DNA of 64,000 bases from a virus (taxonomy: Duplodnaviria; Caudoviricetes), in the IMG/VR virus record IMGVR_UViG_3300013426_000001, positions 32,001-96,000 of that record; one strand, given 5' to 3'. The notes below the pieces were generated by a model that did no database searches, was not told the origin of the DNA, and was given only the letters and a program-made list of their open reading frames with translations. Each line of letters begins with the position of its first letter. Within the stretch, counting starts at the first letter, position 1. Shown piece after piece: positions 1 through 64,000 of this stretch. Both the position numbers and the translations under genes were made by a program.

Positions 1-2
1 CG

Positions 3-605
3 AATAATGCGGTTAGTTCTCAAAACGTTAGTACAACGATAAACGGAGTGGCGCTTAGTGAGATTTTCGAGAGCGACAAGAAAACCGCAAAACAAGCCAC
101 ATTAGCGCAAAATATTGTCGATGGAGCAGTTACGGGATCCTCATTGAACAAACCGCAGCAATTAGTTTCGCATTCGATTTATATTAAAGCGTCGGATTAT
201 TCAATGGAAGTTGCGATTCCGTGCGTTAACAACAGTAGTTCTTATGGGAATAACTTCTTAAATTTTTGTAATGATTATAAGAGTGGCTCGGTCGCTTACG
301 CGGAAAATTTAACAGCGGGAGGACACTTAAATAGGGAAACCGATGGCGGCCTATTCGTAAACATTACACAAGCAATGAAAATGGAAAAAATATCGGCGGG
401 TCAGGTTTTTAAATATAAAATTGATTTTGCTGGCGTGCGGTATAATTCAGAGAAAAATCGCATGGAAGGGTCAACTTTATCTTTGTATATACGGAATGGA
501 GACGATGGAACCAAGGCTTATAAATATATAGAACCGACTTCTGGCGAACCAGTTTATACAATAAGAGACTTAGCTTATTCAATAACTGGGATTGAAAACA
601 TATAA
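3..605 (+). CDS. Tail-fibre-related protein, C-terminal part (5' end outside window)
   Basis: Frame is open from position 3 (NNAVSSQNVSTTINGV...), so the gene starts upstream; lies at the head of the tail-fibre cluster. Confidence 0.5.
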   Translation, partial: NNAVSSQNVSTTINGVALSEIFESDKKTAKQATLAQNIVDGAVTGSSLNKPQQLVSHSIYIKASDYSMEVAIPCVNNSSSYGNNFLNFCNDYKSGSVAYAENLTAGGHLNRETDGGLFVNITQAMKMEKISAGQVFKYKIDFAGVRYNSEKNRMEGSTLSLYIRNGDDGTKAYKYIEPTSGEPVYTIRDLAYSITGIENI

Positions 606-657
606 AATAAAAAAACCAAATACCAAACTTGAGCGTTGGTATTAATCGAGGGCAATT

Positions 658-1764
658 ATGGTAGATAAAAAATATAGAAGTGAATACACGGGGGAAGAAA
701 TCGACGCCGCCGTGACCAAAATCAATGCCCTTGATCTGAACAACTATTACGATAAGTCGGATATTGACGCGGAGCTCGACAAAAAACTCGACAAATCCGC
801 AGCCGAAGCGACTTATTACAACAAAACAGAAATTGATGATCAAGGACATTTTGAAAACGATACACCAAACGCTCAAGTATCGGTCGGAAATCTCGCGGCT
901 GGAACGAAGCTCGCGGGGCTTTCCCTTAAAACGATTTTGAAGATGATGGTGTACGGGGAGCGGTCTTACCCCGAACTTACGGCGCCGTCGTTTGGTTATA
1001 CGCTTAACGGAGCGAACTTCGGGATGTGCGGAGCGGCTTATGCGCTTAGCGGCGTGCTCACTTTTGACAGAGGGCTTATCAATCCTGCTTATGGCACGAG
1101 CGGTAAACGTGCTGGCTTACCGTACCGTTACGATGTTGGTGGAAACCAAATCGATAGCGAACTTACGGAACAGCCGTTTAGTTACGCGTATACGATTTTG
1201 GGACCTGGCGAAAACGAGGTGAAAATCGACGTTTATTACGCGCAGGGCGAACAACCGCTTGATAGCATTGGAGCACCTTATGGAGCGCCTTATCCCGCTG
1301 GCTCGATAGAAAAGATGATAACGGTTACGGGGCTTACGGCTTCGTTTAGCGGTATTGACGGGCAAGAACCGACTAAAGATACTTTCCCTGCCGAACTTAT
1401 CCCGTTTGATAGTAAAGATTTTGAAGAGAGCGGTCTTTTCGGAGATGGGAGTGAAATTTATGGTTATCAAGTGGCGACGCCTGGAATTACGACTGCGCAA
1501 GACGTACAAATCATTTTGTTACCTGACGGCGTGGATATTTACGGAATTCAAAGTTGGAACGTTTTATGCGGTGGCTGGAGCTGGTTTTACGGCGAAACCG
1601 CGCAGGAAACGATGGCGGCTAACACGTGGATTAAAACGGACGAGGTTGTATCGAAAGAGATTGACGGTGTTTCGGTGAATTATCGCAAATACAAATTCAA
1701 TACCGAGGATTACGGTTTGATGGACGAAAATTATTTTAGATTCTTTCTTAAGGAGGTCGAGTAA
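658..1764 (+). CDS. Virion tail-fibre/structural protein
   Basis: N-terminal YRSEYTGEEIDAAV resembles 9354 (YLSKFTGARVDSAV); YYDKSDID/YYNKTEID fibre repeats; C-terminal half resembles that of 2366..3622. Confidence 0.6.
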   Translation: MVDKKYRSEYTGEEIDAAVTKINALDLNNYYDKSDIDAELDKKLDKSAAEATYYNKTEIDDQGHFENDTPNAQVSVGNLAAGTKLAGLSLKTILKMMVYGERSYPELTAPSFGYTLNGANFGMCGAAYALSGVLTFDRGLINPAYGTSGKRAGLPYRYDVGGNQIDSELTEQPFSYAYTILGPGENEVKIDVYYAQGEQPLDSIGAPYGAPYPAGSIEKMITVTGLTASFSGIDGQEPTKDTFPAELIPFDSKDFEESGLFGDGSEIYGYQVATPGITTAQDVQIILLPDGVDIYGIQSWNVLCGGWSWFYGETAQETMAANTWIKTDEVVSKEIDGVSVNYRKYKFNTEDYGLMDENYFRFFLKEVE

Positions 1765-1766
1765 AT

Positions 1767-2345
1767 ATGGGCAGGATTAGAGGTAGTTTTATAACGAGTA
1801 ACAATTACGAAGTTAAAAAAACGGCGCCTTTCGACGCCCGTATGCTCGTTAAGAAGAAATCCGACTTAACAGACCCGAGTTCGTGGAGCATAGCGGGAAG
1901 TTATAACGGTATGATCGTTGCGGTTGGAAACGACCCCGAAAAGGCGAATAATGGCTTATACATGCTTACGGATGTCGGGAATATAGATTCGCTGAGTTCG
2001 TGGATGAAGTTCGCGGAATTGTCTGATTTAGAGGCGATGAGTGCGAATATCCAAAACTTAACCGAAGAATTAGGCTTGGTAAAAGCCGAGCTCGACAAAA
2101 AGCAGGATAAACTTATTGCGGGCAAAAATATTATAATTGAGGATAACGTGATTTCGGCTACTGGCGAGGCTGGTGGCGGAAGTAGCGCTATTCAAGTGGA
2201 CAATCTTCCTGAAACTGGGGAAGAAGATACTATTTACTGTGTTAAAAATGACGGTTCGCTCTATATGTGGAACGAAGGCGCGTGGGTTTGCTACGGCAGA
2301 GATTACGAGCGTTTAACTATGTTATTGGGCGGATCGGCGAATTAA
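1767..2345 (+). CDS. Tail-fibre-associated protein
   Basis: PFDARMLV...YNGMIVAV domain paralogous to the N-terminus of 3641; KQDKLIAGKNIIIEDNVISA fibre motif; AAGGAGG RBS. Confidence 0.6.
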   Translation: MGRIRGSFITSNNYEVKKTAPFDARMLVKKKSDLTDPSSWSIAGSYNGMIVAVGNDPEKANNGLYMLTDVGNIDSLSSWMKFAELSDLEAMSANIQNLTEELGLVKAELDKKQDKLIAGKNIIIEDNVISATGEAGGGSSAIQVDNLPETGEEDTIYCVKNDGSLYMWNEGAWVCYGRDYERLTMLLGGSAN

Positions 2346-2365
2346 ATTTTTTAAAGGAGAAGAAT

Positions 2366-3622
2366 ATGGCAGACACAACTCTTCAAACTACGATCATTTT
2401 AAGAAATGACGTGACGGCGAATTGGGCTAATTCGACACTTGTTCTCAAAAAAGGCGAAGTGGCTATCGACACCGAGAAAAACATTTTCAAAATTGGTGAT
2501 GGCGAAAAGACCTTTTCGCAAATAGACAAATATTTTGCGTCGTTCGATGAAGTCGTTAAAGCGATTAACGAAGCAACGAAGAATCTTCATACGGCTGACG
2601 TATATGAAGCAGAAGTCAATCTTGGCGCTGACAAACTCGCGGCGCTTAAAGCATTGGCGACTAACCCGTTCAAAGGCGATTTCGGTATTGTAAAAGAAAA
2701 ACTCTCACCCGAAGGCAAGTATCAGTACACGGCGTACATCTATGACGGCGAAAACTGGGCGGCGATGGATGGCAACTATGACGCGGAAAACGTTTATTTT
2801 CAAAAGGACATTACGATAACTGCGCCTATTGGTGTTCAGACGATTCCTTCGAGTGGCTCTAAAACCCTTGCTACGACTGGCAAAAACCTTAAACAGGTTT
2901 TCGATATGATAGTCGCAGAAGAAAAGAATCCGAGCACGACTCAACCGACCGCTACGCTTAACTCGAGCAATATCGGAGCAAAGGAAGTTGGTACAAACAT
3001 CGCGATCGCTTACTCGTTTGCGACCAACGCTGGCTCTTATACTTACGGACCCGCTACGGGTGTTACGTTCTCTGACTATGAAGCGACATTCAATGGCGAG
3101 ACACTTACTGGCGCTACGGGCACGTTTGCTTCCATGCAGGTTATCGATGACACCAACCTTTCGATTAGCGGTAAATGCTCGTCGAGTGAAGGCGCTGTTC
3201 CTCTTACTAACCTTGGCAACCCCTATGAAACGGGTAAAATCGCGGCAAAAAATTATACACCGAGCAGAGGCACGTTGACTGGCTATCGTGGCTGGTTCTA
3301 CGGCTATTACAATGGCGACAATGCAATTGCAGCTCCCGCTTCAATTACTTCTGCTCAACTCAGAGCGTTTGGCACGAAAACGAGCTTCCCGACGACGATG
3401 AATACCACGAAGATGCAGCAGATGTTCTTCGCTGCTCCCAAGGGTAAAGTTTCGAGCGTTGCGATTTCGAATGCAGTTAACGGAGCTCCGTTGACAGTTA
3501 CCAAAGGTTCCGCTTCTGTTGAAGGCGCGAACGGCTATACGGCCGCTGAATACGATCTTTTCTACGTTGCTAACGCGGTTGCGGAAGGCGGCGACTCGAA
3601 ATGGAATATCGTGGCGAAATAA
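2366..3622 (+). CDS. Tail-fibre protein with Mtd_N/hyaluronidase-like N-terminal domain
   Basis: TIILRNDVTANW...VLKKGEVAIDTEKNIFKIGDG; start moved to ATG 2366 behind AAAGGAG. Confidence 0.7.
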   Translation: MADTTLQTTIILRNDVTANWANSTLVLKKGEVAIDTEKNIFKIGDGEKTFSQIDKYFASFDEVVKAINEATKNLHTADVYEAEVNLGADKLAALKALATNPFKGDFGIVKEKLSPEGKYQYTAYIYDGENWAAMDGNYDAENVYFQKDITITAPIGVQTIPSSGSKTLATTGKNLKQVFDMIVAEEKNPSTTQPTATLNSSNIGAKEVGTNIAIAYSFATNAGSYTYGPATGVTFSDYEATFNGETLTGATGTFASMQVIDDTNLSISGKCSSSEGAVPLTNLGNPYETGKIAAKNYTPSRGTLTGYRGWFYGYYNGDNAIAAPASITSAQLRAFGTKTSFPTTMNTTKMQQMFFAAPKGKVSSVAISNAVNGAPLTVTKGSASVEGANGYTAAEYDLFYVANAVAEGGDSKWNIVAK

Positions 3623-3640
3623 TAGGGAGGAAAATATAAT

Positions 3641-5512
3641 ATGACACGTGAAGAATTTTTTGAAAAATTAAATAACGGCGCAAAGTGGGACGTTGGTGTT
3701 GCGATTAATCGTACTAACCCTGTTCCTCTTGATGCTAATTCTGTTTTTGAATCCCTTGACGCGCTTACGACTTATGCGACCACCAACGCGCTTGCGTACC
3801 CTGGTCAAGTTGTTGCGGTTTTGGGAGAAGACGAAATTGCGGCGTACCTGATTAAAACGACTGGCGCTGGCGCGTTGATAAGCAAACTTGCAGCTTCGAG
3901 TGCGTCTGGCGATATCTCTGCGGACGTTGAAACTCTTAAAACGCAGGTTGCGAACATCATAAATGGTACGCAGGTTGTTGGCGCAGCTACCAAAGCTACG
4001 CAGGATGGCGAAGGAAACGTTATCTCGACGACTTATGCTACTGCGACTGCGCTTGATGGCGTAAAGACGACTGCTGAAAAAGGCGTTACTGACGCTGCGG
4101 AAGCTAAATCTGCTGCTGACGCCGCCAAAGAAGCTGCCGACGCGAAGGTTGGCGCGGTTTCTCTTGCGACTGGCACTGAAAACGGCACCGTAAAACTCAC
4201 GGTTGATGGAACTGATACCGAAGTTGCGGTTAAAGGACTTGGCTCTGCGGCTTATACTACGGCCGACGCTTATGACGCGGCGGGAACTGCGAAGGGATTG
4301 GTTGATGAGCATAACGTTTCGGCCGAAGCGCACTCTGATATTAGAGAATCTATAACTGCTCTTGCAGAAAAGGTCAGCGGACGTGCAACGGGTTATGTTT
4401 TCGCGAACAAAGAAGACCCGAAATATACCGAAGCGATTGGTAAAACTGGTTCTTTCGTCGTCGGTGATACAATTTATTTCACAGACGCAAACATTCCTGA
4501 CGAATGGGTGACTGCTGTTAATGAAAGTGAACCGTTCTACAACTTCCAGGAAATCGAAACTGAAAAGCCTAATCTTGACGGTTACGTTAAAGACACGAGA
4601 ACGATTAACGGCAAAGACTTAAAGACTGATATTGTACTCGGCGTTGCCGATATCGAGGGTGCGGCTTCGAAGACCGACGTTTCGACTGCTAAGACCGAAG
4701 TTCTCGGCGAAGTTGACACGAAACTTGAAGGCTACGTAAAAACCACCGAGCTTGACGGCAAAGGTTATATAACTAAAGACGTTGACGATCTTACGAACTA
4801 CACGACCACTGCTGACCTTAACACGGCGCTTGGCAACAAACAGGATAAGAACGCGACTCTTACGGCTATCGCGGCTCTTACGGGCGAAGGTTTGGTTAAG
4901 AAAACCGCTGACGGCGTTGAACTTGACACGAATGCGTACATAACCGAAGCGGCACTTACCGATTACGCGAAGAGTGCTGACGTTACGAAGGAAATTAACG
5001 AAGCGGTTGCTGATAAACAGACAGCCGATCAAGTAAACGCGCTTATCGCGGCTGCTACGATTCAGGGTTCGAAGGTTGAAGGCGCTGTTGCTAATGCGAC
5101 GACTGCTGCTACTGCGAACAAAGTCGCGAACAAACTTACGATTGGCTCGGAAGAATATGATGGCTCGGCTCCTGTTGAAGTAACCGCTGCTACTCTTGGT
5201 GCCCTTACCGAAGTTCCTGCTGCTACCGCTGAAAAGATTGGTGGTTTCAAGCTTCTTGGCGAAGAAGAAACGGCTGAAGAAACGGCTACTCATCGCATAG
5301 TTAAACTCGATGCTCACGACCACGCTTATGTCGACGTTCCCGCCGCGATGGTTTATAGTGCAAAAGCTGATGGCGGTCTTGAACTTGAAGACGGCGCGTT
5401 CGGAATTAAAGCACTCGGCGTTAAAGATTCGATGATCGAGAATGTTAGTACGGATAAGTTCGTTCAAGGGACAAACCCGTTTGTTCTCGATGGTGGTAAC
5501 GCAAACATTTAA
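3641..5512 (+). CDS. Ala/Thr-rich tail-fibre shaft protein
   Basis: KGLGSAAY, DAAGTA, HNxSxxAHxDIR, RTINGKDLKTDIVL and KQDK fibre motifs; ends LDGGNANI; GGGAGG RBS. Confidence 0.7.
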   Translation: MTREEFFEKLNNGAKWDVGVAINRTNPVPLDANSVFESLDALTTYATTNALAYPGQVVAVLGEDEIAAYLIKTTGAGALISKLAASSASGDISADVETLKTQVANIINGTQVVGAATKATQDGEGNVISTTYATATALDGVKTTAEKGVTDAAEAKSAADAAKEAADAKVGAVSLATGTENGTVKLTVDGTDTEVAVKGLGSAAYTTADAYDAAGTAKGLVDEHNVSAEAHSDIRESITALAEKVSGRATGYVFANKEDPKYTEAIGKTGSFVVGDTIYFTDANIPDEWVTAVNESEPFYNFQEIETEKPNLDGYVKDTRTINGKDLKTDIVLGVADIEGAASKTDVSTAKTEVLGEVDTKLEGYVKTTELDGKGYITKDVDDLTNYTTTADLNTALGNKQDKNATLTAIAALTGEGLVKKTADGVELDTNAYITEAALTDYAKSADVTKEINEAVADKQTADQVNALIAAATIQGSKVEGAVANATTAATANKVANKLTIGSEEYDGSAPVEVTAATLGALTEVPAATAEKIGGFKLLGEEETAEETATHRIVKLDAHDHAYVDVPAAMVYSAKADGGLELEDGAFGIKALGVKDSMIENVSTDKFVQGTNPFVLDGGNANI

Positions 5513-5520
5513 AACACGGC

Positions 5521-5544
5521 AAGGGGAGTTTAACTACTCCCCTT
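5521..5544 (+). terminator. Intergenic stem-loop (possible terminator or processing site)
   Basis: AAGGGGAGT-TTAACT-ACTCCCCTT perfect 9-bp stem; no clear U-tract. Confidence 0.45.
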
Positions 5545-5576
5545 CACTAAAATAAAAATATAGAGGTCAAAATAAT

Positions 5577-7547
5577 ATGGCTGATACAATATTAAAAACT
5601 AGAATTTCTTTAAAGTATGATACACTGGCGAATTGGACGGCGAGTGAATTAGTCCTTAATAAAGGTGAAATAGCGATTGCGGAAATTCCCACGTCTAATC
5701 CCGAACTTAAACAGCATCCTCCTGTGATGTTTAAGGTTGGTGTCGGCAATAAAAAGTTTTCCGAACTTGATTGGGCTTCGGGGCTCGCTGCCGATGTTTA
5801 TGGCTGGGCGAAGGCTGCTACAAGACCCGCTTATAAATATGGAGACGCCGATTTAACGGGTTTTGGAACTGCGGCCGCTAAAAATGTCGGCGATTTCGAT
5901 GCTGCTGGTGCGGCTTCTACGGCGGAAAAGAATGCAAAATCTTATGTAGATGAAAAGATAGCGGCGCTTCCCGCTCAGGCTGAATATACGCTCGAGAGTA
6001 ACGAAGATGGCAAACTGAGCCTTATGAAAAATGGCGAAGCTGCAAGTACTGTTGAAATCGAAGGTTGGGCGGAATTGCTCACTTCCATTGCAGCGAAATA
6101 CACGAAGCCCGAAGGCGGAATTCCGAAGAGCGATTTAGCTTCGGGGGTTCAGACTTCGTTGGACAAAGCCGATTCTTCGGTCCAATCTGTTGCGTTGGCG
6201 AGTGGTACGAATAACGGCACGTTGAAACTTACTGTTAACGGTACGGCGACTGACAACATCGCGGTCAAAGGGCTCGGTTCCGCTGCTTATAAAGCAGATA
6301 CGGCTTTTGATGCCGCGGGTTCCGCTGCTGCTGTTTTAGGCGAAGATGGCGATGCCGCAACTAAAAATACCGTATATGGAGCGAAGGCTGCCGCCGCGGC
6401 TGCGCAGAAAACCATCGATGATTATAAAACGTCAAACGATGTAGCGCTTGCGGCTGTAAAAAAGACAGCCGATGCCGCGCAAACCTCGGCGCAGGTTGAT
6501 GCAAAGATTTCGACACATAATACTTCGAGTACGGCGCACGATGATATTCGTCAAGAAATACAGGGGCTTTCCGAGAAGTTAAGCGGTAGGACTACGAACT
6601 ACGTTTATAAAAACAAAGACGATGCGGCTTATAAAGCGGCGATAGCAAAAGCTGGAAGTTTTATTGTCGGTGATACGATTTACTTCGAAGACGACAACAT
6701 TTCTGATCAATGGGTTGTCGCGGTAAACGCTGCTTCTCCGTTCTATACGTTCAAAGACATCGAAACCGAACATCCTTCGTTCGATGGCTACGTAAAGGGC
6801 ACTGGACTCACTGCTGAAAAATTCGTTCTTGGTGCTGCTGGCTCGAATGTAAAGGCGAGTACTTATGGTGCTTCTACGACTCTTACGGCTACCGATAACG
6901 CAAATCTCCCCACGTCGAAAGCTGTTGCCGATTACGTTAGCAATCAGATAAGTGGTAAACAGGATACGATTAAGGCTGGAACTCACGTAACTATAGGAAC
7001 CGATGGCGTTACGGTTAACGCTGCTTGGCCGACCGCTTCTGATGCTGGATATGAAGGTATTGGCAAAGTTGGTACGGTTACTGGCGTTAAGATGAACGGA
7101 GCTGCTGCTGCGGCGACCTCTGGTGTTGTAGATCTTGGAACCGTTCTTACTGATGCAAGTGCGTTTGATGCTGCTGGCACAGCTGCAGATGCTGTTAGTA
7201 CGCACAATAGTTCAACAACTGCACATGCTGATATTCGCACAGAAGTAGGTAAAAAGCAGGATATTATCAATGCGAATAACAAACTTTCTGCTGATTTTGT
7301 TAGCGGGCTCGGTGCTGCAGCCAAAAAAGGCGTGGCCTCCTCTGTTACTGCGGCTGGAACCGATTTGCCGACTGCTGGTGCCGTCGCCTCTTATGTTGGA
7401 ACTGAAATCGGCAAGATATCTATTCCGACCGTAAATAACGCGGCTCTTAAAGACACCTCGGGTGCGACGATATTTACTGCGAATGCTTCGGAAGACGTTA
7501 ATATTTTATATATTGACTGTGGTAATTCCACTGGTTGGGAAGCGTAA
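5577..7547 (+). CDS. Tail-fibre protein with Mtd_N-like N-terminus, paralog of 3641..5512
   Basis: TRISLKYDTLANW...VLNKGEIAI...FKVGVG; shares long blocks with 3641 (GSFxVGDTIYF...PFYxFxxIETE); ends IDCGNS. Confidence 0.7.
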   Translation: MADTILKTRISLKYDTLANWTASELVLNKGEIAIAEIPTSNPELKQHPPVMFKVGVGNKKFSELDWASGLAADVYGWAKAATRPAYKYGDADLTGFGTAAAKNVGDFDAAGAASTAEKNAKSYVDEKIAALPAQAEYTLESNEDGKLSLMKNGEAASTVEIEGWAELLTSIAAKYTKPEGGIPKSDLASGVQTSLDKADSSVQSVALASGTNNGTLKLTVNGTATDNIAVKGLGSAAYKADTAFDAAGSAAAVLGEDGDAATKNTVYGAKAAAAAAQKTIDDYKTSNDVALAAVKKTADAAQTSAQVDAKISTHNTSSTAHDDIRQEIQGLSEKLSGRTTNYVYKNKDDAAYKAAIAKAGSFIVGDTIYFEDDNISDQWVVAVNAASPFYTFKDIETEHPSFDGYVKGTGLTAEKFVLGAAGSNVKASTYGASTTLTATDNANLPTSKAVADYVSNQISGKQDTIKAGTHVTIGTDGVTVNAAWPTASDAGYEGIGKVGTVTGVKMNGAAAAATSGVVDLGTVLTDASAFDAAGTAADAVSTHNSSTTAHADIRTEVGKKQDIINANNKLSADFVSGLGAAAKKGVASSVTAAGTDLPTAGAVASYVGTEIGKISIPTVNNAALKDTSGATIFTANASEDVNILYIDCGNSTGWEA

Positions 7548-7562
7548 AACTAAACAAAACTA

Positions 7563-7597
7563 CCGCACGGGGCGAGGGTTGCTTCGCCCCTACGCGG
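7563..7597 (+). terminator. Intergenic GC-rich stem-loop
   Basis: GGGGCGA...TCGCCCC stem extended by CCGC/GCGG. Confidence 0.4.
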
Positions 7598-7687
7598 AAT
7601 TAAACACGAAAACACAGCCGCCTCTGGAATGACGGGGCGACTTACTTCCAAATTTTGGAAATGATAAATTGAAGGAGGTTTTTATAT

Positions 7688-8974
7688 ATGGCTGGTGAAA
7701 AAGAAAGTTCGAGTACCACAACTAAACTCAAAACAAGAATAAGACAAAAACACGACACGGAGACAAATTGGCTCAAAGCTACCACTTTTGTGCCGCTCGA
7801 TGGTGAATTGATTATATATGACGTCGATGATACACACTCGACCCCGAGATTTAAGGTTGGTGATGGAATACAGGTAGTGGGCGATTTACCGTTTTTGGCG
7901 GATGGTATTAATTCTCAGTATCTTAGAAATAATTATATTCCTATTAAAGAAATAACTTCAGGGTCTTTTATAGTTCCACAAATAGGTTATAATAAAGAAA
8001 TTTATTGGTTAAATTCAGATGTAAGTGTAGTCGAACAGTCTTTAGCACAAAGATACACAGATGGTAGATTGAGAGTTGGAGATCCTGTTGAAAATAATGA
8101 TGCAGTAAATCTTCTGTATCTGGATAATCATTTTGTAGCAGGCAACGGTATCTCTATCGACAAGAAAGCCAATGAAGAGAAAGTCGAGATTAAGATTGAC
8201 CCAACGAGAGAAATTAAAGTATCGACGTTACGAAGCGTACCAAGCGGTCAAACAGCACCTTTTATATATATTGATTCGACGATAGGTATAACGTATAAGC
8301 CTGACGCAAGCACCCCAAGTAGGATATTTACATTTCCTTCTTCAGACGGTACGCTTACGACGCAGAATTCGTTCAAGACTATTAATGGCAATTCAATCGT
8401 TGGTTCTGGAGATATTACTATTTCAGGCGGAAGTGGAGATGTTACTGCGGCTGGGGATAATACTTTTACTGGTACAAATGTTTTTACTAGTAATACTCTC
8501 GAAGTTGGAGATGGAAAAGATAAAATAAGTGACAATGGCAAAGCGGTAATTATTTCTGCTACAGGTATAAAAATTTATGATGGTTTAGCTGGTAGAAATT
8601 ACACTGTAAAATTTCCTACATATGAAAAAGGAAATGGAGGCACATTAGCTACTTTAGCAGATGTAACTGGTGATATTAGTAGTTCTGCTAACAATACATT
8701 CACAGGTACTAACATCTTTAAAAAATCAGTAAGTTTTGATTATGGACTGTTAGAAATAAGGAATGTATCTACTTCTTCCAGTCCAAATACGGATGGTATT
8801 ATTTTTAAAGATTCATCAAATAATACTTTCTGCTGGTATCAAGGTACTAAATGGACTACTAGTACTGGAAAAGTTATTCAGTTACCAACCTCCGCGGGTA
8901 CACTCGCGCTTACTTCAGACATTAAAATCAAATCTGCCTCACTCGATGGCACAACTTTAACGCTTACTATTTAA
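7688..8974 (+). CDS. Tail-fibre protein with Mtd_N-like N-terminus (candidate receptor-binding tip)
   Basis: TRIRQKHDTETNW...PLDGELIIYD...FKVGDG; FKTINGNSIVGSGDI, NTFTGTN repeats, LPTSAGTLALTSDI; AAGGAGG RBS. Confidence 0.7.
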   Translation: MAGEKESSSTTTKLKTRIRQKHDTETNWLKATTFVPLDGELIIYDVDDTHSTPRFKVGDGIQVVGDLPFLADGINSQYLRNNYIPIKEITSGSFIVPQIGYNKEIYWLNSDVSVVEQSLAQRYTDGRLRVGDPVENNDAVNLLYLDNHFVAGNGISIDKKANEEKVEIKIDPTREIKVSTLRSVPSGQTAPFIYIDSTIGITYKPDASTPSRIFTFPSSDGTLTTQNSFKTINGNSIVGSGDITISGGSGDVTAAGDNTFTGTNVFTSNTLEVGDGKDKISDNGKAVIISATGIKIYDGLAGRNYTVKFPTYEKGNGGTLATLADVTGDISSSANNTFTGTNIFKKSVSFDYGLLEIRNVSTSSSPNTDGIIFKDSSNNTFCWYQGTKWTTSTGKVIQLPTSAGTLALTSDIKIKSASLDGTTLTLTI

Positions 8975-9012
8975 AAAAATCGATTAAAAACTTATATACT
9001 GGGAGGGAAAAT

Positions 9013-9351
9013 ATGGATATCGATAGAATAATCTTATACGTTATAATCGGTGCGCTTATTTTGGGCGCCCTGGTTTATGCAATCATTTGGATTATAAAAT
9101 TCTGCAAAATGAGCAAAGACGAAAAAATTAAATTGCTCAAAACTTATCTCAAAGGGCTTGTCGCTCTTGCCGAACAAGAAATAGTCGGAAGCAAACGTGG
9201 TGAAGAGAAACTCGCGATGGTTGAAGAGTATTTTAACAAAAAGGCGCCCGTTTTATACAAAATGGTACTTTCGGCTCTTGGCAAAGAAAACCTCAAAGAA
9301 CTTATCGAGGAAGCACTCAAAGAAATTAAAGATTCGTTCGGAGGTTGCTAA
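9013..9351 (+). CDS. Holin (LL-H-like)
   Basis: One N-terminal TM helix, then LVALAEQ...GEEKLAMV...LIEEALKEIK typical of LL-H-type holins. Confidence 0.6.
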   Translation: MDIDRIILYVIIGALILGALVYAIIWIIKFCKMSKDEKIKLLKTYLKGLVALAEQEIVGSKRGEEKLAMVEEYFNKKAPVLYKMVLSALGKENLKELIEEALKEIKDSFGGC

Positions 9352-9353
9352 TT

Positions 9354-10337
9354 ATGGCGGAGTATTTATCTAAATTTACTGGCGCTCGTGTGGATTCGGC
9401 GGTGGAGAAAATCCCCGCCACCTTACCCACCGAAGACAGTAGTATAATCGTCATCAGCAAAGACGGAACGACGGGCTATACGACGCTTTCGAGTTTAGGC
9501 GCTGGAGACGTTGTTGCGGCTGGGAATAACGCTTTTACGGGGAACAACACGTTCGCTGGAACTTCGACGTTTAACGGTGACGTGACGATGGCGAAAACGC
9601 CGACCATTCCTGGATATGCGAACTTGGCAGGCGAGAATACTTTTACTGGTAGCAATACTTTTAGTGGGGATGTTACGATTTCTAAAATTCCCAATATAAC
9701 GGGTTATGCGGCGTTGGCTGGCGCTAACACTTTTACGGGGTCAAACACGTTCCAGCAAGACGTTACTATAGGAACAACGGCGCAATATGTTTCGATTACT
9801 TCAACAGGTATTTCGAAAAAGGCGAGCGATGCAAGCTCGGTACTTAGTTATGATTTACCTAATAGTGCGGGCATTCTTGCGTTAACTACGGATATTGCTT
9901 CAGCGGTTGCTGGTTTGGCGAGTACGGGTTCTTCTAATAGCTTTTCGGCAAACAATTATTTCGCCTATAATAAAGGAATAGATATCGGTGAAAAATCAGT
10001 CGCGCCGCCGTGGCTTGCGATTAGAAATGATAATACGGTTGTTCAGGATAAAGTCGCATTCTTTTATCACGATGGCAATGCGGAAAACACCCAAAATGTG
10101 GCGTATTTCCCAGCTCAAAGTGGCGTTATAGCACTTACTCCGATGGCGGCACCGACTGAAACAAGCTTCGTTACTTATGGTACAGATTTTAAACCCCAAT
10201 GGGTTAAAGGAAGCGATATTCCCGACGCGAAGGCGGTTACGGCGCTTGCTGATAGACTGGATAAAATCGAGACGCTCTTGGCTCCTGGTTTAGCTGCGGA
10301 GAACGCAAGGGCTATTTATTGGTTGCTTGCTGAATAA
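9354..10337 (+). CDS. Tail-fibre protein with NTFTG repeats
   Basis: Three tandem LAGxNTFTGSNTF-like repeats, LPNSAGILALTTDI; start at ATG 9354 behind GGAGG. Confidence 0.65.
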   Translation: MAEYLSKFTGARVDSAVEKIPATLPTEDSSIIVISKDGTTGYTTLSSLGAGDVVAAGNNAFTGNNTFAGTSTFNGDVTMAKTPTIPGYANLAGENTFTGSNTFSGDVTISKIPNITGYAALAGANTFTGSNTFQQDVTIGTTAQYVSITSTGISKKASDASSVLSYDLPNSAGILALTTDIASAVAGLASTGSSNSFSANNYFAYNKGIDIGEKSVAPPWLAIRNDNTVVQDKVAFFYHDGNAENTQNVAYFPAQSGVIALTPMAAPTETSFVTYGTDFKPQWVKGSDIPDAKAVTALADRLDKIETLLAPGLAAENARAIYWLLAE

Positions 10338-10352
10338 AACCCTCGTTTTATT
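10333..10352. repeat. Junction palindrome AATAAAA-CCCTCG-TTTTATT
   Basis: Perfect copy overlapping the TAA stop of 9354..10337. Confidence 0.75.
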
Positions 10353-10389
10353 ACATGGAGAAATTTTAGGAAATTTTTTAGGTAAAATT

Positions 10390-10420
10390 AGAGACTTCGC
10401 TATGTGCGAGGTCTCTTTTT
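10390..10420 (+). terminator. Rho-independent terminator
   Basis: AGAGACTTCGC-TATGT-GCGAGGTCTCT followed by T-tract. Confidence 0.75.
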
Positions 10421-10470
10421 ATCTATATTTTTGGGAATTTGGGAAAATAAAAAACAAGGAGGCACGGAAT

Positions 10471-10959
10471 ATGGATATAAAACAAACGCTTATGCAGGCG
10501 CTTAAAAAAGATATAAAAATAGACTTAGAGCGGAAATTAGAGAAAGTGCGGATTCCGTGCATGAATTATCTAAAAGAAAACGCTCTAAGGATCTTCAAAG
10601 AGAAAATAACGGAGGTTTACCAGATAAACCACGATAGAATACAAGTAATAGATTTACCTCTATTTTTGAAAACTATAACAGTACAAGACAAAGATAAATG
10701 GAGTTTTGATATTTTTATTGACGAAGATTTATTAAATTTTAAAACGAAAAGCGGCGAACAGATTTATCAATACTCTAATGACGGGATGTTTTATACCAAT
10801 AATGAGAAGGTTCATAATTTAGATGAATATTGGCATTCACCCATAAACGGGAAAAGCGAAAATAATTGGTATAAAATTGAAATTTGGAAAGAACTTAATA
10901 CTTTTTTAAAAAATGATTTTACACAATATGTAAGAGACAGATTAATGGAGGTAAAATAA
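10471..10959 (+). CDS. Hypothetical protein preceding the tape measure
   Basis: ATG 10471 behind AAGGAGG; stop abuts the TMP start. Confidence 0.6.
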   Translation: MDIKQTLMQALKKDIKIDLERKLEKVRIPCMNYLKENALRIFKEKITEVYQINHDRIQVIDLPLFLKTITVQDKDKWSFDIFIDEDLLNFKTKSGEQIYQYSNDGMFYTNNEKVHNLDEYWHSPINGKSENNWYKIEIWKELNTFLKNDFTQYVRDRLMEVK

Positions 10960-13900
10960 ATGAAAAAAACTGATAAAATCGGTGTCGAAATATATTTAAA
11001 ACAATATGAAGATATGTTTAAACAGTATCAAGAACTTTTAAACAAAGAAATGGGTAATCATAAAGATATGCTAACTTCGATTATGAGAGAGCAGCTTGAT
11101 GATCTCAAAGATACTTATAAACTTCCAATGGACAAAATCCGAGAAATAGAAGATCGTATTTTGGCGCCGAAATTAAAAGAACAGGCTGAGAAAGCAGCGC
11201 AACAAGCTAAAAAAGACGCTGAGGATTATTTGAAGAAGAACCAGGAGACTATCAATAAGGCATTAGATGTTAATAAAGATAGTATGAAAACACTCTTAGA
11301 GACAAATAATTTAGTAGTCGAAAGTAGTAAAAAAGCTCTCGAGGACGCAAAAAAAGCGAAAGAAGCCATAGAGAAACAAGATAGGCAAATGAAAAGGGAT
11401 AAGGCGAGGGGTGCTCGAGCGCTCAAAAATCAAAGAGCGAAAGCGGAAAAAGAAGCTCGAATGAAAACTGAGCAAGCCAAATCGATGTATTTTGAAGCCG
11501 CACCATCTGCTGATTATGAGGTAATAGATGTCCCTGGAATTGGGCATAAATACAAACATACAAAGGTTAAAACCGCAAAGTTAAAAAGTGGGAAAGAAGT
11601 AGATCTCAGTAATATAAGGCAATTATCCGTTACTAAGTTGGCATCTTTAATAACTCATAATTTTGAAGATTTTGAAGCCCTAGCAAAAGAAAATGCGCAG
11701 AGAATAGCTGATTTTGAAGCGCAATATGGCAAAACCCCGTTAGACAAAGATCTTCGCAAAAAGCACTCAGAGCTTTTGGCACTGCAAGACGAATATCAGA
11801 GTGCTGATTTGAATTTAAAAAGAGCACAAAAAAGAGGCACTGCTTTTCATAAAGTGGTTGAACTTGTAGAAAAAGGTCAGGTTTCTCTTAACGATTTAAC
11901 AGAAAAGAAAATAGAAGAACTTGGTAAGCAATACGATGAGATAGGTGAAGGGTTTAGTTTTAAATACGGGGAAACCAAGGTGCGCGGAACCACTTCCAAG
12001 GATCTGTTGAAACTTGTAAAGCAGTATGATGAATTTAAGAAGCAGACTGGTCTGAGCGGGCAAACAACCACAGAAACACCACTTGGAATGCTTGTTGATC
12101 TTGGGGATGAGGTTGTAGAAGTCGCGGGTACGTTTGACAGTATTTTCAATGAAATGTCTACTCTTATAGACTTTAAAACTAGTGGACGAGTTGATGTAAA
12201 AAAGATAGGAATACAATTAAACCTACTTAAAAAGATGGCTTTACTCAATCCTAAATTTATGAAACTCAAAGGGATAAAGGGGTTGGACGCTTTAAAAGTT
12301 TTTCATTTGCCATTTAAGGGTGGTGAAGGTGGAGTTTACGATGTCGGTACTGCCGATGATGCAATGATGTGGCAGTGGATAAAATCCGCTTTCGATATTT
12401 TGGCTGGAGAGACGACAGAAAAACCTAATGTCCCAGTTTTAATGCGGGGCAAGTTAACGCTTGGTGATTGGCATGATAAAAAAAAGAAGACTACTGGGAA
12501 ACAGTGGTTGCTTAATAATATATCTTTGAAAAAATTAGCCGAAAATTATGAAAGGGGTACCATGTCTTACGAGGAAATTATGGATAACATAAATTCCTTA
12601 AACGAAGAAGACCGTCGACATTTTATAAATTTGATTTGGAGTACCAAAGAATACGAAGAAAAAAAGAAAACGCAGCGAGTTTACAAAGTCGTAGATGGCA
12701 AGCGCGTCCCTTTATTAGATGAACAGGGTAATATTCGGTATGATGAGTCTGGCAAGCTATTATACGAAATGCAGGATATTGTGTCTTCTATTCCACCTAG
12801 AGAAACTGGAAAATTATATAGACAAGGCGCTTTATGGGACAGATTGCGGGGCGATTTGGATTCTTTCCAAAAAGAAATAGAAAAGGTGGCAACTGACGAA
12901 TACGCGAATATAGCTGATAAGATGACAAAGATTCAAGAACGAATTTCGAAAATCAAAATATCTTATGTTGAAGCGAAGGAATATGTTCCAGACGAACAAG
13001 GTAATTTGCGGGAGGTTACTAAACTCGTACCAGCAAATGAAAAAGAAAAAGCAAAAGAAAATAGGCGCGATAAACTTATAGCACAGCGTGAAGCATTAAG
13101 AGCCCAATTGGCAGAAAAAGCATCTTCTGCATTTTCGGAGCAAGTTTTCAAAACTGAACAAGGATACGGAAGCGCTCAAACAGTAGGTGGAGGTTTTTTG
13201 TCTGAATGGGCCAAAGCTTATCGAATACACGCAGAGCAAGACGATGGATTGGCCGAAAAAATTGCAGACCGTTTTGTTAGCTATATTCTTAACGCTGGCT
13301 TATCTAATTTTCAACTTGATGAACTCAAAGGCGGATTAGCAGGTATAGCAATCAAGGATGAAGCGAATCAGGCGTTTGTTGATGCAATTCAAGACAGGTT
13401 GCTGGGTAAACATTCGATAATTGCGCCCAATTTGGAACGTGTTCAAGAACTCGAAGATCAAATAAAGGCTTTAAATCAAGAACGTGCTTCTTTGGACAAA
13501 GGAGTTCCCAACCCGAGAATTGAAGAGATAGATAAGCTTGTTCAACGATTGATAGCGGAACAAGATCGTCTTAAATATGCTCAGGAAGTGGGTGGAATTT
13601 TTTCTGACGAGCCGATAGGAATTAACGAGATGACGGATGATTACGCTTTAGAAAAAGGTAAAAAATCCGCCGCAATGCGTGGAGAAGCCGCTACCAATAG
13701 AGCTGCTCGAATGATTAGTCGACTTAAGGCTTTTTCAGAATACGATCTATCGGATAAAAGTTTTGATGATGTCATGAATTTTATCAAGGGACTTACAGGT
13801 ATAAGAAATGAATTTAAGGGATTTTTAAATGCTTTGGGTTCCAGCGAAAACTCTGAAATTGATGAATATGGAGTTCCTGAATATATTGAAAAAAGTGAAA

Positions 13901-16900
13901 CCATTTTGAATGCTTGGACCGACTTTGTTCGTAATCTGAGAAATAAAGTTAAAGGGTTGGAGAATCTGGATAATTTAGACGAAGATCAGGTAGAAGAGGC
14001 GGTTAAAGGGTTAGATATCGCAACCTCGACCGAGGAAGATATCGGTGGGCTTGCTAAAAAAACAGGGCATAAATTATCTTGGTTATATCAACTTAAAGAT
14101 ATTTATGACGAGTTTTTATCTCCCGAAATGGAGAAAGTCAACGAGAGTTTGCCTGATAAAGCCAAATTTACATCTGTCGAGCAATACGCTAAATCAAGAC
14201 TCACGCAAGAGCAATACGAGCAGTACGCGTCCTCGATTGATTTCAGGAAGATGATATTGGAGGGCAAAGATCTCGGTACGGTTATAAAACAGTTCTTAGA
14301 CATACCTGAATTTCAGTTAAAAAGTAACCTTGCTTCCACGTTGCAAAAGGCATTAGTAAAAATAATAGAAGCGAATCCTAAACTCTTAGACGATACCATT
14401 TATAATATCTTTATGACTCAAACCGATTTAGGTGGCGGAGCCAAGATGAGGTGGTGGCATGATGCGGGGGCTGCGGAACGGTTAAGAAGAGGGGATGTTG
14501 TTAGAAACTGGGCATACAAACCTAATGAAGTTTTGACAACTAAACCCGAAATGATCGCAGAAGCCGAAGAAAGGGCGGAGGAAAGAGTTCGCGGAGATTT
14601 AGGGAATAGAGAAGCTGTTGAGCTTTTAGAAAAACGAGCTCAATATGCCCGCAAAGAATACAAACAAAGAGAACGGGCTATCGCGAAAGAAGTAAAGGAA
14701 CAAACTGGCTTTGATCTGGAAGATTATGATAAAAGATATGGGTTTGAAGAATACGAAAAAGCATATCTCGATCTTTATAAATTCGCCTTAAAAGTTGGAC
14801 GTGCGGAATCTCACCTCGAAGAGTTTATGAAAGGTGAGCTTGGGTATTCGGAAATAGATGGTGCTGGAACTACGGGTACATTGTTGACCAAAGAGGCGAA
14901 GCAAGAATATGAAGAGCTTCGTCAGGGTTTAGCTATAGCGCAAAGCAGATTGCCTAACCTTGAAGATATGTCTGATGAAGGCAAAAGGTTGTTCATTGAA
15001 AGACAACAGCTCCTTGAAGAATACAGAGTTCCCTATGAAAGAGAAAGGGTTTATCGCAATGTCGCTAGAAAACGTTACGGTTCGGCTACTGATGAGTCCC
15101 TCATATTAAAACAACAAGAAGCTGTTTTAGCGCAAATAAGATCATTACCCGAGCAAACTCTCTCGGAAGTTACTTCTGAAATAGGCGATGCGAAAAGTGT
15201 TGACGTAGATGCGAATTCTATTACGGTCGGAGAACCTGAAAAAGTTGTAAATAATACCGAAACGACGGAGATAAAAGCCGACACCGTGGTAGTCAACAAA
15301 TCTCAATCGGCTACTGCGGAAGCGGTTGAATCCACTGCTGAAACCAAAACACCGAAGAAACGTCGTGGACGCCCGAGAAAGAAAAAAACGGATGATACAA
15401 CTCCCGTTACTCCAACAACCCCGCCTACAGATGGTGGCGGTACAGAACCCCCAACAGAAAGTGAAACTACGAAAAGTGACGCTCAAAAGGCGTACAACGC
15501 TCTTGTCGCGGAAGAGTTCAGAATCAAAAAAGAGATTGCCGCTCTCGACAAAGAACGCTGGAAATCAACTGAAATCGAACGCAAAAAAGATACCGATTAT
15601 GCCGTTCAAAATCTTGACGCAGAAAAGCAGTGGCGTGAAGCCGAATTGGAACGCATAAAAGACCGTAAAGCCGAACTCGAAGGATTAGGCGCGGTCGAAA
15701 GCAAAGCGACAACAGCTTCGAACGAAGAAAAAATGACTGCGTATTTAACGCGATTAGGCGTCGGTACGGACGGCAAAATGTCTTTAACTCCCGAAGAGCA
15801 GGCGGATTACTGGTCTCAATACGAACGTGCGCTTGATAAACAGGCCCGCGCAGAGGAAGAGATTTTCGGCATCCGCAACAAAGCCGCGACGAGCTATGGA
15901 ACGGAGAAAACGCTTCTCTATCAGATAGCCGACGAAAAGGCGAAAGGTTTGGCGACGGATAAAGAAAATGTCGCAATGCTTGAAGCGATTGTTGGTAAGC
16001 TTGACCCAACCCGCTTGGAGAATATTAAGAAGCAGGTTGCACTTAATCAGCAGCTTTATAAATTACAAGCGCTCAAACAAACCCGTGGCGCAACCTCGAT
16101 TTGGGACGTAATGGCGAACGATATTCGTCGTGCAACTATGCGTATCGCGGATTTCGGAATTGCTGCGAAGGTTTTGAATAAGATCCCGCAGGATATACAG
16201 AAGGTAATTCAGTATACGAAAGAGCTGGACGCGGCGATGACGAATATCAGAATCGTCGGTGGGTATAACGAAGAGCAGGCGAGAAATCTAATGAGAAGCT
16301 ACACCGAGTTAGGAAGAACTTTGGGTGCGACCACATCAGAAATTGCGCAAGGAATGAATGATTGGTTGAGACAAGGTTATGAAGCGGAAGATCAATTGGA
16401 GGCATTAGTTTCAGCTTCAACCAAACTTAGTAAACTCGGTATGATATCCGCGTCGGAGGCTACGACGGCACTAACGGCGGCGTTAAAATCGTTTAATTTA
16501 ACGGCAGAAGACGCGATAAAGGTTGTTGATAAGTTGACGAAAGTCGACCAGCTAGCGGCTGTGAGCGCGGGCGGGATTTCGACAGCGCTCCAAAAATCAG
16601 CGACTTCTGCAAAACTCGCAGGTATGTCGATGGACGAGCTTATCGGCTCTGTTTCGGTTATCGGTGAAGTCACCCAGCAATCGATGGATACGGTTGGCAA
16701 TGCGATGAAGTCAATTCTCGCTCGTTACGGCAACGTCAAAGCGGGTGTGTTCACCCAAATGGGGCTTAACGATGACGGGGAAACGACCGACAATATCAAC
16801 GACATCGAAAAGGTTTTGTCGAAGCTCGGTATAAAAGTCCGTTCTTCCGCGAAGGAAATGCGCAGCATAACCGACGTTCTCGACGACGTAAACTCGAAAT

Positions 16901-19900
16901 GGTCGACGTTTGACACGGTAACGAAAAACGCTATCGCAACTGCGTTTGGCGGTACGAGAATGAGAGAAAACTTCCTCGTACTTATGGAGAACTGGAATCG
17001 AGTAAAAGAACTTACCGAAGAATCGGCAAATGCCGCAGGAACAGCTGATGAAAAATACTCGGCGTATTTGGATTCTATCGAGGCTTCGACGAAAAAACTC
17101 CAAAACGCTTGGGAGGACTTTGCACAGTCGATTAAAGGGAGCGGAATTATTAAAGGATTGACGGATGCGTCGACGTGGATTGTTAACTTCGTTAATAAAT
17201 ATGGTCCTTATTTGTTGACCTTCCTTACAACTCTTCAATCTAAGAAGATAATGAATTTCTTGGGTAACAGTGTAACGCAAGGTATTGGTTATGCGAAGGG
17301 GTTTTTTGGCGGCATTGGCACAAAAGGGAAGTTTCATTCGGTTCAGTTTGGCGAAAACGGCATAGAAACCGATGAATTTAGAAATGTCGTAGTTGGTCCA
17401 AGTGGTAAAAAAAGTTTAATTGCGAGATTACTTGACAAAATATTCCAAAGACAAAAAGATACAAGCAATGAGCAGGTCGCCGCAACTAATAAGACTACAA
17501 ACGCGGTTAACGAAACGAAAAATGCCGTAAAAGAAACGCAGGGTAAAACCGTATTGTATGGAGCAGACGGCAAACCGATATCAACGGCTAACTCAACAGC
17601 TGGTCCGAATGTCACGGGGTACCGTGAACGCAATCGGTTTTTTAGCTTTGGCGATCCGAAAGTTATACAACTGACTAATGCCGACGGGACTACTCAAAAT
17701 ATAATGAGGGGGAAAGGGCATAACTGGTATTATACTGACGCAAAAGGTAAAATTACGGAAAATAAGGTTACAGATCAAAAAATTTTATCTCAAGTTGAGC
17801 AAACCAGACAGGCGTCAATCGCTCAAAATATGGGTGCTCGTGCTTCTCAAGCCGCAATTGGAGAACTATCTGCATATATAACCGAGTTGAGTACTCAGCG
17901 TGAAACTGGTGATAAAAGCACGTTCCTTAATAGAATTTTCAGCGAGTTGGCTGGGAATTATACAGACCAAACGGTTGAAGAAACCCACCCCGAAAAAACT
18001 CGAAGATTAACTTGGTCTACTCAATTAGCGGCAATAGGTGGATTTATAGGAGGTTCTACTGGTGCTTCTCTTGGTCAACAATTAGGCGTTGCTATCGCAA
18101 ACGGGATATCTACTAGTGAACGTCTTGGCGAATTGCAAATGAAACAACGCGTTGAGGATGCTAAAGAAAGCCTTAAATTTTTGGAACAAATTGCTTCTTC
18201 AACGAGTCAAATTGAAGGTGTTGTAGAAAGCGGCACATTAGATTCAAAAGGTTATGAACAACTTCAGAATTATATCGATGATCTCACAAAACAATTTGCC
18301 GAATATGACGGTAAAAACTTCAAGGAAATGAGCGATGTATTAGCTGATGCTCTTGGATTAGCCGAAGGTACAACTTACGCCGAATCGTTAAGTAAAATGC
18401 AAGAGAAGCTATTGAGTGGTTCGGTTGAAGAACGTAAAGAAACCGTTAGGGCTCTGAAGCTCGCAACGGCAAAAGCAGAACTCGAAACAACTAGGAAATC
18501 TCAAGAAAAAGATCGCCATGACATTCTTAGTACCGATGTCGTTAAACTGGAAATGTCTACGCTAGACAAAGCTCATTTATATGGCTCTTTAATAGGCGGC
18601 GGTATTCTTGCAGGCGGCGGTGTGGGCGCTGCTGCGGGCAGCGTGGCAGGCGGCGGTGTGGGCGCGATTATTGGCGCTGCTGCGGGTTCCATAACTGGTG
18701 GTATTCTTGGCGGGGTAACCGCTTCGCGTATTCAAGATCTTGTGGAGTCCCAACTCACCAACTATCGCTTTTCAGGTTCCTTAGAGGAAAGACTTGAAAA
18801 AGCTAAAAGTAAGCGAGAAGAAATAAAGCAGTCGGCAGAAACCGTTGACAATAACAGAGCTAAAGAATATCTTCAACAAGGAGTTAATAAGCTCGACGAG
18901 TATATTAACAAAGTTCAGAAAAATATTGCAAAACTTGCATCTATGGATCGAGAGGTGATGGAAAAACAGATAGAAGTGGGATATCTTGCTTCTGATTTGT
19001 CTTCCTTAACCACTGACCAATTATCAGGTTTAACTATTGAAGGTGCTATAGGAAAAGTCGCAGAAGCCATGCGAGATCAAGGTTATGCGGTTTATGACGC
19101 AGCTGGCGCGATCAAAGACGAATATCTCCCGATGATTAAGTCGGCGATTTTGTCTAATTCTGAAATGGCAGTTTTAACAAAAGGCGATACTCAAACCATA
19201 GGCGAATTGGCGAACGCTTATTCGAATTTAGCGGAAAGATTGCAATTCGTCGGGCTGGCTGCACAAGGGATAGATTACGAGAAGTTGAGATATCTTCTTG
19301 ACCATTACGGTGATGACGAAAATGCGACGTTGTTTAACAATGTTGCGGCGGCGTTGAACGTAAGCGTGGATAAACTCAAAGAGCTTGTTTACGCGGCTGA
19401 CCCCGAAAGGATAGAGCAGTTTGCTTCGGCGTGGAACTTAACGGTCGAGCAAGCACGGGCGATGGCGAAAGTCTTTCCTGATTTAACCACGTCGATTGGT
19501 CTTATGTCTGGTGCAGACGTTCGTTCGTATTATTCGGGATTTAGCACGTTCTTTACTGACATTGCAGATAATGGCGAAATTACGGCAGAAAACTTCGAAA
19601 AGATTTTGTCGAATTATCCGCAACTGCTTAAATACTTACGTCAAGGCAACGATGTTTTGGCTGGCGTGCTGGTTGACAAAACCGTTAACGAGCAGAAAGA
19701 AGCGTATATTAACTCGCTTCTGAATGCCGAAATGACGAGCAAAGACTTTGCTGAAGACTTTAAGAAAACACTTAAAGAGGGCGGAGGGCTGGTCGCAGGT
19801 GGACTCACCTATGACGTAGACCAATTACTTGGCGATCAAAGTACGCTTGACGCGATCCTCGAAAAGGCACGTCAAATGGGTGGTGACGTAGGGCAGGCGA

Positions 19901-21348
19901 TTGTTGATGCCGTGACGGATTACATGGACTTTGAACAAGTTATCGAATGGACCGATCCGTTACTTCAAAAGGCAATCGAGGCCCAGCAAAAGCTTCTCGA
20001 TAGGCAAATTGAAAACCTCACCGAGCAAAAAGATGCTTTATCGCAGGTCAACGAAGAGCGCAAAAAAGAGCTCGAGTTGATGAAGGCTCAAGAAGCGCTT
20101 GAAAACGCCAAAAAAGAGCGTGTAAGAGTTTATCGCGCAGGTGTTGGGTTTGTCTACGAGAGTGACGAAACTGCGGTTCAAACGGCTCAAGAAAATTTGA
20201 CTTCGTTGAACACTCAAAAACAGCAAGAAGACTTGCAGGTTCAAATCGATCAACTCGAATTACAAAAGAGTATTTTAAGTAATCTCGAAGAAAATAAACA
20301 ACTTGCGGCGTTAAAAACAAGTTTAGATACTTGGTCTGAAAAGAATTTATCTGGAAATGCGGATATCGTTGCTGCTTTGTCTGCTGGATTTAGGAATAAT
20401 AAAATTTATTACAACGCAGCGAAAGGCACCTATCAGATGAAGGATGAACAAGGCAATTGGATACTGGACGAAGAGGGAAATATCAAAACGGCGAATTCAA
20501 TTGCTGGAATTATGGAATCGAAAGAAAGTTTGGCTCAAGAAGCGATTAATGACGCAGTTGAAGCAAGAACTGCTGTCGAAGAGGCTTATAAAGCGTTAGA
20601 CAATGCGACTGATATCGAAGATTACAGAACAAAATTAGCCAAGTATGAAGAGGCGCATAATAAATATGTTGAAGCTCGTGATAAAGCCATCAATAGTTAT
20701 GGCGCTACTGACGAACAGTTGGGAGGTTATCTTGCGGCTTCGGATACGAAAAAGAATGTAACATATGAAGTTGGTGCCGATTTTATAGATGATATGTTTA
20801 TGAAAATGAGCCTCTGGGATGAAGTATCTTTTAAATCGAAATTCGGTATGTCTAAAGAAAAGTTTATAGATTTGCTTATTGCGGTTAGGGATAAAACCGA
20901 GGGTGAGTGGGTCCTTGGTGATAAAATTTTAGAGATTGCTGGTGACGGTACGATGAGGGTAACCGAGGCTCGGGGGTATGAGCCCAAGAAAAACGCCACA
21001 GGTACAACCTCTTTCCAAGGCGGTCAAACTCTTATCAACGAACTCGGAACCGAAGCGGTTATTACCCCAGGTGGGACCCTCACCGCTCTTCCATCGAAGA
21101 CGGGTATTGTCCCTGCCGACATAACCCGAAACGTTTGGGCGCTCGGCGAAGTCGCTCCGACGCTGGTTGCGCAGCTTAGTTCGCTTAATCAAAAAGCTCT
21201 CACTGGCAACGCTGGAAACACGACTTATGAAGAAGGTCAGTACATCGACAATCTTACCATGAACGTTTATCCGACAAAGGATTACGATATGGATAAGTTG
21301 CTTTCTGAGGCGCGTGCTAAGGCGAAGCTTACAAGACATAACAATTAA
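10960..21348 (+). CDS. Tail tape-measure protein (3462 aa) with N-terminal PD-(D/E)XK nuclease domain
   Basis: TP901-type TMP core (ELDAAMTNIRIV...LGATTSEIAQGMNDWLRQG...VGNAMKSILAR) at ~16.2-17.1 kb; glycine-zipper hydrophobic segment ~18.6 kb; C-terminal NATGT...NELGTEAV; nuclease motifs SVT/RGTAFH/AGTFD/IDFKTS/QL at ~11.6-12.2 kb. Confidence 0.9.
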   Translation: MKKTDKIGVEIYLKQYEDMFKQYQELLNKEMGNHKDMLTSIMREQLDDLKDTYKLPMDKIREIEDRILAPKLKEQAEKAAQQAKKDAEDYLKKNQETINKALDVNKDSMKTLLETNNLVVESSKKALEDAKKAKEAIEKQDRQMKRDKARGARALKNQRAKAEKEARMKTEQAKSMYFEAAPSADYEVIDVPGIGHKYKHTKVKTAKLKSGKEVDLSNIRQLSVTKLASLITHNFEDFEALAKENAQRIADFEAQYGKTPLDKDLRKKHSELLALQDEYQSADLNLKRAQKRGTAFHKVVELVEKGQVSLNDLTEKKIEELGKQYDEIGEGFSFKYGETKVRGTTSKDLLKLVKQYDEFKKQTGLSGQTTTETPLGMLVDLGDEVVEVAGTFDSIFNEMSTLIDFKTSGRVDVKKIGIQLNLLKKMALLNPKFMKLKGIKGLDALKVFHLPFKGGEGGVYDVGTADDAMMWQWIKSAFDILAGETTEKPNVPVLMRGKLTLGDWHDKKKKTTGKQWLLNNISLKKLAENYERGTMSYEEIMDNINSLNEEDRRHFINLIWSTKEYEEKKKTQRVYKVVDGKRVPLLDEQGNIRYDESGKLLYEMQDIVSSIPPRETGKLYRQGALWDRLRGDLDSFQKEIEKVATDEYANIADKMTKIQERISKIKISYVEAKEYVPDEQGNLREVTKLVPANEKEKAKENRRDKLIAQREALRAQLAEKASSAFSEQVFKTEQGYGSAQTVGGGFLSEWAKAYRIHAEQDDGLAEKIADRFVSYILNAGLSNFQLDELKGGLAGIAIKDEANQAFVDAIQDRLLGKHSIIAPNLERVQELEDQIKALNQERASLDKGVPNPRIEEIDKLVQRLIAEQDRLKYAQEVGGIFSDEPIGINEMTDDYALEKGKKSAAMRGEAATNRAARMISRLKAFSEYDLSDKSFDDVMNFIKGLTGIRNEFKGFLNALGSSENSEIDEYGVPEYIEKSETILNAWTDFVRNLRNKVKGLENLDNLDEDQVEEAVKGLDIATSTEEDIGGLAKKTGHKLSWLYQLKDIYDEFLSPEMEKVNESLPDKAKFTSVEQYAKSRLTQEQYEQYASSIDFRKMILEGKDLGTVIKQFLDIPEFQLKSNLASTLQKALVKIIEANPKLLDDTIYNIFMTQTDLGGGAKMRWWHDAGAAERLRRGDVVRNWAYKPNEVLTTKPEMIAEAEERAEERVRGDLGNREAVELLEKRAQYARKEYKQRERAIAKEVKEQTGFDLEDYDKRYGFEEYEKAYLDLYKFALKVGRAESHLEEFMKGELGYSEIDGAGTTGTLLTKEAKQEYEELRQGLAIAQSRLPNLEDMSDEGKRLFIERQQLLEEYRVPYERERVYRNVARKRYGSATDESLILKQQEAVLAQIRSLPEQTLSEVTSEIGDAKSVDVDANSITVGEPEKVVNNTETTEIKADTVVVNKSQSATAEAVESTAETKTPKKRRGRPRKKKTDDTTPVTPTTPPTDGGGTEPPTESETTKSDAQKAYNALVAEEFRIKKEIAALDKERWKSTEIERKKDTDYAVQNLDAEKQWREAELERIKDRKAELEGLGAVESKATTASNEEKMTAYLTRLGVGTDGKMSLTPEEQADYWSQYERALDKQARAEEEIFGIRNKAATSYGTEKTLLYQIADEKAKGLATDKENVAMLEAIVGKLDPTRLENIKKQVALNQQLYKLQALKQTRGATSIWDVMANDIRRATMRIADFGIAAKVLNKIPQDIQKVIQYTKELDAAMTNIRIVGGYNEEQARNLMRSYTELGRTLGATTSEIAQGMNDWLRQGYEAEDQLEALVSASTKLSKLGMISASEATTALTAALKSFNLTAEDAIKVVDKLTKVDQLAAVSAGGISTALQKSATSAKLAGMSMDELIGSVSVIGEVTQQSMDTVGNAMKSILARYGNVKAGVFTQMGLNDDGETTDNINDIEKVLSKLGIKVRSSAKEMRSITDVLDDVNSKWSTFDTVTKNAIATAFGGTRMRENFLVLMENWNRVKELTEESANAAGTADEKYSAYLDSIEASTKKLQNAWEDFAQSIKGSGIIKGLTDASTWIVNFVNKYGPYLLTFLTTLQSKKIMNFLGNSVTQGIGYAKGFFGGIGTKGKFHSVQFGENGIETDEFRNVVVGPSGKKSLIARLLDKIFQRQKDTSNEQVAATNKTTNAVNETKNAVKETQGKTVLYGADGKPISTANSTAGPNVTGYRERNRFFSFGDPKVIQLTNADGTTQNIMRGKGHNWYYTDAKGKITENKVTDQKILSQVEQTRQASIAQNMGARASQAAIGELSAYITELSTQRETGDKSTFLNRIFSELAGNYTDQTVEETHPEKTRRLTWSTQLAAIGGFIGGSTGASLGQQLGVAIANGISTSERLGELQMKQRVEDAKESLKFLEQIASSTSQIEGVVESGTLDSKGYEQLQNYIDDLTKQFAEYDGKNFKEMSDVLADALGLAEGTTYAESLSKMQEKLLSGSVEERKETVRALKLATAKAELETTRKSQEKDRHDILSTDVVKLEMSTLDKAHLYGSLIGGGILAGGGVGAAAGSVAGGGVGAIIGAAAGSITGGILGGVTASRIQDLVESQLTNYRFSGSLEERLEKAKSKREEIKQSAETVDNNRAKEYLQQGVNKLDEYINKVQKNIAKLASMDREVMEKQIEVGYLASDLSSLTTDQLSGLTIEGAIGKVAEAMRDQGYAVYDAAGAIKDEYLPMIKSAILSNSEMAVLTKGDTQTIGELANAYSNLAERLQFVGLAAQGIDYEKLRYLLDHYGDDENATLFNNVAAALNVSVDKLKELVYAADPERIEQFASAWNLTVEQARAMAKVFPDLTTSIGLMSGADVRSYYSGFSTFFTDIADNGEITAENFEKILSNYPQLLKYLRQGNDVLAGVLVDKTVNEQKEAYINSLLNAEMTSKDFAEDFKKTLKEGGGLVAGGLTYDVDQLLGDQSTLDAILEKARQMGGDVGQAIVDAVTDYMDFEQVIEWTDPLLQKAIEAQQKLLDRQIENLTEQKDALSQVNEERKKELELMKAQEALENAKKERVRVYRAGVGFVYESDETAVQTAQENLTSLNTQKQQEDLQVQIDQLELQKSILSNLEENKQLAALKTSLDTWSEKNLSGNADIVAALSAGFRNNKIYYNAAKGTYQMKDEQGNWILDEEGNIKTANSIAGIMESKESLAQEAINDAVEARTAVEEAYKALDNATDIEDYRTKLAKYEEAHNKYVEARDKAINSYGATDEQLGGYLAASDTKKNVTYEVGADFIDDMFMKMSLWDEVSFKSKFGMSKEKFIDLLIAVRDKTEGEWVLGDKILEIAGDGTMRVTEARGYEPKKNATGTTSFQGGQTLINELGTEAVITPGGTLTALPSKTGIVPADITRNVWALGEVAPTLVAQLSSLNQKALTGNAGNTTYEEGQYIDNLTMNVYPTKDYDMDKLLSEARAKAKLTRHNN

Positions 21349-21415
21349 GTAAATGTGGGAATAAGGCGGGTTACCCCGCCGATGCCCGCATTAAATACAA
21401 ATAAGGAGAAAATTA

Positions 21416-22324
21416 ATGTTGTATTTAAATTATGCAAAGCAGATGGAAAACGGATTCATTCTCAACTTCTTCGCCGATTCGGACGAAGATCTAAAAGAAG
21501 TTTCAGATGGAAGGGAGTTTGTAACGAAGAATGGCACAAATTATGGAGTTCCGCTGGCATCTTCAACTATTATCGTAACATATCCCGATAAAACCAAAAA
21601 GACATTTGTCTTGATGGAGAATGGTCAATGGAGAGAAGGCTTAACCGCACAAAGCAGCTTACTTGAGAATTTCTATGGTATTCCTTGTCAGTTAACGAAT
21701 TTATTTGCAGAAAACGAAGAGGATGGATATTATCACCTTAATCCTTATGGCAGATTTTTAGAGGACCCTTCTTGGGGAAATTGGTTTTTATCGAGTTATC
21801 CAGCGGAAAAGCGCAAGTTGTTAAAAGAGTTGGGTTTTAGGGTAGCTGAAATCTTGGTGACTCCAGAACTATTTGAAGATACTTGCAGATACAGAGCATT
21901 AAAAGAAGACAAAATGTATATACATACATTTTATGATTTGGCAGAGACACCGATATGGGAAGAAAAAGGCATTTCTGCCGCAACCCTCAAAGAACTTGCA
22001 TCTCGTCGTCAGGAAGAAGGGACCCTTATTAAATGGGACACGATTTCCTATGTTTGCAAAGTAGTAAAAGGCGTAACGACAAGAGGGGTACCCGTGGCCT
22101 GCGTAGTTAACGCCGATTGCACAAATACTTTTGAAGAATTAGCATATCTTACTTTTATGGGGAATTATGTTGATAGCGTTCTTGCCGAAAACTATGATAG
22201 TTTAAAGTTTTTGTATTCGTATTGGATTGAGGGAGATTCCGTTGCCGCCCCAATACTTTCGCTATCTCCGATAATTAAAGACGATCGGGTTAATAGTATA
22301 ATACATCAGGTGACGGAAATATAA
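21416..22324 (+). CDS. Hypothetical (probably virion) protein
   Basis: 302-aa ORF with AAGGAG RBS between TMP and tail-tip genes. Confidence 0.55.
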   Translation: MLYLNYAKQMENGFILNFFADSDEDLKEVSDGREFVTKNGTNYGVPLASSTIIVTYPDKTKKTFVLMENGQWREGLTAQSSLLENFYGIPCQLTNLFAENEEDGYYHLNPYGRFLEDPSWGNWFLSSYPAEKRKLLKELGFRVAEILVTPELFEDTCRYRALKEDKMYIHTFYDLAETPIWEEKGISAATLKELASRRQEEGTLIKWDTISYVCKVVKGVTTRGVPVACVVNADCTNTFEELAYLTFMGNYVDSVLAENYDSLKFLYSYWIEGDSVAAPILSLSPIIKDDRVNSIIHQVTEI

Positions 22325-22342
22325 TAAAAGACCACTTTTATT
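22323..22342. repeat. Junction palindrome AATAAAA-GACCAC-TTTTATT
   Basis: Perfect copy overlapping the stop of 21416..22324. Confidence 0.75.
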
Positions 22343-22470
22343 TAGCGACAAAAAAACGGTTTTTAATGCGTTTCCGTTTCAAAAACGCATTTCCATTAGT
22401 TTGGGTGTGGCGGTTGGGAAGAACTCCCCCCCCCCATAACTCAATTAAAAAAATCAGAGGAGGAAAAATT

Positions 22471-25400
22471 ATGGCGGTTTATAAACCGAGTAACTGCGTC
22501 CCGTTTTTATCTTGTTGGGACTTGACGCAAAACCAATACATCAGTTGCGAAATTAATACTTCAAACGAAACCGTGACTGGCTACAAAATCAAAATATTTG
22601 ACAACGACAACAATACGATTTTTGAAGGAACGGAATTTTCACAAATTCCCGAATCCGTTAACGTCGACACCGCAACGCAAAGTTATGTCGCAAGAAACAC
22701 AGGACTTAACGGTTCAACATTGACGCTTCCGTTGATTGTTACGAAAAGCGAAAACAGAAATGCAAACACAATCTACTACAACAATGGCTCTTGGTATGGC
22801 GGCACGACTACGACGGAAATAAACGACTTTTCCAACAATACAGCAAACCAACCTTATAAATGGCAAATTGTTTTAGCTCAAGGGCAAGCGGTAGTAGGCG
22901 GGGAACTCGTCCAAGAACCCGATGCGAAGTATTACGATATGGTAATCGATGAAGCAAAAATTCTCGGTTCGATTGGAAACCGCATTCAGAGCTGGTTGTC
23001 AGAAAATATATACAAAGATTATTACATTCAACTATACGACGTCGTTGATACGGCGCAAGGGCAGAAAATCTGGAATCAACTCGGTGTGCGAACCCGTATT
23101 TCGAGTTACGACCATTCCTATGGTTTTATATATCCGCAAGAAAATACGCTTTCGCAAGAATTGGTTGACGAAGCGAATTATTTCAAAATTTTCAAAGACA
23201 CAAATGACCCGCAATACGTTTCGACGGCGAGATTGGTAAACTATAGGCTTGAAACCGATATAAACAATGTTGAACTTGGAGGCAACACCCCTTTAGATAC
23301 AGGTAAATTCGGGCCGTCTGGAGCCGTTGATGTGGTAACCAACCCATATTTTACCCAAGTTTACAACGGAGACGTAACCAGCGAGATTACTTACAATGCT
23401 TATTTTGGCCCAGGGGCATCTACCAATCTGCTTGCACAAGGTACTACGTTATTGCTTATGTATCAAGGCGGAAACGGCACAGAACCAACTTACCATCCTT
23501 ACAATGGCGTTTTTGCCTTCCAATCAGCGGTATTTGAAAATGATAAAACCACAATTACTTGGCTACGTCCTGCTAACTTCAATACTTATGCGAACTTCCT
23601 TAATCGATTGATTTGTGTTCAGAATGAATCTAAAAACTACAGCACGAGCGCGACGGCAGAAAACCTCGGCACAATAAATAAAACTGAATTGATGTTTTAT
23701 GATGAAACCGCGATAGGTTTATACCCCGTTTACGAAGGCGAAACGAAAACTCTGAAAGTCGCGGAGGTCACACTTGTCAATTCTGAAATAGGAAAACCGC
23801 AAGATTTTAGCGGTGGTATTATCTCGTCGGTAAAGGTAAAAACTCAACCAGCGGGAGCGACCTTGGTTGCGACTTATCTTGGCAGCAACAAATATATCGT
23901 TAAGATAACGCAGGGTTCGTATTCGGGCGACGTGAAAGTGGATATCACCTATATGCAAGATTATGGCCCAGTATTCAAAAATGAAAAAGGGAAAGCTTAT
24001 ATTCGCCCGTTCATCGGAATTCACGCAGGAGATAAGCTCTTTTATGGCAATAAATTCCAAAATAATGTAACGATAAAAAGTATCGATAATGAGCCTAATT
24101 CGGAGAATAAATATAATCCGACTTGGTATGCAACATACGACGGTAATGAAATTTTCTCAGTTGATGATAAATACTCAATTCGTTCGTTCTTCAAAACAAG
24201 TGATGAAAACCCGTTTTACGCGAAACCAAGCCCAGAGCTTATAATCGATAGTAAACAATGGGAGAGCGAGGGCGACGTTTATAAAACCGAAGAAGGACTC
24301 AAAATCGGCACAAAGCGTTATATAACCGTTAGCGGGACTTTTAACAACCGCAATTGGGTAAATTACCAGTGGTTTTTGACCGATTTGCAAACGGGCTACG
24401 TCCAACAATCCGAGAAAATATATCGCGGATCGACCGAATATACTTTTTACGGGCTTGAAAATGGGCATTATTATCTCATTCAGTGGGTAGTTGAAGATGA
24501 ATACGGTGTTATATGGACAACGCCTGATGACGGGAATATTTTCGCTACCAAAGTAATCATAAATGCGACAGAATTCCCGTTCGACGTAACCTATGAATGC
24601 GAGACTCAGTCGGTTCTTATCAACTTTGTTCGAGACGGTGTGGTAATCCCGAACCCTTCGCGAATTGAAATGCTTTATTATTACGTTTATCCCGTTGATG
24701 AAAACGGGCAACAAATAATTGGGCAGGAACGAGTTCCTTATAAAGTTTATATTGATAAAGAAGAGACGACATACGGGCACTATATGGTTAGCGGCGATTC
24801 AATAGACGGTGAATCGGGAGTAGTACAACAACTTCCTTACACCGTCACTTATGAAGATGGATATATGACTTTAACCGATATTGACGAAGGTAAAGAACTT
24901 CCGCCTGAACAAGCCGCTCTTATGGAATACACGCAAACTAAACTCGGCGAAACTGCAACGGAGCGCGGTTCGATATCGGCTCCAACAACAGAGGATTGTG
25001 TGTTCAATTCGGAACATATTTTGGCGGAGAATTTTTGCGGTAATATAATAACCTATAATGTCGATGTTGATGATGTAAATTATCAAGCCGCTCACATAGA
25101 GTTAACGCTTACCGCCCCGTTGCCTTGGATGCAAACCGAAGACGGAGAATATATCGCCAATGATAAACGTAATGGCATTGTTTTGAGCGTAAAGAAAAAA
25201 ATCGGTAACTTAAACGCCGAAGTGGCTAACGTTCCGCTTAAAGTATATAGAAAGAACGCGGATGGCGAATGGAAAAAAGATAACGAAAACGGAGTATGGC
25301 AACCCGACAATCGGATTGCTTCCGCATTTATAAAAGGAGACACTCCGACAAACCCGACAAAAGTCGATTATCTAATGACGACGCACCCATATGTTGTTGA

Positions 25401-25884
25401 TGAAACACATAACAACACACAAGAGTCTAATTGGTGGAATATTAACGAAGAGGGCGCGTGGAATAGTACGGGTAAAATTTCTCTTCCGTTGTCTCCTGCA
25501 AGTGCTGCTCAAAAGGCAGACTCGCAGTTCAGCATTTGGTCGGATAAAGAATTGAAACAAATTAATCAAACTACGGTCGATGGTAAAAGCAGCGATCCGA
25601 TTAACGTTTATACGGGTGATTATAATTATTGGCACGACAAAGACAGCAATGGTAATTATAATTATTGGCACGACAGAAATGACGCGAGCGCAGAATTATA
25701 TAGGCAGACACTTACAACTAAATATACGGGTAGACAAAATATTAAAAAATACCAAATGACGTTCAGTATAAAATTCGCTAATTACAATAACCCAAATTTG
25801 AATTCTGGTACGGCTATTGCGAGTAATATCGATGCGAGAGTGTTTATACAGGATGCTCCCGAAGAAACACAAGGAGGTAATTAA
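22471..25884 (+). CDS. Large tail-tip/baseplate protein
   Basis: Start MAVYKP at 22471 behind GGAGG; beta-rich, Fn3-like segment (YTFYGLENGHYY); position downstream of TMP. Confidence 0.6.
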   Translation: MAVYKPSNCVPFLSCWDLTQNQYISCEINTSNETVTGYKIKIFDNDNNTIFEGTEFSQIPESVNVDTATQSYVARNTGLNGSTLTLPLIVTKSENRNANTIYYNNGSWYGGTTTTEINDFSNNTANQPYKWQIVLAQGQAVVGGELVQEPDAKYYDMVIDEAKILGSIGNRIQSWLSENIYKDYYIQLYDVVDTAQGQKIWNQLGVRTRISSYDHSYGFIYPQENTLSQELVDEANYFKIFKDTNDPQYVSTARLVNYRLETDINNVELGGNTPLDTGKFGPSGAVDVVTNPYFTQVYNGDVTSEITYNAYFGPGASTNLLAQGTTLLLMYQGGNGTEPTYHPYNGVFAFQSAVFENDKTTITWLRPANFNTYANFLNRLICVQNESKNYSTSATAENLGTINKTELMFYDETAIGLYPVYEGETKTLKVAEVTLVNSEIGKPQDFSGGIISSVKVKTQPAGATLVATYLGSNKYIVKITQGSYSGDVKVDITYMQDYGPVFKNEKGKAYIRPFIGIHAGDKLFYGNKFQNNVTIKSIDNEPNSENKYNPTWYATYDGNEIFSVDDKYSIRSFFKTSDENPFYAKPSPELIIDSKQWESEGDVYKTEEGLKIGTKRYITVSGTFNNRNWVNYQWFLTDLQTGYVQQSEKIYRGSTEYTFYGLENGHYYLIQWVVEDEYGVIWTTPDDGNIFATKVIINATEFPFDVTYECETQSVLINFVRDGVVIPNPSRIEMLYYYVYPVDENGQQIIGQERVPYKVYIDKEETTYGHYMVSGDSIDGESGVVQQLPYTVTYEDGYMTLTDIDEGKELPPEQAALMEYTQTKLGETATERGSISAPTTEDCVFNSEHILAENFCGNIITYNVDVDDVNYQAAHIELTLTAPLPWMQTEDGEYIANDKRNGIVLSVKKKIGNLNAEVANVPLKVYRKNADGEWKKDNENGVWQPDNRIASAFIKGDTPTNPTKVDYLMTTHPYVVDETHNNTQESNWWNINEEGAWNSTGKISLPLSPASAAQKADSQFSIWSDKELKQINQTTVDGKSSDPINVYTGDYNYWHDKDSNGNYNYWHDRNDASAELYRQTLTTKYTGRQNIKKYQMTFSIKFANYNNPNLNSGTAIASNIDARVFIQDAPEETQGGN

Positions 25885-25886
25885 AA

Positions 25887-26966
25887 ATGGGAAAATCGAT
25901 GAAAATATATGTTTCGCAGTACAATAAAGAAAATGCCCCGTTTGAAAATTATCTCGGACAACGGGTAAATTTCATAAACGTGCTCAACGTTTCGGACGAG
26001 GTTAAAGCGGACGGGGTTTTATCAGCTTTCGACGATAAACCCACTCCGCCTACAAGGTTACCTTATTCCGTTGACGATGTTGAGGATAAGGCAGCATGTC
26101 TTCTCAACTATCAAACCGAGAAAAGTGCGACGCGTGAATATCAAGCCGAACAAGGCTTTTCACCAATGCGATCTAGTAACGACACATCGGTTTCGTCGGT
26201 GTTTAAGCAAGAAATCACACAGACGGGAACCGATACAGACGGGAACCCGATTTACGAACCGCTTACTCGTCTTATGCCAGTTGACACAGAAATTACAAAT
26301 TTCAAATTCCGTGACTTTAACGTTTCGAACAACAGGACTTATCGTTACACGCTTTATCCTTTCGATAAAATGACCGATGAAGTTTTGACCAAATTGCAAA
26401 AGGCGACAGTCGAGCCAATTATAACGAGTTGGCAAGGTTGGAGCATAACAGAGCTTCATCCCGTCGATAGCACAAATAAGAAATTCACGGCAACACCAGA
26501 CGACGTTTGGGTATTTAATCTCAATGTCGATACGGGCGAGCAATCGCAAAATATTTCTCGACAAGAGCAGCAAACCCTTGGACAATTCAATCGTTATTCA
26601 CAAGGCCGAATGAATTACGTCGCGGGCTCGGTTTCGTGCCTTCTCGGAAGTGAAGTTTTCCCCGCGAGTTATATTCTCAAAAACGGCAAAACCGTCAACG
26701 AGGGCGGTTATCAAGAAATTCGTAAAAACGATAAAATGCCAAGTTCGAATCAGCGCGTTGATATGCTTTTAGCATGGCGCAAAGTTGTTATGTCTTCGAA
26801 TCCGAAATTACTCAAAGACCGTGAAGGCCAATCTTTTCTCGTTACTCTTTCGAGCGCGACTAATAAACCAATGGACGCGGTTTATAGACAACCTAACACA
26901 ATCAGTTTCACATGGACGCAAATTGGCAACGCCGAAGACGTCCAAATAGTAGATATTAACGCATAA
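25887..26966 (+). CDS. Distal tail/baseplate hub-like protein
   Basis: DFNVSNNRTYRYTLYP; KLLKDREGQSFLV...TISFTWTQIG; tail module context. Confidence 0.55.
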   Translation: MGKSMKIYVSQYNKENAPFENYLGQRVNFINVLNVSDEVKADGVLSAFDDKPTPPTRLPYSVDDVEDKAACLLNYQTEKSATREYQAEQGFSPMRSSNDTSVSSVFKQEITQTGTDTDGNPIYEPLTRLMPVDTEITNFKFRDFNVSNNRTYRYTLYPFDKMTDEVLTKLQKATVEPIITSWQGWSITELHPVDSTNKKFTATPDDVWVFNLNVDTGEQSQNISRQEQQTLGQFNRYSQGRMNYVAGSVSCLLGSEVFPASYILKNGKTVNEGGYQEIRKNDKMPSSNQRVDMLLAWRKVVMSSNPKLLKDREGQSFLVTLSSATNKPMDAVYRQPNTISFTWTQIGNAEDVQIVDINA

Positions 26967-26980
26967 GGAGGCGGAGTAAA

Positions 26981-28219
26981 ATGTATAAAACTAAAAATAC
27001 GGCAAGCGGCGATATACTCTCGTATTACTCCGCCGACACCGCCGCAAATTACCCGATAGAACGAATAAAACAAGAGATTGACAATTCGCCAGTCATAAAT
27101 CCACGTTACAGATTACACATTCTTAATGCTGATGAAACGGTTAAGGAAGATATCCCCGAAGACGATATTATTTTGGGTGGATCGTATAGCGAAAATTATC
27201 AAAACGGGCAGCGTAGAAGTTTGTCTTTTTCATTATATAACTTTCACAAAAAATACACACCTTCGATAAATGGTTTGTGGACAGGCGTGAAACTCAACCT
27301 TGAATTAGGGCTTCAGATAGATGGAGCAGTTGTTTGGTTCCCGAAGGGTACTTATGCAATAACGAGTATAACTTCGTCGCATAAACAAGGAGAAACTAAC
27401 GTTTCGGTGGAAGCCAGTGATAAATTCTCGATTCTCGAGGGTGCAGATGGATTGCTTGACACTTCTTATACAATCCCAGTCGGCTCGGAAATCCACGAAG
27501 TTATACGTGATTTGTTGAAAACTCCAAAAGGTAACGGAGAACCGCTTGACCCGCTTGACATTATTTACCATAGCGCATTCAAAGGCAAGACGACGCAAGC
27601 AACGATAACCAAAGAAACGGGCGACACGGTTGGTTCGATAATTCTCGATTTGGCGACACAGCTTAACGCCGAAGTGTTTTATGATATAGAAGGGCACCTG
27701 AATATTATTCCGATAAATTCGGTTACGGACGACGAGGATAAGACGATTATATATCATTTTTATGATGAAATCGGTGGCATTGAGGGTTTAGATTTATCAT
27801 TTGATTTGAGCGGTGTTGTCAACCGTGTTATCGTTATTGGCTCGACCAGTAACAGTGAGACTTATCGTGCGATTGCAGTCAACGATAACCCAGGCTCTCC
27901 GTTATGTTATCAACGAATTGGTTATAGAACCGCCAGCCCCATAAGCGATAGCAATATTACGTCGCAGGTTTTAGCGCAAGAAAGAGCGGATTATGAATTA
28001 CGGCAGAAGCTTATTTTAAAGTCGTCGTCAACGGTTACGGTTAGATATAACCCGTTACTTCTTGTTAACAATCTCATCACAATTACGGATGATTTTTACG
28101 GGCTTAATCAGGTGCGTTTTTTAGTACAGGGAATCTCAATGGCGTTGGATTATAGCGGTGCGATGAGTTTAACAATTTCGAATATACAGAACTTTACGTT
28201 CTTAACTACGGGTAGGTGA
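26981..28219 (+). CDS. Baseplate hub/tail-associated (Tal-like) protein
   Basis: RRSLSFSL...FPKGTYAI...EVFYDIEGHL...NRVIVIG...LAQERADYEL pattern of phage hub proteins. Confidence 0.6.
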   Translation: MYKTKNTASGDILSYYSADTAANYPIERIKQEIDNSPVINPRYRLHILNADETVKEDIPEDDIILGGSYSENYQNGQRRSLSFSLYNFHKKYTPSINGLWTGVKLNLELGLQIDGAVVWFPKGTYAITSITSSHKQGETNVSVEASDKFSILEGADGLLDTSYTIPVGSEIHEVIRDLLKTPKGNGEPLDPLDIIYHSAFKGKTTQATITKETGDTVGSIILDLATQLNAEVFYDIEGHLNIIPINSVTDDEDKTIIYHFYDEIGGIEGLDLSFDLSGVVNRVIVIGSTSNSETYRAIAVNDNPGSPLCYQRIGYRTASPISDSNITSQVLAQERADYELRQKLILKSSSTVTVRYNPLLLVNNLITITDDFYGLNQVRFLVQGISMALDYSGAMSLTISNIQNFTFLTTGR

Positions 28220-28506
28220 TTATTATGACGACAAATGCAGAACAATTAGTAGACTTAATCCGTGAAATCGTGCGTGAAGAAGTTAAAAAGCAAGATAGCA
28301 CCGTGCCTTGTATAGTCGATTCGGTGAATGATGACGGGACGGTTAATTTGTGCATTTTACCCGACCTTGACACGGTAGTTAACCGAATACTTAATCCCAA
28401 TCACATTGATTGTCGAGAAGGCGACACGGTTTTATTGTATAAGGTTAAGAATCAAATAAATAACTCTTTTATAATTATTAATTATTCTAGGAGAAATAGT
28501 AATTAA
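28216..28506 (+). CDS. Small baseplate/spike-like protein
   Basis: PCIVDSVNDDGTVN...EGDTVLL OB-fold-like; last gene before the terminator. Confidence 0.45.
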   Translation: MIIMTTNAEQLVDLIREIVREEVKKQDSTVPCIVDSVNDDGTVNLCILPDLDTVVNRILNPNHIDCREGDTVLLYKVKNQINNSFIIINYSRRNSN

Positions 28507-28572
28507 ATAAGTAAAGAATTGTAGAAATATATGTAGAAAAGTAAAGAAAAGAATAGTTAATAATTTTCAGAT

Positions 28573-28617
28573 AAAGGAATATTGGATTTTAACAGATTTC
28601 CAGTATTCCTTTTTTTT
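28573..28617 (+). terminator. Rho-independent terminator ending the structural module
   Basis: AAAGGAATATTGGA...TCCAGTATTCCTTT followed by T-run. Confidence 0.8.
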
Positions 28618-28650
28618 ATCCAATTTTTTCAGAAAAGTCTGCTCAAACGC

Positions 28651-28679
28651 TTGACAAATGGTTTTCGACGTGTTATAAT
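28651..28679 (+). promoter_or_regulatory. sigmaA/sigma70 promoter P1
   Basis: TTGACA-N17-TATAAT with extended TGn. Confidence 0.85.
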
Positions 28680-28710
28680 AACGGCGAAGAATGAATTTGG
28701 AGGTTGAGTT

Positions 28711-29028
28711 ATGGCTAAAGAAAGGCTTAACACAATGGCAGTCAAAGTGGAAGAAATTCTCAAAAATAAAGCGAAAGCTCGTGACGACGATAACGTGTTA
28801 TACGCGTACTTTCTGAATTCGCTTGGTGTTTCGGTTCGTAAAACGTCGTTTTGGGAAATTACGCGCCGCGTAGTAAATGGCGATTTGCCGTCAATAGAAA
28901 GTGTTGGACGCGTTCGTCGCAAGGTGCAAGAGCTCAATCCCGAACTCATAGGCACGGCAGAAAAGAGAAAAATAAGGTATAAAGCGATTGACGATTACAA
29001 GGAATTCGCTCGCCAAAAGGAGATATAA
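28711..29028 (+). CDS. Hypothetical protein (possible DNA-binding)
   Basis: GGAGG RBS; ARDDDNVLY...LPSIESVGRVRRKVQE. Confidence 0.6.
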   Translation: MAKERLNTMAVKVEEILKNKAKARDDDNVLYAYFLNSLGVSVRKTSFWEITRRVVNGDLPSIESVGRVRRKVQELNPELIGTAEKRKIRYKAIDDYKEFARQKEI

Positions 29029-29029
29029 C

Positions 29030-29395
29030 ATGGAAGAAAAAGAAGTTTTCAAAGTTCCACCGAAGGAAGTTCAGCAGGCGGTTATCGACCGCGTTTTAAT
29101 GCGTTTAGAGGCAAGAAGGTCGAGTTTCACTCGCGAAGACGTAATCGGTTTTGCGAAAGAGGCGCAGATTCCGACTGTATACGCAGAGATGGTTAGTCCT
29201 GCTGTTATAGAGGATTTGGGTGGCAGAATTTTTTCGCGCTTGCTCGTAAATGGAATGCTCATTCCAGTAAAAGGAACCAACTATTATAGGAAAATCACCG
29301 AAGAAGAAATGCAGGCGGCAGAGAAGGCTTATTTGGCGGCGCAAGAAGAGACAAAGCAGGAGGTGCAAAATGGCGAAACAACCGTACTTAACTAA
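29030..29395 (+). CDS. Hypothetical protein
   Basis: ATG 29030 behind AAGGAG. Confidence 0.55.
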   Translation: MEEKEVFKVPPKEVQQAVIDRVLMRLEARRSSFTREDVIGFAKEAQIPTVYAEMVSPAVIEDLGGRIFSRLLVNGMLIPVKGTNYYRKITEEEMQAAEKAYLAAQEETKQEVQNGETTVLN

Positions 29396-29726
29396 AGAGC
29401 AGTTTGTAGAATATGTCGGGCATATAAAAGCGACGTGTGACAAAGACGATATGTTGTCGGAAGCAGTAGAGAAAGCGTGTAACGATGATTGTCGAGTAAT
29501 CGGCTTATATGGCGCCGAATGTTCTGTTATGGTCGATTTGCTTTCGCTCGCAATGGGTCTGGAAGTCGGGACTTGCAGCGGGAACGAGATTGAGTATTTC
29601 ATATACGACCTGAATTTTGGGAAAGATTACGCAGAAGGTTGTCTTACCGAAATGGACGGGACACCAATAGATATTTCAACAGCAGAAAAGTTATACGACT
29701 ACATTGCGTCGGAGGTAGAGGAATGA
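29370..29726 (+). CDS. Hypothetical phage protein
   Basis: GGAGG RBS; IEYFIYDLNFGK...IDISTAEKLYDYI common phage motif. Confidence 0.6.
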   Translation: MAKQPYLTKEQFVEYVGHIKATCDKDDMLSEAVEKACNDDCRVIGLYGAECSVMVDLLSLAMGLEVGTCSGNEIEYFIYDLNFGKDYAEGCLTEMDGTPIDISTAEKLYDYIASEVEE

Positions 29727-30088
29727 TTACAATGTATGACACACCTAAAAGGGTCAGACTTACCGACTTGTTCCCTGATTCGGGACGTAAGTATTATATT
29801 CAGAAATTCGAATACGGCGATTTTGAAAATTGGGTAACGGCGGTTATATATGAAACGAGCCTCGTCATAAATGATTACTCTCTTAATTCGAGGGTGGTAA
29901 AAGACGGGAAATATTCGGCGTATTTGGCGACGACGTTTATTCCGATTGACGAAGCCGAAAAAATGGGTGGCAATTTCACAAATAGCAATCGCAAATTTGT
30001 CGGTTGCGGAAACGACTTGAAAATAAGTAAACTCGAAGATTTAACCGATTTCGAAGTGGTGGTAGACGGAGAATGGACGAGAGGCTGA
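29723..30088 (+). CDS. Hypothetical protein
   Basis: ATGA overlap with upstream stop, RBS present. Confidence 0.5.
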   Translation: MITMYDTPKRVRLTDLFPDSGRKYYIQKFEYGDFENWVTAVIYETSLVINDYSLNSRVVKDGKYSAYLATTFIPIDEAEKMGGNFTNSNRKFVGCGNDLKISKLEDLTDFEVVVDGEWTRG

Positions 30089-30089
30089 A

Positions 30090-31136
30090 ATGCTCAAAGA
30101 CATCAAAGAAAAACTCATAACTAACGCCGACGCGCTTATCGAACTGCTCGAAGAATTTGGGTTTGAAAAAATTACTCCGCGAGTAAGTGAAATTCGATGT
30201 GCTCGAGATGCAGATGGTGGCGGGAATAATATTCAAATCCGCTTGACTGATAACGACGGCGTGATGGTTACGGATTACGCACGCGGCACGCACAGCGATA
30301 TTATCCAATTCATTATGGAGCAGCGCGGCGTCGATTTCCGCACGGTTGTTGGGAAAATTCAGAAAATTCTTGGATTATCAGATGATTGGGTGAGGCAGAA
30401 ACAATTACCATTATTTGGCGGGTTTTATAATCAAATCGGACGAAAGAACGCGGAAGTCGAAGTAAAGACTTATCCAGAAAGCGTGCTCGATCAATACGAT
30501 ATGATACCAAATGAACGCTGGATAAAAGACGGGATTACGATTGAAGCACAGCGGTTTTATAATGTTGGATATGATGTTGAAAGTCAAAGGATAATTTTCC
30601 CAATTAGAAGCGCGGAAAGTGGGATTATTCAAGGAATTAAGGCGCGCGCGAATTTTGATGATATTGATGAATATACTCCAAAGTATATTTACGTTTTACC
30701 AACCCCGATGTCGACAACGCTTTTCAATTATTCGGAAAGTTACGGAGATTTATACGGGAACGAAGTTTGGGTTGTAGAGTCAGAGAAAAGTGCCATGATC
30801 TCATATGGGTTTGGCGTGAAAAATATCGTCGCACTCGGTTCGCACTCGTTGTCCGAAAAGCAGGCGCAGTTAATTTTGCAGCTTAACCCGAAACGAGTGA
30901 TCATGGCGCTCGATGAAGGATTGGATTTCGAGGCGACCGAAACGAACCTTAAATTATTGAAATCGTTTTCAGCATTGCGCGATCTTGAACTCTGGTATTG
31001 GGACACGACACTCGACCCGATGATTAAAGGGACGAAATGTGGACCGTGTGATAACGGCGTAGAATATTTCGAAAAGGTTAAAAATGAGCAATTAAAGAGG
31101 TGGGAAAATGACAAAAAGAAAGTTGAAGAAATTTAA
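30090..31136 (+). CDS. DNA primase (TOPRIM)
   Basis: RIIFPIR...GIKAR...KYIY; TOPRIM VWVVESEKSAM, ALGSHSLS, MALDEG. Confidence 0.85.
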   Translation: MLKDIKEKLITNADALIELLEEFGFEKITPRVSEIRCARDADGGGNNIQIRLTDNDGVMVTDYARGTHSDIIQFIMEQRGVDFRTVVGKIQKILGLSDDWVRQKQLPLFGGFYNQIGRKNAEVEVKTYPESVLDQYDMIPNERWIKDGITIEAQRFYNVGYDVESQRIIFPIRSAESGIIQGIKARANFDDIDEYTPKYIYVLPTPMSTTLFNYSESYGDLYGNEVWVVESEKSAMISYGFGVKNIVALGSHSLSEKQAQLILQLNPKRVIMALDEGLDFEATETNLKLLKSFSALRDLELWYWDTTLDPMIKGTKCGPCDNGVEYFEKVKNEQLKRWENDKKKVEEI

Positions 31137-31542
31137 AGGTTTTCACAATTTATCGGCTGGGCTTTTCGGTTATCGTGGCTGGCATTGGTATAAAAACATT
31201 GGCGATTTCTGGCTCTTAATTAAACGCGCATCTTTCGCTTTAAACCACGGTTACGCGCCGCAAGCGTTATGGGAAACTGATGGTTGGTTTATTGGCGTTA
31301 TGCGGGAAGTTTTAACGAATTATCGCGACAATCGTATCTTTGTCGGGTTTTTCGAAACTGAAACCGAAACCACTGAAGAGAATGAACAAAAGACCAATGA
31401 GATGCTCGACCATATGATAGGGCTGCTCGACAAAATGGAACTCGATACCATAAAAGACGAGGAAACGGCGAAAGAATCAGATGCAGCGAAAGAGGAGTTT
31501 TTCGCCCTATTCAGTAAGTATTTTCATTATTTTTGGGAGTAA
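31108..31542 (+). CDS. Hypothetical protein
   Basis: GAGGTGG RBS; coupled ORF. Confidence 0.55.
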   Translation: MTKRKLKKFKGFHNLSAGLFGYRGWHWYKNIGDFWLLIKRASFALNHGYAPQALWETDGWFIGVMREVLTNYRDNRIFVGFFETETETTEENEQKTNEMLDHMIGLLDKMELDTIKDEETAKESDAAKEEFFALFSKYFHYFWE

Positions 31543-31544
31543 AA

Positions 31545-31775
31545 ATGGATAAGATCTTGAAAACAGAAATTAAATTATGCCCTTGTTGTATGGAAACACA
31601 TGAAGTAAAAACGGTTAAAACTCGCGTTATAGAACATTATAAAGGCAAAATAATTCGGTACGATGCGATATGCTATTATTGCGCGAATGCGGACGAATAT
31701 TACGAAGACGAAGATATGATGAAAGAAAATCACGAAAAAATGGAGGAAATCTATGAAAACAGCAAAAGTGTATAA
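31545..31775 (+). CDS. Small zinc-ribbon protein (YgiT/MqsA-like)
   Basis: CPCC...CYYC. Confidence 0.5.
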   Translation: MDKILKTEIKLCPCCMETHEVKTVKTRVIEHYKGKIIRYDAICYYCANADEYYEDEDMMKENHEKMEEIYENSKSV

Positions 31776-32031
31776 ATATAACGGAATTATGTATAGTAAT
31801 TCGCCCAAGCTGAATTATCTAAGCAGTTGTTCTTTGCTTCGCTTATTAGAGAACGAAGAAAAGGTAATGTCGGTTTTGGATTATGGCAGAAACGATCGCC
31901 TTGTCGAGTATTACTATCTACCTAAAGATTACGAAAGCGGATTTGTAAACTACCAAATCGAAGATTGGGAAGAATTTTTTGACAGATTTGCGGATAAACT
32001 TAAGATAGAAATCGTAGAGGTCAAGATATGA
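31753..32031 (+). CDS. Hypothetical protein
   Basis: GGAGG RBS. Confidence 0.5.
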   Translation: MKTAKVYKYNGIMYSNSPKLNYLSSCSLLRLLENEEKVMSVLDYGRNDRLVEYYYLPKDYESGFVNYQIEDWEEFFDRFADKLKIEIVEVKI

Positions 32032-32345
32032 AAAAGGTTTTAAGGAACAATAAAGAGACAAAGGAATATCTCGATTCACTGCCGAAAGCTTATATCGCAG
32101 CCTGCTGGGCTGGTTGGGGCGTTCGCGGTTTCCCCTTTAGTGGAAGATATTTAGACCAGCAAAAGACAATCCCGCTTGTTTGGGATTATTGTGATTTTAA
32201 CGGTGCGGCGGATGAATGGCATTTAGTCCCCATAAATCGAACTACGACTGGGATGATTATGGGCTGGTCGTTCAACGAAAAAATGTTGAGAGATTACGTA
32301 AGACTTAAAAATATTGAGCGCGGTGAGGAGTGGAGAAATGGATAA
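32028..32345 (+). CDS. Hypothetical protein
   Basis: ATGA overlap, GAGGT RBS. Confidence 0.5.
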   Translation: MKKVLRNNKETKEYLDSLPKAYIAACWAGWGVRGFPFSGRYLDQQKTIPLVWDYCDFNGAADEWHLVPINRTTTGMIMGWSFNEKMLRDYVRLKNIERGEEWRNG

Positions 32346-32505
32346 TAATATTGCGAAAAAGTATTACAACAAATTAATCGAAAAGTGGCAGAATCGAATT
32401 GACGAAATCAATTCTTGTGACGATCCTGAAAGTCATAGCAGAATGGAATGCGAAGTGCTCGAAGAAATCATTTTTCAAGTTTCGCTTGGGCTGCCATTAC
32501 TATAA
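32338..32505 (+). CDS. Hypothetical protein
   Basis: ATG 32338 behind GGAG. Confidence 0.45.
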   Translation: MDNNIAKKYYNKLIEKWQNRIDEINSCDDPESHSRMECEVLEEIIFQVSLGLPLL

Positions 32506-32517
32506 GGAGATAAAAAA

Positions 32518-32811
32518 ATGAAACACGAATGTATCGAGAAATTAGCGAAACTTTTAGACGAAGCGAAAGTGCCTTATACCAGAAACCCGATTTGGGATGG
32601 AGAACAGATTCGAATTGGAGTGCTTTGCGACGCTGTATGCCATAATTTTTCTTATGGTAATGAAGATGACCTTTTAGAAATTATGGGCGCCGTAACTGAA
32701 GAAGAAGCAGAAGACGGTAACGTTTTGGGTTGTTTGACGCCCGAAGAAGTTGCGAAGAGATTTGAGTATTGCTATAAAAATAACACCGAGATATATCGAG
32801 AGGAAGACTAA
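32518..32811 (+). CDS. Hypothetical phage protein
   Basis: AAGGAG RBS; DAVCHNFSYGNEDDLLEIMG...VLGCLTPEEV. Confidence 0.6.
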   Translation: MKHECIEKLAKLLDEAKVPYTRNPIWDGEQIRIGVLCDAVCHNFSYGNEDDLLEIMGAVTEEEAEDGNVLGCLTPEEVAKRFEYCYKNNTEIYREED

Positions 32812-33276
32812 ATGGGAGGAATAATTGGAGCGATAATTTTTTGGACATTTATTGGCGGATTTTTTGGCACCATCGCCGTTTGTTTTATCGGCGAAGAGGT
32901 TTTGTCTCGTCGTTACAAAAAGTTTTACGAAACCACGGAAGAAGGTAAGAAACTTTATTGCGCTTCATACACACTTGACCGTCTCGGGAGCAAACACGAC
33001 TGGCTTGTAAATCAAATGAGGGAATTACGTGACAAAATAAACGAATTTGAATGCTATTTCCCCGAAGAGAGTCGCGAAAAGGCGTTTTTGCATGGAATGA
33101 AAGTTCGGTATAAAGAATACTCTGATGAGCTTTATCGCACGAAAAAAGCGATGGCAGATTGGGAGGAGCGAATCAAAAAAATGGTTGCAGAGTTTCCAAA
33201 AAAATACAAAGGAATTCTCGAATATAACTGGGAATTAGCGAAAGTGGAGGTAAAGGAGGAAAGCATATGTTGGTAA
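32812..33276 (+). CDS. Membrane-anchored coiled-coil protein
   Basis: N-terminal hydrophobic helix followed by coiled coil. Confidence 0.55.
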   Translation: MGGIIGAIIFWTFIGGFFGTIAVCFIGEEVLSRRYKKFYETTEEGKKLYCASYTLDRLGSKHDWLVNQMRELRDKINEFECYFPEESREKAFLHGMKVRYKEYSDELYRTKKAMADWEERIKKMVAEFPKKYKGILEYNWELAKVEVKEESICW

Positions 33277-33458
33277 AAGATTGGTTAAGCGCGATTAAGG
33301 ACGATCGGGCTGTTAGGGTTGTGACAAGTACCATTACAATGTCGGCCGCAAAAAGTAGTATAGAACGGGATTTTGGGGATTACGAATTAAAATCTGTTGA
33401 ACAAGATAAAAACACTGGGCGGTTAATTTTATACATATCTAAATTCTTATCGAACTAA
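33267..33458 (+). CDS. Hypothetical protein
   Basis: AAGGAGG RBS. Confidence 0.5.
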   Translation: MLVKDWLSAIKDDRAVRVVTSTITMSAAKSSIERDFGDYELKSVEQDKNTGRLILYISKFLSN

Positions 33459-33633
33459 AAAGGTAAGACGTTATCTTACAGAATATGAAAAAGGATATTA
33501 TGCTGCATTACATGGTGGAGTCTCTACGGATTATATAGTTGAAAATCAATCCTATTGTATGGGAACAAAAGAATGTGAGTCCTGTATTTATGGCGGTGAT
33601 AAAAGAAAGTGCGACTTTTATCCTGTTGAATAA
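33442..33633 (+). pseudogene. Start-less Cys-rich ORF remnant
   Basis: Open frame NSYRTKKVRRYL...YCMGTKECESCIYGGDKRKCDFYPVE* with no start codon or RBS at its 5' end; ends in a junction palindrome. Confidence 0.35.
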
Positions 33634-33648
33634 AAGCTGTATTTTATC
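33629..33648. repeat. Junction palindrome AATAAAA-GCTGTA-TTTTATC
   Basis: 1 mismatch; at a stop codon, before P2. Confidence 0.7.
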
Positions 33649-33667
33649 ATAAACTGTGCTCAAATGG

Positions 33668-33696
33668 TTGACAACTAAACCTAAATGTGTTATAAT
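33668..33696 (+). promoter_or_regulatory. sigmaA promoter P2
   Basis: TTGACA-N17-TATAAT, TGn. Confidence 0.85.
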
Positions 33697-33724
33697 GCAG
33701 TCGTAAACAGAAAGGTGGTTGAAT

Positions 33725-33877
33725 ATGATTAAATGTAAATATTATGACGATGGTTATTGTACTGACGATAATCTTGAGTATGGGTTTTGTCAGTTATGTT
33801 CATACAGGTCTGAAGATGAAGATATGAGAGAATGTTCGGAGTATGTTATGTATGACGGAGGTCAAAAAAATGATTAA
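33725..33877 (+). CDS. Small Cys-rich protein (50 aa, not in ORF track)
   Basis: MIKCKYYDDGYC...CQLC...CSEY; AAAGGTGG RBS right after P2. Confidence 0.55.
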   Translation: MIKCKYYDDGYCTDDNLEYGFCQLCSYRSEDEDMRECSEYVMYDGGQKND

Positions 33878-34214
33878 AATTTGGGTTGATGATGAGAGAG
33901 AAAGACCAGAAGATTATGATTGGTGGCTAAAAACAACAATCAGCGTTATTGCTACGATAGAAGATGAATTTTGTTGGCATCCAAATCAAGAAATAATTCT
34001 GTCTTTGGATCATGATTGCGGTGATTATAAAGAATATGGTGGAGATTATATAAAAGTATTAGATTATTTAGATGAAAAATATAATTCTCACCCCTATTCT
34101 AAATTTGCTAGGTTTATTAAAAATTATATAACCTTTCATCTCCACACAGCAAATCCAGTTGGAAGAGAAAATATGAGAAGAATTATTAAAAAGAATGGTT
34201 GGAGGGAAGTATGA
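33870..34214 (+). CDS. Stand-alone receiver-like domain (cyclic-phosphate-processing REC type)
   Basis: KIWVDDER...LSLDHDCG...HLHTANPVGRENM signature. Confidence 0.75.
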   Translation: MIKIWVDDERERPEDYDWWLKTTISVIATIEDEFCWHPNQEIILSLDHDCGDYKEYGGDYIKVLDYLDEKYNSHPYSKFARFIKNYITFHLHTANPVGRENMRRIIKKNGWREV

Positions 34215-34597
34215 TGAAATGTAAATTTTATTCCGCATCAGCAAACACTTGTATGCTTGACGATCCTAGACAAGAGTGCTCATGTAAAGACAAACCCAGT
34301 GAATGTTTTTTATTCGAACCAGGCGAACGGATTGAATATGGAAGCAGTAACGTATACGAAGATGAAATGAAGGCTGCAAAATTGGCTTGTCAAAAATCGT
34401 CGATAAAATTAGAGTTGGTTCAATACCCCTATTCCAAATCAGGTCCAACCGTTTATCTCGACGATTGGCTAATCGCAGGACCGAGAGCGTTCGGCATTGG
34501 GAAGACGATTGCGAGTTATGAGTTGACGGAAGGGAATTTGAAAGATATTCAGAGAATTGTGACGCGGGAGTTAAACCGTTTGCACGGAGTAGAATAA
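34211..34597 (+). CDS. Hypothetical protein with Cys-rich N-terminus
   Basis: ATGA overlap, GGAGGG RBS. Confidence 0.5.
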   Translation: MMKCKFYSASANTCMLDDPRQECSCKDKPSECFLFEPGERIEYGSSNVYEDEMKAAKLACQKSSIKLELVQYPYSKSGPTVYLDDWLIAGPRAFGIGKTIASYELTEGNLKDIQRIVTRELNRLHGVE

Positions 34598-34612
34598 AAG
34601 AGGAATTTTAAT
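34593..34612. repeat. Junction palindrome AATAAAA-GAGGAA-TTTTAAT
   Basis: 1 mismatch; at a stop codon, before P3. Confidence 0.7.
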
Positions 34613-34648
34613 ATATTATTTTTTTTTCAAGAACTTGCGGCTAAATGC

Positions 34649-34677
34649 TTGACAAGTTCTTTTCTTTATGTTATAAT
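34649..34677 (+). promoter_or_regulatory. sigmaA promoter P3
   Basis: TTGACA-N17-TATAAT, TGn. Confidence 0.85.
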
Positions 34678-34701
34678 AAAGCCACAATCGGAGGTAGAGA
34701 T

Positions 34702-35040
34702 ATGATAGCACCAGAAATTACAAACGTTATAGCGAGATGGAATAAGGAATGCGGGGTAAAGCAAGTCGGGGTTAAATTGCGCGGTTATGGCGAGGGAAGG
34801 TATCGACTTGAAATTTATACTGACAGACCAGGTTTTCTAATTGGGAAGGCAGGTTGCATAATCAATAGATATACCGAAGAGTTGAAAGGGCTTGCGAAAG
34901 AAATTCCTTGGAGAATAACAGAAGTTGAAATACACGAAATTCAACAAATAGTTGGGCAGGAAGAAATTGACGTGGCACAATATTATAAACAGTTTATAGA
35001 CTACGATTTGGAAGATAACGGCGAAATAATGCCGATATGA
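34702..35040 (+). CDS. KH-domain protein resembling the ribosomal protein uS3 N-terminal KH domain
   Basis: LEIYTDRPGFLIGKAG...VEIHEI matches the uS3 pattern IHTARPGxxIGKxG...INIxE; ATG 34702 behind GGAGG. Confidence 0.65.
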   Translation: MIAPEITNVIARWNKECGVKQVGVKLRGYGEGRYRLEIYTDRPGFLIGKAGCIINRYTEELKGLAKEIPWRITEVEIHEIQQIVGQEEIDVAQYYKQFIDYDLEDNGEIMPI

Positions 35041-35058
35041 TAAAACGGCTGTTTTATT
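35039..35058. repeat. Junction palindrome GATAAAA-CGGCTG-TTTTATT
   Basis: 1 mismatch; at a stop codon, immediately before GGGAGG. Confidence 0.7.
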
Positions 35059-35070
35059 GGGAGGTAAATT

Positions 35071-35769
35071 ATGAAAGAATTTAAAGGCGTGTGGCACAAA
35101 GTAGCGGACGGAGATTTGCCAGAACTCGAAGAATTAGTTTTAATTGCATTTAAGGATGGAGGTTTAGGAACCACGATTGGTTATCTGAAGGAATACAATA
35201 TTTATAAAACTTGGCAGATTCAGGATAAAATTATAGGAACTCGAAAGGGCTGGGCTACAATTGATTATGAGACATTTGGATTCAATGAGGTTGTTGCTTG
35301 GATGGAATTACCCGAATATGAAGAGGAACAGAAATTGTTTTTAAATTCAAAATCATATAAGGTTGATAATGATAAATTACAGACCGTAATCTTCTACCAG
35401 AATAGGGGAGAATGGAAGTTATGTTGTAAGGGTGAAGGGTTTTCTGACGCAGTGTCAATTGAATTTGATAAGGTAATTCTTAATATAAAAAATTTAGAGT
35501 TTGATTCTGAGTTTGCCAAATCTCACGATATAACCGATAAATGGGATAGAGGATTTCGATTCAAAGTTTTGTTTAAAGGAATGAGTACATCTATTGACGG
35601 AAAACACCCCATTGATATACTTTGTAATAATTGCGAAATTTTGTACAAGGAGAACAATTCTTTAGTTTTAGAGGCGTTACACGATGAAAATGGTGAAAAG
35701 ATGCAGCTGATTATTGAAGATAATGGCAATTATAAAAAAATAACAGCTTTATCAGGAGAGTCAAAATGA
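35071..35769 (+). CDS. DUF551-like domain protein
   Basis: WHKVADGDLPE...VVAWMELPE. Confidence 0.55.
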   Translation: MKEFKGVWHKVADGDLPELEELVLIAFKDGGLGTTIGYLKEYNIYKTWQIQDKIIGTRKGWATIDYETFGFNEVVAWMELPEYEEEQKLFLNSKSYKVDNDKLQTVIFYQNRGEWKLCCKGEGFSDAVSIEFDKVILNIKNLEFDSEFAKSHDITDKWDRGFRFKVLFKGMSTSIDGKHPIDILCNNCEILYKENNSLVLEALHDENGEKMQLIIEDNGNYKKITALSGESK

Positions 35770-35790
35770 AGTGCGGAACAATTCCTGTAT

Positions 35791-35810
35791 AATGAAATAG
35801 TAGATTTATT
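35791..35810. repeat. Degenerate junction palindrome AATGAAA-TAGTAG-ATTTATT
   Basis: 2 mismatches; intergenic, before GGAGG. Confidence 0.45.
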
Positions 35811-35824
35811 GTGCGGAGGTTAAA

Positions 35825-36088
35825 ATGGAAGTTATCGTAGGCGGCTTACCGAAAAAAGAAGTGGAGCGTGGAGAGGTCGAAAAAATCGCAGAGAAAAATA
35901 GAACCCCGATTAAAAGAATAATAACAACCAAAGAGGGTTGGTGCGAAGATGTAATTTATTACTCAGAAGAAGTATCGACAATTGTTGATTGTGTTGAATA
36001 TTACTCTTATTATAGTTGCACGAAATACAAATGCGGTGTTCCATCGTGGCTGCGAGAACAGCTTGGTTATGATAAAAAAGAAGGGTAA
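35825..36088 (+). CDS. Hypothetical protein
   Basis: GGAGG RBS. Confidence 0.5.
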   Translation: MEVIVGGLPKKEVERGEVEKIAEKNRTPIKRIITTKEGWCEDVIYYSEEVSTIVDCVEYYSYYSCTKYKCGVPSWLREQLGYDKKEG

Positions 36089-36091
36089 GTT

Positions 36092-36343
36092 ATGGAAGTT
36101 GGATTGATTGGTTCGTATTGGGGAATGCGAAGATTTTGTTATGAAAACGGGGTTTTTATAACCTCCCACAACAAAGCGGTATCCCGCGATGGGAAAACGA
36201 GATACAGACTCTTGGATAGGGAAGAAGATTTGGAAGGACGAGAATTCAACGAGGCAATAATGCTCGAAGAACGTTTAGATGTAACCGACGAAGAAAAAGA
36301 AAGGCATAAAAGAATTTTTCAAAGACTTAATGCGCGGAGGTAG
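36092..36343 (+). CDS. Hypothetical protein
   Basis: RBS and coupling to neighbours. Confidence 0.5.
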   Translation: MEVGLIGSYWGMRRFCYENGVFITSHNKAVSRDGKTRYRLLDREEDLEGREFNEAIMLEERLDVTDEEKERHKRIFQRLNARR

Positions 36344-36345
36344 TT

Positions 36346-37314
36346 GTGGGGAAATTTATTGATATGACTGGAACCGAATTCGGTGATTATATAGTAGACT
36401 CTTTTGATGATACAAAGGGTAAATATAAGTATTATTGGAATTGTCATTGCAAGAAATGCGGCGCAAAAAAGTCTATTGCATCTTCAAGTATAAAAGATGG
36501 TAAAAGTGTAAGGTGTAATGTTTGTAATGAGGATTTCGGCAGAAGAGAAGTTTGTGGTTTCCATAAAGATTTGACGGGCAAAAAATTCGGTAGTCTTACG
36601 GTTATCAAATATGCTTATTCAAAAGAGACGCGTTCTTATTGGGTTTGCGGATGCGATTGTGGAAATACTTGTACGGTATCTATAAGCTTCTTAAAAAGAA
36701 GCATCAATTTGATGTGTTCTAAATGTATCGAGAAGTTTTCCGATATAAATAATGTATTAGAAGATAATAATAGAGATATCGACAGAAGAATTATTAACAA
36801 AATTAAATTTACTAATTGTAAATCAAACAAATACATATTTTTAGAAGATAGAATAATTATCAATGATATGATCATTATAGACAAAGAAGATTTTAATTTT
36901 ATTGATAGTTTTGGAAGATATATATCGATTGATACTCGCGGATATGCGTATTTTTCATATGGAAGTAAAGACGTATATTTGCATAGGTTATTATCCAAAG
37001 CGCCGTTATTTTGCGAAAATTTCGAAACTGATATTTGCGATCATATCAACGGTAATAGATTAGATAATCGTAAAGTCAATTTAAGGATAATCAAACGTTC
37101 GGTTAATCCTGTAAATTGTGGTATTCGAACCGATAATAAAAGTGGTTGTAAAGGTGTTTCCTGGTTAGAACGATTAAAGAAATGGCAAGTAAATATACAA
37201 TTTCAAAAACAAAATCACTATATAGGCGTGTTTGAGAATTTTGAAGACGCTGTTAAAGCAAGAAAAGAAGCCGAGATTAAATATTTCGGACATTTAAACA
37301 GGAGTAATTTATGA
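36346..37314 (+). CDS. HNH-AP2 homing endonuclease
   Basis: LHRL...DHINGNRLDNRKVNLR (HNH); NKSGCKGVSW...WQVNI...YIGVF...AVKARKEAE (AP2); two N-terminal DxTGxxFG...WxCxC..CG repeats. Confidence 0.85.
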   Translation: MGKFIDMTGTEFGDYIVDSFDDTKGKYKYYWNCHCKKCGAKKSIASSSIKDGKSVRCNVCNEDFGRREVCGFHKDLTGKKFGSLTVIKYAYSKETRSYWVCGCDCGNTCTVSISFLKRSINLMCSKCIEKFSDINNVLEDNNRDIDRRIINKIKFTNCKSNKYIFLEDRIIINDMIIIDKEDFNFIDSFGRYISIDTRGYAYFSYGSKDVYLHRLLSKAPLFCENFETDICDHINGNRLDNRKVNLRIIKRSVNPVNCGIRTDNKSGCKGVSWLERLKKWQVNIQFQKQNHYIGVFENFEDAVKARKEAEIKYFGHLNRSNL

Positions 37315-40300
37315 GGTATATTAATTTCCACCGCCATTCCATGTACAGCAATTTGCGTAGTTTGGATTGTGTTGTCAAACCCGAAGAATATATGAAAAGG
37401 GCGGTAGAGCTTGGGCAAAAGGAATATGTCACGACCGAGCATGGGTTTCAAGGAAATATCTTTGAGGCCTATACGCTGTGCCAGCAATACGGCTTAAAGT
37501 GTATATATGGGGTAGAAGCATATTATGCCGATGATGCGACCGATAAAACGGAACGCAGTGCCTTCCATATTATACTTGTTGCTTTAACTGAAAAGGCGCG
37601 TCGCGAAATCAATAAGATTATGTCTTGGGCAAATACGGATGGGTTTTATTACAAACCTCGTATCGATTTGAAGTGCTTGCTCTCTTTGACACCGACTGAT
37701 ACACTTGTCACAACGGCTTGTATTGCGAGTAGAATGTTTAAAGATGGTTGGAAAGAAAAGTTTTTTGAACCAGTATATAAGCATTTTGGTAAGAACTTTT
37801 ATCTTGAAACGCAAGCACATACGCATCCGCGCCAAGTCGAGTATAATAAGAAGATAATCCGACTGCATCGCGAACTCGGAATTCCTATTATCCACGCCAA
37901 CGACTCTCATTACATCAAACCAGAAGACGCAAAATATCGTGATTTATTCTTAAAAGCAAAAGGGATAGAATATGCGGATGAAGAAGGGTTTATCCTTGAT
38001 TATCCCGATAGCGACACGATATTACAAAGATATAAAGAGCAGGGCGTTTTAACCGAGCAGGAAGCCATTGCGGCGCTCGAAAACACCTTAATTATTGATA
38101 AGGCAGAAGGTATTCATTTAGATAAAGAATTCAAAATACCGAAAGTTGTAGAAGGCGATAGCAATAAAGAATTAAAAAGGCTTATTAACGAAGGTTGGAA
38201 AAAGGAAAGAGAAAATGTTCCTCGAGAAAGGTGGACCGAATATATTGAACAAATAAAATACGAATATAAAATAGTTGAAGATTGTGGAATGGCGGATTAC
38301 TTTATATTAGACCATTACGTCGTACAGAAAGCCGTTAAAGATTATGGGGCAATTTTAACTCGGACGGGAAGAGGAAGTGCAGTTTCTTTCTACATAAACA
38401 AACTACTTGGTTTGACCGAAGTTGATAGAATTGCTGCCCCAATAACTTTGTATCCGACACGTTTTATGTCCGCCGAACGTATTTTAAGTTCGCGTTCCAT
38501 TCCTGATATCGATCTCAATTTTTTCGAGGTAAAACCAGTTATTCAGGCCAGCAAAGATATTTTGGGGCAAGACGGTATTTATTATATGGTTGCTTACAAA
38601 CCTTTACAAGAATCTTCTGCTTTTAGATTGTGGTGTAAAGCACAGGGTCTCGACATAAAAGAATATGATGAAGTTGCAAAAGAACTTGAAAATCATTTAG
38701 AAGATTCAAAATGGAAAGATTTGATAGAAGACAGCAAAATTTTTCGAGGCGTAATTGAATCTGTTGCTCCATCTCCTTGCAGTTTTTTATTAAGTAATGA
38801 TAAAATATCGGAAGCCATTGGTCTTATTAAGGTCGGAGAAGAAATGTGTTGTTGTCTTGATGGATATAATTGCGATTGTTATAAATGGCTTAAAAACGAC
38901 TATTTAACTGTTTCGGTTTATGGTATTATCGATCGAGTTTATAAAATGATAGGTCGACCAATCGATAGCATTCCTACACTTATAAAGAATTGCGGTCCCG
39001 AAGTTTGGGATATTTATGCAAAGGGATTAACAACAACCATAAACCAAGCGGATTCGGATTATGATAAACAAATTTTAAAAAAATATAAACCGCAAAATCT
39101 TGCTGAAATGTCCGCGTATGTCGCTGCGATTCGTCCTGGGTTTGCTTCGCTTCTTAATAACTTTATCGAACGTAAACCTTATACGACAGGCGTAAAAGAA
39201 CTCGATGATATATTGCAAGATTCATTCCATTATTTGATGTATCAAGAATCAATTATGAAATATTTGGTTTGGTTGGGTATTGAAGAAAAGGGAACTTATG
39301 ATATTATAAAAAAAATAGCGAAGAAGAAATTTAAAGAAGAAGAGTTAAATGCGTTAAAAGAGAAACTTCTCACTTCTTGGGAAAAGAAAATAGGAACAAA
39401 AGAAGGGTTTGCGGAAACTTGGCAAGTTATCGAAGATGCTTCTCGATACAGTTTTAACGCATCGCATTCGCTTTCAGTCGCTTTAGATTCTATGTATGGT
39501 GCTTATCTTAAATCGCATTATCCTATTGAATATTTTACCGTAACGCTTACGATGTATTCTGGCGATATGGATAGAACGGCAAATCTAATTGCGGAACTGC
39601 CTTTCTTCAACATTAAACTCAAAGATATTTCATTCGGTCACTCAAAGTCAGGTTACAATATGGACAAATCCACTAATACCATTTACAAAGGAATGGAATC
39701 CATAAAGTACATGAACGCTTCGGTTTCCGATACGCTTTATGGGCTTTCGCAAACGAAGAAATACAACAACTTCCTCGAACTGCTCAAAGACTTTCCAGGC
39801 GATTCCCGCCAGTTGGATATTCTGATAAAGCTCGGTTACTTCGATTGTTTCGGAACACCGCAGAAGCTCTTATCAATCGTTGATATTTACAACACCTATT
39901 CAGGCAAAAAGCTTCTCAAAAAAGAAACCTGTTCCCTTCCCCGCGAAACGATACTTCAATTCGCGACGGAGACTGACAAGCAGTATCGTATAACCGATTC
40001 CGAAGGGCTCGTTTCTTACCTCTGTGAACACGCCAAGCCGAAGGAATTCACTCTTTCCGAGCGCTTGGCTTGCGAGTTGGAATATTTGGGGTATTTAAGC
40101 TTTAAGAGCACAGACGCGAGAGATAAATACAACGGTTATGTTTGCTCGGCTGACACAAAGTTTTCACCAAAAATTACGGTTTATAACCTTTATACAGGCA
40201 AAACCGAAATAATCAAATGCTACAAAAAAACCTTCGCCGAGCAGCCGCTCGCAAAAGGCATGATTATCACTTATTACACCGAGAGCAAGCAAAGAAGCCG

Positions 40301-40403
40301 AATGAACCCCGAAACAAAGCAGTGGGAAAAAGTTCCCAACGAGTTCGAACAGTGGTTTAAATGGTATCAAATACGAGAATTACCTCCTAAGGAGACAAAA
40401 TAA
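37311..40403 (+). CDS. dnaE: DNA polymerase III alpha subunit (phage DnaE)
   Basis: PHP motifs HRHS, TEHG, GVEAY, ANDSHY; GRGSA; PDIDL catalytic motif; YQESIM; YSFNASHS. Confidence 0.92.
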   Translation: MRYINFHRHSMYSNLRSLDCVVKPEEYMKRAVELGQKEYVTTEHGFQGNIFEAYTLCQQYGLKCIYGVEAYYADDATDKTERSAFHIILVALTEKARREINKIMSWANTDGFYYKPRIDLKCLLSLTPTDTLVTTACIASRMFKDGWKEKFFEPVYKHFGKNFYLETQAHTHPRQVEYNKKIIRLHRELGIPIIHANDSHYIKPEDAKYRDLFLKAKGIEYADEEGFILDYPDSDTILQRYKEQGVLTEQEAIAALENTLIIDKAEGIHLDKEFKIPKVVEGDSNKELKRLINEGWKKERENVPRERWTEYIEQIKYEYKIVEDCGMADYFILDHYVVQKAVKDYGAILTRTGRGSAVSFYINKLLGLTEVDRIAAPITLYPTRFMSAERILSSRSIPDIDLNFFEVKPVIQASKDILGQDGIYYMVAYKPLQESSAFRLWCKAQGLDIKEYDEVAKELENHLEDSKWKDLIEDSKIFRGVIESVAPSPCSFLLSNDKISEAIGLIKVGEEMCCCLDGYNCDCYKWLKNDYLTVSVYGIIDRVYKMIGRPIDSIPTLIKNCGPEVWDIYAKGLTTTINQADSDYDKQILKKYKPQNLAEMSAYVAAIRPGFASLLNNFIERKPYTTGVKELDDILQDSFHYLMYQESIMKYLVWLGIEEKGTYDIIKKIAKKKFKEEELNALKEKLLTSWEKKIGTKEGFAETWQVIEDASRYSFNASHSLSVALDSMYGAYLKSHYPIEYFTVTLTMYSGDMDRTANLIAELPFFNIKLKDISFGHSKSGYNMDKSTNTIYKGMESIKYMNASVSDTLYGLSQTKKYNNFLELLKDFPGDSRQLDILIKLGYFDCFGTPQKLLSIVDIYNTYSGKKLLKKETCSLPRETILQFATETDKQYRITDSEGLVSYLCEHAKPKEFTLSERLACELEYLGYLSFKSTDARDKYNGYVCSADTKFSPKITVYNLYTGKTEIIKCYKKTFAEQPLAKGMIITYYTESKQRSRMNPETKQWEKVPNEFEQWFKWYQIRELPPKETK

Positions 40404-41410
40404 TGGCAGTTAAAAAACCAACAAGATTTTCATACAGTAGGCTAAATCAAATGGAGAATTGTCCGTTTGCCTACTACTTAAAATACGAACAAAAGCATTG
40501 GCCCAAGGACAGTGCCTTAACAATGGAGTATGGCAATTTGTGCCATTATGTCCTCGAAACAATCGGTAATTGCATAAAAGACGGCAAAGAAATTCCCTAC
40601 GAAAAGCTCACCGAAGATTTTTGGAATATCGAATTACACACCCAAGAAAACGGGAAGAAAAAAGAGGATATACTCGGAGCTAATCTTCTCGCCAAGAAAT
40701 ACCCCGAAGCGTGGGTAAAACCCAGCCGCGCAGGGAAGACTTACGTGGAAAAGGCGAAATACTTCGCGGCGATTGGAATGTATCGCTTGGAATGGTATAT
40801 GCAAGATCACCCCGAACTTGAAATCGTCGGCTGCGAAGTTCCGTTCGAGTTTAAGTATAACGATAATTATACCTTTTTCGGGTATATCGACCGTTTACTT
40901 AAAGTTAAAGGGCAGAATAAGTTTGTAATTCACGATATAAAAACCAAAGACAAAGAATTTCGAAGGGAGGATTTGGCGACACCGTTGCAGTTCGTGATTT
41001 ACGTTTTATCGCAGCAAAAGGTTTACGGCGAAGACGCAGAGTTTGAATGTTGTTACGATTTGCCTTTCGCAGGTGAAGACGGCGTTTGGCAGTCGGCGTT
41101 GACAAAAGGCGGGATAAAGCGCGGGCTTACAAAAATCGACAAGCTTTTTGCTAAAATCGAGAATAAAGAATGGAAGCCGTCGCCGAGTATTTTGTGCGCT
41201 TGGTGTCCGTTCAGTGCGAATAACCCTGACCAACCCGAAGATTGCAAGAATTTGTGCTGTTATTACAACCTTTCAACACAAGATGAGTTCGACACTTATC
41301 ACGTGAAAATGGAATGGAAAGGAATGGACAAACACTTTATTCAAATGAAAAAATTCACGGCGTTACAAGCGATCGACGAAGCAATTGACGATGATGATTT
41401 CGAAATTTAA
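40403..41410 (+). CDS. PD-(D/E)XK exonuclease (Cas4/AddB/RecB-like)
   Basis: FSYSRL...CP; GNLCH; E...FGYIDR...HDIKT; Q...Y; C-terminal CAWCPF...C (Fe-S staple). Confidence 0.85.
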   Translation: MAVKKPTRFSYSRLNQMENCPFAYYLKYEQKHWPKDSALTMEYGNLCHYVLETIGNCIKDGKEIPYEKLTEDFWNIELHTQENGKKKEDILGANLLAKKYPEAWVKPSRAGKTYVEKAKYFAAIGMYRLEWYMQDHPELEIVGCEVPFEFKYNDNYTFFGYIDRLLKVKGQNKFVIHDIKTKDKEFRREDLATPLQFVIYVLSQQKVYGEDAEFECCYDLPFAGEDGVWQSALTKGGIKRGLTKIDKLFAKIENKEWKPSPSILCAWCPFSANNPDQPEDCKNLCCYYNLSTQDEFDTYHVKMEWKGMDKHFIQMKKFTALQAIDEAIDDDDFEI

Positions 41411-41421
41411 GGAGAGTTAAA

Positions 41422-41673
41422 ATGAAAGATAAAGAATTTGATAAAAAAATAGAACAAGTCGAGAATTATGTTAAAAGCGAAATGGATAAAGTCGTCGAAG
41501 ATTTCATGGCGGGGCATTTCAAAGAAACATCGCCCGAATATAGTCGTGAAAAAATACAGCCAAAACTTCCAGATGATCTATATAAACCAATGACCGATGA
41601 AGACATAGTGGCTATGATTTATGCAATACAAGATTGCGCTATAAAAATTCAAAATAAGCATAAGAAGGACTAA
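41422..41673 (+). CDS. Hypothetical protein
   Basis: AAGGAG RBS. Confidence 0.5.
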   Translation: MKDKEFDKKIEQVENYVKSEMDKVVEDFMAGHFKETSPEYSREKIQPKLPDDLYKPMTDEDIVAMIYAIQDCAIKIQNKHKKD

Positions 41674-41674
41674 A

Positions 41675-41863
41675 ATGGAATACGACGAATTGATAGAGAA
41701 AATTAAAGAAGCGCTCAAAATCACCCGCAAACTTGAAATTTACGAAAAGGCGGATTTGCAAGCCATCCTCAAAGAAGCTTGGCGAGACGGTTACGATACA
41801 GGTTTCGACGAAGCAGAAGAAGACGCGAGAGAAAAATACAATTTTTATGTTAAACGGCGTTAA
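41675..41863 (+). CDS. Hypothetical protein
   Basis: AAGGA RBS; AWRDGYDTGFDEA. Confidence 0.5.
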   Translation: MEYDELIEKIKEALKITRKLEIYEKADLQAILKEAWRDGYDTGFDEAEEDAREKYNFYVKRR

Positions 41864-41868
41864 AACGC

Positions 41869-41897
41869 TTGACAAACAAATTTTGATGTGATATAAT
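41869..41897 (+). promoter_or_regulatory. sigmaA promoter P4 (drives tnpB)
   Basis: TTGACA-N17-TATAAT, TGn; AAAACGCTTGACAAACAAA identical to P12. Confidence 0.85.
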
Positions 41898-41908
41898 GAA
41901 GATAAGAA

Positions 41909-43123
41909 ATGGAGAATAGTAGAACCGAACAACAAATAATAACCAAACAACATCCAAAGTGGCTATTTATAAATGAGATGTGTAAACATACAAAGGATTT
42001 GTATAATTACGCAAATTACTTGATAAGACAAGAATTTGCACAAAATAAGAAATACATCCAATATAAGGAGATGAATTCCACTTTTAAATCTCACGAATTA
42101 TACAAATCCTGTATGTCGCAGCCCGCCAACTGTGTTTTACGCAGATTGGATAAGAATTGGAAATCATTCTTTAAAGCCATCAAAGATTGGAAAAAGCATA
42201 AAGAAAAATATAGCGCAATGCCCAGATTACCGAAATATCTCAAAAAAGATGGTAGATTTGTCTGGGAAATCCCAAATAATGCTTGCTATATTGTCGGGGA
42301 CGAATTACATTTTCGTATCCGTAAATTACAAGATGTGAAATGGAAGACAAAGGCAAAAGGTAGACTATTACAAGTGCGCTTTGTCCCTCGTGGGAATGAT
42401 TATGTGATGGAAGTTGTAACAGAGGTAGAAATCGAGAATAAACCCAAAAGAGAAACATCCAGAATTGTTGGAATGGATTTAGGTGTAAATAACTTTGTAA
42501 CCATAACAAATAATATTGGAGAACAACCGATTATTATTAACGGCAAAGGATTAAAAAACATAAATCAATATTTCAATAGGGAAAGAGCGTATCTTATGGG
42601 TAGAACGATTCACAGAAATGGGAAACGTTGGTCAAATAAACTCGATAAACTGAACAACAAGCGCTTCAATAAAGTCAAAAACTTTATGCACCACGCAAGT
42701 AAGTTTGTAATTGATTATTGTAAATTAAATGATATAGATACAATTATTTGCGGATTGAATAACTTTTGGAAGCGAGAAGCAAAACTTGGAAGCAACACTC
42801 AATCGTTTGCCTTTATTCCTTATGATATGTTTATTAGACAGCTGACTTATAAATGTGAAGAAGCAGGAATAAACTTTATTACAACCGATGAGAGTTATAC
42901 TTCTGGAACAAGTTTTCTTGATAACGAAGAGCCAGTCAAGGAAAACTATAATAAGAAGCGCAGGATTAAACGTGGATTGTTCAAATCAAATAATGGAACA
43001 TTGATTAATTCTGATGTAAATGGTTCTTTACAAATAATAAAGAAAGTAGCTCCGAATGCTTTTGCAGACGGAGTACAGGGTTATCTGACCCCAGTCATTA
43101 TAAATGTAGCTAATGCTATATGA
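41909..43123 (+). CDS. tnpB: TnpB RNA-guided endonuclease (IS200/605/607 family), no adjacent tnpA
   Basis: LYNYANY, PRLPKY, RuvC-I GMDLGVNN, ESYTS, RuvC-III NSDVNGSLQI. Confidence 0.9.
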   Translation: MENSRTEQQIITKQHPKWLFINEMCKHTKDLYNYANYLIRQEFAQNKKYIQYKEMNSTFKSHELYKSCMSQPANCVLRRLDKNWKSFFKAIKDWKKHKEKYSAMPRLPKYLKKDGRFVWEIPNNACYIVGDELHFRIRKLQDVKWKTKAKGRLLQVRFVPRGNDYVMEVVTEVEIENKPKRETSRIVGMDLGVNNFVTITNNIGEQPIIINGKGLKNINQYFNRERAYLMGRTIHRNGKRWSNKLDKLNNKRFNKVKNFMHHASKFVIDYCKLNDIDTIICGLNNFWKREAKLGSNTQSFAFIPYDMFIRQLTYKCEEAGINFITTDESYTSGTSFLDNEEPVKENYNKKRRIKRGLFKSNNGTLINSDVNGSLQIIKKVAPNAFADGVQGYLTPVIINVANAI

Positions 43124-43170
43124 TTTATGACGAATATATTTTTATATAACAGAAGACGTGTTTTATTAGG
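43060..43170 (+). ncRNA. Putative TnpB omegaRNA/reRNA 3' region (scaffold end plus guide)
   Basis: Imperfect hairpin GTCAT..TAAAT.TAGC-TAAT-GCTA...ATTTATGAC (43094-43131) across the tnpB stop; omegaRNAs are known to overlap the tnpB 3' end; boundaries inferred. Confidence 0.4.
43148..43167. repeat. Degenerate junction palindrome AACAGAA-GACGTG-TTTTATT
   Basis: 2 mismatches; downstream of tnpB, immediately before AGGAGG. Confidence 0.5.
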
Positions 43171-43183
43171 AGGTTAGATAGGT

Positions 43184-43702
43184 ATGCAAACGATCGATTA
43201 TAAGAAGGTAAAATGCCCGAAATGCGGGAAGTCGTATTTCCGTGTAAAAGAAAACTCTGGCGTCAGTTTCACGAATTTGGTCTTTACCACTAAACCCGAC
43301 CCGATTTATAAAAACGGAGAGTTGCAAAACCCGACCGAAGCCGACCCGATAAAAGTGCGTTGCGAATGTTTGGAATGCGGGTGCAACTTCCGCGTCGAAA
43401 CGTACGATGTTTTCGGGGATTATCGGTTTATCGATGAAGACGAGGAAAGAAAAGAAAACGAGAGAAAGCTTGCGGAAAGCTTTAAGGTACTAAAAAAGGA
43501 AACTGAGAAAGCTAAAACAGAACTCGTCGTCGGAACGCCGTACGAAGTGGAAAATTGTCAGTTGAAGATTTCTCAGCCTCGATTCGTGAATCTCGACGTT
43601 GAACCAGTTTTTGAAGAGTTCTCGAAAACGTGGCAAGACGGGTTAAAAGAAGAAATAGACGAGATAAAAGAAAGGCTCGCGAAGTTGGAAAAGAATAAAT
43701 AA
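43184..43702 (+). CDS. Zinc-ribbon protein
   Basis: CPKCG...CLECG; AGGAGG RBS. Confidence 0.6.
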   Translation: MQTIDYKKVKCPKCGKSYFRVKENSGVSFTNLVFTTKPDPIYKNGELQNPTEADPIKVRCECLECGCNFRVETYDVFGDYRFIDEDEERKENERKLAESFKVLKKETEKAKTELVVGTPYEVENCQLKISQPRFVNLDVEPVFEEFSKTWQDGLKEEIDEIKERLAKLEKNK

Positions 43703-43717
43703 AATTAGAATTTTATT
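43698..43717. repeat. Junction palindrome AATAAAA-TTAGAA-TTTTATT
   Basis: Perfect copy; stop in left arm, GAGGTG follows. Confidence 0.75.
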
Positions 43718-43728
43718 GAGGTGACGAT

Positions 43729-44142
43729 ATGCAAAATTGGACTATAAAAGATGCTCGGATGTATTTATACAACAAATGTCCAAGTGGCAAACGGCTCATT
43801 CTAACTGGCGAAATGTGTGATGAAAATAACTTTTTCGGAATAGACCAAATGAGGTCTGTCCGTGTAAACGAGTTTTTATTAGGCAAAATAAACGAAAAAG
43901 CGATTTATTCGACATTTAAAATAAAGAAAGTAAAAGATGAATTTAAAATGCTTTTACAAAAAAAGAATGTTTTTTACAGTCGCCATTACGCCTTTACGAT
44001 GAAAATTGAGATAGTTGATAGTAATTCTGGCGAAAACAAAAAGCTTACAGTGAGATGCGATAGTGTCGACATAGACGAATACAACGACGATATTATAAGA
44101 GTTGTCGGGAGCTATTCCGACTGTAAGCTTCTCGAAAAATAA
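43729..44142 (+). CDS. Hypothetical protein
   Basis: GAGGTG RBS. Confidence 0.5.
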   Translation: MQNWTIKDARMYLYNKCPSGKRLILTGEMCDENNFFGIDQMRSVRVNEFLLGKINEKAIYSTFKIKKVKDEFKMLLQKKNVFYSRHYAFTMKIEIVDSNSGENKKLTVRCDSVDIDEYNDDIIRVVGSYSDCKLLEK

Positions 44143-44169
44143 AATATTTTCAAAACCCCGTTCAAACAC

Positions 44170-44198
44170 TTGACAAACGGGGTTTTATTTGTTATAAT
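44170..44198 (+). promoter_or_regulatory. sigmaA promoter P5
   Basis: TTGACA-N17-TATAAT, TGn. Confidence 0.85.
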
Positions 44199-44220
44199 TA
44201 AACCACAATCGGAGGTAGAT

Positions 44221-44481
44221 ATGGACTGGAAAGAAGAATTTATTAAATTATTAGAAGCGGGAACTTTTGAAACCGATTCAGAAATCGACGATTACGCCGA
44301 CGAACATAATTTACCCGTCTCGGATGTTTGGCAGTGTGTAGCAGAACACGAAGAAAGTTATCTGATCGAGCAATCAATCGGGACGTCCTGTGAAGGTTGT
44401 AAATATGTTACCGTAATACGAGGCTGGGCGCCTTGTCACGATTGTTATCGAAATAAGGCTGATTTTTATAAAAAGGCATAA
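44221..44481 (+). CDS. Small protein with C-terminal CxxC...CxxC
   Basis: ATG 44221 behind GGAGG; CEGC...CHDC. Confidence 0.55.
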   Translation: MDWKEEFIKLLEAGTFETDSEIDDYADEHNLPVSDVWQCVAEHEESYLIEQSIGTSCEGCKYVTVIRGWAPCHDCYRNKADFYKKA

Positions 44482-44499
44482 TAAAATGAACATTTCATT
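44480..44499. repeat. Junction palindrome AATAAAA-TGAACA-TTTCATT
   Basis: 1 mismatch; at a stop codon, GGAGG follows. Confidence 0.7.
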
Positions 44500-44509
44500 G
44501 GAGGTTAAA

Positions 44510-44893
44510 ATGACACTTGACGAAGCTTTAAAAGAAATAGAGATTCTCAAATTACAAAATAAAAAGTTAGCAGAAGCGTTCGATTCGCTGGATAAAAAAT
44601 ACGATTCGCTGAAATTGGAATTAGAACTCGCGCAAGCGTGCCACAACGAAAAGTGCGCCGAATTCAACAAACTTTGTTTTGATTATGCAAAGTTACAAGT
44701 CAAAAACGAAAGATTCGAGCAGAATATGAAAAACGTTCTCGAGATCGAGAAGAAAAACGCGGTTCGAGAATTCGCTGAAAAGTTGAAACGATTTTACGAT
44801 GGCGCCGAAGTAAGTGTTTATAACGGTTACGAAGAAGGAATCTACGAACTAAACGATAAAATAGATGAATTATTGGAGGAGTTTTTGAAATGA
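44510..44893 (+). CDS. Coiled-coil protein (AVxEFAEKLK family)
   Basis: ATG 44510 behind GGAGG; paralogous motif with next gene. Confidence 0.55.
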   Translation: MTLDEALKEIEILKLQNKKLAEAFDSLDKKYDSLKLELELAQACHNEKCAEFNKLCFDYAKLQVKNERFEQNMKNVLEIEKKNAVREFAEKLKRFYDGAEVSVYNGYEEGIYELNDKIDELLEEFLK

Positions 44894-45261
44894 GCAATAA
44901 AAGATACCCCGTTGCGATAGACGATTTGCTCATCGAATTCGACGAAATGGATTATTGCCCGATGAATTTAAGCGGCGGTGATCCCGTTAAAGAGGCGATC
45001 GCTTGGAAAAACAGCCTGCGATACGAACTCGATTTGTTGTTCGACGAAAGGAGTGTGATAGAGCGCAGAGCGGTGGAAGAATTCGCGGAGAAGTTGAAAG
45101 AAAGGCTATGCGTTTTCTTTGATGAAAATGAAAATAACGACGGCAGCATAGATAAGGCATTATTACTTGTCGCTATTATTGGGGTTAAGGCGAAAGACGG
45201 AGCGACTATATCGATAGGAATGATAGATGATTTGTTAAAGGAGTACGAAGATGATAATTGA
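44890..45261 (+). CDS. Hypothetical protein (AVxEFAEKLK family)
   Basis: AVEEFAEKLKERL...IDDLLKEY. Confidence 0.55.
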   Translation: MSNKRYPVAIDDLLIEFDEMDYCPMNLSGGDPVKEAIAWKNSLRYELDLLFDERSVIERRAVEEFAEKLKERLCVFFDENENNDGSIDKALLLVAIIGVKAKDGATISIGMIDDLLKEYEDDN

Positions 45262-45535
45262 TTATATTGGTCAAGAGTTGATTTGGAAGATATTAGGCAT
45301 ACACCCTTATCAAAAGAACAACCCGCATTATGCAATAAAGATTCGTTGCAAAACACCGCAAGACAATAAGAATACAAGAGACTTTATCTTACAACATATC
45401 ACAATGGATAAATTATATAGTGTTGATGCGTTTGAATACAAGCCATTTATATACGTTACTCGGAAAATTTTTGTCAAAAACGTATTCGACGAAATCAGCG
45501 AAGTCGAATTCATAAATGAATTTACAGGAGATTAA
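45251..45535 (+). CDS. Hypothetical protein
   Basis: AAGGAG RBS. Confidence 0.45.
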   Translation: MIIDYIGQELIWKILGIHPYQKNNPHYAIKIRCKTPQDNKNTRDFILQHITMDKLYSVDAFEYKPFIYVTRKIFVKNVFDEISEVEFINEFTGD

Positions 45536-45538
45536 ATA

Positions 45539-45880
45539 ATGAATAAGCAAAAAGTTATTGAACTAAACAAAGAATTCGTTAAATTAGTCGCAGAAAACCC
45601 CAATTTGCCGATAAAGGTTTTTGTAAGCGGTGATTGTATGGAAGACGAGGAATGGGTGGTAGGCGAAATTTACGATTGCAAAGTCACCGAGATAGCGGAA
45701 TACGAAGACAGGTGTTACGAAAGAGACGACTTCGATTGGTTGAAAGAGATAATTTCGAACGGGGTTTGCGACGATCCTGAATACGCAAATCTCACCGACG
45801 AAGAGTTTGATAAAGCGATAGAAGAAAAGGTGGAATGGCTCGGTTGGGAAAGAGTGATTTTGTTAAAGGTCGACGTATAA
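45539..45880 (+). CDS. Hypothetical acidic protein
   Basis: LVAENPNLPI motif; AGGAG RBS. Confidence 0.55.
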   Translation: MNKQKVIELNKEFVKLVAENPNLPIKVFVSGDCMEDEEWVVGEIYDCKVTEIAEYEDRCYERDDFDWLKEIISNGVCDDPEYANLTDEEFDKAIEEKVEWLGWERVILLKVDV

Positions 45881-45898
45881 TAAATTTCTTGTTTTATT
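45879..45898. repeat. Junction palindrome AATAAAT-TTCTTG-TTTTATT
   Basis: 1 mismatch; at a stop codon, before P6. Confidence 0.7.
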
Positions 45899-45910
45899 GC
45901 GTCAAAATAG

Positions 45911-45939
45911 TTGACAAATGAATTTCAATATGTTATAAT
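45911..45939 (+). promoter_or_regulatory. sigmaA promoter P6
   Basis: TTGACA-N17-TATAAT, TGn. Confidence 0.85.
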
Positions 45940-45982
45940 CTAATTACAAAATAAATAAGGCGAGAGCCAAAGGAGCAAATTT

Positions 45983-46585
45983 ATGATGGAAAATATGTTT
46001 AATGGCATGTTTGGCAAGGTTGCAAACGGCATGTGTCGTTTGTCTATGAACGGAGGAATTGCAGTCAAAACCTCGAATGGGTATAAAACGTACAATGTTG
46101 AAAAGAAAAGATTGACCAATTGCGATAACTTCGTATTCAACATTGGTGAAGAATTCTTCTTCGTTATCCCCACAAATAAAGCGGCGGTCGGAGATATTAT
46201 TCTCGTGGCAGGCAAACCGAAATGTGTTATCAAAGCTGATGGTGAAACTATTAAAGTTATCAATTACGAAGATTCGACCGTGGAAGATATCCTCCCCGAA
46301 AGACACGTGTTTATGGGAGAAACGTACTTCTATGGGAAAATTGTTTCGATGTTTGGACAGAATTTTATGAAGGGCAAGAAAGGAATGAATAAATTCATGT
46401 CTTATATGATGATGTCCGAGATGATGAAGGGAATGAATGGAAATTCTTCCTCGATGAATAGTATGCTTCCCTTTATGATGATGGGAGGGAACTTGGGCAA
46501 TATGTTCGGTGATATGTTTGACGGTGCGATGGATTTCGGTAACCTGATCGGTGATAACGAAGAAAACGAAGAAGAGGAGAAATAA
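45983..46585 (+). CDS. Protein with Met/Gly/Asn-rich C-terminus
   Basis: AAGGAG RBS; MSYMMMSEMMKGMNG...MLPFMMMGG. Confidence 0.6.
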   Translation: MMENMFNGMFGKVANGMCRLSMNGGIAVKTSNGYKTYNVEKKRLTNCDNFVFNIGEEFFFVIPTNKAAVGDIILVAGKPKCVIKADGETIKVINYEDSTVEDILPERHVFMGETYFYGKIVSMFGQNFMKGKKGMNKFMSYMMMSEMMKGMNGNSSSMNSMLPFMMMGGNLGNMFGDMFDGAMDFGNLIGDNEENEEEEK

Positions 46586-46587
46586 TT

Positions 46588-47475
46588 ATGGGTGGCGGTA
46601 GTTGGACTACGAGTTCGTATACGTCTTATACGAAAACAAAAGGAATTAAAACTTCATGCTTAGCTGACGGAACCGTTACTCTTGACGCTTCTTACGATGC
46701 TCAAGATCTTTATACAGCGAGAAAACTTGATGAAGCACTTGATCCGAGGGGTGTTGTCAGAGAATGCGTAGATAGCGAGGAACACCCGAATACTATTCCT
46801 GTAATTCTTGCTCTTGACGTTACTGGAAGTATGGGGAGCGCCCTCGAAGAAGTTTCAAAAAAACTTAACGCTATTATGACTGAAACATACAAGAAAGTAA
46901 AGGATGTTGAATTTCTTGTGATGGGTATTGGAGACCTTGCGTATGATAACGCGCCCATTCAGGCTTCTCAGTTTGAATCTGATATCAGAATAGTAGAACA
47001 ACTTGATAAAGTTTATTTTGAACGTGGCGGCGGCGGCAATAAATACGAGTCTTATACGGCTGCTTGGTATTTCGCCGTTAACCAAACGAAACTGGATGCT
47101 TGGAAACGCGGCAAGAAGGGTATTTTAATTACTCTCGGAGATGAACCTCTTAACCCGTATTTGCCTAAAGAAGCTCTCAAAAGAGTGACTGGCAACGAAA
47201 CGTTACAAGGGGACGTTGAAACAAAAGAATTGTATGACGAAGTAATCAAAAAATACGACGTTTATCATTTTGCGATTGATGACAACCACACTTGTTATAG
47301 ATATTATAAAAATGACATCAAAGAAACTTGGGGAAAGTATCTTGACGATAATCACCTCAAAGTCGTTACTTTGAACGAACTTGCGGCGCAAATTGTAAAC
47401 GCTATTACAGAATCTTCCGATTCCGCTATTGGCGGAACAGGAGTTTGCACTTCTACTGATGGGATTTCTTGGTAA
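46588..47475 (+). CDS. von Willebrand factor A (vWA) domain protein
   Basis: MIDAS LALDVTGSMG; GGGGNKYESY; ITLGDE. Confidence 0.85.
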   Translation: MGGGSWTTSSYTSYTKTKGIKTSCLADGTVTLDASYDAQDLYTARKLDEALDPRGVVRECVDSEEHPNTIPVILALDVTGSMGSALEEVSKKLNAIMTETYKKVKDVEFLVMGIGDLAYDNAPIQASQFESDIRIVEQLDKVYFERGGGGNKYESYTAAWYFAVNQTKLDAWKRGKKGILITLGDEPLNPYLPKEALKRVTGNETLQGDVETKELYDEVIKKYDVYHFAIDDNHTCYRYYKNDIKETWGKYLDDNHLKVVTLNELAAQIVNAITESSDSAIGGTGVCTSTDGISW

Positions 47476-47480
47476 AATTT

Positions 47481-48665
47481 ATGAACGTTAAAATTGTAAT
47501 AGGATCTAATTATGGAGACGAAGGGAAAGGGTTAACTTCTCGTTACTTTGCCCAAAAAGCCGAAGGAAGTTGCTTAACCGTTTTACATAATGGGGGAGCA
47601 CAAAGAGGGCATACCGTTGATTATTCGGAAGATAAGAGATTTGTATACCATCATCTCGCTTGTGGAACTGCTGATGGGAGTGATACTTATTTTGAGCAAA
47701 ACTTCATAATTAATCCTATTCTTTTTAACAGAGAGGTTGAAGAGCTTGAAAAAATAAACATTCGCAATTACAGCGTATTTATTTCGCCTCGTTGCAGAGT
47801 GACAACCCCATACGATATGATACTCAATCAAATGGTTGAACGGACACGGGGTGGTCAAAAACACGGTTCTTGCGGAGTTGGTATCTTTGAAACTATAAAG
47901 AGATATGAAAGTTCTGAATATAATAAAACCTTTTCCGAGATGAAGAATATGACCGATTTGGAATTATTTAGATATATCGAAGAAATTTCTAGGGCATATT
48001 TATTCAGTAAAATCGAAGAATACAAAATTCCGAGAAATATTTCTGATGATTATTTGCCGTCAATTACTTCTCGTAAATTTTTGACCGATTATATTATAGA
48101 TTTTCGCTTGATGGCATCTGAAATAACGGAGATAGAACCGTGGGATTTGTACGGGAATTATGATACTCTTATATTTGAAGGGGCGCAGGGGCTCGCTTTG
48201 GATATGGACAACAAAGAAAATTTCCCTTATTTGACGCCAAGCAAAACAGGTTGTTACAACCCGCGAAATTCTCTTGAAGAATATGGGAAAATTCCTTTTA
48301 ATATTGAGTTATGTTACATTACAAGAACCTATCTTACTCGACACGGAGCGGGTCCTTTTCCCTCGGAATGTAAAAAAGAAGAAATTAACGAGCGGATCGA
48401 GGACAAAACGAACGTTCCTAATCCATATCAAGATAGTATAAGATATGGGAAGTTCGATATAACGGCGTTTTTAAATAGAATTAAGTCAGACGAAATTACT
48501 TTCCCCTATCATCACATCTCTACGTGTTTTATTACACATAATAATTATGTGGATGTTGAGGGTTCTGAGGTCGAAGAGCAGCTCGCGCCGAACTTTCATT
48601 TTTTATATTTTTCAGGTGATAAGTTCGGTGAAAAAATAAAAACGAAGAGAGGAGAGAGAAAATGA
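47481..48665 (+). CDS. Adenylosuccinate synthetase-like (divergent PurA family) ligase
   Basis: GSNYGDEGKG, GGAQRGHTV, FEGAQGLALD, PYLTPS, TYLTRHGAGPFPSE. Confidence 0.85.
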   Translation: MNVKIVIGSNYGDEGKGLTSRYFAQKAEGSCLTVLHNGGAQRGHTVDYSEDKRFVYHHLACGTADGSDTYFEQNFIINPILFNREVEELEKINIRNYSVFISPRCRVTTPYDMILNQMVERTRGGQKHGSCGVGIFETIKRYESSEYNKTFSEMKNMTDLELFRYIEEISRAYLFSKIEEYKIPRNISDDYLPSITSRKFLTDYIIDFRLMASEITEIEPWDLYGNYDTLIFEGAQGLALDMDNKENFPYLTPSKTGCYNPRNSLEEYGKIPFNIELCYITRTYLTRHGAGPFPSECKKEEINERIEDKTNVPNPYQDSIRYGKFDITAFLNRIKSDEITFPYHHISTCFITHNNYVDVEGSEVEEQLAPNFHFLYFSGDKFGEKIKTKRGERK

Positions 48666-49099
48666 AAGCATATAGGCACGTTTATCTCGATTTTCCTAAT
48701 TTCACACAGGAAAGCTACTACGAAGTTACAAGTAAAGTAACTTTTCAAAACGGCGTAGAGGACGAGATTAAAACAACAATTGTTTGCGACGATCCCTATG
48801 ACGCGATGAGAATGGTTCGAGAATTTCTTTTATCAAAAAAGGATTGGCTTGTAACGGAAGTCCGTGGACAGAGTTGCGAAGGAGGCGCGGTATTGGTCGC
48901 AAAGCCAGAAGTTCCAGAAAAGAAATGGGTAATTATTGGTGATGGATATTATCTTAAATTCAAACATTATTCAATGATTTACACTACTGTTAATGGATTT
49001 AATGTTCATTATGGGATGTTCGATAAAAAAGAAAAAGCAGACGAACGTTGTGCGGAGTTAAATAAAGAGTGGGAAGAATATTTTGGAGATAAAAAATGA
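48662..49099 (+). CDS. Hypothetical protein
   Basis: ATGA overlap. Confidence 0.5.
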   Translation: MKAYRHVYLDFPNFTQESYYEVTSKVTFQNGVEDEIKTTIVCDDPYDAMRMVREFLLSKKDWLVTEVRGQSCEGGAVLVAKPEVPEKKWVIIGDGYYLKFKHYSMIYTTVNGFNVHYGMFDKKEKADERCAELNKEWEEYFGDKK

Positions 49100-49473
49100 A
49101 AACACTTTATTTCAAAAAGACACCCGACAGTGCGGGAAACGAATGGGTTGATTCGCAAGATATTTTTCAGTACGTAGACGAGCTCGATACATTCTTCAAT
49201 AAGTGGTATCAATTCATAGTAAAGAAATGCGAACAACTGAATTATTACAATAATCACACTTCAACCGCATACGGCAATCCTGATTATTCGTGGTTAATAG
49301 GTTTTTGCTCGGGTTGGTTGTCGGCAAAGAGTTGTTACGAAGATATCGAAGATGGTGTTTGCTGTATTAAAGACCAGCGAGATAGAACGATTATGAAATT
49401 TGACGTTCCAAAAATTTCTGAAATAGAACGAGAAAACCGAAAGAAAATCGACGAACTTTGGGAGAATATATAA
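49096..49473 (+). CDS. Hypothetical protein
   Basis: ATGA overlap, GGAG RBS. Confidence 0.5.
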   Translation: MKTLYFKKTPDSAGNEWVDSQDIFQYVDELDTFFNKWYQFIVKKCEQLNYYNNHTSTAYGNPDYSWLIGFCSGWLSAKSCYEDIEDGVCCIKDQRDRTIMKFDVPKISEIERENRKKIDELWENI

Positions 49474-49479
49474 TCGGTT

Positions 49480-49499
49480 AATAGAATAGTTATTTTATG
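49480..49499. repeat. Junction palindrome AATAGAA-TAGTTA-TTTTATG
   Basis: 2 mismatches; intergenic, AGGTGG follows. Confidence 0.55.
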
Positions 49500-49509
49500 A
49501 GGTGGTTTT

Positions 49510-49821
49510 ATGAATCGACAGACAAAAAACAAATTAGATTTTATCATTCAAATAGTAGTATTAATTTTAGTAACTGCTTTTGCTTTAACAGGACCAATCA
49601 TTTCTTTTATTCATCAATATCATTTAATTGTTGAAGAGTTTGGGCGGTTTATTGGTGGCGTTTTTATTTACGACAATTATGCATGGTGGAACTTGACAGC
49701 TTTAACTTGGTTTCCTTATGGTGTTTATCTCAAGATTTCGAACAAGAAAACAAATAAGGAAATGGCGAAGGAAATGTATGAATTAATGTATTGGACGGAA
49801 AAAGAAGATGACAAAAAATAA
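49510..49821 (+). CDS. Membrane protein
   Basis: Hydrophobic N-terminal helix; GAGGTGG RBS. Confidence 0.5.
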   Translation: MNRQTKNKLDFIIQIVVLILVTAFALTGPIISFIHQYHLIVEEFGRFIGGVFIYDNYAWWNLTALTWFPYGVYLKISNKKTNKEMAKEMYELMYWTEKEDDKK

Positions 49822-50209
49822 TATCCCTGAAGTTGGCAAAACATACGCCTTTTTCGATGACGGCAAAACTGGACTTTCTCGCCGTTATAAAGCAACGGTT
49901 TTAGGCAAAATTCCGTTCGAAGTGGCAGAAGAGCTTTATCCCGAACTTTTTGCGGGTTGGAAAGAAAACCTCGAAGAAGCCGATTTTCTTTACGCGCCGA
50001 TAACCGACTTTTTTGTGAAATGTTCAATCCCGAACTATGACGATGACTTTGTTTATTTCGTTCGTGATATAAATGGTGGCTGGTCTTCGATTGATTTTCC
50101 GAATAGCTGGATGAATGGACTTCTCGATGTTGATGGAGAATACGGTAAGAAAAACGATATTCCGCCTGTAGAAAAATGGGTGGCTGGGAAAGACTATTTA
50201 GGAGATTGA
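49808..50209 (+). CDS. Hypothetical phage protein
   Basis: IPEVGKTYAFFDDGK...SRRY. Confidence 0.55.
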   Translation: MTKNNIPEVGKTYAFFDDGKTGLSRRYKATVLGKIPFEVAEELYPELFAGWKENLEEADFLYAPITDFFVKCSIPNYDDDFVYFVRDINGGWSSIDFPNSWMNGLLDVDGEYGKKNDIPPVEKWVAGKDYLGD

Positions 50210-50212
50210 TTG

Positions 50213-50365
50213 ATGACAATTAGCGTACATACACGAGAAATATGCCCGTTATATTATTTCAACGTGAATAGTGTAGAAGAAACGTGGAACGGGTTCAGGG
50301 TTTATCTCGATAATGGATTTTACAAAGATTTTAACAAAGATTGGTGGTGGGAGGAAGAAAAATGA
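50213..50365 (+). CDS. Small hypothetical protein (50 aa, not in ORF track)
   Basis: AGGAG RBS; MTISVHTRE...WWWEEEK; ATGA overlap with next gene. Confidence 0.4.
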   Translation: MTISVHTREICPLYYFNVNSVEETWNGFRVYLDNGFYKDFNKDWWWEEEK

Positions 50366-50670
50366 TACAGATTACGAATAAAGACTTTTACAAGCGGTAT
50401 AAAAGTTTCAGCGGCTCCTTTTCCGAGTGGTTTAACGCTTGTGTAGACGAACACGACGTTTTTCGTTTTTGGTACAAAGACGACCCCGAAGACGCAAACG
50501 CCGATTACGTCCAAATTTCGAGCGTTATCGACATAGGCGGAGATTTTCTGCTCGGGTTGAAATTCGTTGACTGGAACGGCGAAGAAGAAGGGAAGGAAAT
50601 GGTCGAATTCAGAAGATTGAGCGAGGTGAGAGCAATCGAGATTTTTGCGAATGAGGAGGATTCGGAATGA
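50362..50670 (+). CDS. Hypothetical protein
   Basis: ATG 50362 behind GGAGG. Confidence 0.5.
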   Translation: MIQITNKDFYKRYKSFSGSFSEWFNACVDEHDVFRFWYKDDPEDANADYVQISSVIDIGGDFLLGLKFVDWNGEEEGKEMVEFRRLSEVRAIEIFANEEDSE

Positions 50671-51128
50671 TTGAAATTTTGTTTAGGGGTAAACGCAAAG
50701 ATAATGATCAATGGGTGCATGGGTTTTACTTTAAACGAGTCAGAAATTATGCGGGATTTAAAACCGAAGAACAGGCTTATATCAAATATGAAACTTGGGA
50801 TGAAGGTTTTGTTACTTATGAAGTCACCCTTAAAACTGTTGGTCAATTTACTGGGTTAACCGATAAAAACGGGCAGAAGATATTTGAAGGTGATATTCTT
50901 CGGGGATTCTGTTATCCTTTTCGAGATGGTGAGGGTAAGCATAACTATTATGCAGAAATTGTCTGGTTCAGCAACAGCCCTGCTTTTGGGTTGATCGCCC
51001 ACAAAACTCCAACATCTAACGTGGTTGGGATTGCAGACGGAAATTGTGAATATCTTGAAGATTGGGATAATACTCAATGGGAAGTAATTGGCAATATTTA
51101 TGATAATCCCGAACTTTTGGAGGATTAA
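50667..51128 (+). CDS. YopX family protein
   Basis: ILFRGK...TVGQFTGLTDKNGQKIFEGDIL...EVIGNIYDNPELL. Confidence 0.85.
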   Translation: MIEILFRGKRKDNDQWVHGFYFKRVRNYAGFKTEEQAYIKYETWDEGFVTYEVTLKTVGQFTGLTDKNGQKIFEGDILRGFCYPFRDGEGKHNYYAEIVWFSNSPAFGLIAHKTPTSNVVGIADGNCEYLEDWDNTQWEVIGNIYDNPELLED

Positions 51129-51380
51129 ATGAAACTTTCTAAAATCCCCGAATTAACCCGTGAGCAACTCGAAAAGAAATTCCCACAAAATCATTATTGC
51201 ATTACCTTTTACCCTGTAGAAGACGGTTTCCCCGACCCGATAAATGCGACACAGATTTTTGTGAAACTAACTAAATCAAAGGCGAAGGAATTGGCGGAAC
51301 TTTTCGAACGGACAAATAAGGGAAATGAGGTATTAAGGATTACAATAGAAATTTTCGAAATAGGATTAAATAATGATTAA
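51129..51380 (+). CDS. Hypothetical protein
   Basis: GGAGG RBS. Confidence 0.45.
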   Translation: MKLSKIPELTREQLEKKFPQNHYCITFYPVEDGFPDPINATQIFVKLTKSKAKELAELFERTNKGNEVLRITIEIFEIGLNND

Positions 51381-52122
51381 ATTATATAACGATGATTGTT
51401 TGAATATAATGTCCCAAATTGAGAACAATAGTATTGATTTGATTTTGTGTGATTTACCATATGGCTGCACTTCCTGCTCGTGGGATATAATCATCCCGTT
51501 TGATAAATTGTGGGAACAATATAAGAGGATAATTAAACCTAATGGAAATATAGTTTTATTTTCTTCGGGTTTATTTACTTATAAGTTAATAGAAAGCAAC
51601 TTAAAAGACTTTAAATATAAGCTTATTTGGAAGAAAAACGTCCCTACGGGTATGAGCTCTGCAAAGTATCGCCCAATGAAGTATTATGAAGAAATCTGCG
51701 TATTTAATTTTGGTAAAGGTTCGTATAATCCAATAATGAAAGATAGAGTGGGCGTAGGTAAAGATTGCTATAATTATGACCATTACTGCAACCCAAATAA
51801 CCATATCAATTTAGATAAGGTTAAAAGAAGATACGACCCTGATAAAGTACAACCCAGCGATGTATTGGAATTTAACGTCGTTCCTAATCGAAAAGGAAAA
51901 TTGCACCCGACACAAAAACCAGTTGAACTATTAGAGTATCTAATAAAAACTTATTCGAATGAGGGTGACATGGTGCTCGATAATTGTATGGGAAGCGGAA
52001 GTACGGGTGTTGCTTGTATAAACACTCATAGAGATTTTATTGGGATCGAATTAGATAAAAAATATTTCGATATTGCAAAAAACAGAATAGAAAGTTTTCA
52101 AATAAACGGCGAAAATAATTGA
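51373..52122 (+). CDS. DNA methyltransferase (N6-adenine/N4-cytosine, beta class)
   Basis: DLILCDLPYG precedes HPTQKP...VLDNCMGSGSTG...FIGIELD. Confidence 0.9.
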   Translation: MIKLYNDDCLNIMSQIENNSIDLILCDLPYGCTSCSWDIIIPFDKLWEQYKRIIKPNGNIVLFSSGLFTYKLIESNLKDFKYKLIWKKNVPTGMSSAKYRPMKYYEEICVFNFGKGSYNPIMKDRVGVGKDCYNYDHYCNPNNHINLDKVKRRYDPDKVQPSDVLEFNVVPNRKGKLHPTQKPVELLEYLIKTYSNEGDMVLDNCMGSGSTGVACINTHRDFIGIELDKKYFDIAKNRIESFQINGENN

Positions 52123-52147
52123 CATTTGCCTCCGATTATGTTATAAT
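52119..52147 (+). promoter_or_regulatory. sigmaA promoter P7
   Basis: TTGACA-N17-TATAAT, TGn; -35 overlaps the MTase TGA stop. Confidence 0.85.
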
Positions 52148-52172
52148 GAACGTGTAATCGGAGGTTTGATAT

Positions 52173-52421
52173 ATGCAGAAAATAGAGCCGACTCATAAAG
52201 AGATAATGGAACATTTGGATTGTTGCTACTACAGCCGCTGGCATAAAGGCATTTGTGAGTGCAAAAGCCCAAACCAATTCAAGAGTTGTTACGAGGCGGC
52301 GAAAAAGCGATTGACAAAAACGGTTTTGACCGAAGAGGAAATAAAACAAAAGCAGGAAGAAAACGCGAAGGCGATGTCGGATATAGACAAGGCGTTAGCA
52401 GCGTTTCACGGGGAGGAATAA
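52173..52421 (+). CDS. Hypothetical protein
   Basis: GGAGG RBS after P7. Confidence 0.5.
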   Translation: MQKIEPTHKEIMEHLDCCYYSRWHKGICECKSPNQFKSCYEAAKKRLTKTVLTEEEIKQKQEENAKAMSDIDKALAAFHGEE

Positions 52422-52422
52422 A

Positions 52423-52818
52423 ATGAAAAAACCGAGTAAATTCAAAAGATGGTTTTTAGGTCTTTTTGGCGGTGTGCCGAAGAGTGATTACAACATTGTT
52501 GTTGAGCAAAGAGACAATTTTATCGGCGACTTGAAAATCAACGATTCGCAGATTAAAGAGTTACAACAAGAAAACGAGCTTCTCAAAAAACAAATCGCTC
52601 ACGACCCGATGACGCCCGTTGCAATCACGACGTGGAATGTTAAACTCAAAGAAATCAAAAAGACGGCGACGATCGGTCCGCTGCCGTTAGATCAAACTGA
52701 ATTTTGTTTGCGTGACGCGGTTTTGATGGAAATCGCGCCGTTTATCAGAATCGAGCAAAGCCCGAGAAGTCAGACAGCAACTGCGACATTGTTACTCGCT
52801 GAGGTCGAAGATGTATAA
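52423..52818 (+). CDS. Hypothetical protein
   Basis: GGAGG RBS. Confidence 0.5.
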   Translation: MKKPSKFKRWFLGLFGGVPKSDYNIVVEQRDNFIGDLKINDSQIKELQQENELLKKQIAHDPMTPVAITTWNVKLKEIKKTATIGPLPLDQTEFCLRDAVLMEIAPFIRIEQSPRSQTATATLLLAEVEDV

Positions 52819-53470
52819 ATTCAAAAAACCGTTATCGGAAATCGATTATATAATTAGTTTTGATCTTGCTCTCTATAAAACGGGCATTTCATTATACAAT
52901 ATTAAGCAAAAATCAATCGTTCGAACCGACAAAATCGAAGTTTCACACAACGATGAAACGCCCGTAGCGACGCTTTATACCAAGCTTAAAGAATACCTGA
53001 CCTCGGCGGTCGAGAAATACGGCAATCTGTTGATGATTATCAAGGAAGCGATGCCCGCGCAAGCAGGTCGATTTACGACCATCGCGACACTCCAAACGCT
53101 CGCAAAGGCGCACGCGGCGCTCGATATCGCGGTTGCGAAAGTGGATGGGGTTGATTTTTATGACGAAGTGGGCGTTCACGCGGTCTCGGTAAAAGCGCTT
53201 TTCAAAACCGAAGAGAACCCGAAGCCGACAAAGACCGACATTAAAAAAGCAGTCTGCGCCTATTACGGGCTGAAAGTAGGCGATTTGACAGATGACGAAA
53301 GCGATTCGGTTGCGGTAATTTATACACTTATCAAGAAGAAGTGGAACGCGGATTTAAAAGACGAGATAAAGCGCGTTAAAAAAGAAATGAAAGGCTTAAA
53401 GCAAGAACGAGCAATCGAGGCACATCAAAAACGTATCGAGGAATTGCAGGGAATGCTTCTTGTCGAATAA
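52811..53470 (+). CDS. RuvC-like Holliday junction resolvase
   Basis: ISFDLALYKTG; IIKE; K..IK..V...DDESDSVAV. Confidence 0.75.
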   Translation: MYKFKKPLSEIDYIISFDLALYKTGISLYNIKQKSIVRTDKIEVSHNDETPVATLYTKLKEYLTSAVEKYGNLLMIIKEAMPAQAGRFTTIATLQTLAKAHAALDIAVAKVDGVDFYDEVGVHAVSVKALFKTEENPKPTKTDIKKAVCAYYGLKVGDLTDDESDSVAVIYTLIKKKWNADLKDEIKRVKKEMKGLKQERAIEAHQKRIEELQGMLLVE

Positions 53471-53485
53471 AAAATATATTTTATT
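53466..53485. repeat. Junction palindrome AATAAAA-AATATA-TTTTATT
   Basis: Perfect copy at the RuvC stop, before P8. Confidence 0.75.
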
Positions 53486-53528
53486 ACATCAAAAAATAAA
53501 ATAATTTTGCAAAACCCGTTTGTTTTAG

Positions 53529-53557
53529 TTGACAACGGGATTTTGTTGTGCTATAAT
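53529..53557 (+). promoter_or_regulatory. sigmaA promoter P8
   Basis: TTGACA-N17-TATAAT, TGn. Confidence 0.85.
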
Positions 53558-53587
53558 GTAGACACTGAAACAAAGGTGGTATGAATT

Positions 53588-55282
53588 ATGAACAAACAAG
53601 AATATGAAATCGTTAAAAACTTCTCTTACGAAGGGTATTGTGATTATCTCTCTAAAAAATACGAGGGTCTCGACAAGACGGGTTTGTTCAAACATCATAC
53701 TTTTGAAAACGTAAAAGCAAATTTGTCTAATCCCGACATTGCAAAAGATGCGACTGAAGAAGAAAGAAACACTATTACTTATTGTTCGTTTGACGAGCAC
53801 TTGTTTTTACACATTCTTATCGGAGAACAGACCGACGCTCGCAAAGCTCTTGGTTTGGGCGGAGCGGTTACTTATATAATCCCGCAGTTAAACAAATATT
53901 TCGATTGCGGCGAAATGGTTTATTCGTCTAATTATTACAGCAATCTCGACAAAGACGTTTTCGATATGCTTGTTAAAAGATGTGACGAGGCGATTACAAA
54001 AACCAACATCGCTCTCGATCACAATAAATCAATTTACTTGCAGGCTGAAAAATATCTCGAAGAAAACGGCAAAGCGTTAGTTGTAATTGGCACAGGTCTT
54101 GGTAAAACCACCACTGCTCTTGAATATTTATGGGAACATAAATGCCGTGCGCTCGTCATTGGACCGAATAACATTATAAAGAGCGGCTGGGAAGAATATA
54201 TCGATTGGTGCGATACCACAACTTATCAGGCATTTGCGAACAACTATCCCACCATCGACTATTCTCAATATGGTTTGGTTATTCTTGATGAGGCACACCA
54301 TGCGGGTTATGATGAAGACACGGGTAAAGGTGCGGCGGTTTGGAGCAAAGGTATTAAGTATATAATCGAGAATGGTGTAAAGGTTCTTGGTTTAACAGCA
54401 ACACCCGAAAGAAGTGATAAGATAGACATCGGTAGTACTATTTTTAGAGGTTGTGTTTGCGAAGGCTTCGCAGTCGAAGACGGCATTGAAAAGGGTATAA
54501 TTCACCCGTTCTCTTATATAACAGCTTATTATGACACGAATGGCATCGCAGAAGAATATTCTGATTGTGAAAACAAAGAACTTGTCGGGCAACTTGATCT
54601 CGCAATAAATAACACGCCGACCGTTAAAGACATATTCAGAAAACATATGCCGAATAATAAAAGAAAAGGCATTGTGTTTATTCAGGAAATTGCAGACGAA
54701 CAGGACGTTATAGATATAATGAAAGACGTTTACCCGAATGTTGAAATGAGAATTATTCATTCCAAAATGACCGACGAAGAAGTAAAGGCAAATCGTAAAT
54801 GGTTTGAAGAAACCGATGAGGGTTATTTACTTGCGGTTAATATGATTTCGGAAGGTGCTCATTACAGAGGTGTAAATACCCTAATTATGTTTAGAAGAAC
54901 GAATTCATATCTCGTTTTCACACAACAAATTGGACGCATTATAACGCTTGTTAAAAACGAGAACCCGAACGCAATTGTTTTCGACTTTGTAAATAATATT
55001 GAAAATATTGAATATAACAACAGAAAACAAGATAAAAAACGTATTCGCAACATTACAAATATTATAAGACAACTCGAAAAGACTTCTGCATTCAAATCCA
55101 AACAAATCATTGTTGCCGACGAAACAAGAAACATTGTAAAGTGCATACGCAAAATTAAAGAATTCGAAGATAATTCTTGGTTGGAATGGGAGGATGATAT
55201 TATTAGGAAATATTATCCAACAGAGGGAGCAGAAGGTTGTATGAAGAGAATTAATCAAAAAAGAAAGGAATTAGGTATTTAA
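53588..55282 (+). CDS. SF2 (DEAH/ResIII-like) helicase with N-terminal HNH-like domain
   Basis: GTGLGKT, LDEAHH, GLTATP, MISEG, QQIGR; N-terminal KHH...YC..DEHLFLH. Confidence 0.8.
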   Translation: MNKQEYEIVKNFSYEGYCDYLSKKYEGLDKTGLFKHHTFENVKANLSNPDIAKDATEEERNTITYCSFDEHLFLHILIGEQTDARKALGLGGAVTYIIPQLNKYFDCGEMVYSSNYYSNLDKDVFDMLVKRCDEAITKTNIALDHNKSIYLQAEKYLEENGKALVVIGTGLGKTTTALEYLWEHKCRALVIGPNNIIKSGWEEYIDWCDTTTYQAFANNYPTIDYSQYGLVILDEAHHAGYDEDTGKGAAVWSKGIKYIIENGVKVLGLTATPERSDKIDIGSTIFRGCVCEGFAVEDGIEKGIIHPFSYITAYYDTNGIAEEYSDCENKELVGQLDLAINNTPTVKDIFRKHMPNNKRKGIVFIQEIADEQDVIDIMKDVYPNVEMRIIHSKMTDEEVKANRKWFEETDEGYLLAVNMISEGAHYRGVNTLIMFRRTNSYLVFTQQIGRIITLVKNENPNAIVFDFVNNIENIEYNNRKQDKKRIRNITNIIRQLEKTSAFKSKQIIVADETRNIVKCIRKIKEFEDNSWLEWEDDIIRKYYPTEGAEGCMKRINQKRKELGI

Positions 55283-55285
55283 CCC

Positions 55286-55993
55286 ATGGAAAGAAATCAA
55301 AATGCAATTATGAAACGTGCACATATTCTTGGAGTTAAATTTGATGAATATTTTTGGTCGGAAGAAGAAATAGAACTCTTAAAAAAATATTATCCAATTG
55401 AAGGCACCGAATGTTATAAAAGATTTAAAAATCTTTCTAAAACTCAAATTAAAAGTGCGGCAATTAGATTAAAAATATATCGCAATCCTATGTGGTCTAT
55501 TGAAGAAAATGAAATTATGAAACAATATTATCCGATAGAAGGCGGAAATTGTTATAAAAGATTAAATAATAAAACAAAAAAGCAAACATTACAACACGCT
55601 ACAATTCTTCATTTATCTTGCCACACAGTTAATACATCGGCTGACAGATGGACCGAAGAAGATGATAATATTATAAAGCAATATTATCCGATAGAAGGGA
55701 GCGAATGTTATAAAAGAATTGCAGGTACTACTAAAGCCACCGTTAGAGGTAGAGCTTCTTTTTTAGGTATTAAAGATATGACATCTAAAGTGATGGCGCG
55801 TAAGATTTTATGCGTAGAAACAGGAGAAATATTTAATAGTATTACAGATGCAGCAAAAATATATGGTTGTATGACAAAGATTGGGGCTGTTTGTAAAGGC
55901 AAAAAAGAGACTGCTGGTAAGCTTGCTGATGGAACAAAATTACGTTGGAAATATGTTGAAGAAACAGCAGAAGAAACATCAACCGCTGAATAA
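55286..55993 (+). CDS. Myb/SANT-like repeat protein with C-terminal NUMOD1 DNA-binding domain
   Basis: Three W(S/T)xEE..I.KxYYPIEG..CYKR repeats; ILCVETGEIFNSITDAA...IGAVCKGK..TAG...WKY. Confidence 0.7.
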   Translation: MERNQNAIMKRAHILGVKFDEYFWSEEEIELLKKYYPIEGTECYKRFKNLSKTQIKSAAIRLKIYRNPMWSIEENEIMKQYYPIEGGNCYKRLNNKTKKQTLQHATILHLSCHTVNTSADRWTEEDDNIIKQYYPIEGSECYKRIAGTTKATVRGRASFLGIKDMTSKVMARKILCVETGEIFNSITDAAKIYGCMTKIGAVCKGKKETAGKLADGTKLRWKYVEETAEETSTAE

Positions 55994-56008
55994 AAGAGAC
56001 ATTTCATC
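55989..56008. repeat. Junction palindrome AATAAAA-GAGACA-TTTCATC
   Basis: 2 mismatches; at a stop codon, before P9. Confidence 0.65.
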
Positions 56009-56072
56009 GTGTATCGATAGAGTCTTAATTTAATTTTGACACAAAAATTTTTCAGAAACTCCGTTCAAATAG

Positions 56073-56101
56073 TTGACAACTCGGAGTTTTTGTGTTATAA
56101 T
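56073..56101 (+). promoter_or_regulatory. sigmaA promoter P9
   Basis: TTGACA-N17-TATAAT, TGn. Confidence 0.85.
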
Positions 56102-56123
56102 GAGGCCACAGTTGGAGGTAGTT

Positions 56124-56564
56124 ATGAGACTGTGGCACATCGATTTGATTCCATATCTTCCTAAATCACAGTTACTTGCTCAATGGCGCGAACTTAACTC
56201 GGTATACACAAAACAAGATAGACATATCCTTATCAATTATATATACGACTACAACCGTCATTATCTCAAAGCGTATTCCGATAAGGTAATCGCCGAAATG
56301 CGCCGTCGTGGAATAAAAATCCGTGACTTATCGAAATATGACACTTATTTTTGGGGAATGCAAAATGGGTTTGCGAGGAAAGAAATCGTCGGGATAGAAT
56401 CGGGGTTGCGGTTCAAAGAGCACAACGACGAATATTTGCGGATTTGTTATTACAATCTCAAAGAGAAATATATGCGCGGACAGAAAGATTTCGATTACCC
56501 GACGTGGGTAAGATTATACTATTTTTGTAAAAATATTTTAAAAAAGGAGAAAACAAATGGCTGA
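56124..56564 (+). CDS. Pyrimidine-dimer DNA glycosylase/endonuclease V-like protein
   Basis: MRLWHIDLIPYLPKSQLLAQWREL...EMRRRG...EHNDEYL..C..NLKEK. Confidence 0.7.
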   Translation: MRLWHIDLIPYLPKSQLLAQWRELNSVYTKQDRHILINYIYDYNRHYLKAYSDKVIAEMRRRGIKIRDLSKYDTYFWGMQNGFARKEIVGIESGLRFKEHNDEYLRICYYNLKEKYMRGQKDFDYPTWVRLYYFCKNILKKEKTNG

Positions 56565-57048
56565 ATTTCCGAAGTTCTTCGTAAAAGACTTTGATCACAA
56601 CGCTCAACTTATAGAAAACTATAATATTTTGCGTTATCGCGAAGAAGAAATCAAAAAACTCAAAAAGAAATGCGCGACACGAGCCGAGTTCGCAGAAAAG
56701 TTACGCACCGAATTCATGTGGCGTTATTGGTCGAAAGCAGAGCACGAACTTATCATAAGTAGAATCGAAGACGGGAGAATTTTGCTCACGCCGTGGTGTG
56801 GCTGCCGCGATGACGAAAAAGCGACGATCGATGTGACAGATGATTACTCGCAGCTCGATTGGAGTGCGTTTGCCGACTACCATATCAACAGGCAGGTTTA
56901 CAAAACCGAAGCGAAAATCGACGTTTATGACCAGATTATGTTCGGGGACAGATTCGAGAAATTAGTCGATACATTATGGACAACGCGGTTCAAATACGAA
57001 CGCGACAACCCTAAATTTCACGACCAAGATAAGGAGGTAAAACAATGA
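56557..57048 (+). CDS. Hypothetical phage protein
   Basis: YWSKAEHELII...KIDVYDQI. Confidence 0.55.
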   Translation: MAEFPKFFVKDFDHNAQLIENYNILRYREEEIKKLKKKCATRAEFAEKLRTEFMWRYWSKAEHELIISRIEDGRILLTPWCGCRDDEKATIDVTDDYSQLDWSAFADYHINRQVYKTEAKIDVYDQIMFGDRFEKLVDTLWTTRFKYERDNPKFHDQDKEVKQ

Positions 57049-57554
57049 ACTGGAACAGACAATCGGTTAGAGAATTTAACCGCAAGCACAAAACCAATTA
57101 CACAAAGGCGGAACTCGAGGCGCTCGACTTCGCGATAAAGTTCCGCGCAGGCAATGCGAATGTTCAATCGATGAGAGACCTCGCGCTTAACCCGTTTATC
57201 AACATCGAACTCGAAGAACCGATACCCGAAGGAACGGAAGTAAAGCTTAATTACGAGGTTATAAAGAGCCGCCCGACTTATCCGAGATTGTCGCAAAAAT
57301 ACAAAGATTTCATCGAGGCGAACAAGGACGCGGTTTTACATACAACGGACGAGAACGCGAAGAAGGGTTACGTTTGCCTTGCAGAAGACCCCGACAAGTT
57401 GTGGTTATGGACGCCGCTTTTCGACCTTTTATATAAGAACGAAGCGGGCGAATTCGTGGAATACGGTGACTCGATTTTGGCACCAAAAGACGAAGAAGAG
57501 GAGAAAAAGGAAAATGTATCAGACAAAGCTGACGAAGGAACAGTTGGCGTATAA
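57045..57554 (+). CDS. Hypothetical phage protein
   Basis: AAGGAGG RBS; EGTEVKLNYE..K....Y...S..YK.F. Confidence 0.55.
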   Translation: MNWNRQSVREFNRKHKTNYTKAELEALDFAIKFRAGNANVQSMRDLALNPFINIELEEPIPEGTEVKLNYEVIKSRPTYPRLSQKYKDFIEANKDAVLHTTDENAKKGYVCLAEDPDKLWLWTPLFDLLYKNEAGEFVEYGDSILAPKDEEEEKKENVSDKADEGTVGV

Positions 57555-57672
57555 CCTCGCGTATCATCTCGAACGAGAGGTTGACAAGCCCGCGCACGAA
57601 GTTATTATAGAAACATTGGCGGCTTACGAAGAAAATTCAAAAAAGAGTAACAAAACGCTTGACAAAGAATAA
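57514..57672 (+). CDS. Small hypothetical protein
   Basis: ATG 57514 behind AAAGGA. Confidence 0.35.
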   Translation: MYQTKLTKEQLAYNLAYHLEREVDKPAHEVIIETLAAYEENSKKSNKTLDKE

Positions 57673-57687
57673 TCGGCGTGTTATAAT
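57659..57687 (+). promoter_or_regulatory. sigmaA promoter P10
   Basis: TTGACA-N17-TATAAT, TGn. Confidence 0.85.
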
Positions 57688-57719
57688 GAAGAAAAAGTGA
57701 TTAAAAGGAGCAAAATTTA

Positions 57720-58940
57720 ATGGCAGTTTATTTTGACGCGGTGGGAACAATTCATCCCATCAAAGAAACAGACAAATTTAAAGCGGTCGAATATCGCAGA
57801 TTCGATTCTTCTGGTTACGCAAAGAAAACCATTCGTTTCAATTTCCGTACTAACACGGGTTCAATTACGAATATGGAAATCAGCGCGTTATACAGAGCAA
57901 ATGAAGACGGAACGCCCGCAGACGAAAACAGAACATTCGATAAGAAAGAGGGGTGGATTGAGTATCCCGAAAGAAAGGAATACCCCGACAAGGGAAGATT
58001 CCAGACGAGTTTTCTTGACAAATCGCCTTATAAAGTCGCGAACGTTCTTAAAGCATATGAAGCAGGCAATCTCTCGACTTATGATGCGGATAAATACGGG
58101 ATTCATTCGGAAGAAGATTACGAGGCATTGAGCAAAAAGTATAACAGTTGCGTAAAGCGTTTTCTTTTTGATATTGATTTTATCAATTATTTCGAAAGAA
58201 TTTTGGCAAACTACGATAAATTCCTCAAAGACAGACTTATGAAAGTAAGTGGCGAATGGACATTCGAATATTCCGCACAGAAAGACACGGTTTATAAAAA
58301 GTTCGTTCCTAACCGCATCGAATATTGTCACGATGAAGAACCCGTTCAGGTAATCGGTCTTAAAATTCCGTTTATTTTTGAAGGAGATAATCCGATAGCG
58401 GTTGGCAAAGGTGATAAGAAGGTGTTGAAGGGTTATACGCCTTATTACGCGAGAGAATTCAAAATGGAGACTTTTGGCGGAAAATATCTCAAACCGATCG
58501 AAATTGTTATACCCGAAAACATCGAGAAATCCGTTGCAAACAGATTTGAGAAAAAAGATCCGACCGTAACTTCGAAGTATAAATTGTGGAACTTAAATTG
58601 CGCTTATATTAACGGAGCGGAAAAGAAAGATATCGAAGAAGACGACCTTACAGAAGACGAGAAATTCGATATCGAGTGCGGTTTCAGAACGCTCGAAGAA
58701 ATCAAAGCTGAGCACGCGAAAGCAGACAAAGGTGCGGAAGGCAACGGCAAATACGACTCGACCAAGGTTTACGGCGACAGGATTACCGAAATCAGGCTCA
58801 TAAAATGCGGAGAAAAGGGAAACCCCGAAAACGCCGAATACGACGACGGGCAGACGCAGCACCCGACGCACGATATGCCAGAAGAAGTAAAACAGGCGAT
58901 GAATTCGGTAAGCGACGATGACGATATTTTTGAGATATAA
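57720..58940 (+). CDS. Putative single-stranded DNA-binding protein
   Basis: Beta-rich with OB-like segment (MKVSGEWTFEYS), acidic tail DDDDIFEI, adjacent to ERF. Confidence 0.5.
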   Translation: MAVYFDAVGTIHPIKETDKFKAVEYRRFDSSGYAKKTIRFNFRTNTGSITNMEISALYRANEDGTPADENRTFDKKEGWIEYPERKEYPDKGRFQTSFLDKSPYKVANVLKAYEAGNLSTYDADKYGIHSEEDYEALSKKYNSCVKRFLFDIDFINYFERILANYDKFLKDRLMKVSGEWTFEYSAQKDTVYKKFVPNRIEYCHDEEPVQVIGLKIPFIFEGDNPIAVGKGDKKVLKGYTPYYAREFKMETFGGKYLKPIEIVIPENIEKSVANRFEKKDPTVTSKYKLWNLNCAYINGAEKKDIEEDDLTEDEKFDIECGFRTLEEIKAEHAKADKGAEGNGKYDSTKVYGDRITEIRLIKCGEKGNPENAEYDDGQTQHPTHDMPEEVKQAMNSVSDDDDIFEI

Positions 58941-58952
58941 TCGGAGGTAAAT

Positions 58953-59648
58953 ATGAATATTTTTGAGAAAATCCAGGCGGTAAGAGTTGAACTCCGCCAC
59001 ACGAAACTTAAAATGAGCGGCAAAAATAAGTTCGCGAATTACGAATACATGGAACTCGACGACTTCCTTCCGACGCTCAACGAACTTATGTTTAAATATA
59101 AAATAACGGCAATCGCTTCGTTCACGAGGGAAAAAGCAATTCTCACGGCGATCGACTGCGAAAAGCCCGAAGACAGATATACGATTGAATCTCCGTTCGG
59201 GACGGCAGATCTCAAAGGCTGTCATGAAGTTCAGTGCATTGGCGCGGTTGAGACTTATCAGCGTCGTTACCTTTATCAGGCAATGTTCGACATCGCAGAG
59301 AGCGACGGTTTAAACAAGTCTCAGGGTGACCCGAGCAAACCCACTCCGAAGAAAACGGCTGAATTCCCGAGTCATACGGAAGAAGAGCCGCTTCCTGGCG
59401 AAGAGAACCCCGCCGCAAAGCCCGCTGAACCCGTTGATGAAAAAGACCCGAACGGCGCTGAAAGATGTGCGAAGATAAAGGAAGTTTTCAACGCAAAGAG
59501 AAAAGCGAAAGAGCTGACGACGGACACGCAGAAAGCGATTAAAAGGTTGTTGGTTGAAAATAGCGAAGATGGCGCGGGAATGTTGAACGAGAATTATTCG
59601 GCTGGGGTTTATGACCAACTTGAAGAATTACTCGGCATAAACAATTAA
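58953..59648 (+). CDS. ERF-family single-strand annealing protein
   Basis: KMSGKNKFANYEYMELDDFL...QCIGAVETYQRRYLY...DI.ESD. Confidence 0.85.
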   Translation: MNIFEKIQAVRVELRHTKLKMSGKNKFANYEYMELDDFLPTLNELMFKYKITAIASFTREKAILTAIDCEKPEDRYTIESPFGTADLKGCHEVQCIGAVETYQRRYLYQAMFDIAESDGLNKSQGDPSKPTPKKTAEFPSHTEEEPLPGEENPAAKPAEPVDEKDPNGAERCAKIKEVFNAKRKAKELTTDTQKAIKRLLVENSEDGAGMLNENYSAGVYDQLEELLGINN

Positions 59649-59679
59649 GACAAACTGCCATTTGGGTTTGCAATATGGG

Positions 59680-59712
59680 AAAGCGTAGAGAGTAAAATTT
59701 CTGCGCTTTTCT
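59680..59712 (+). terminator. Rho-independent terminator
   Basis: AAAGCGTAGAGA-GTAAAA-TTTCTGCGCTTT-TCT. Confidence 0.65.
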
Positions 59713-59723
59713 CAACTAAACAC

Positions 59724-59753
59724 TTGACAAAACATATTTTGATATGCTATAAT
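59724..59753 (+). promoter_or_regulatory. sigmaA promoter P11
   Basis: TTGACA-N18-TATAAT, TGn. Confidence 0.8.
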
Positions 59754-59779
59754 AAGCGTGTAAATCGGAGGTAGAAATT

Positions 59780-60019
59780 ATGGAGCTTAAAAATGCAAAG
59801 AAACTTATTAAAAAAATAGGAGTTAAATCATGGTTTGAGGCGGGCATTAATGTCGTCAAAGTAGGAGATAAGTTGCTTGATCCTACCGATACATTTTCAA
59901 GACTTGATTTTTACACGAAGCGTGGCGGCGTTAAATTCTGCGAAGAAAAGGAACTCAAAATCCCGTGCGGAGAAATCGAACTCAATAACGGCGCGTTTTT
60001 GCGTTATAATGTGTTGTAA
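59780..60019 (+). CDS. Hypothetical protein
   Basis: GGAGG RBS after P11. Confidence 0.5.
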   Translation: MELKNAKKLIKKIGVKSWFEAGINVVKVGDKLLDPTDTFSRLDFYTKRGGVKFCEEKELKIPCGEIELNNGAFLRYNVL

Positions 60020-60032
60020 GGAAGGTTTTGTA

Positions 60033-60554
60033 ATGATAGATAGCCAAAAAGTTTTATACAGTGCGGGCGCGAATGACGAATGTTACACTCCTGCGTACGG
60101 AGTCAAACCAATTCTTAAATATATACCCAAAGACTGGGTTGTTTGGTGCCCGTTTGACACGGAGGATAGCGAATATGTTAAACTTATACGCGCAAACGGG
60201 AACAAAGTAATCGCGTCGCACATTTCCAAAGGGCACGATTTTTACACCTTTGAGCCGAGTGAGCACTGGGATTGTATAATCAGCAATCCTCCGTTCGGTG
60301 GGAAAAGGCATATCTTCGAACGCACATTGAGTTTTGAGAAGCCATTCGCGTTATTGATGTCGCTCACGTGGCTGAATGATTCCGCGCCCAAACAATTATT
60401 TATGGAAAAAGATTTACAACTGCTTATGTTCGATAAGCGGATAAAATTCCTCAACGACGGCGAAGTGCAGAATAAAATCACATTTAGTAGCGCGTATTAC
60501 TGCTGGAATTTTCTTCCCAAACAGATTATTATGGAGAAACTGGAATGCAAGTGA
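60033..60554 (+). CDS. Small adenine-specific DNA methyltransferase-like protein
   Basis: DECYTP, VWCPFD, DF...WDCIISNPPF. Confidence 0.75.
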   Translation: MIDSQKVLYSAGANDECYTPAYGVKPILKYIPKDWVVWCPFDTEDSEYVKLIRANGNKVIASHISKGHDFYTFEPSEHWDCIISNPPFGGKRHIFERTLSFEKPFALLMSLTWLNDSAPKQLFMEKDLQLLMFDKRIKFLNDGEVQNKITFSSAYYCWNFLPKQIIMEKLECK

Positions 60555-61078
60555 AATGTCAAATTTGCGGTAAATCAATCGACCGCTCAACTGCATATAA
60601 AGCCGTGATTGGCGGTGCGAATAAATATTTCTGCTCGGAAGAAGAATTCAACGCCGACAAAGCTCGCAAAGACCACGCGAAAGAAGTTCTCGAAACAATA
60701 GCAGAATGTTATCAATACTGCTCGGGTTATGGCGAGCCGCCGTATAACGTGGTTGGGAAAGAACTTAAAGATAACCTGAAAGCAATCGATGTTGAAGTGA
60801 TTTACCAATTTGTAAAAGAAAACCGCGAAAAGCTTAAAAAGACGGTCGACAAAAAAATCGAACGAGACGGACCGTTCGGGCAAGTTTATTTCGCGTTTCG
60901 GTATATCAGTGGGATAATTAAGCGAGAGATTCTCGAAAAAGATTGGAAGGCGAAACAAATTGCGCCCACAATTCAAAAAACGGGGATTGACTTGAATTTT
61001 TATAATATTAAACCGAACACAAACCACTTAAAAAAAAGACGTTCGTTAGACGACTTGGAGGACGAGGTAAATGATTAA
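60545..61078 (+). CDS. Zinc-finger protein upstream of DnaB (possible helicase partner)
   Basis: VKCQICGK...YFCSEEE; coupled to the helicase. Confidence 0.5.
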   Translation: MQVKCQICGKSIDRSTAYKAVIGGANKYFCSEEEFNADKARKDHAKEVLETIAECYQYCSGYGEPPYNVVGKELKDNLKAIDVEVIYQFVKENREKLKKTVDKKIERDGPFGQVYFAFRYISGIIKREILEKDWKAKQIAPTIQKTGIDLNFYNIKPNTNHLKKRRSLDDLEDEVND

Positions 61079-62642
61079 CAAAGAGGCTTTTATTGCTGGA
61101 GTATGTGACAAGATAGACGAAAGGCTTCTTGAAGACCGCGTTACAGTTGAAGGGAACGCCGTCTCGATCTTTTTACAAGATTTGACGAATTACAACGATA
61201 TCAATTACAAACCTGAAGATTTTCTAACGAAAGACGGGCGGTTCCTTTTTTGCGTAGGAAAGTCGCTTCGTGATTTGGGATATAATTACCTCGATGAAGT
61301 GACGATTATGTCGAAATGCTCGCAGGAAATCAAAGATAGGATTTCCGCACTCGGCGGTTATAAGACAATTCAGCACCTTCTCGATGTCGTAAATGCCGAA
61401 AACGCCGATGCTATTCTTGATGATTTGACGAAAAGCAATATTTTGGTCAAGCTTTATAAAAGCGGTTTCAATCTTTTCGATGAAGTAACACTCGATAACG
61501 GCAAGCGTATTTCACCGTTCAAGTTGTTTAGAAATTTCACCTCGACAGAAGTTCTCGATTGGTACGACGCAAAAATCAGCGGATTAAGCAAGGTGAATAA
61601 TAACCAAATCATTTACGACGAATACGTCGACTTCGGCGAGAAGTTCATCTCGGATTTACAGAACAACGTCGACAGCGGTGTCTCGTTCGCAGACGCGGGC
61701 GAAGACATAAACGGCGACAAAATCAGCGTCGCGCCCTTTTTGAGTAGTAATATACTCGGTCTTGCGCCTGGAACATTAAGCCTTTTCGGCGGGTTCAGTG
61801 GCGTTGGCAAAACGACTTATATGGTCGGGGTGATTATGGCACTCATTTCGCAGGGGAAGAAGGTTCTCGTCCTCGAAAACGAGATTATGAAGAACAAACT
61901 TTACCTCATGATTTTCAGTTGGTTCATTTCCCGTTATATGGGATATCAGAAACTCCCGAAGAAAAAGCTTGAATCGGGTGTTTATACCGACGAAGAGAAA
62001 AAGGTAATTACCGAAGCCGAAAAACAGTGGAAAGAAAAATTTGCGGATAAATTGCGTGTTGTCGGTTTATCGTCGGCAAACTCGAAGTTAAGTTCTCAAA
62101 TCATCAAAAACTCGGTTCTCCGTTCGGGGTTCGACGTCTTTATCGTCGATACGTTCAAACTCGACGATAGTGCGGACATAAACGGCGCGTTGTGGCAAGT
62201 AATGAAGAATAACATCAGCGAACTCGAAGGGCTGACGAAGAAGTATGGAGTAATCGGTTTGGCGACGGTTCAGTTGACAAACAACGACTTAAAGAGGTTG
62301 TGGCTCGATTCAAGTTGTCTCGGAACATCAAAAGGTATAAAAGAAGTGTGTTCTAACCTAATTTTGCTCAGAAAGCTTGGGGGAGATTTAGAGTTAATTA
62401 ACGGCTCGGATATTTACTGCCGCCCATTCCGTTCGAAAAAGAATGAGCAGGGCGACTGGATAGAAGAACCTTATGACGCAGACCCAAGCAAAGTTTGGAG
62501 AGTTCTTTTCATAGATAAATCACGTTCTGGACCTGACAGCGGCGATACGGGTGTAGCGTATTTGTTGAGATATGACGGAGATCATTGCTCGTTTTATGAG
62601 ACGGCAAAGTGCCGCCCTGTTAGGAAAATCATAAACGGATAA
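61071..62642 (+). CDS. Replicative DNA helicase (DnaB-like)
   Basis: Walker A GFSGVGKTT, ENE, FIVDTFK, TVQL, DKSRSG. Confidence 0.85.
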   Translation: MINKEAFIAGVCDKIDERLLEDRVTVEGNAVSIFLQDLTNYNDINYKPEDFLTKDGRFLFCVGKSLRDLGYNYLDEVTIMSKCSQEIKDRISALGGYKTIQHLLDVVNAENADAILDDLTKSNILVKLYKSGFNLFDEVTLDNGKRISPFKLFRNFTSTEVLDWYDAKISGLSKVNNNQIIYDEYVDFGEKFISDLQNNVDSGVSFADAGEDINGDKISVAPFLSSNILGLAPGTLSLFGGFSGVGKTTYMVGVIMALISQGKKVLVLENEIMKNKLYLMIFSWFISRYMGYQKLPKKKLESGVYTDEEKKVITEAEKQWKEKFADKLRVVGLSSANSKLSSQIIKNSVLRSGFDVFIVDTFKLDDSADINGALWQVMKNNISELEGLTKKYGVIGLATVQLTNNDLKRLWLDSSCLGTSKGIKEVCSNLILLRKLGGDLELINGSDIYCRPFRSKKNEQGDWIEEPYDADPSKVWRVLFIDKSRSGPDSGDTGVAYLLRYDGDHCSFYETAKCRPVRKIING

Positions 62643-62672
62643 AAAAAATTTAAAAAAACCTCATAAAAACGC

Positions 62673-62701
62673 TTGACAAACAAAACAAGATGTGTTATAA
62701 T
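62673..62701 (+). promoter_or_regulatory. sigmaA promoter P12
   Basis: TTGACA-N17-TATAAT, TGn. Confidence 0.85.
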
Positions 62702-62726
62702 AAATGCGTAAATTGGAGGTAAGGTT

Positions 62727-62861
62727 ATGGCAAGTTTATTTATCGCAGATTTCTTTTTAACAGTCGGGTTTATTCTCGGAATTAAAATTTGGATGAAGAG
62801 AACGGGCGATACCTTCCAAGAAGTTTGTATGAAAATAAGAGACGCGATTATGCGTAAATAA
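62727..62861 (+). CDS. Small membrane protein (44 aa, not in ORF track)
   Basis: GGAGG RBS after P12; MASLFIADFFLTVGFILGIKIW... Confidence 0.5.
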   Translation: MASLFIADFFLTVGFILGIKIWMKRTGDTFQEVCMKIRDAIMRK

Positions 62862-62870
62862 GGAGAAAAG

Positions 62871-63068
62871 ATGTTACCTGAAAGTATTAGAGATAGAGTT
62901 GTCGAAGAGCAGAACGAACTTCGCGACAGAATCACAAAACTTGCTTTGTTTGTTTACTCGGCGAAAATCGAAACCGTCGACGAAAAGCAAGTGAGATTGC
63001 TCAAACGTCAACTTCGTATTATGAGTGAATATGACGAAGTTCTGACAGAGCGGCTCAAAGCAGACTAA
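62871..63068 (+). CDS. Small helical phage protein (crAss001_48-like)
   Basis: RVVEEQNELRDRITKL..F...LLKRQLRIMSEY.EVL..RL. Confidence 0.6.
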   Translation: MLPESIRDRVVEEQNELRDRITKLALFVYSAKIETVDEKQVRLLKRQLRIMSEYDEVLTERLKAD

Positions 63069-63069
63069 A

Positions 63070-63765
63070 ATACAGGTGCCGAATACCAGAGACGTCGGGT
63101 CAAAAGGTCGGTTAAATGCGGGATTATGCAAGCCTGAGAAAGCAACAACCTCTGAATTGGTGTAAGTGTGTATTAACACCGCCAGGATACGGCGGTATCC
63201 ATGTAAGCAGGAAGTTGCAGGGGTCAACTAAAGGCGGCGGCTCGTTAAGCCGTGTAGCAACCCCTCAAAAACTCTATAATTGCACAGCGGATTGTAGATA
63301 ATGGTGCGGCGCCAACAAGCCGAAATCAATGCAGTACGTAAGGGACTGATGGTTTACTGAGAAACAGAAAATCTCAAAGCTGTAAAAATATTTTAATAGG
63401 TGCTACGAAATCCTCTTAATTATACAAGAGCACTTAAAGTGTGACTTGCTTGCGTAATGACTTAAAGAACCTCGTTGAGTAGAGGTGGTCAGGGTTTAGT
63501 ATCGAGGGAAAGGCGGTAGTAAATGGAGTTGGACGAACAGCCTATATAGAGTTGATGGTGTAAAAATCTCTTAAAACCATCTTACGGAAAGATCCCCAAA
63601 AGGGACTGCGGGCGTTACGATTTTTTCCAGCGCCCACCGCTGACCAACATGCGGGATATAAGTGGCTGGGTCGACAAGTATCAAAAACAGGAATAACTCG
63701 AACTGTTTAGTTCCATCTCGGCTGGACGAGAGGTTTCTCCCCAAAGTACACGGGGATAGGGTTAT
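63070..63765 (+). ncRNA. Large structured non-coding RNA candidate (GOLLD/ROOL-like)
   Basis: ~700 nt without a credible gene, with many hairpins and long-range helices, directly upstream of a tRNA. Confidence 0.55.
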
Positions 63766-63769
63766 ATGT

Positions 63770-63858
63770 GGAAACTTGCGAGAGTTGGTTTAATCGACTG
63801 GTCTTGAAAACCAGCGACCGTAAAAGGTCCGTCAGTTCAAATCTGACAGTTTCCGCCA
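63770..63858 (+). tRNA. tRNA-Ser (anticodon UGA)
   Basis: Acceptor GGAAACT/AGTTTCC + G + CCA; anticodon arm CTGGT-CTTGAAA-ACCAG; long variable arm GACC/GGTC; T-arm GTCAG-TTCAAAT-CTGAC. Confidence 0.95.
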
Positions 63859-64000
63859 CTCGCACGGCTTTATTGATTCCCTGAGCGAGGAAAAGCGAAT
63901 CAATCGACAAACACGTCGTTAGAGTGTTCACTGTGCAGGTATCAGATTGGTTAGTATTACCTGTCGGATTGGTGTTTATCCGTCAATGAGGTGCAAACTC

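Follow-up and report, generated by a model that had tools for sequence, protein, structure and literature searches.

Palindromic sites at gene junctions

A 20-bp palindrome, AATAAAA-N6-TTTTATT, occurs at gene junctions of a 138-kb phage, of which a 64-kb stretch (hereafter, the window) was analyzed. The 13 copies listed in a first-pass annotation of the window are all present and all lie at gene junctions, and no two of their spacer sequences are alike. They are given below by window coordinates, with no strand assigned to any of them, and are named in the text by their first position.

10333-10352, AATAAAA-ccctcg-TTTTATT: 0 mismatches; left arm holds the TAA of ORF 9354-10337
22323-22342, AATAAAA-gaccac-TTTTATT: 0 mismatches; stop of ORF 21416-22324 overlaps left arm
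33629-33648, AATAAAA-gctgta-TTTTATC: intergenic; 20 nt before the -35 box of perfect promoter 33668-33696
34593-34612, AATAAAA-gaggaa-TTTTAAT: left arm holds the TAA of ORF 34211-34597; promoter 34649 follows
35039-35058, GATAAAA-cggctg-TTTTATT: TGA of ORF 34702-35040 overlaps left arm; Shine-Dalgarno (SD) sequence directly after
35791-35810, AATGAAA-tagtag-ATTTATT: 2 mismatches; intergenic; SD 5 nt after
43148-43167, AACAGAA-gacgtg-TTTTATT: 2 mismatches; 25 nt after the TnpB gene; SD directly after
43698-43717, AATAAAA-ttagaa-TTTTATT: 0 mismatches; left arm holds the TAA of ORF 43184-43702; SD follows
44480-44499, AATAAAA-tgaaca-TTTCATT: stop of ORF 44221-44481 overlaps left arm; SD follows
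45879-45898, AATAAAT-ttcttg-TTTTATT: stop of ORF 45539-45880 overlaps left arm
49480-49499, AATAGAA-tagtta-TTTTATG: 2 mismatches; 7 nt after ORF 49096-49473; SD follows
53466-53485, AATAAAA-aatata-TTTTATT: 0 mismatches; left arm holds the TAA of ORF 52811-53470; promoter 53529 follows
55989-56008, AATAAAA-gagaca-TTTCATC: 2 mismatches; left arm holds the TAA of ORF 55286-55993; promoter 56073 follows

The stop codon of the upstream plus-strand ORF lies in or touches the left arm at nine of the 13 sites (10333, 22323, 34593, 35039, 43698, 44480, 45879, 53466, and 55989); the overlap is thus real, although ten such copies had been claimed. The report of 11 copies followed by a ribosome-binding site or promoter was borne out, with an SD sequence 0-5 nt after six sites (35039, 35791, 43148, 43698, 44480, and 49480) and a perfect TTGACA-17-TGnTATAAT promoter 13-65 nt after five (promoters at 33668, 34649, 45911, 53529, and 56073). 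Between 30 and 64 kb of the window, the palindrome lies just upstream of 5 of the 11 perfect promoters. The sites cluster in early and replication gene regions, and the site-bearing region shows no enrichment of canonical terminators. A 5′ leader site located 17 nt after the -10 box (genome position 100834) and its orthologues have perfect arms and entirely different spacers. Some sites lack an upstream gene or an SD sequence, and in relatives some directly precede tRNA 5′ ends.

With up to two mismatches, the window contains 17 matches, compared with 3.63 ± 2.0 expected from 100 dinucleotide-preserving shuffles (largest, 9). The four matches beyond the 13 above (34213, 36884, 51541, and 52874) are all within coding sequence and about as numerous as chance predicts, suggesting that the 13 are essentially the full real set. 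Across the whole genome (138,523 bp; ≤1 mismatch), a spacer of 6 bp gave 14 matches and every other spacer length from 0 to 14 gave 0-2 each, in agreement with the fixed spacer noted previously. In seven genomes with a coding share of 81-87% by a crude gene call, 101 of 110 sites (≤1 mismatch) are intergenic. Strong enrichment over shuffled sequence and confinement to junctions, both put forward as tests in the first-pass annotation, were found.

Duplex DNA site or RNA hairpin

In its fuller form, the palindrome reads T-N2-AATRAAA-N6-TTTYATT-N2-A, the arms being flanked symmetrically by T (-3) and A (+22). Paired positions 3 and 16 are occupied by A/T (72), A/C (28), G/T (23), and G/C (8), the last compared with 8.5 predicted by independence. 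The half-sites vary independently, without compensatory changes, and complementarity of flank and spacer positions does not exceed that of shuffled controls. The free energy of the palindrome hairpin is -1.3 to +0.2 kcal/mol, in agreement with the earlier view that the stem is too weak for a terminator, and 60-nt site contexts have a mean folding z-score of -0.54. Independent half-sites, the lack of compensatory changes, and a hairpin energy near 0 kcal/mol together indicate that the palindrome is a predicted duplex-DNA binding site of a dimeric, phage-encoded protein, not an RNA hairpin or terminator.

An intercistronic hairpin AAUAAAA-loop-UUUUAUU, serving as a weak terminator, processing site, or stabilizer, would suit sites in transcribed intergenic DNA that lie at gene ends, before SD sequences, and, in relatives, immediately before tRNAs. 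This is very unlikely, however, given these folding values, A/C mismatches as common as G/T pairs, and G/C pairs at the level of independence. Moreover, the arm sequence itself is conserved, which a stem does not need, and the same element is used whichever strand holds the genes (e.g., E3).

Homology breakpoints at the sites

Evolutionary crossovers fall inside the sites. For SPbeta compared with four relatives, homology breakpoints occur at 9 of 9 site junctions versus 11 of 30 other junctions (p=0.0012). Among SPbeta-like phages, 41 of 61 orthologous site pairs have one flank alone in common, many of them with a shared flank identical at 100 of 100 positions and no similarity in the other. 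Breakpoints of gene gain, loss, and replacement in relatives, a comparison suggested in the first-pass annotation, map inside the 20-bp site, at arm/spacer boundaries. In SPbetaL4, for instance, a Gad1 cassette was inserted into the resident site GATAAAA|acgata|TTTTAAC to give GATAAAA|cagaga|TTTTAAA ... AATAAAA|acgata|TTTTAAC, the insertion point being exactly the arm/spacer boundary. The significant test is that of the SPbeta family and not of the window's clade, where 13 of 14 site junctions versus 67 of 87 others are breakpoints (p=0.29, not significant).

Hub sites are also found in the window's own clade. Site 35039, present in four genomes (spacers cggctg, cggcga, cggcga, and cgacga), joins two upstream alleles to three downstream genes, its left arm traveling with the upstream gene and its right arm with the downstream gene. 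Three sites share spacer and downstream DNA with a relative in which the upstream side differs: site 10333, which precedes a chaperone-like gene and the TMP block (orthologue G004 63833; upstream DNA unrelated), site 35791 (G002 83421; downstream gene the same, upstream gene different), and site 55989 (G002 94522, spacer gagaca; upstream DNA unrelated). Elsewhere the upstream flank is kept: in G004 at site 33629, where the downstream flank is replaced; in G002 at site 34593, where the downstream flank lies ~1 kb further on; and in G001 and G004 at site 43698, where it alone is conserved. In three relatives, the upstream flank of site 45879 is conserved and, downstream, the promoter alone (45911-45939, its -35 box beginning 13 nt after the site); that of site 53466 is 84-86% identical in three relatives, and the helicase/NUMOD1 cassette downstream is unique to this genome.

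At site 43148, G001 also has the TnpB gene and AACAGAA arm, there linked to a different spacer and right arm, and G004 has AACAGAA-cacatt-TTTTATT before the downstream gene, with no TnpB. At site 49480, the downstream gene and its own site are retained in G001, and G004 keeps the upstream gene without a site, the genes overlapping. The junction of site 22323 bears a site with other spacers in G004 and G002, followed in G002 by ~2 kb of extra DNA without a second site. Of the site-bounded units proposed previously, most are exchanged whole in relatives (34612-35039, 35058-35791, 43167-43698, 53485-55989, and the TMP block); the unit 45898-49480 did not hold, its unique segment running from ~45943 (after the promoter) to near 48649, where there is no site. 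Orthologous junctions often keep the spacer despite an exchanged flank, but about one quarter of recombinant pairs differ in spacer, so strict spacer matching fails.

Recombinase gene and distribution of the motif

The 64-kb window contains no recombinase gene, as stated originally; the recombinase sought elsewhere in the genome was found 1.6 kb before the window start, where a PF00589 tyrosine recombinase gene (genome 29352-30389) is located among structural genes. Its product scores 59 bits on PF00589, has the catalytic residues R170, K210, H279, R282, and Y314, and matches XerH best in the PDB. By sequence, it is a predicted Xer-like, orphan recombinase of the YomM family, for which, to our knowledge, no role is known. 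The family also has a member in Lactococcus phage AM1, a cheese-whey isolate of the virulent 949-type group. SPbeta and Perkons rely on serine integrases for their integration (PMC10516654; PMC13245101).

The exact palindrome ATAAAA-N6-TTTTAT is the commonest in this phage (G000), its uncultured relatives G001 and G004, SPbeta, Tsamsa, and E3. Copy numbers versus those at other spacers are 13 versus 0.2 in SPbeta, 20 versus 0.1 in Tsamsa, 17 versus 0.3 in E3, and 9 versus 0.1 in Perkons. Phages phiCD211 and c-st carry the variant TAAAA-N6-TTTTA (26 and 31 copies versus 7 in the control) together with YomM-family members (8.8e-42 and 3.6e-37, respectively). The recombinase is the sole G000 protein with phmmer matches in Perkons, E3, SPbeta, and Tsamsa and none in G003, a close relative with neither the motif nor a YomM-family member. 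Likewise, the B. subtilis phages BSP21, PM1, and 049ML001 lack the family and have 0-1 motif copies. The family thus tracks the motif across phage lineages: the motif belongs to phage DNA and is found only where a YomM-family recombinase occurs, a co-occurrence that is phylogenetically structured, nearly all positives being large Bacillota siphoviruses of shared ancestry.

The least probable explanation considered is a host-factor binding site or a by-product of AT-rich intergenic composition (a TAA stop plus a U-rich leader). The motif is AT-only, includes TAA, and occurs in phages of several Bacillota hosts, as this would predict. However, enrichment is limited to spacer 6, reversed-pattern controls give 0-4, sites exist without an upstream gene or SD sequence, and the three B. 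subtilis phages above are nearly devoid of copies. In a Nanhaiella genome, furthermore, at least 39 of 65 exact sites cluster inside a 139-kb SPbeta-like prophage; elsewhere in the 5.3-Mb genome, counts match the control.

Recombination site or operator

The YomM-family Xer-like recombinase is most likely the binder of the palindrome. We infer that it would also cut at the sites, exchange being enzymatic rather than driven by short homology. The inverted arms and 6-bp center have the geometry of dif sites, and the explanation we favor, at about even odds, is that these are heterospecific recombinase core sites mediating cassette exchange, a natural lox-like system. Several observations count against it. 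The second catalytic arginine is a lysine in the SPbeta, E3, and Perkons subfamily, a change that usually cripples catalysis in other tyrosine recombinases. The motif is constant across recombinases of only 24-38% identity, and it is weak in two phages that have the recombinase, MT835481 and Lactococcus phage AM1 (TAAAA-N6-TTTTA, 9 versus 2.8 at other spacers). The G002 insertion lies beside a site without a second one, and tight packing against stop codons and SD sequences or promoters would also suit a role in expression. In the window's clade, breakpoints are scarcely more frequent at sites than at other junctions, and the co-occurrence with the recombinase follows phylogeny. Laboratory phi3T-SPbeta hybrids arose mostly at ordinary homologous regions (bioRxiv 10.1101/2020.05.06.055103).

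In the main rival explanation, possible but less probable, a dimeric regulator encoded by the phage would use the palindrome as an operator or roadblock, as stoperators are used, to gate transcription or read-through from one cassette to the next, and the palindrome would mark mosaic boundaries passively: as the sole short sequence common to unrelated cassettes, the palindrome would then be where short-homology recombination takes place. The L5 stoperators are one precedent. Independent half-sites fit a protein dimer on duplex DNA, and positions between stop codon and SD sequence or promoter, as well as in 5′ leaders (genome 100834), the concentration in early and replication regions, and the lack of terminator enrichment are all consistent with regulation. 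Another precedent exists within SPbeta, where the SPBRE element is bound by MrpR, a protein with a tyrosine-recombinase fold (PMC10516654), and YomM itself could similarly be a regulator without catalysis. On the other hand, promoter distance is variable, some sites preceding the -35 box by 13-65 nt and others following the -10 box, and no HTH regulator with the right distribution was found across the compared genomes. In addition, 7-20 bp of homology is short for recombination, yet breakpoints distinguish site from other junctions in the SPbeta comparison, and Gad1 entered exactly at an arm/spacer boundary.

Comparison with known systems and proposed mechanism

The attachment-site and cassette interpretation of the first-pass annotation is partly supported: its integron- or pdif-like cassette sites gained crossovers and a recombinase, but the integron analogy breaks down in one respect, the sites being read as duplex and not as hairpins. 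A parallel is found in the dif/pdif modules of Acinetobacter plasmids: in both cases, inverted arms around a 6-bp center form numerous scattered sites that bound modules differing between related replicons, and the phage genome has an Xer-like recombinase gene. In the Xer core sites difH (AGTTATGAAAA ...) and difSL (TTTCCGAAAA ...), AAAA of one arm and TTTT of the other border the center (PMC5357621), as they do in the phage sites. Here, however, the replicon is a phage genome, the candidate recombinase is phage-encoded rather than host XerC/D, the arms are symmetric and thus provide no C/D alternation, and stop codons run into the sites, with SD sequences or promoters next to them. The phage sites are known from sequence comparison, and recombination there is what we infer.

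Integrons (attI/attC) likewise have promoter-poor ORFs each followed by a site, a cassette boundary at a fixed point of the site, and sites that vary between cassettes around a common core, and the Gad1 example has the form expected of one-site circle insertion. In contrast, attC is read as a folded single strand, whereas phage half-sites are independent, with no hairpin signal; the phage also lacks an intI-attI-Pc platform, its sites being genome-wide and its recombinase gene among structural genes. Common arms with spacers unique within a genome recall the heterospecific Cre/lox spacers of RMCE. However, the lox site is built of 13-bp arms around an 8-bp spacer and is present only once in P1, and RMCE is an engineering method, while phage pairs do not obey strict spacer matching; we know of no natural multi-site counterpart of RMCE.

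T4-type PeSLs are also repeated intergenic elements beside early sigma-70-type promoters, bordering shuffled small genes. The PeSL repeats reportedly measure some 50-70 bp and operate by homologous recombination (Arbiol et al. 2010), whereas the conserved part of the phage palindrome is 14 bp, would need a specific factor, and also occurs away from promoters. L5 stoperators and SPBRE-MrpR share with the palindrome dozens of copies of one protein-binding site in short intergenic spaces or stop/start overlaps. L5 stoperators are asymmetric and oriented with transcription. SPBRE has another sequence, about ACAAATACAAAWAATATGTATATA, and identity of the palindrome with the SPBRE/MrpR site was rejected on this difference; only one of seven SPBRE-bearing upstream regions checked, that of yorE, has the palindrome nearby.

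If the sites are recombinase core sites, each gene junction would combine common arms with its own 6-bp central region and act like a heterospecific lox or dif core site. Different spacers within one genome would mean that DNA between sites is not readily deleted, while the matching junction in a co-infecting relative, or a site on a free cassette, could be joined by strand exchange located at the arm/spacer boundary. Whole gene cassettes may in this way be replaced, gained, or lost with no need for internal homology.

Genome context and relatives

The window covers bases 32001-96000 of a complete IMG/VR phage genome (G000; 138,523 bp, direct terminal repeats, 40% G+C). Nearly all window genes are on the plus strand, and their products include a DnaE-type polymerase, a PD-(D/E)XK nuclease and TnpB, while a minus-strand cluster of the genome carries nucleotide-metabolism genes, PhoH, ClpP and methylases. 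When the window was compared with the phage collection by megablast, no match was returned; relatives were identified through protein-based searches. By polymerase identity, the nearest cultured relatives are Clostridium phage c-st, phiCD211, Geobacillus virus E3 and Psychrobacillus phage Perkons; four uncultured phages (G001, G002, G003 and G004) are closer than these and were used as whole genomes. Gene calls are crude for the unannotated genomes. The following features are referred to below or adjoin the sites discussed.

Window 10960-21348: tape-measure protein, 3462 aa; PHROG tape-measure matches span only residues ~1530-2510
Window 33870-34214: small protein matching PF20274, a cyclic-phosphate processing receiver domain (cREC_REC, 5e-14); first gene of an early operon, directly after a palindrome and promoter
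Window 41909-43123 (listed with L002 8721-9960): TnpB gene (OrfB_IS605; PF01385, PF07282), directly after the -10 box of a perfect promoter
Outside the window, genome 4004-5470 and 15883-17817: a pair of large paralogs with DUF7487 and several helix-turn-helix motifs, one with a 40%-identical homologue in E3

At 3462 aa, the tape-measure protein is among the longest for a siphovirus.

Placement and geometry of the palindrome

All 13 copies of the palindrome AATAAAA-N6-TTTTATT reported by the first-pass annotation are present where it had placed them, and the enrichment at gene junctions that it proposed to test is borne out. With up to two mismatches allowed, the window holds 17 matches against 3.6 +/- 2.0 in shuffled sequence; the four matches beyond the reported 13 fall within coding sequence and equal the chance prediction. 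In seven genomes taken together, 101 of the 110 sites lie between genes, in DNA that is 81-87% coding by a crude gene call. The stop codon of the upstream gene lies in or at the left arm in nine window copies, offsets of -1 and -4 relative to the stop codon recur regardless of gene strand in the seven genomes, and the site is directly followed by a Shine-Dalgarno sequence in six window copies and by a consensus promoter in five.

Tyrosine-recombinase core sites of the Xer/dif or lox type have two inverted binding arms around a central region of 6-8 bp. The palindrome has this geometry, with inverted 7-bp arms around a spacer of exactly 6 bp. In the whole of G000, at one mismatch or fewer, a 6-bp spacer gives 14 matches, compared with 0-2 for each of the other lengths from 0 to 14. 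The arms extend weakly to 10 bp, with T favored at -3 and, symmetrically, A at +22.

The window also has another repeated intergenic cassette, made up of a promoter and a ~20-bp upstream element and reminiscent of the PeSLs of T4. Eleven promoters match the consensus at 12 of 12 positions, and they cross-match each other and promoters of the relatives by blastn; several share the upstream element (AAAACYCGTTCAAAYAG).

Promoters TTGACA-17/18-TGnTATAAT, window positions: 33668, 34649, 41869, 44170, 45911, 52119, 53529, 56073, 57659, 59724, 62673

Recognition as duplex DNA

The 98 non-identical sites aligned, drawn from nine sequences, carry information in the two arms only, with A depleted just after the A-run and T depleted just before the T-run. 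The arms do not covary: the AATRAAA/TTTYATT combinations number 72, 28, 23 and 8, where independence predicts 8.5 for the double change. Complementarity of flank and spacer positions is no greater than in shuffled controls, and the 7-bp A/U hairpin has a predicted energy of -1.3 to +0.2 kcal/mol in sequence contexts that are not unusually structured. Together, the absence of arm covariation, the lack of flank and spacer complementarity and the near-zero hairpin energy suggest that a symmetric dimer recognizes the element in its double-stranded form, and the element is very probably a protein site on duplex DNA.

Readings at the RNA or single-strand level are disfavored by the same data. An intrinsic (Rho-independent) terminator has a stable stem, rich in G+C, and a U tract after it; here the stem is A/U-only, a terminator scan found none at the sites, and both hairpin energy and absent covariation speak against an RNA hairpin. 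Given the absence of covariation, complementarity and a stable stem, the element is likewise neither a hairpin for RNA processing nor folded in the manner of attC. In integrons, recognition of attC depends on single-strand folding that pairs its arms, and intI lies beside attI and Pc. In contrast, the arms of the palindrome do not covary, its flanks and spacer are not complementary, and the phage recombinase gene described below lies among structural genes rather than adjoining an array.

Distribution among phages

Palindrome copies with at most one mismatch, motif against reversed-pattern control
G001, uncultured relative: 8 vs 0
G002, uncultured relative: 12 vs 1
G004, uncultured relative: 17 vs 0
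G003, close uncultured relative: 0 vs 2
G005: 0 vs 0
Perkons: 23 vs 2
E3: 18 vs 4
SPbeta (SPBc2): 15 vs 2
Tsamsa: 11 vs 0
Lactococcus phage AM1: 1 vs 0
Staphylococcus phage SA2: 2 vs 0
MT835481: 3 vs 0

An unbiased count of exact palindromes places ATAAAA-N6-TTTTAT at the top in SPbeta, Tsamsa, E3 and SA2, and in Perkons it leads together with its ATGAAA variant. The clostridial relatives phiCD211 and c-st (whole record) carry a variant: the core TAAAA-N6-TTTTA occurs 26 times in phiCD211 and 31 times in c-st, against 7 for the control, and in phiCD211 the form ATTAAAA-N6-TTTTAAT has 16 copies in 43 kb against ~2 at other spacers. The order of stop codon, site and Shine-Dalgarno sequence is unchanged there. 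In SPbeta, the core TAAAA-N6-TTTTA has roughly 34 sites.

Variant palindromes of phiCD211 (L214), examples, arms ATTAAAA/TTTTAAT: 1771, 9135, 16782, 33565

The 5.3-Mb genome of Nanhaiella sioensis, which contains an SPbeta-like prophage, has 65 exact sites, at least 39 of them within one 139-kb stretch around a YomM homologue, and the remaining chromosome is at control level. In each of the Bacillus subtilis phages BSP21, PM1 and 049ML001, the count is 0 or 1. The clustering in the prophage and the near absence from these other phages tie the element to a particular set of phages rather than to host or base composition, and a host-factor regulon was rejected on the same grounds. The searched papers on Perkons, Tsamsa, MrpR and SPbeta relatives do not mention the palindrome.

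In the tRNA regions of three relatives (G001 45293, G002 103843 and G004 127069), palindromes abut tRNA 5' ends. The tRNA that follows one and the same upstream flank and spacer varies from genome to genome, so that the sites punctuate tRNA arrays too.

A YomM-family recombinase accompanies the motif

A tyrosine recombinase, missing from the window in the first-pass annotation, is encoded outside it (genome 29352-30389); it is the only one in G000, which has no serine recombinase. The protein scores 59 bits on PF00589 (cut-off 27.1), has an N-terminal SAM-like domain and finds XerH as its best PDB match, with which its catalytic residues align (GMR170, GK210, H279SLR282, W and Y314). The family, which is Xer-like, includes SPbeta YomM, Tsamsa gp227, E3 gp28, Perkons ORF195, AM1 gp117 and the SA2 integrase; the subfamily of SPbeta YomM, E3 and Perkons has lysine in place of the second catalytic arginine. 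The G000 gene is embedded among structural genes, and those of Tsamsa gp227 and AM1 gp117 (L178 and L180) lie immediately upstream of the tape-measure gene. The G000 recombinase is 84-89% identical to the G002 and G004 copies, and for the neighboring head and tail genes no homologue was detectable in those two genomes.

By phmmer, the recombinase is the only G000 protein that matches Perkons, E3, SPbeta and Tsamsa, yet not the motif-free G003. A family profile found full-length members in phiCD211 and c-st and none in G003 (a generic integrase at 39 bits only), BSP21, PM1 or 049ML001. Wherever the motif occurs, the YomM family is also found, an association that is structured by phylogeny; in AM1 and MT835481 the gene is present and the motif is weak. 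AM1 is a cheese-whey isolate of the 949-type group, which we take to be virulent. A literature search on YomM returned nothing relevant. SPbeta and Perkons integrate via serine integrases (PMC10516654; PMC13245101). In difH and difSL, the sites of single-recombinase Xer systems, the arms end in AAAA beside the central region (PMC5357621), as do those of the palindrome.

Mosaic boundaries at the sites

Breakpoints were also compared in the SPbeta family, which is independent of the window's clade, annotated and far less diverged; SPBc2 80-100 kb was set against Goe13, SPbetaL8, phi3T and SPbetaL4. Homology breaks at all nine site-bearing junctions versus 11 of 30 site-free junctions (Fisher p=0.0012), in line with the proposal of the first-pass annotation that gene gain and loss break at the sites. 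Among SPbeta-like phages, 41 of 61 orthologous site pairs, which are not independent events, share one flank only, and in many of them the shared flank is identical at 100 of 100 positions while the opposite flank is without similarity. Partners at a core site of the Xer/dif or lox type share an identical central region; at least five of six spacer bases are kept in 30 of the 41 recombinant pairs and not in 11. The evolutionary crossovers lie where arm and spacer meet, ~27 on the left and ~14 on the right by counts of pairs that are not independent events.

Individual loci illustrate the pattern. The site with spacer agactg occurs in three upstream and four downstream contexts; in SPbeta, yoqG is followed by a ttgaag site and yoqH-yoqI, and in phi3T and SPbetaL4 directly by the agactg site. 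In SPbetaL4, an anti-defence cassette is inserted exactly in a palindrome.

SPbetaL4 (L231) 15378-17202: Gad1 cassette (anti-defence gene and three small ORFs), between the yoqX and yoqY homologues

At this locus, the resident site GATAAAA|acgata|TTTTAAC is split into GATAAAA|cagaga|TTTTAAA, the cassette and AATAAAA|acgata|TTTTAAC, so the insertion joins non-matching spacers. A circle with one site, recombining at the left arm/spacer boundary, would be expected to give this arrangement; the insertion suggests that anti-defence genes of SPbeta-like phages travel as site-bounded cassettes.

In the window's own clade, only one flank is conserved per relative at almost every site, and orthologous sites often retain the spacer while the upstream or downstream gene differs. 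At site 35039 (window start), four genomes (spacers cggctg, cggcga, cggcga and cgacga) combine two upstream alleles with three downstream genes, and each arm moves with the gene on its own side, the left with the upstream one and the right with the downstream one. Because this clade is so mosaic, the junction-level excess of breakpoints does not reach significance (13 of 14 site junctions vs 67 of 87 others, p=0.29), and pair-level values of p 0.003-0.01 are pseudo-replicated. Most cassette units delineated by the first-pass annotation are exchangeable and site-bounded; the exception is 45898-49480, where the unique segment has a promoter at its left edge and no site at its right edge.

An origin of site 43148 from a TnpB/IS605 end was considered and rejected. 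An 87%-identical TnpB gene lies elsewhere in G001, just upstream of the DNA polymerase, and the two copies have only the ORF and an AACAGAA left arm in common; since their homology begins at the start codon, there is no IS left end.

Cassette exchange and competing explanations

There is about an even chance that YomM-family recombinases act on the palindromes as heterospecific core sites for cassette exchange. A tyrosine recombinase would exchange strands at the edges of the central region, and unequal spacers would require single-strand exchange, by analogy with IMEX elements or integrons. The SPbeta-family patterns are compatible with such exchange and also with recombination via 7-20 bp of shared sequence. 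The broader proposal is more tentative: large Bacillota siphoviruses (SPbeta, Tsamsa, E3, Perkons, phiCD211/c-st and the window's uncultured clade) may carry a built-in cassette-exchange system, comprising an orphan YomM-family recombinase and dozens of lox-like sites with common arms and different spacers, by which whole genes such as Gad1 would be inserted or swapped at exact junctions between co-infecting phages.

The site could instead be the operator or roadblock of a regulator, possibly a non-catalytic YomM acting like MrpR, and only passively a recombination linker. This is the less probable reading. The placement of the sites at stop codons and in short intergenic spaces matches that of stoperators. 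Stoperators are asymmetric sites, oriented with transcription and bound by an immunity repressor; the palindrome is symmetric, and the G000 protein search found no repressor or helix-turn-helix regulator with a matching distribution. In that search for a lysogeny or helix-turn-helix regulator, the minus-strand cluster proved to consist of the genes named above, and the two DUF7487 proteins, considered as possible binders, are too narrowly conserved. Other candidates were also rejected. SPBRE, a 15-bp MrpR-binding motif (about ACAAATACAAAWAATATGTATATA), lies upstream of yorE, aimR, yonT, yonP, yonX, yopV and yopM, regions that have the element ...AAATACAAAWAATATGTATATA in common; it is not the palindrome, since its sequence differs, and the palindromes lie mostly in other places. 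A signal for a YonO-type phage RNA polymerase is disfavored because YonO uses a single promoter, upstream of yonK (PMC5467207), and the suspected 788-aa protein is a RecD2-like helicase. The RNA, host-factor and chance readings are jointly improbable, and a small remainder of probability falls to no named reading.

The usual account of phage mosaicism is illegitimate or short-homology recombination with subsequent selection. If the recombinase does act on these sites, dedicated site-directed exchange would be a new mechanism of modular phage evolution and a phage counterpart to integrons or pdif modules. It would explain the clean turnover of accessory and anti-defence cassettes in SPbeta-like phages. 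YomM, a conserved orphan recombinase, would gain a function, as would the multiple integrases noted without explanation in Perkons, E3 and Tsamsa. The sites could also provide natural orthogonal recombination sites for phage engineering. Even with a regulator as the binder, the palindrome, a cis-element whose conservation spans phages of Bacillus to Clostridioides, would be a useful marker of regulatory or mosaic boundaries.
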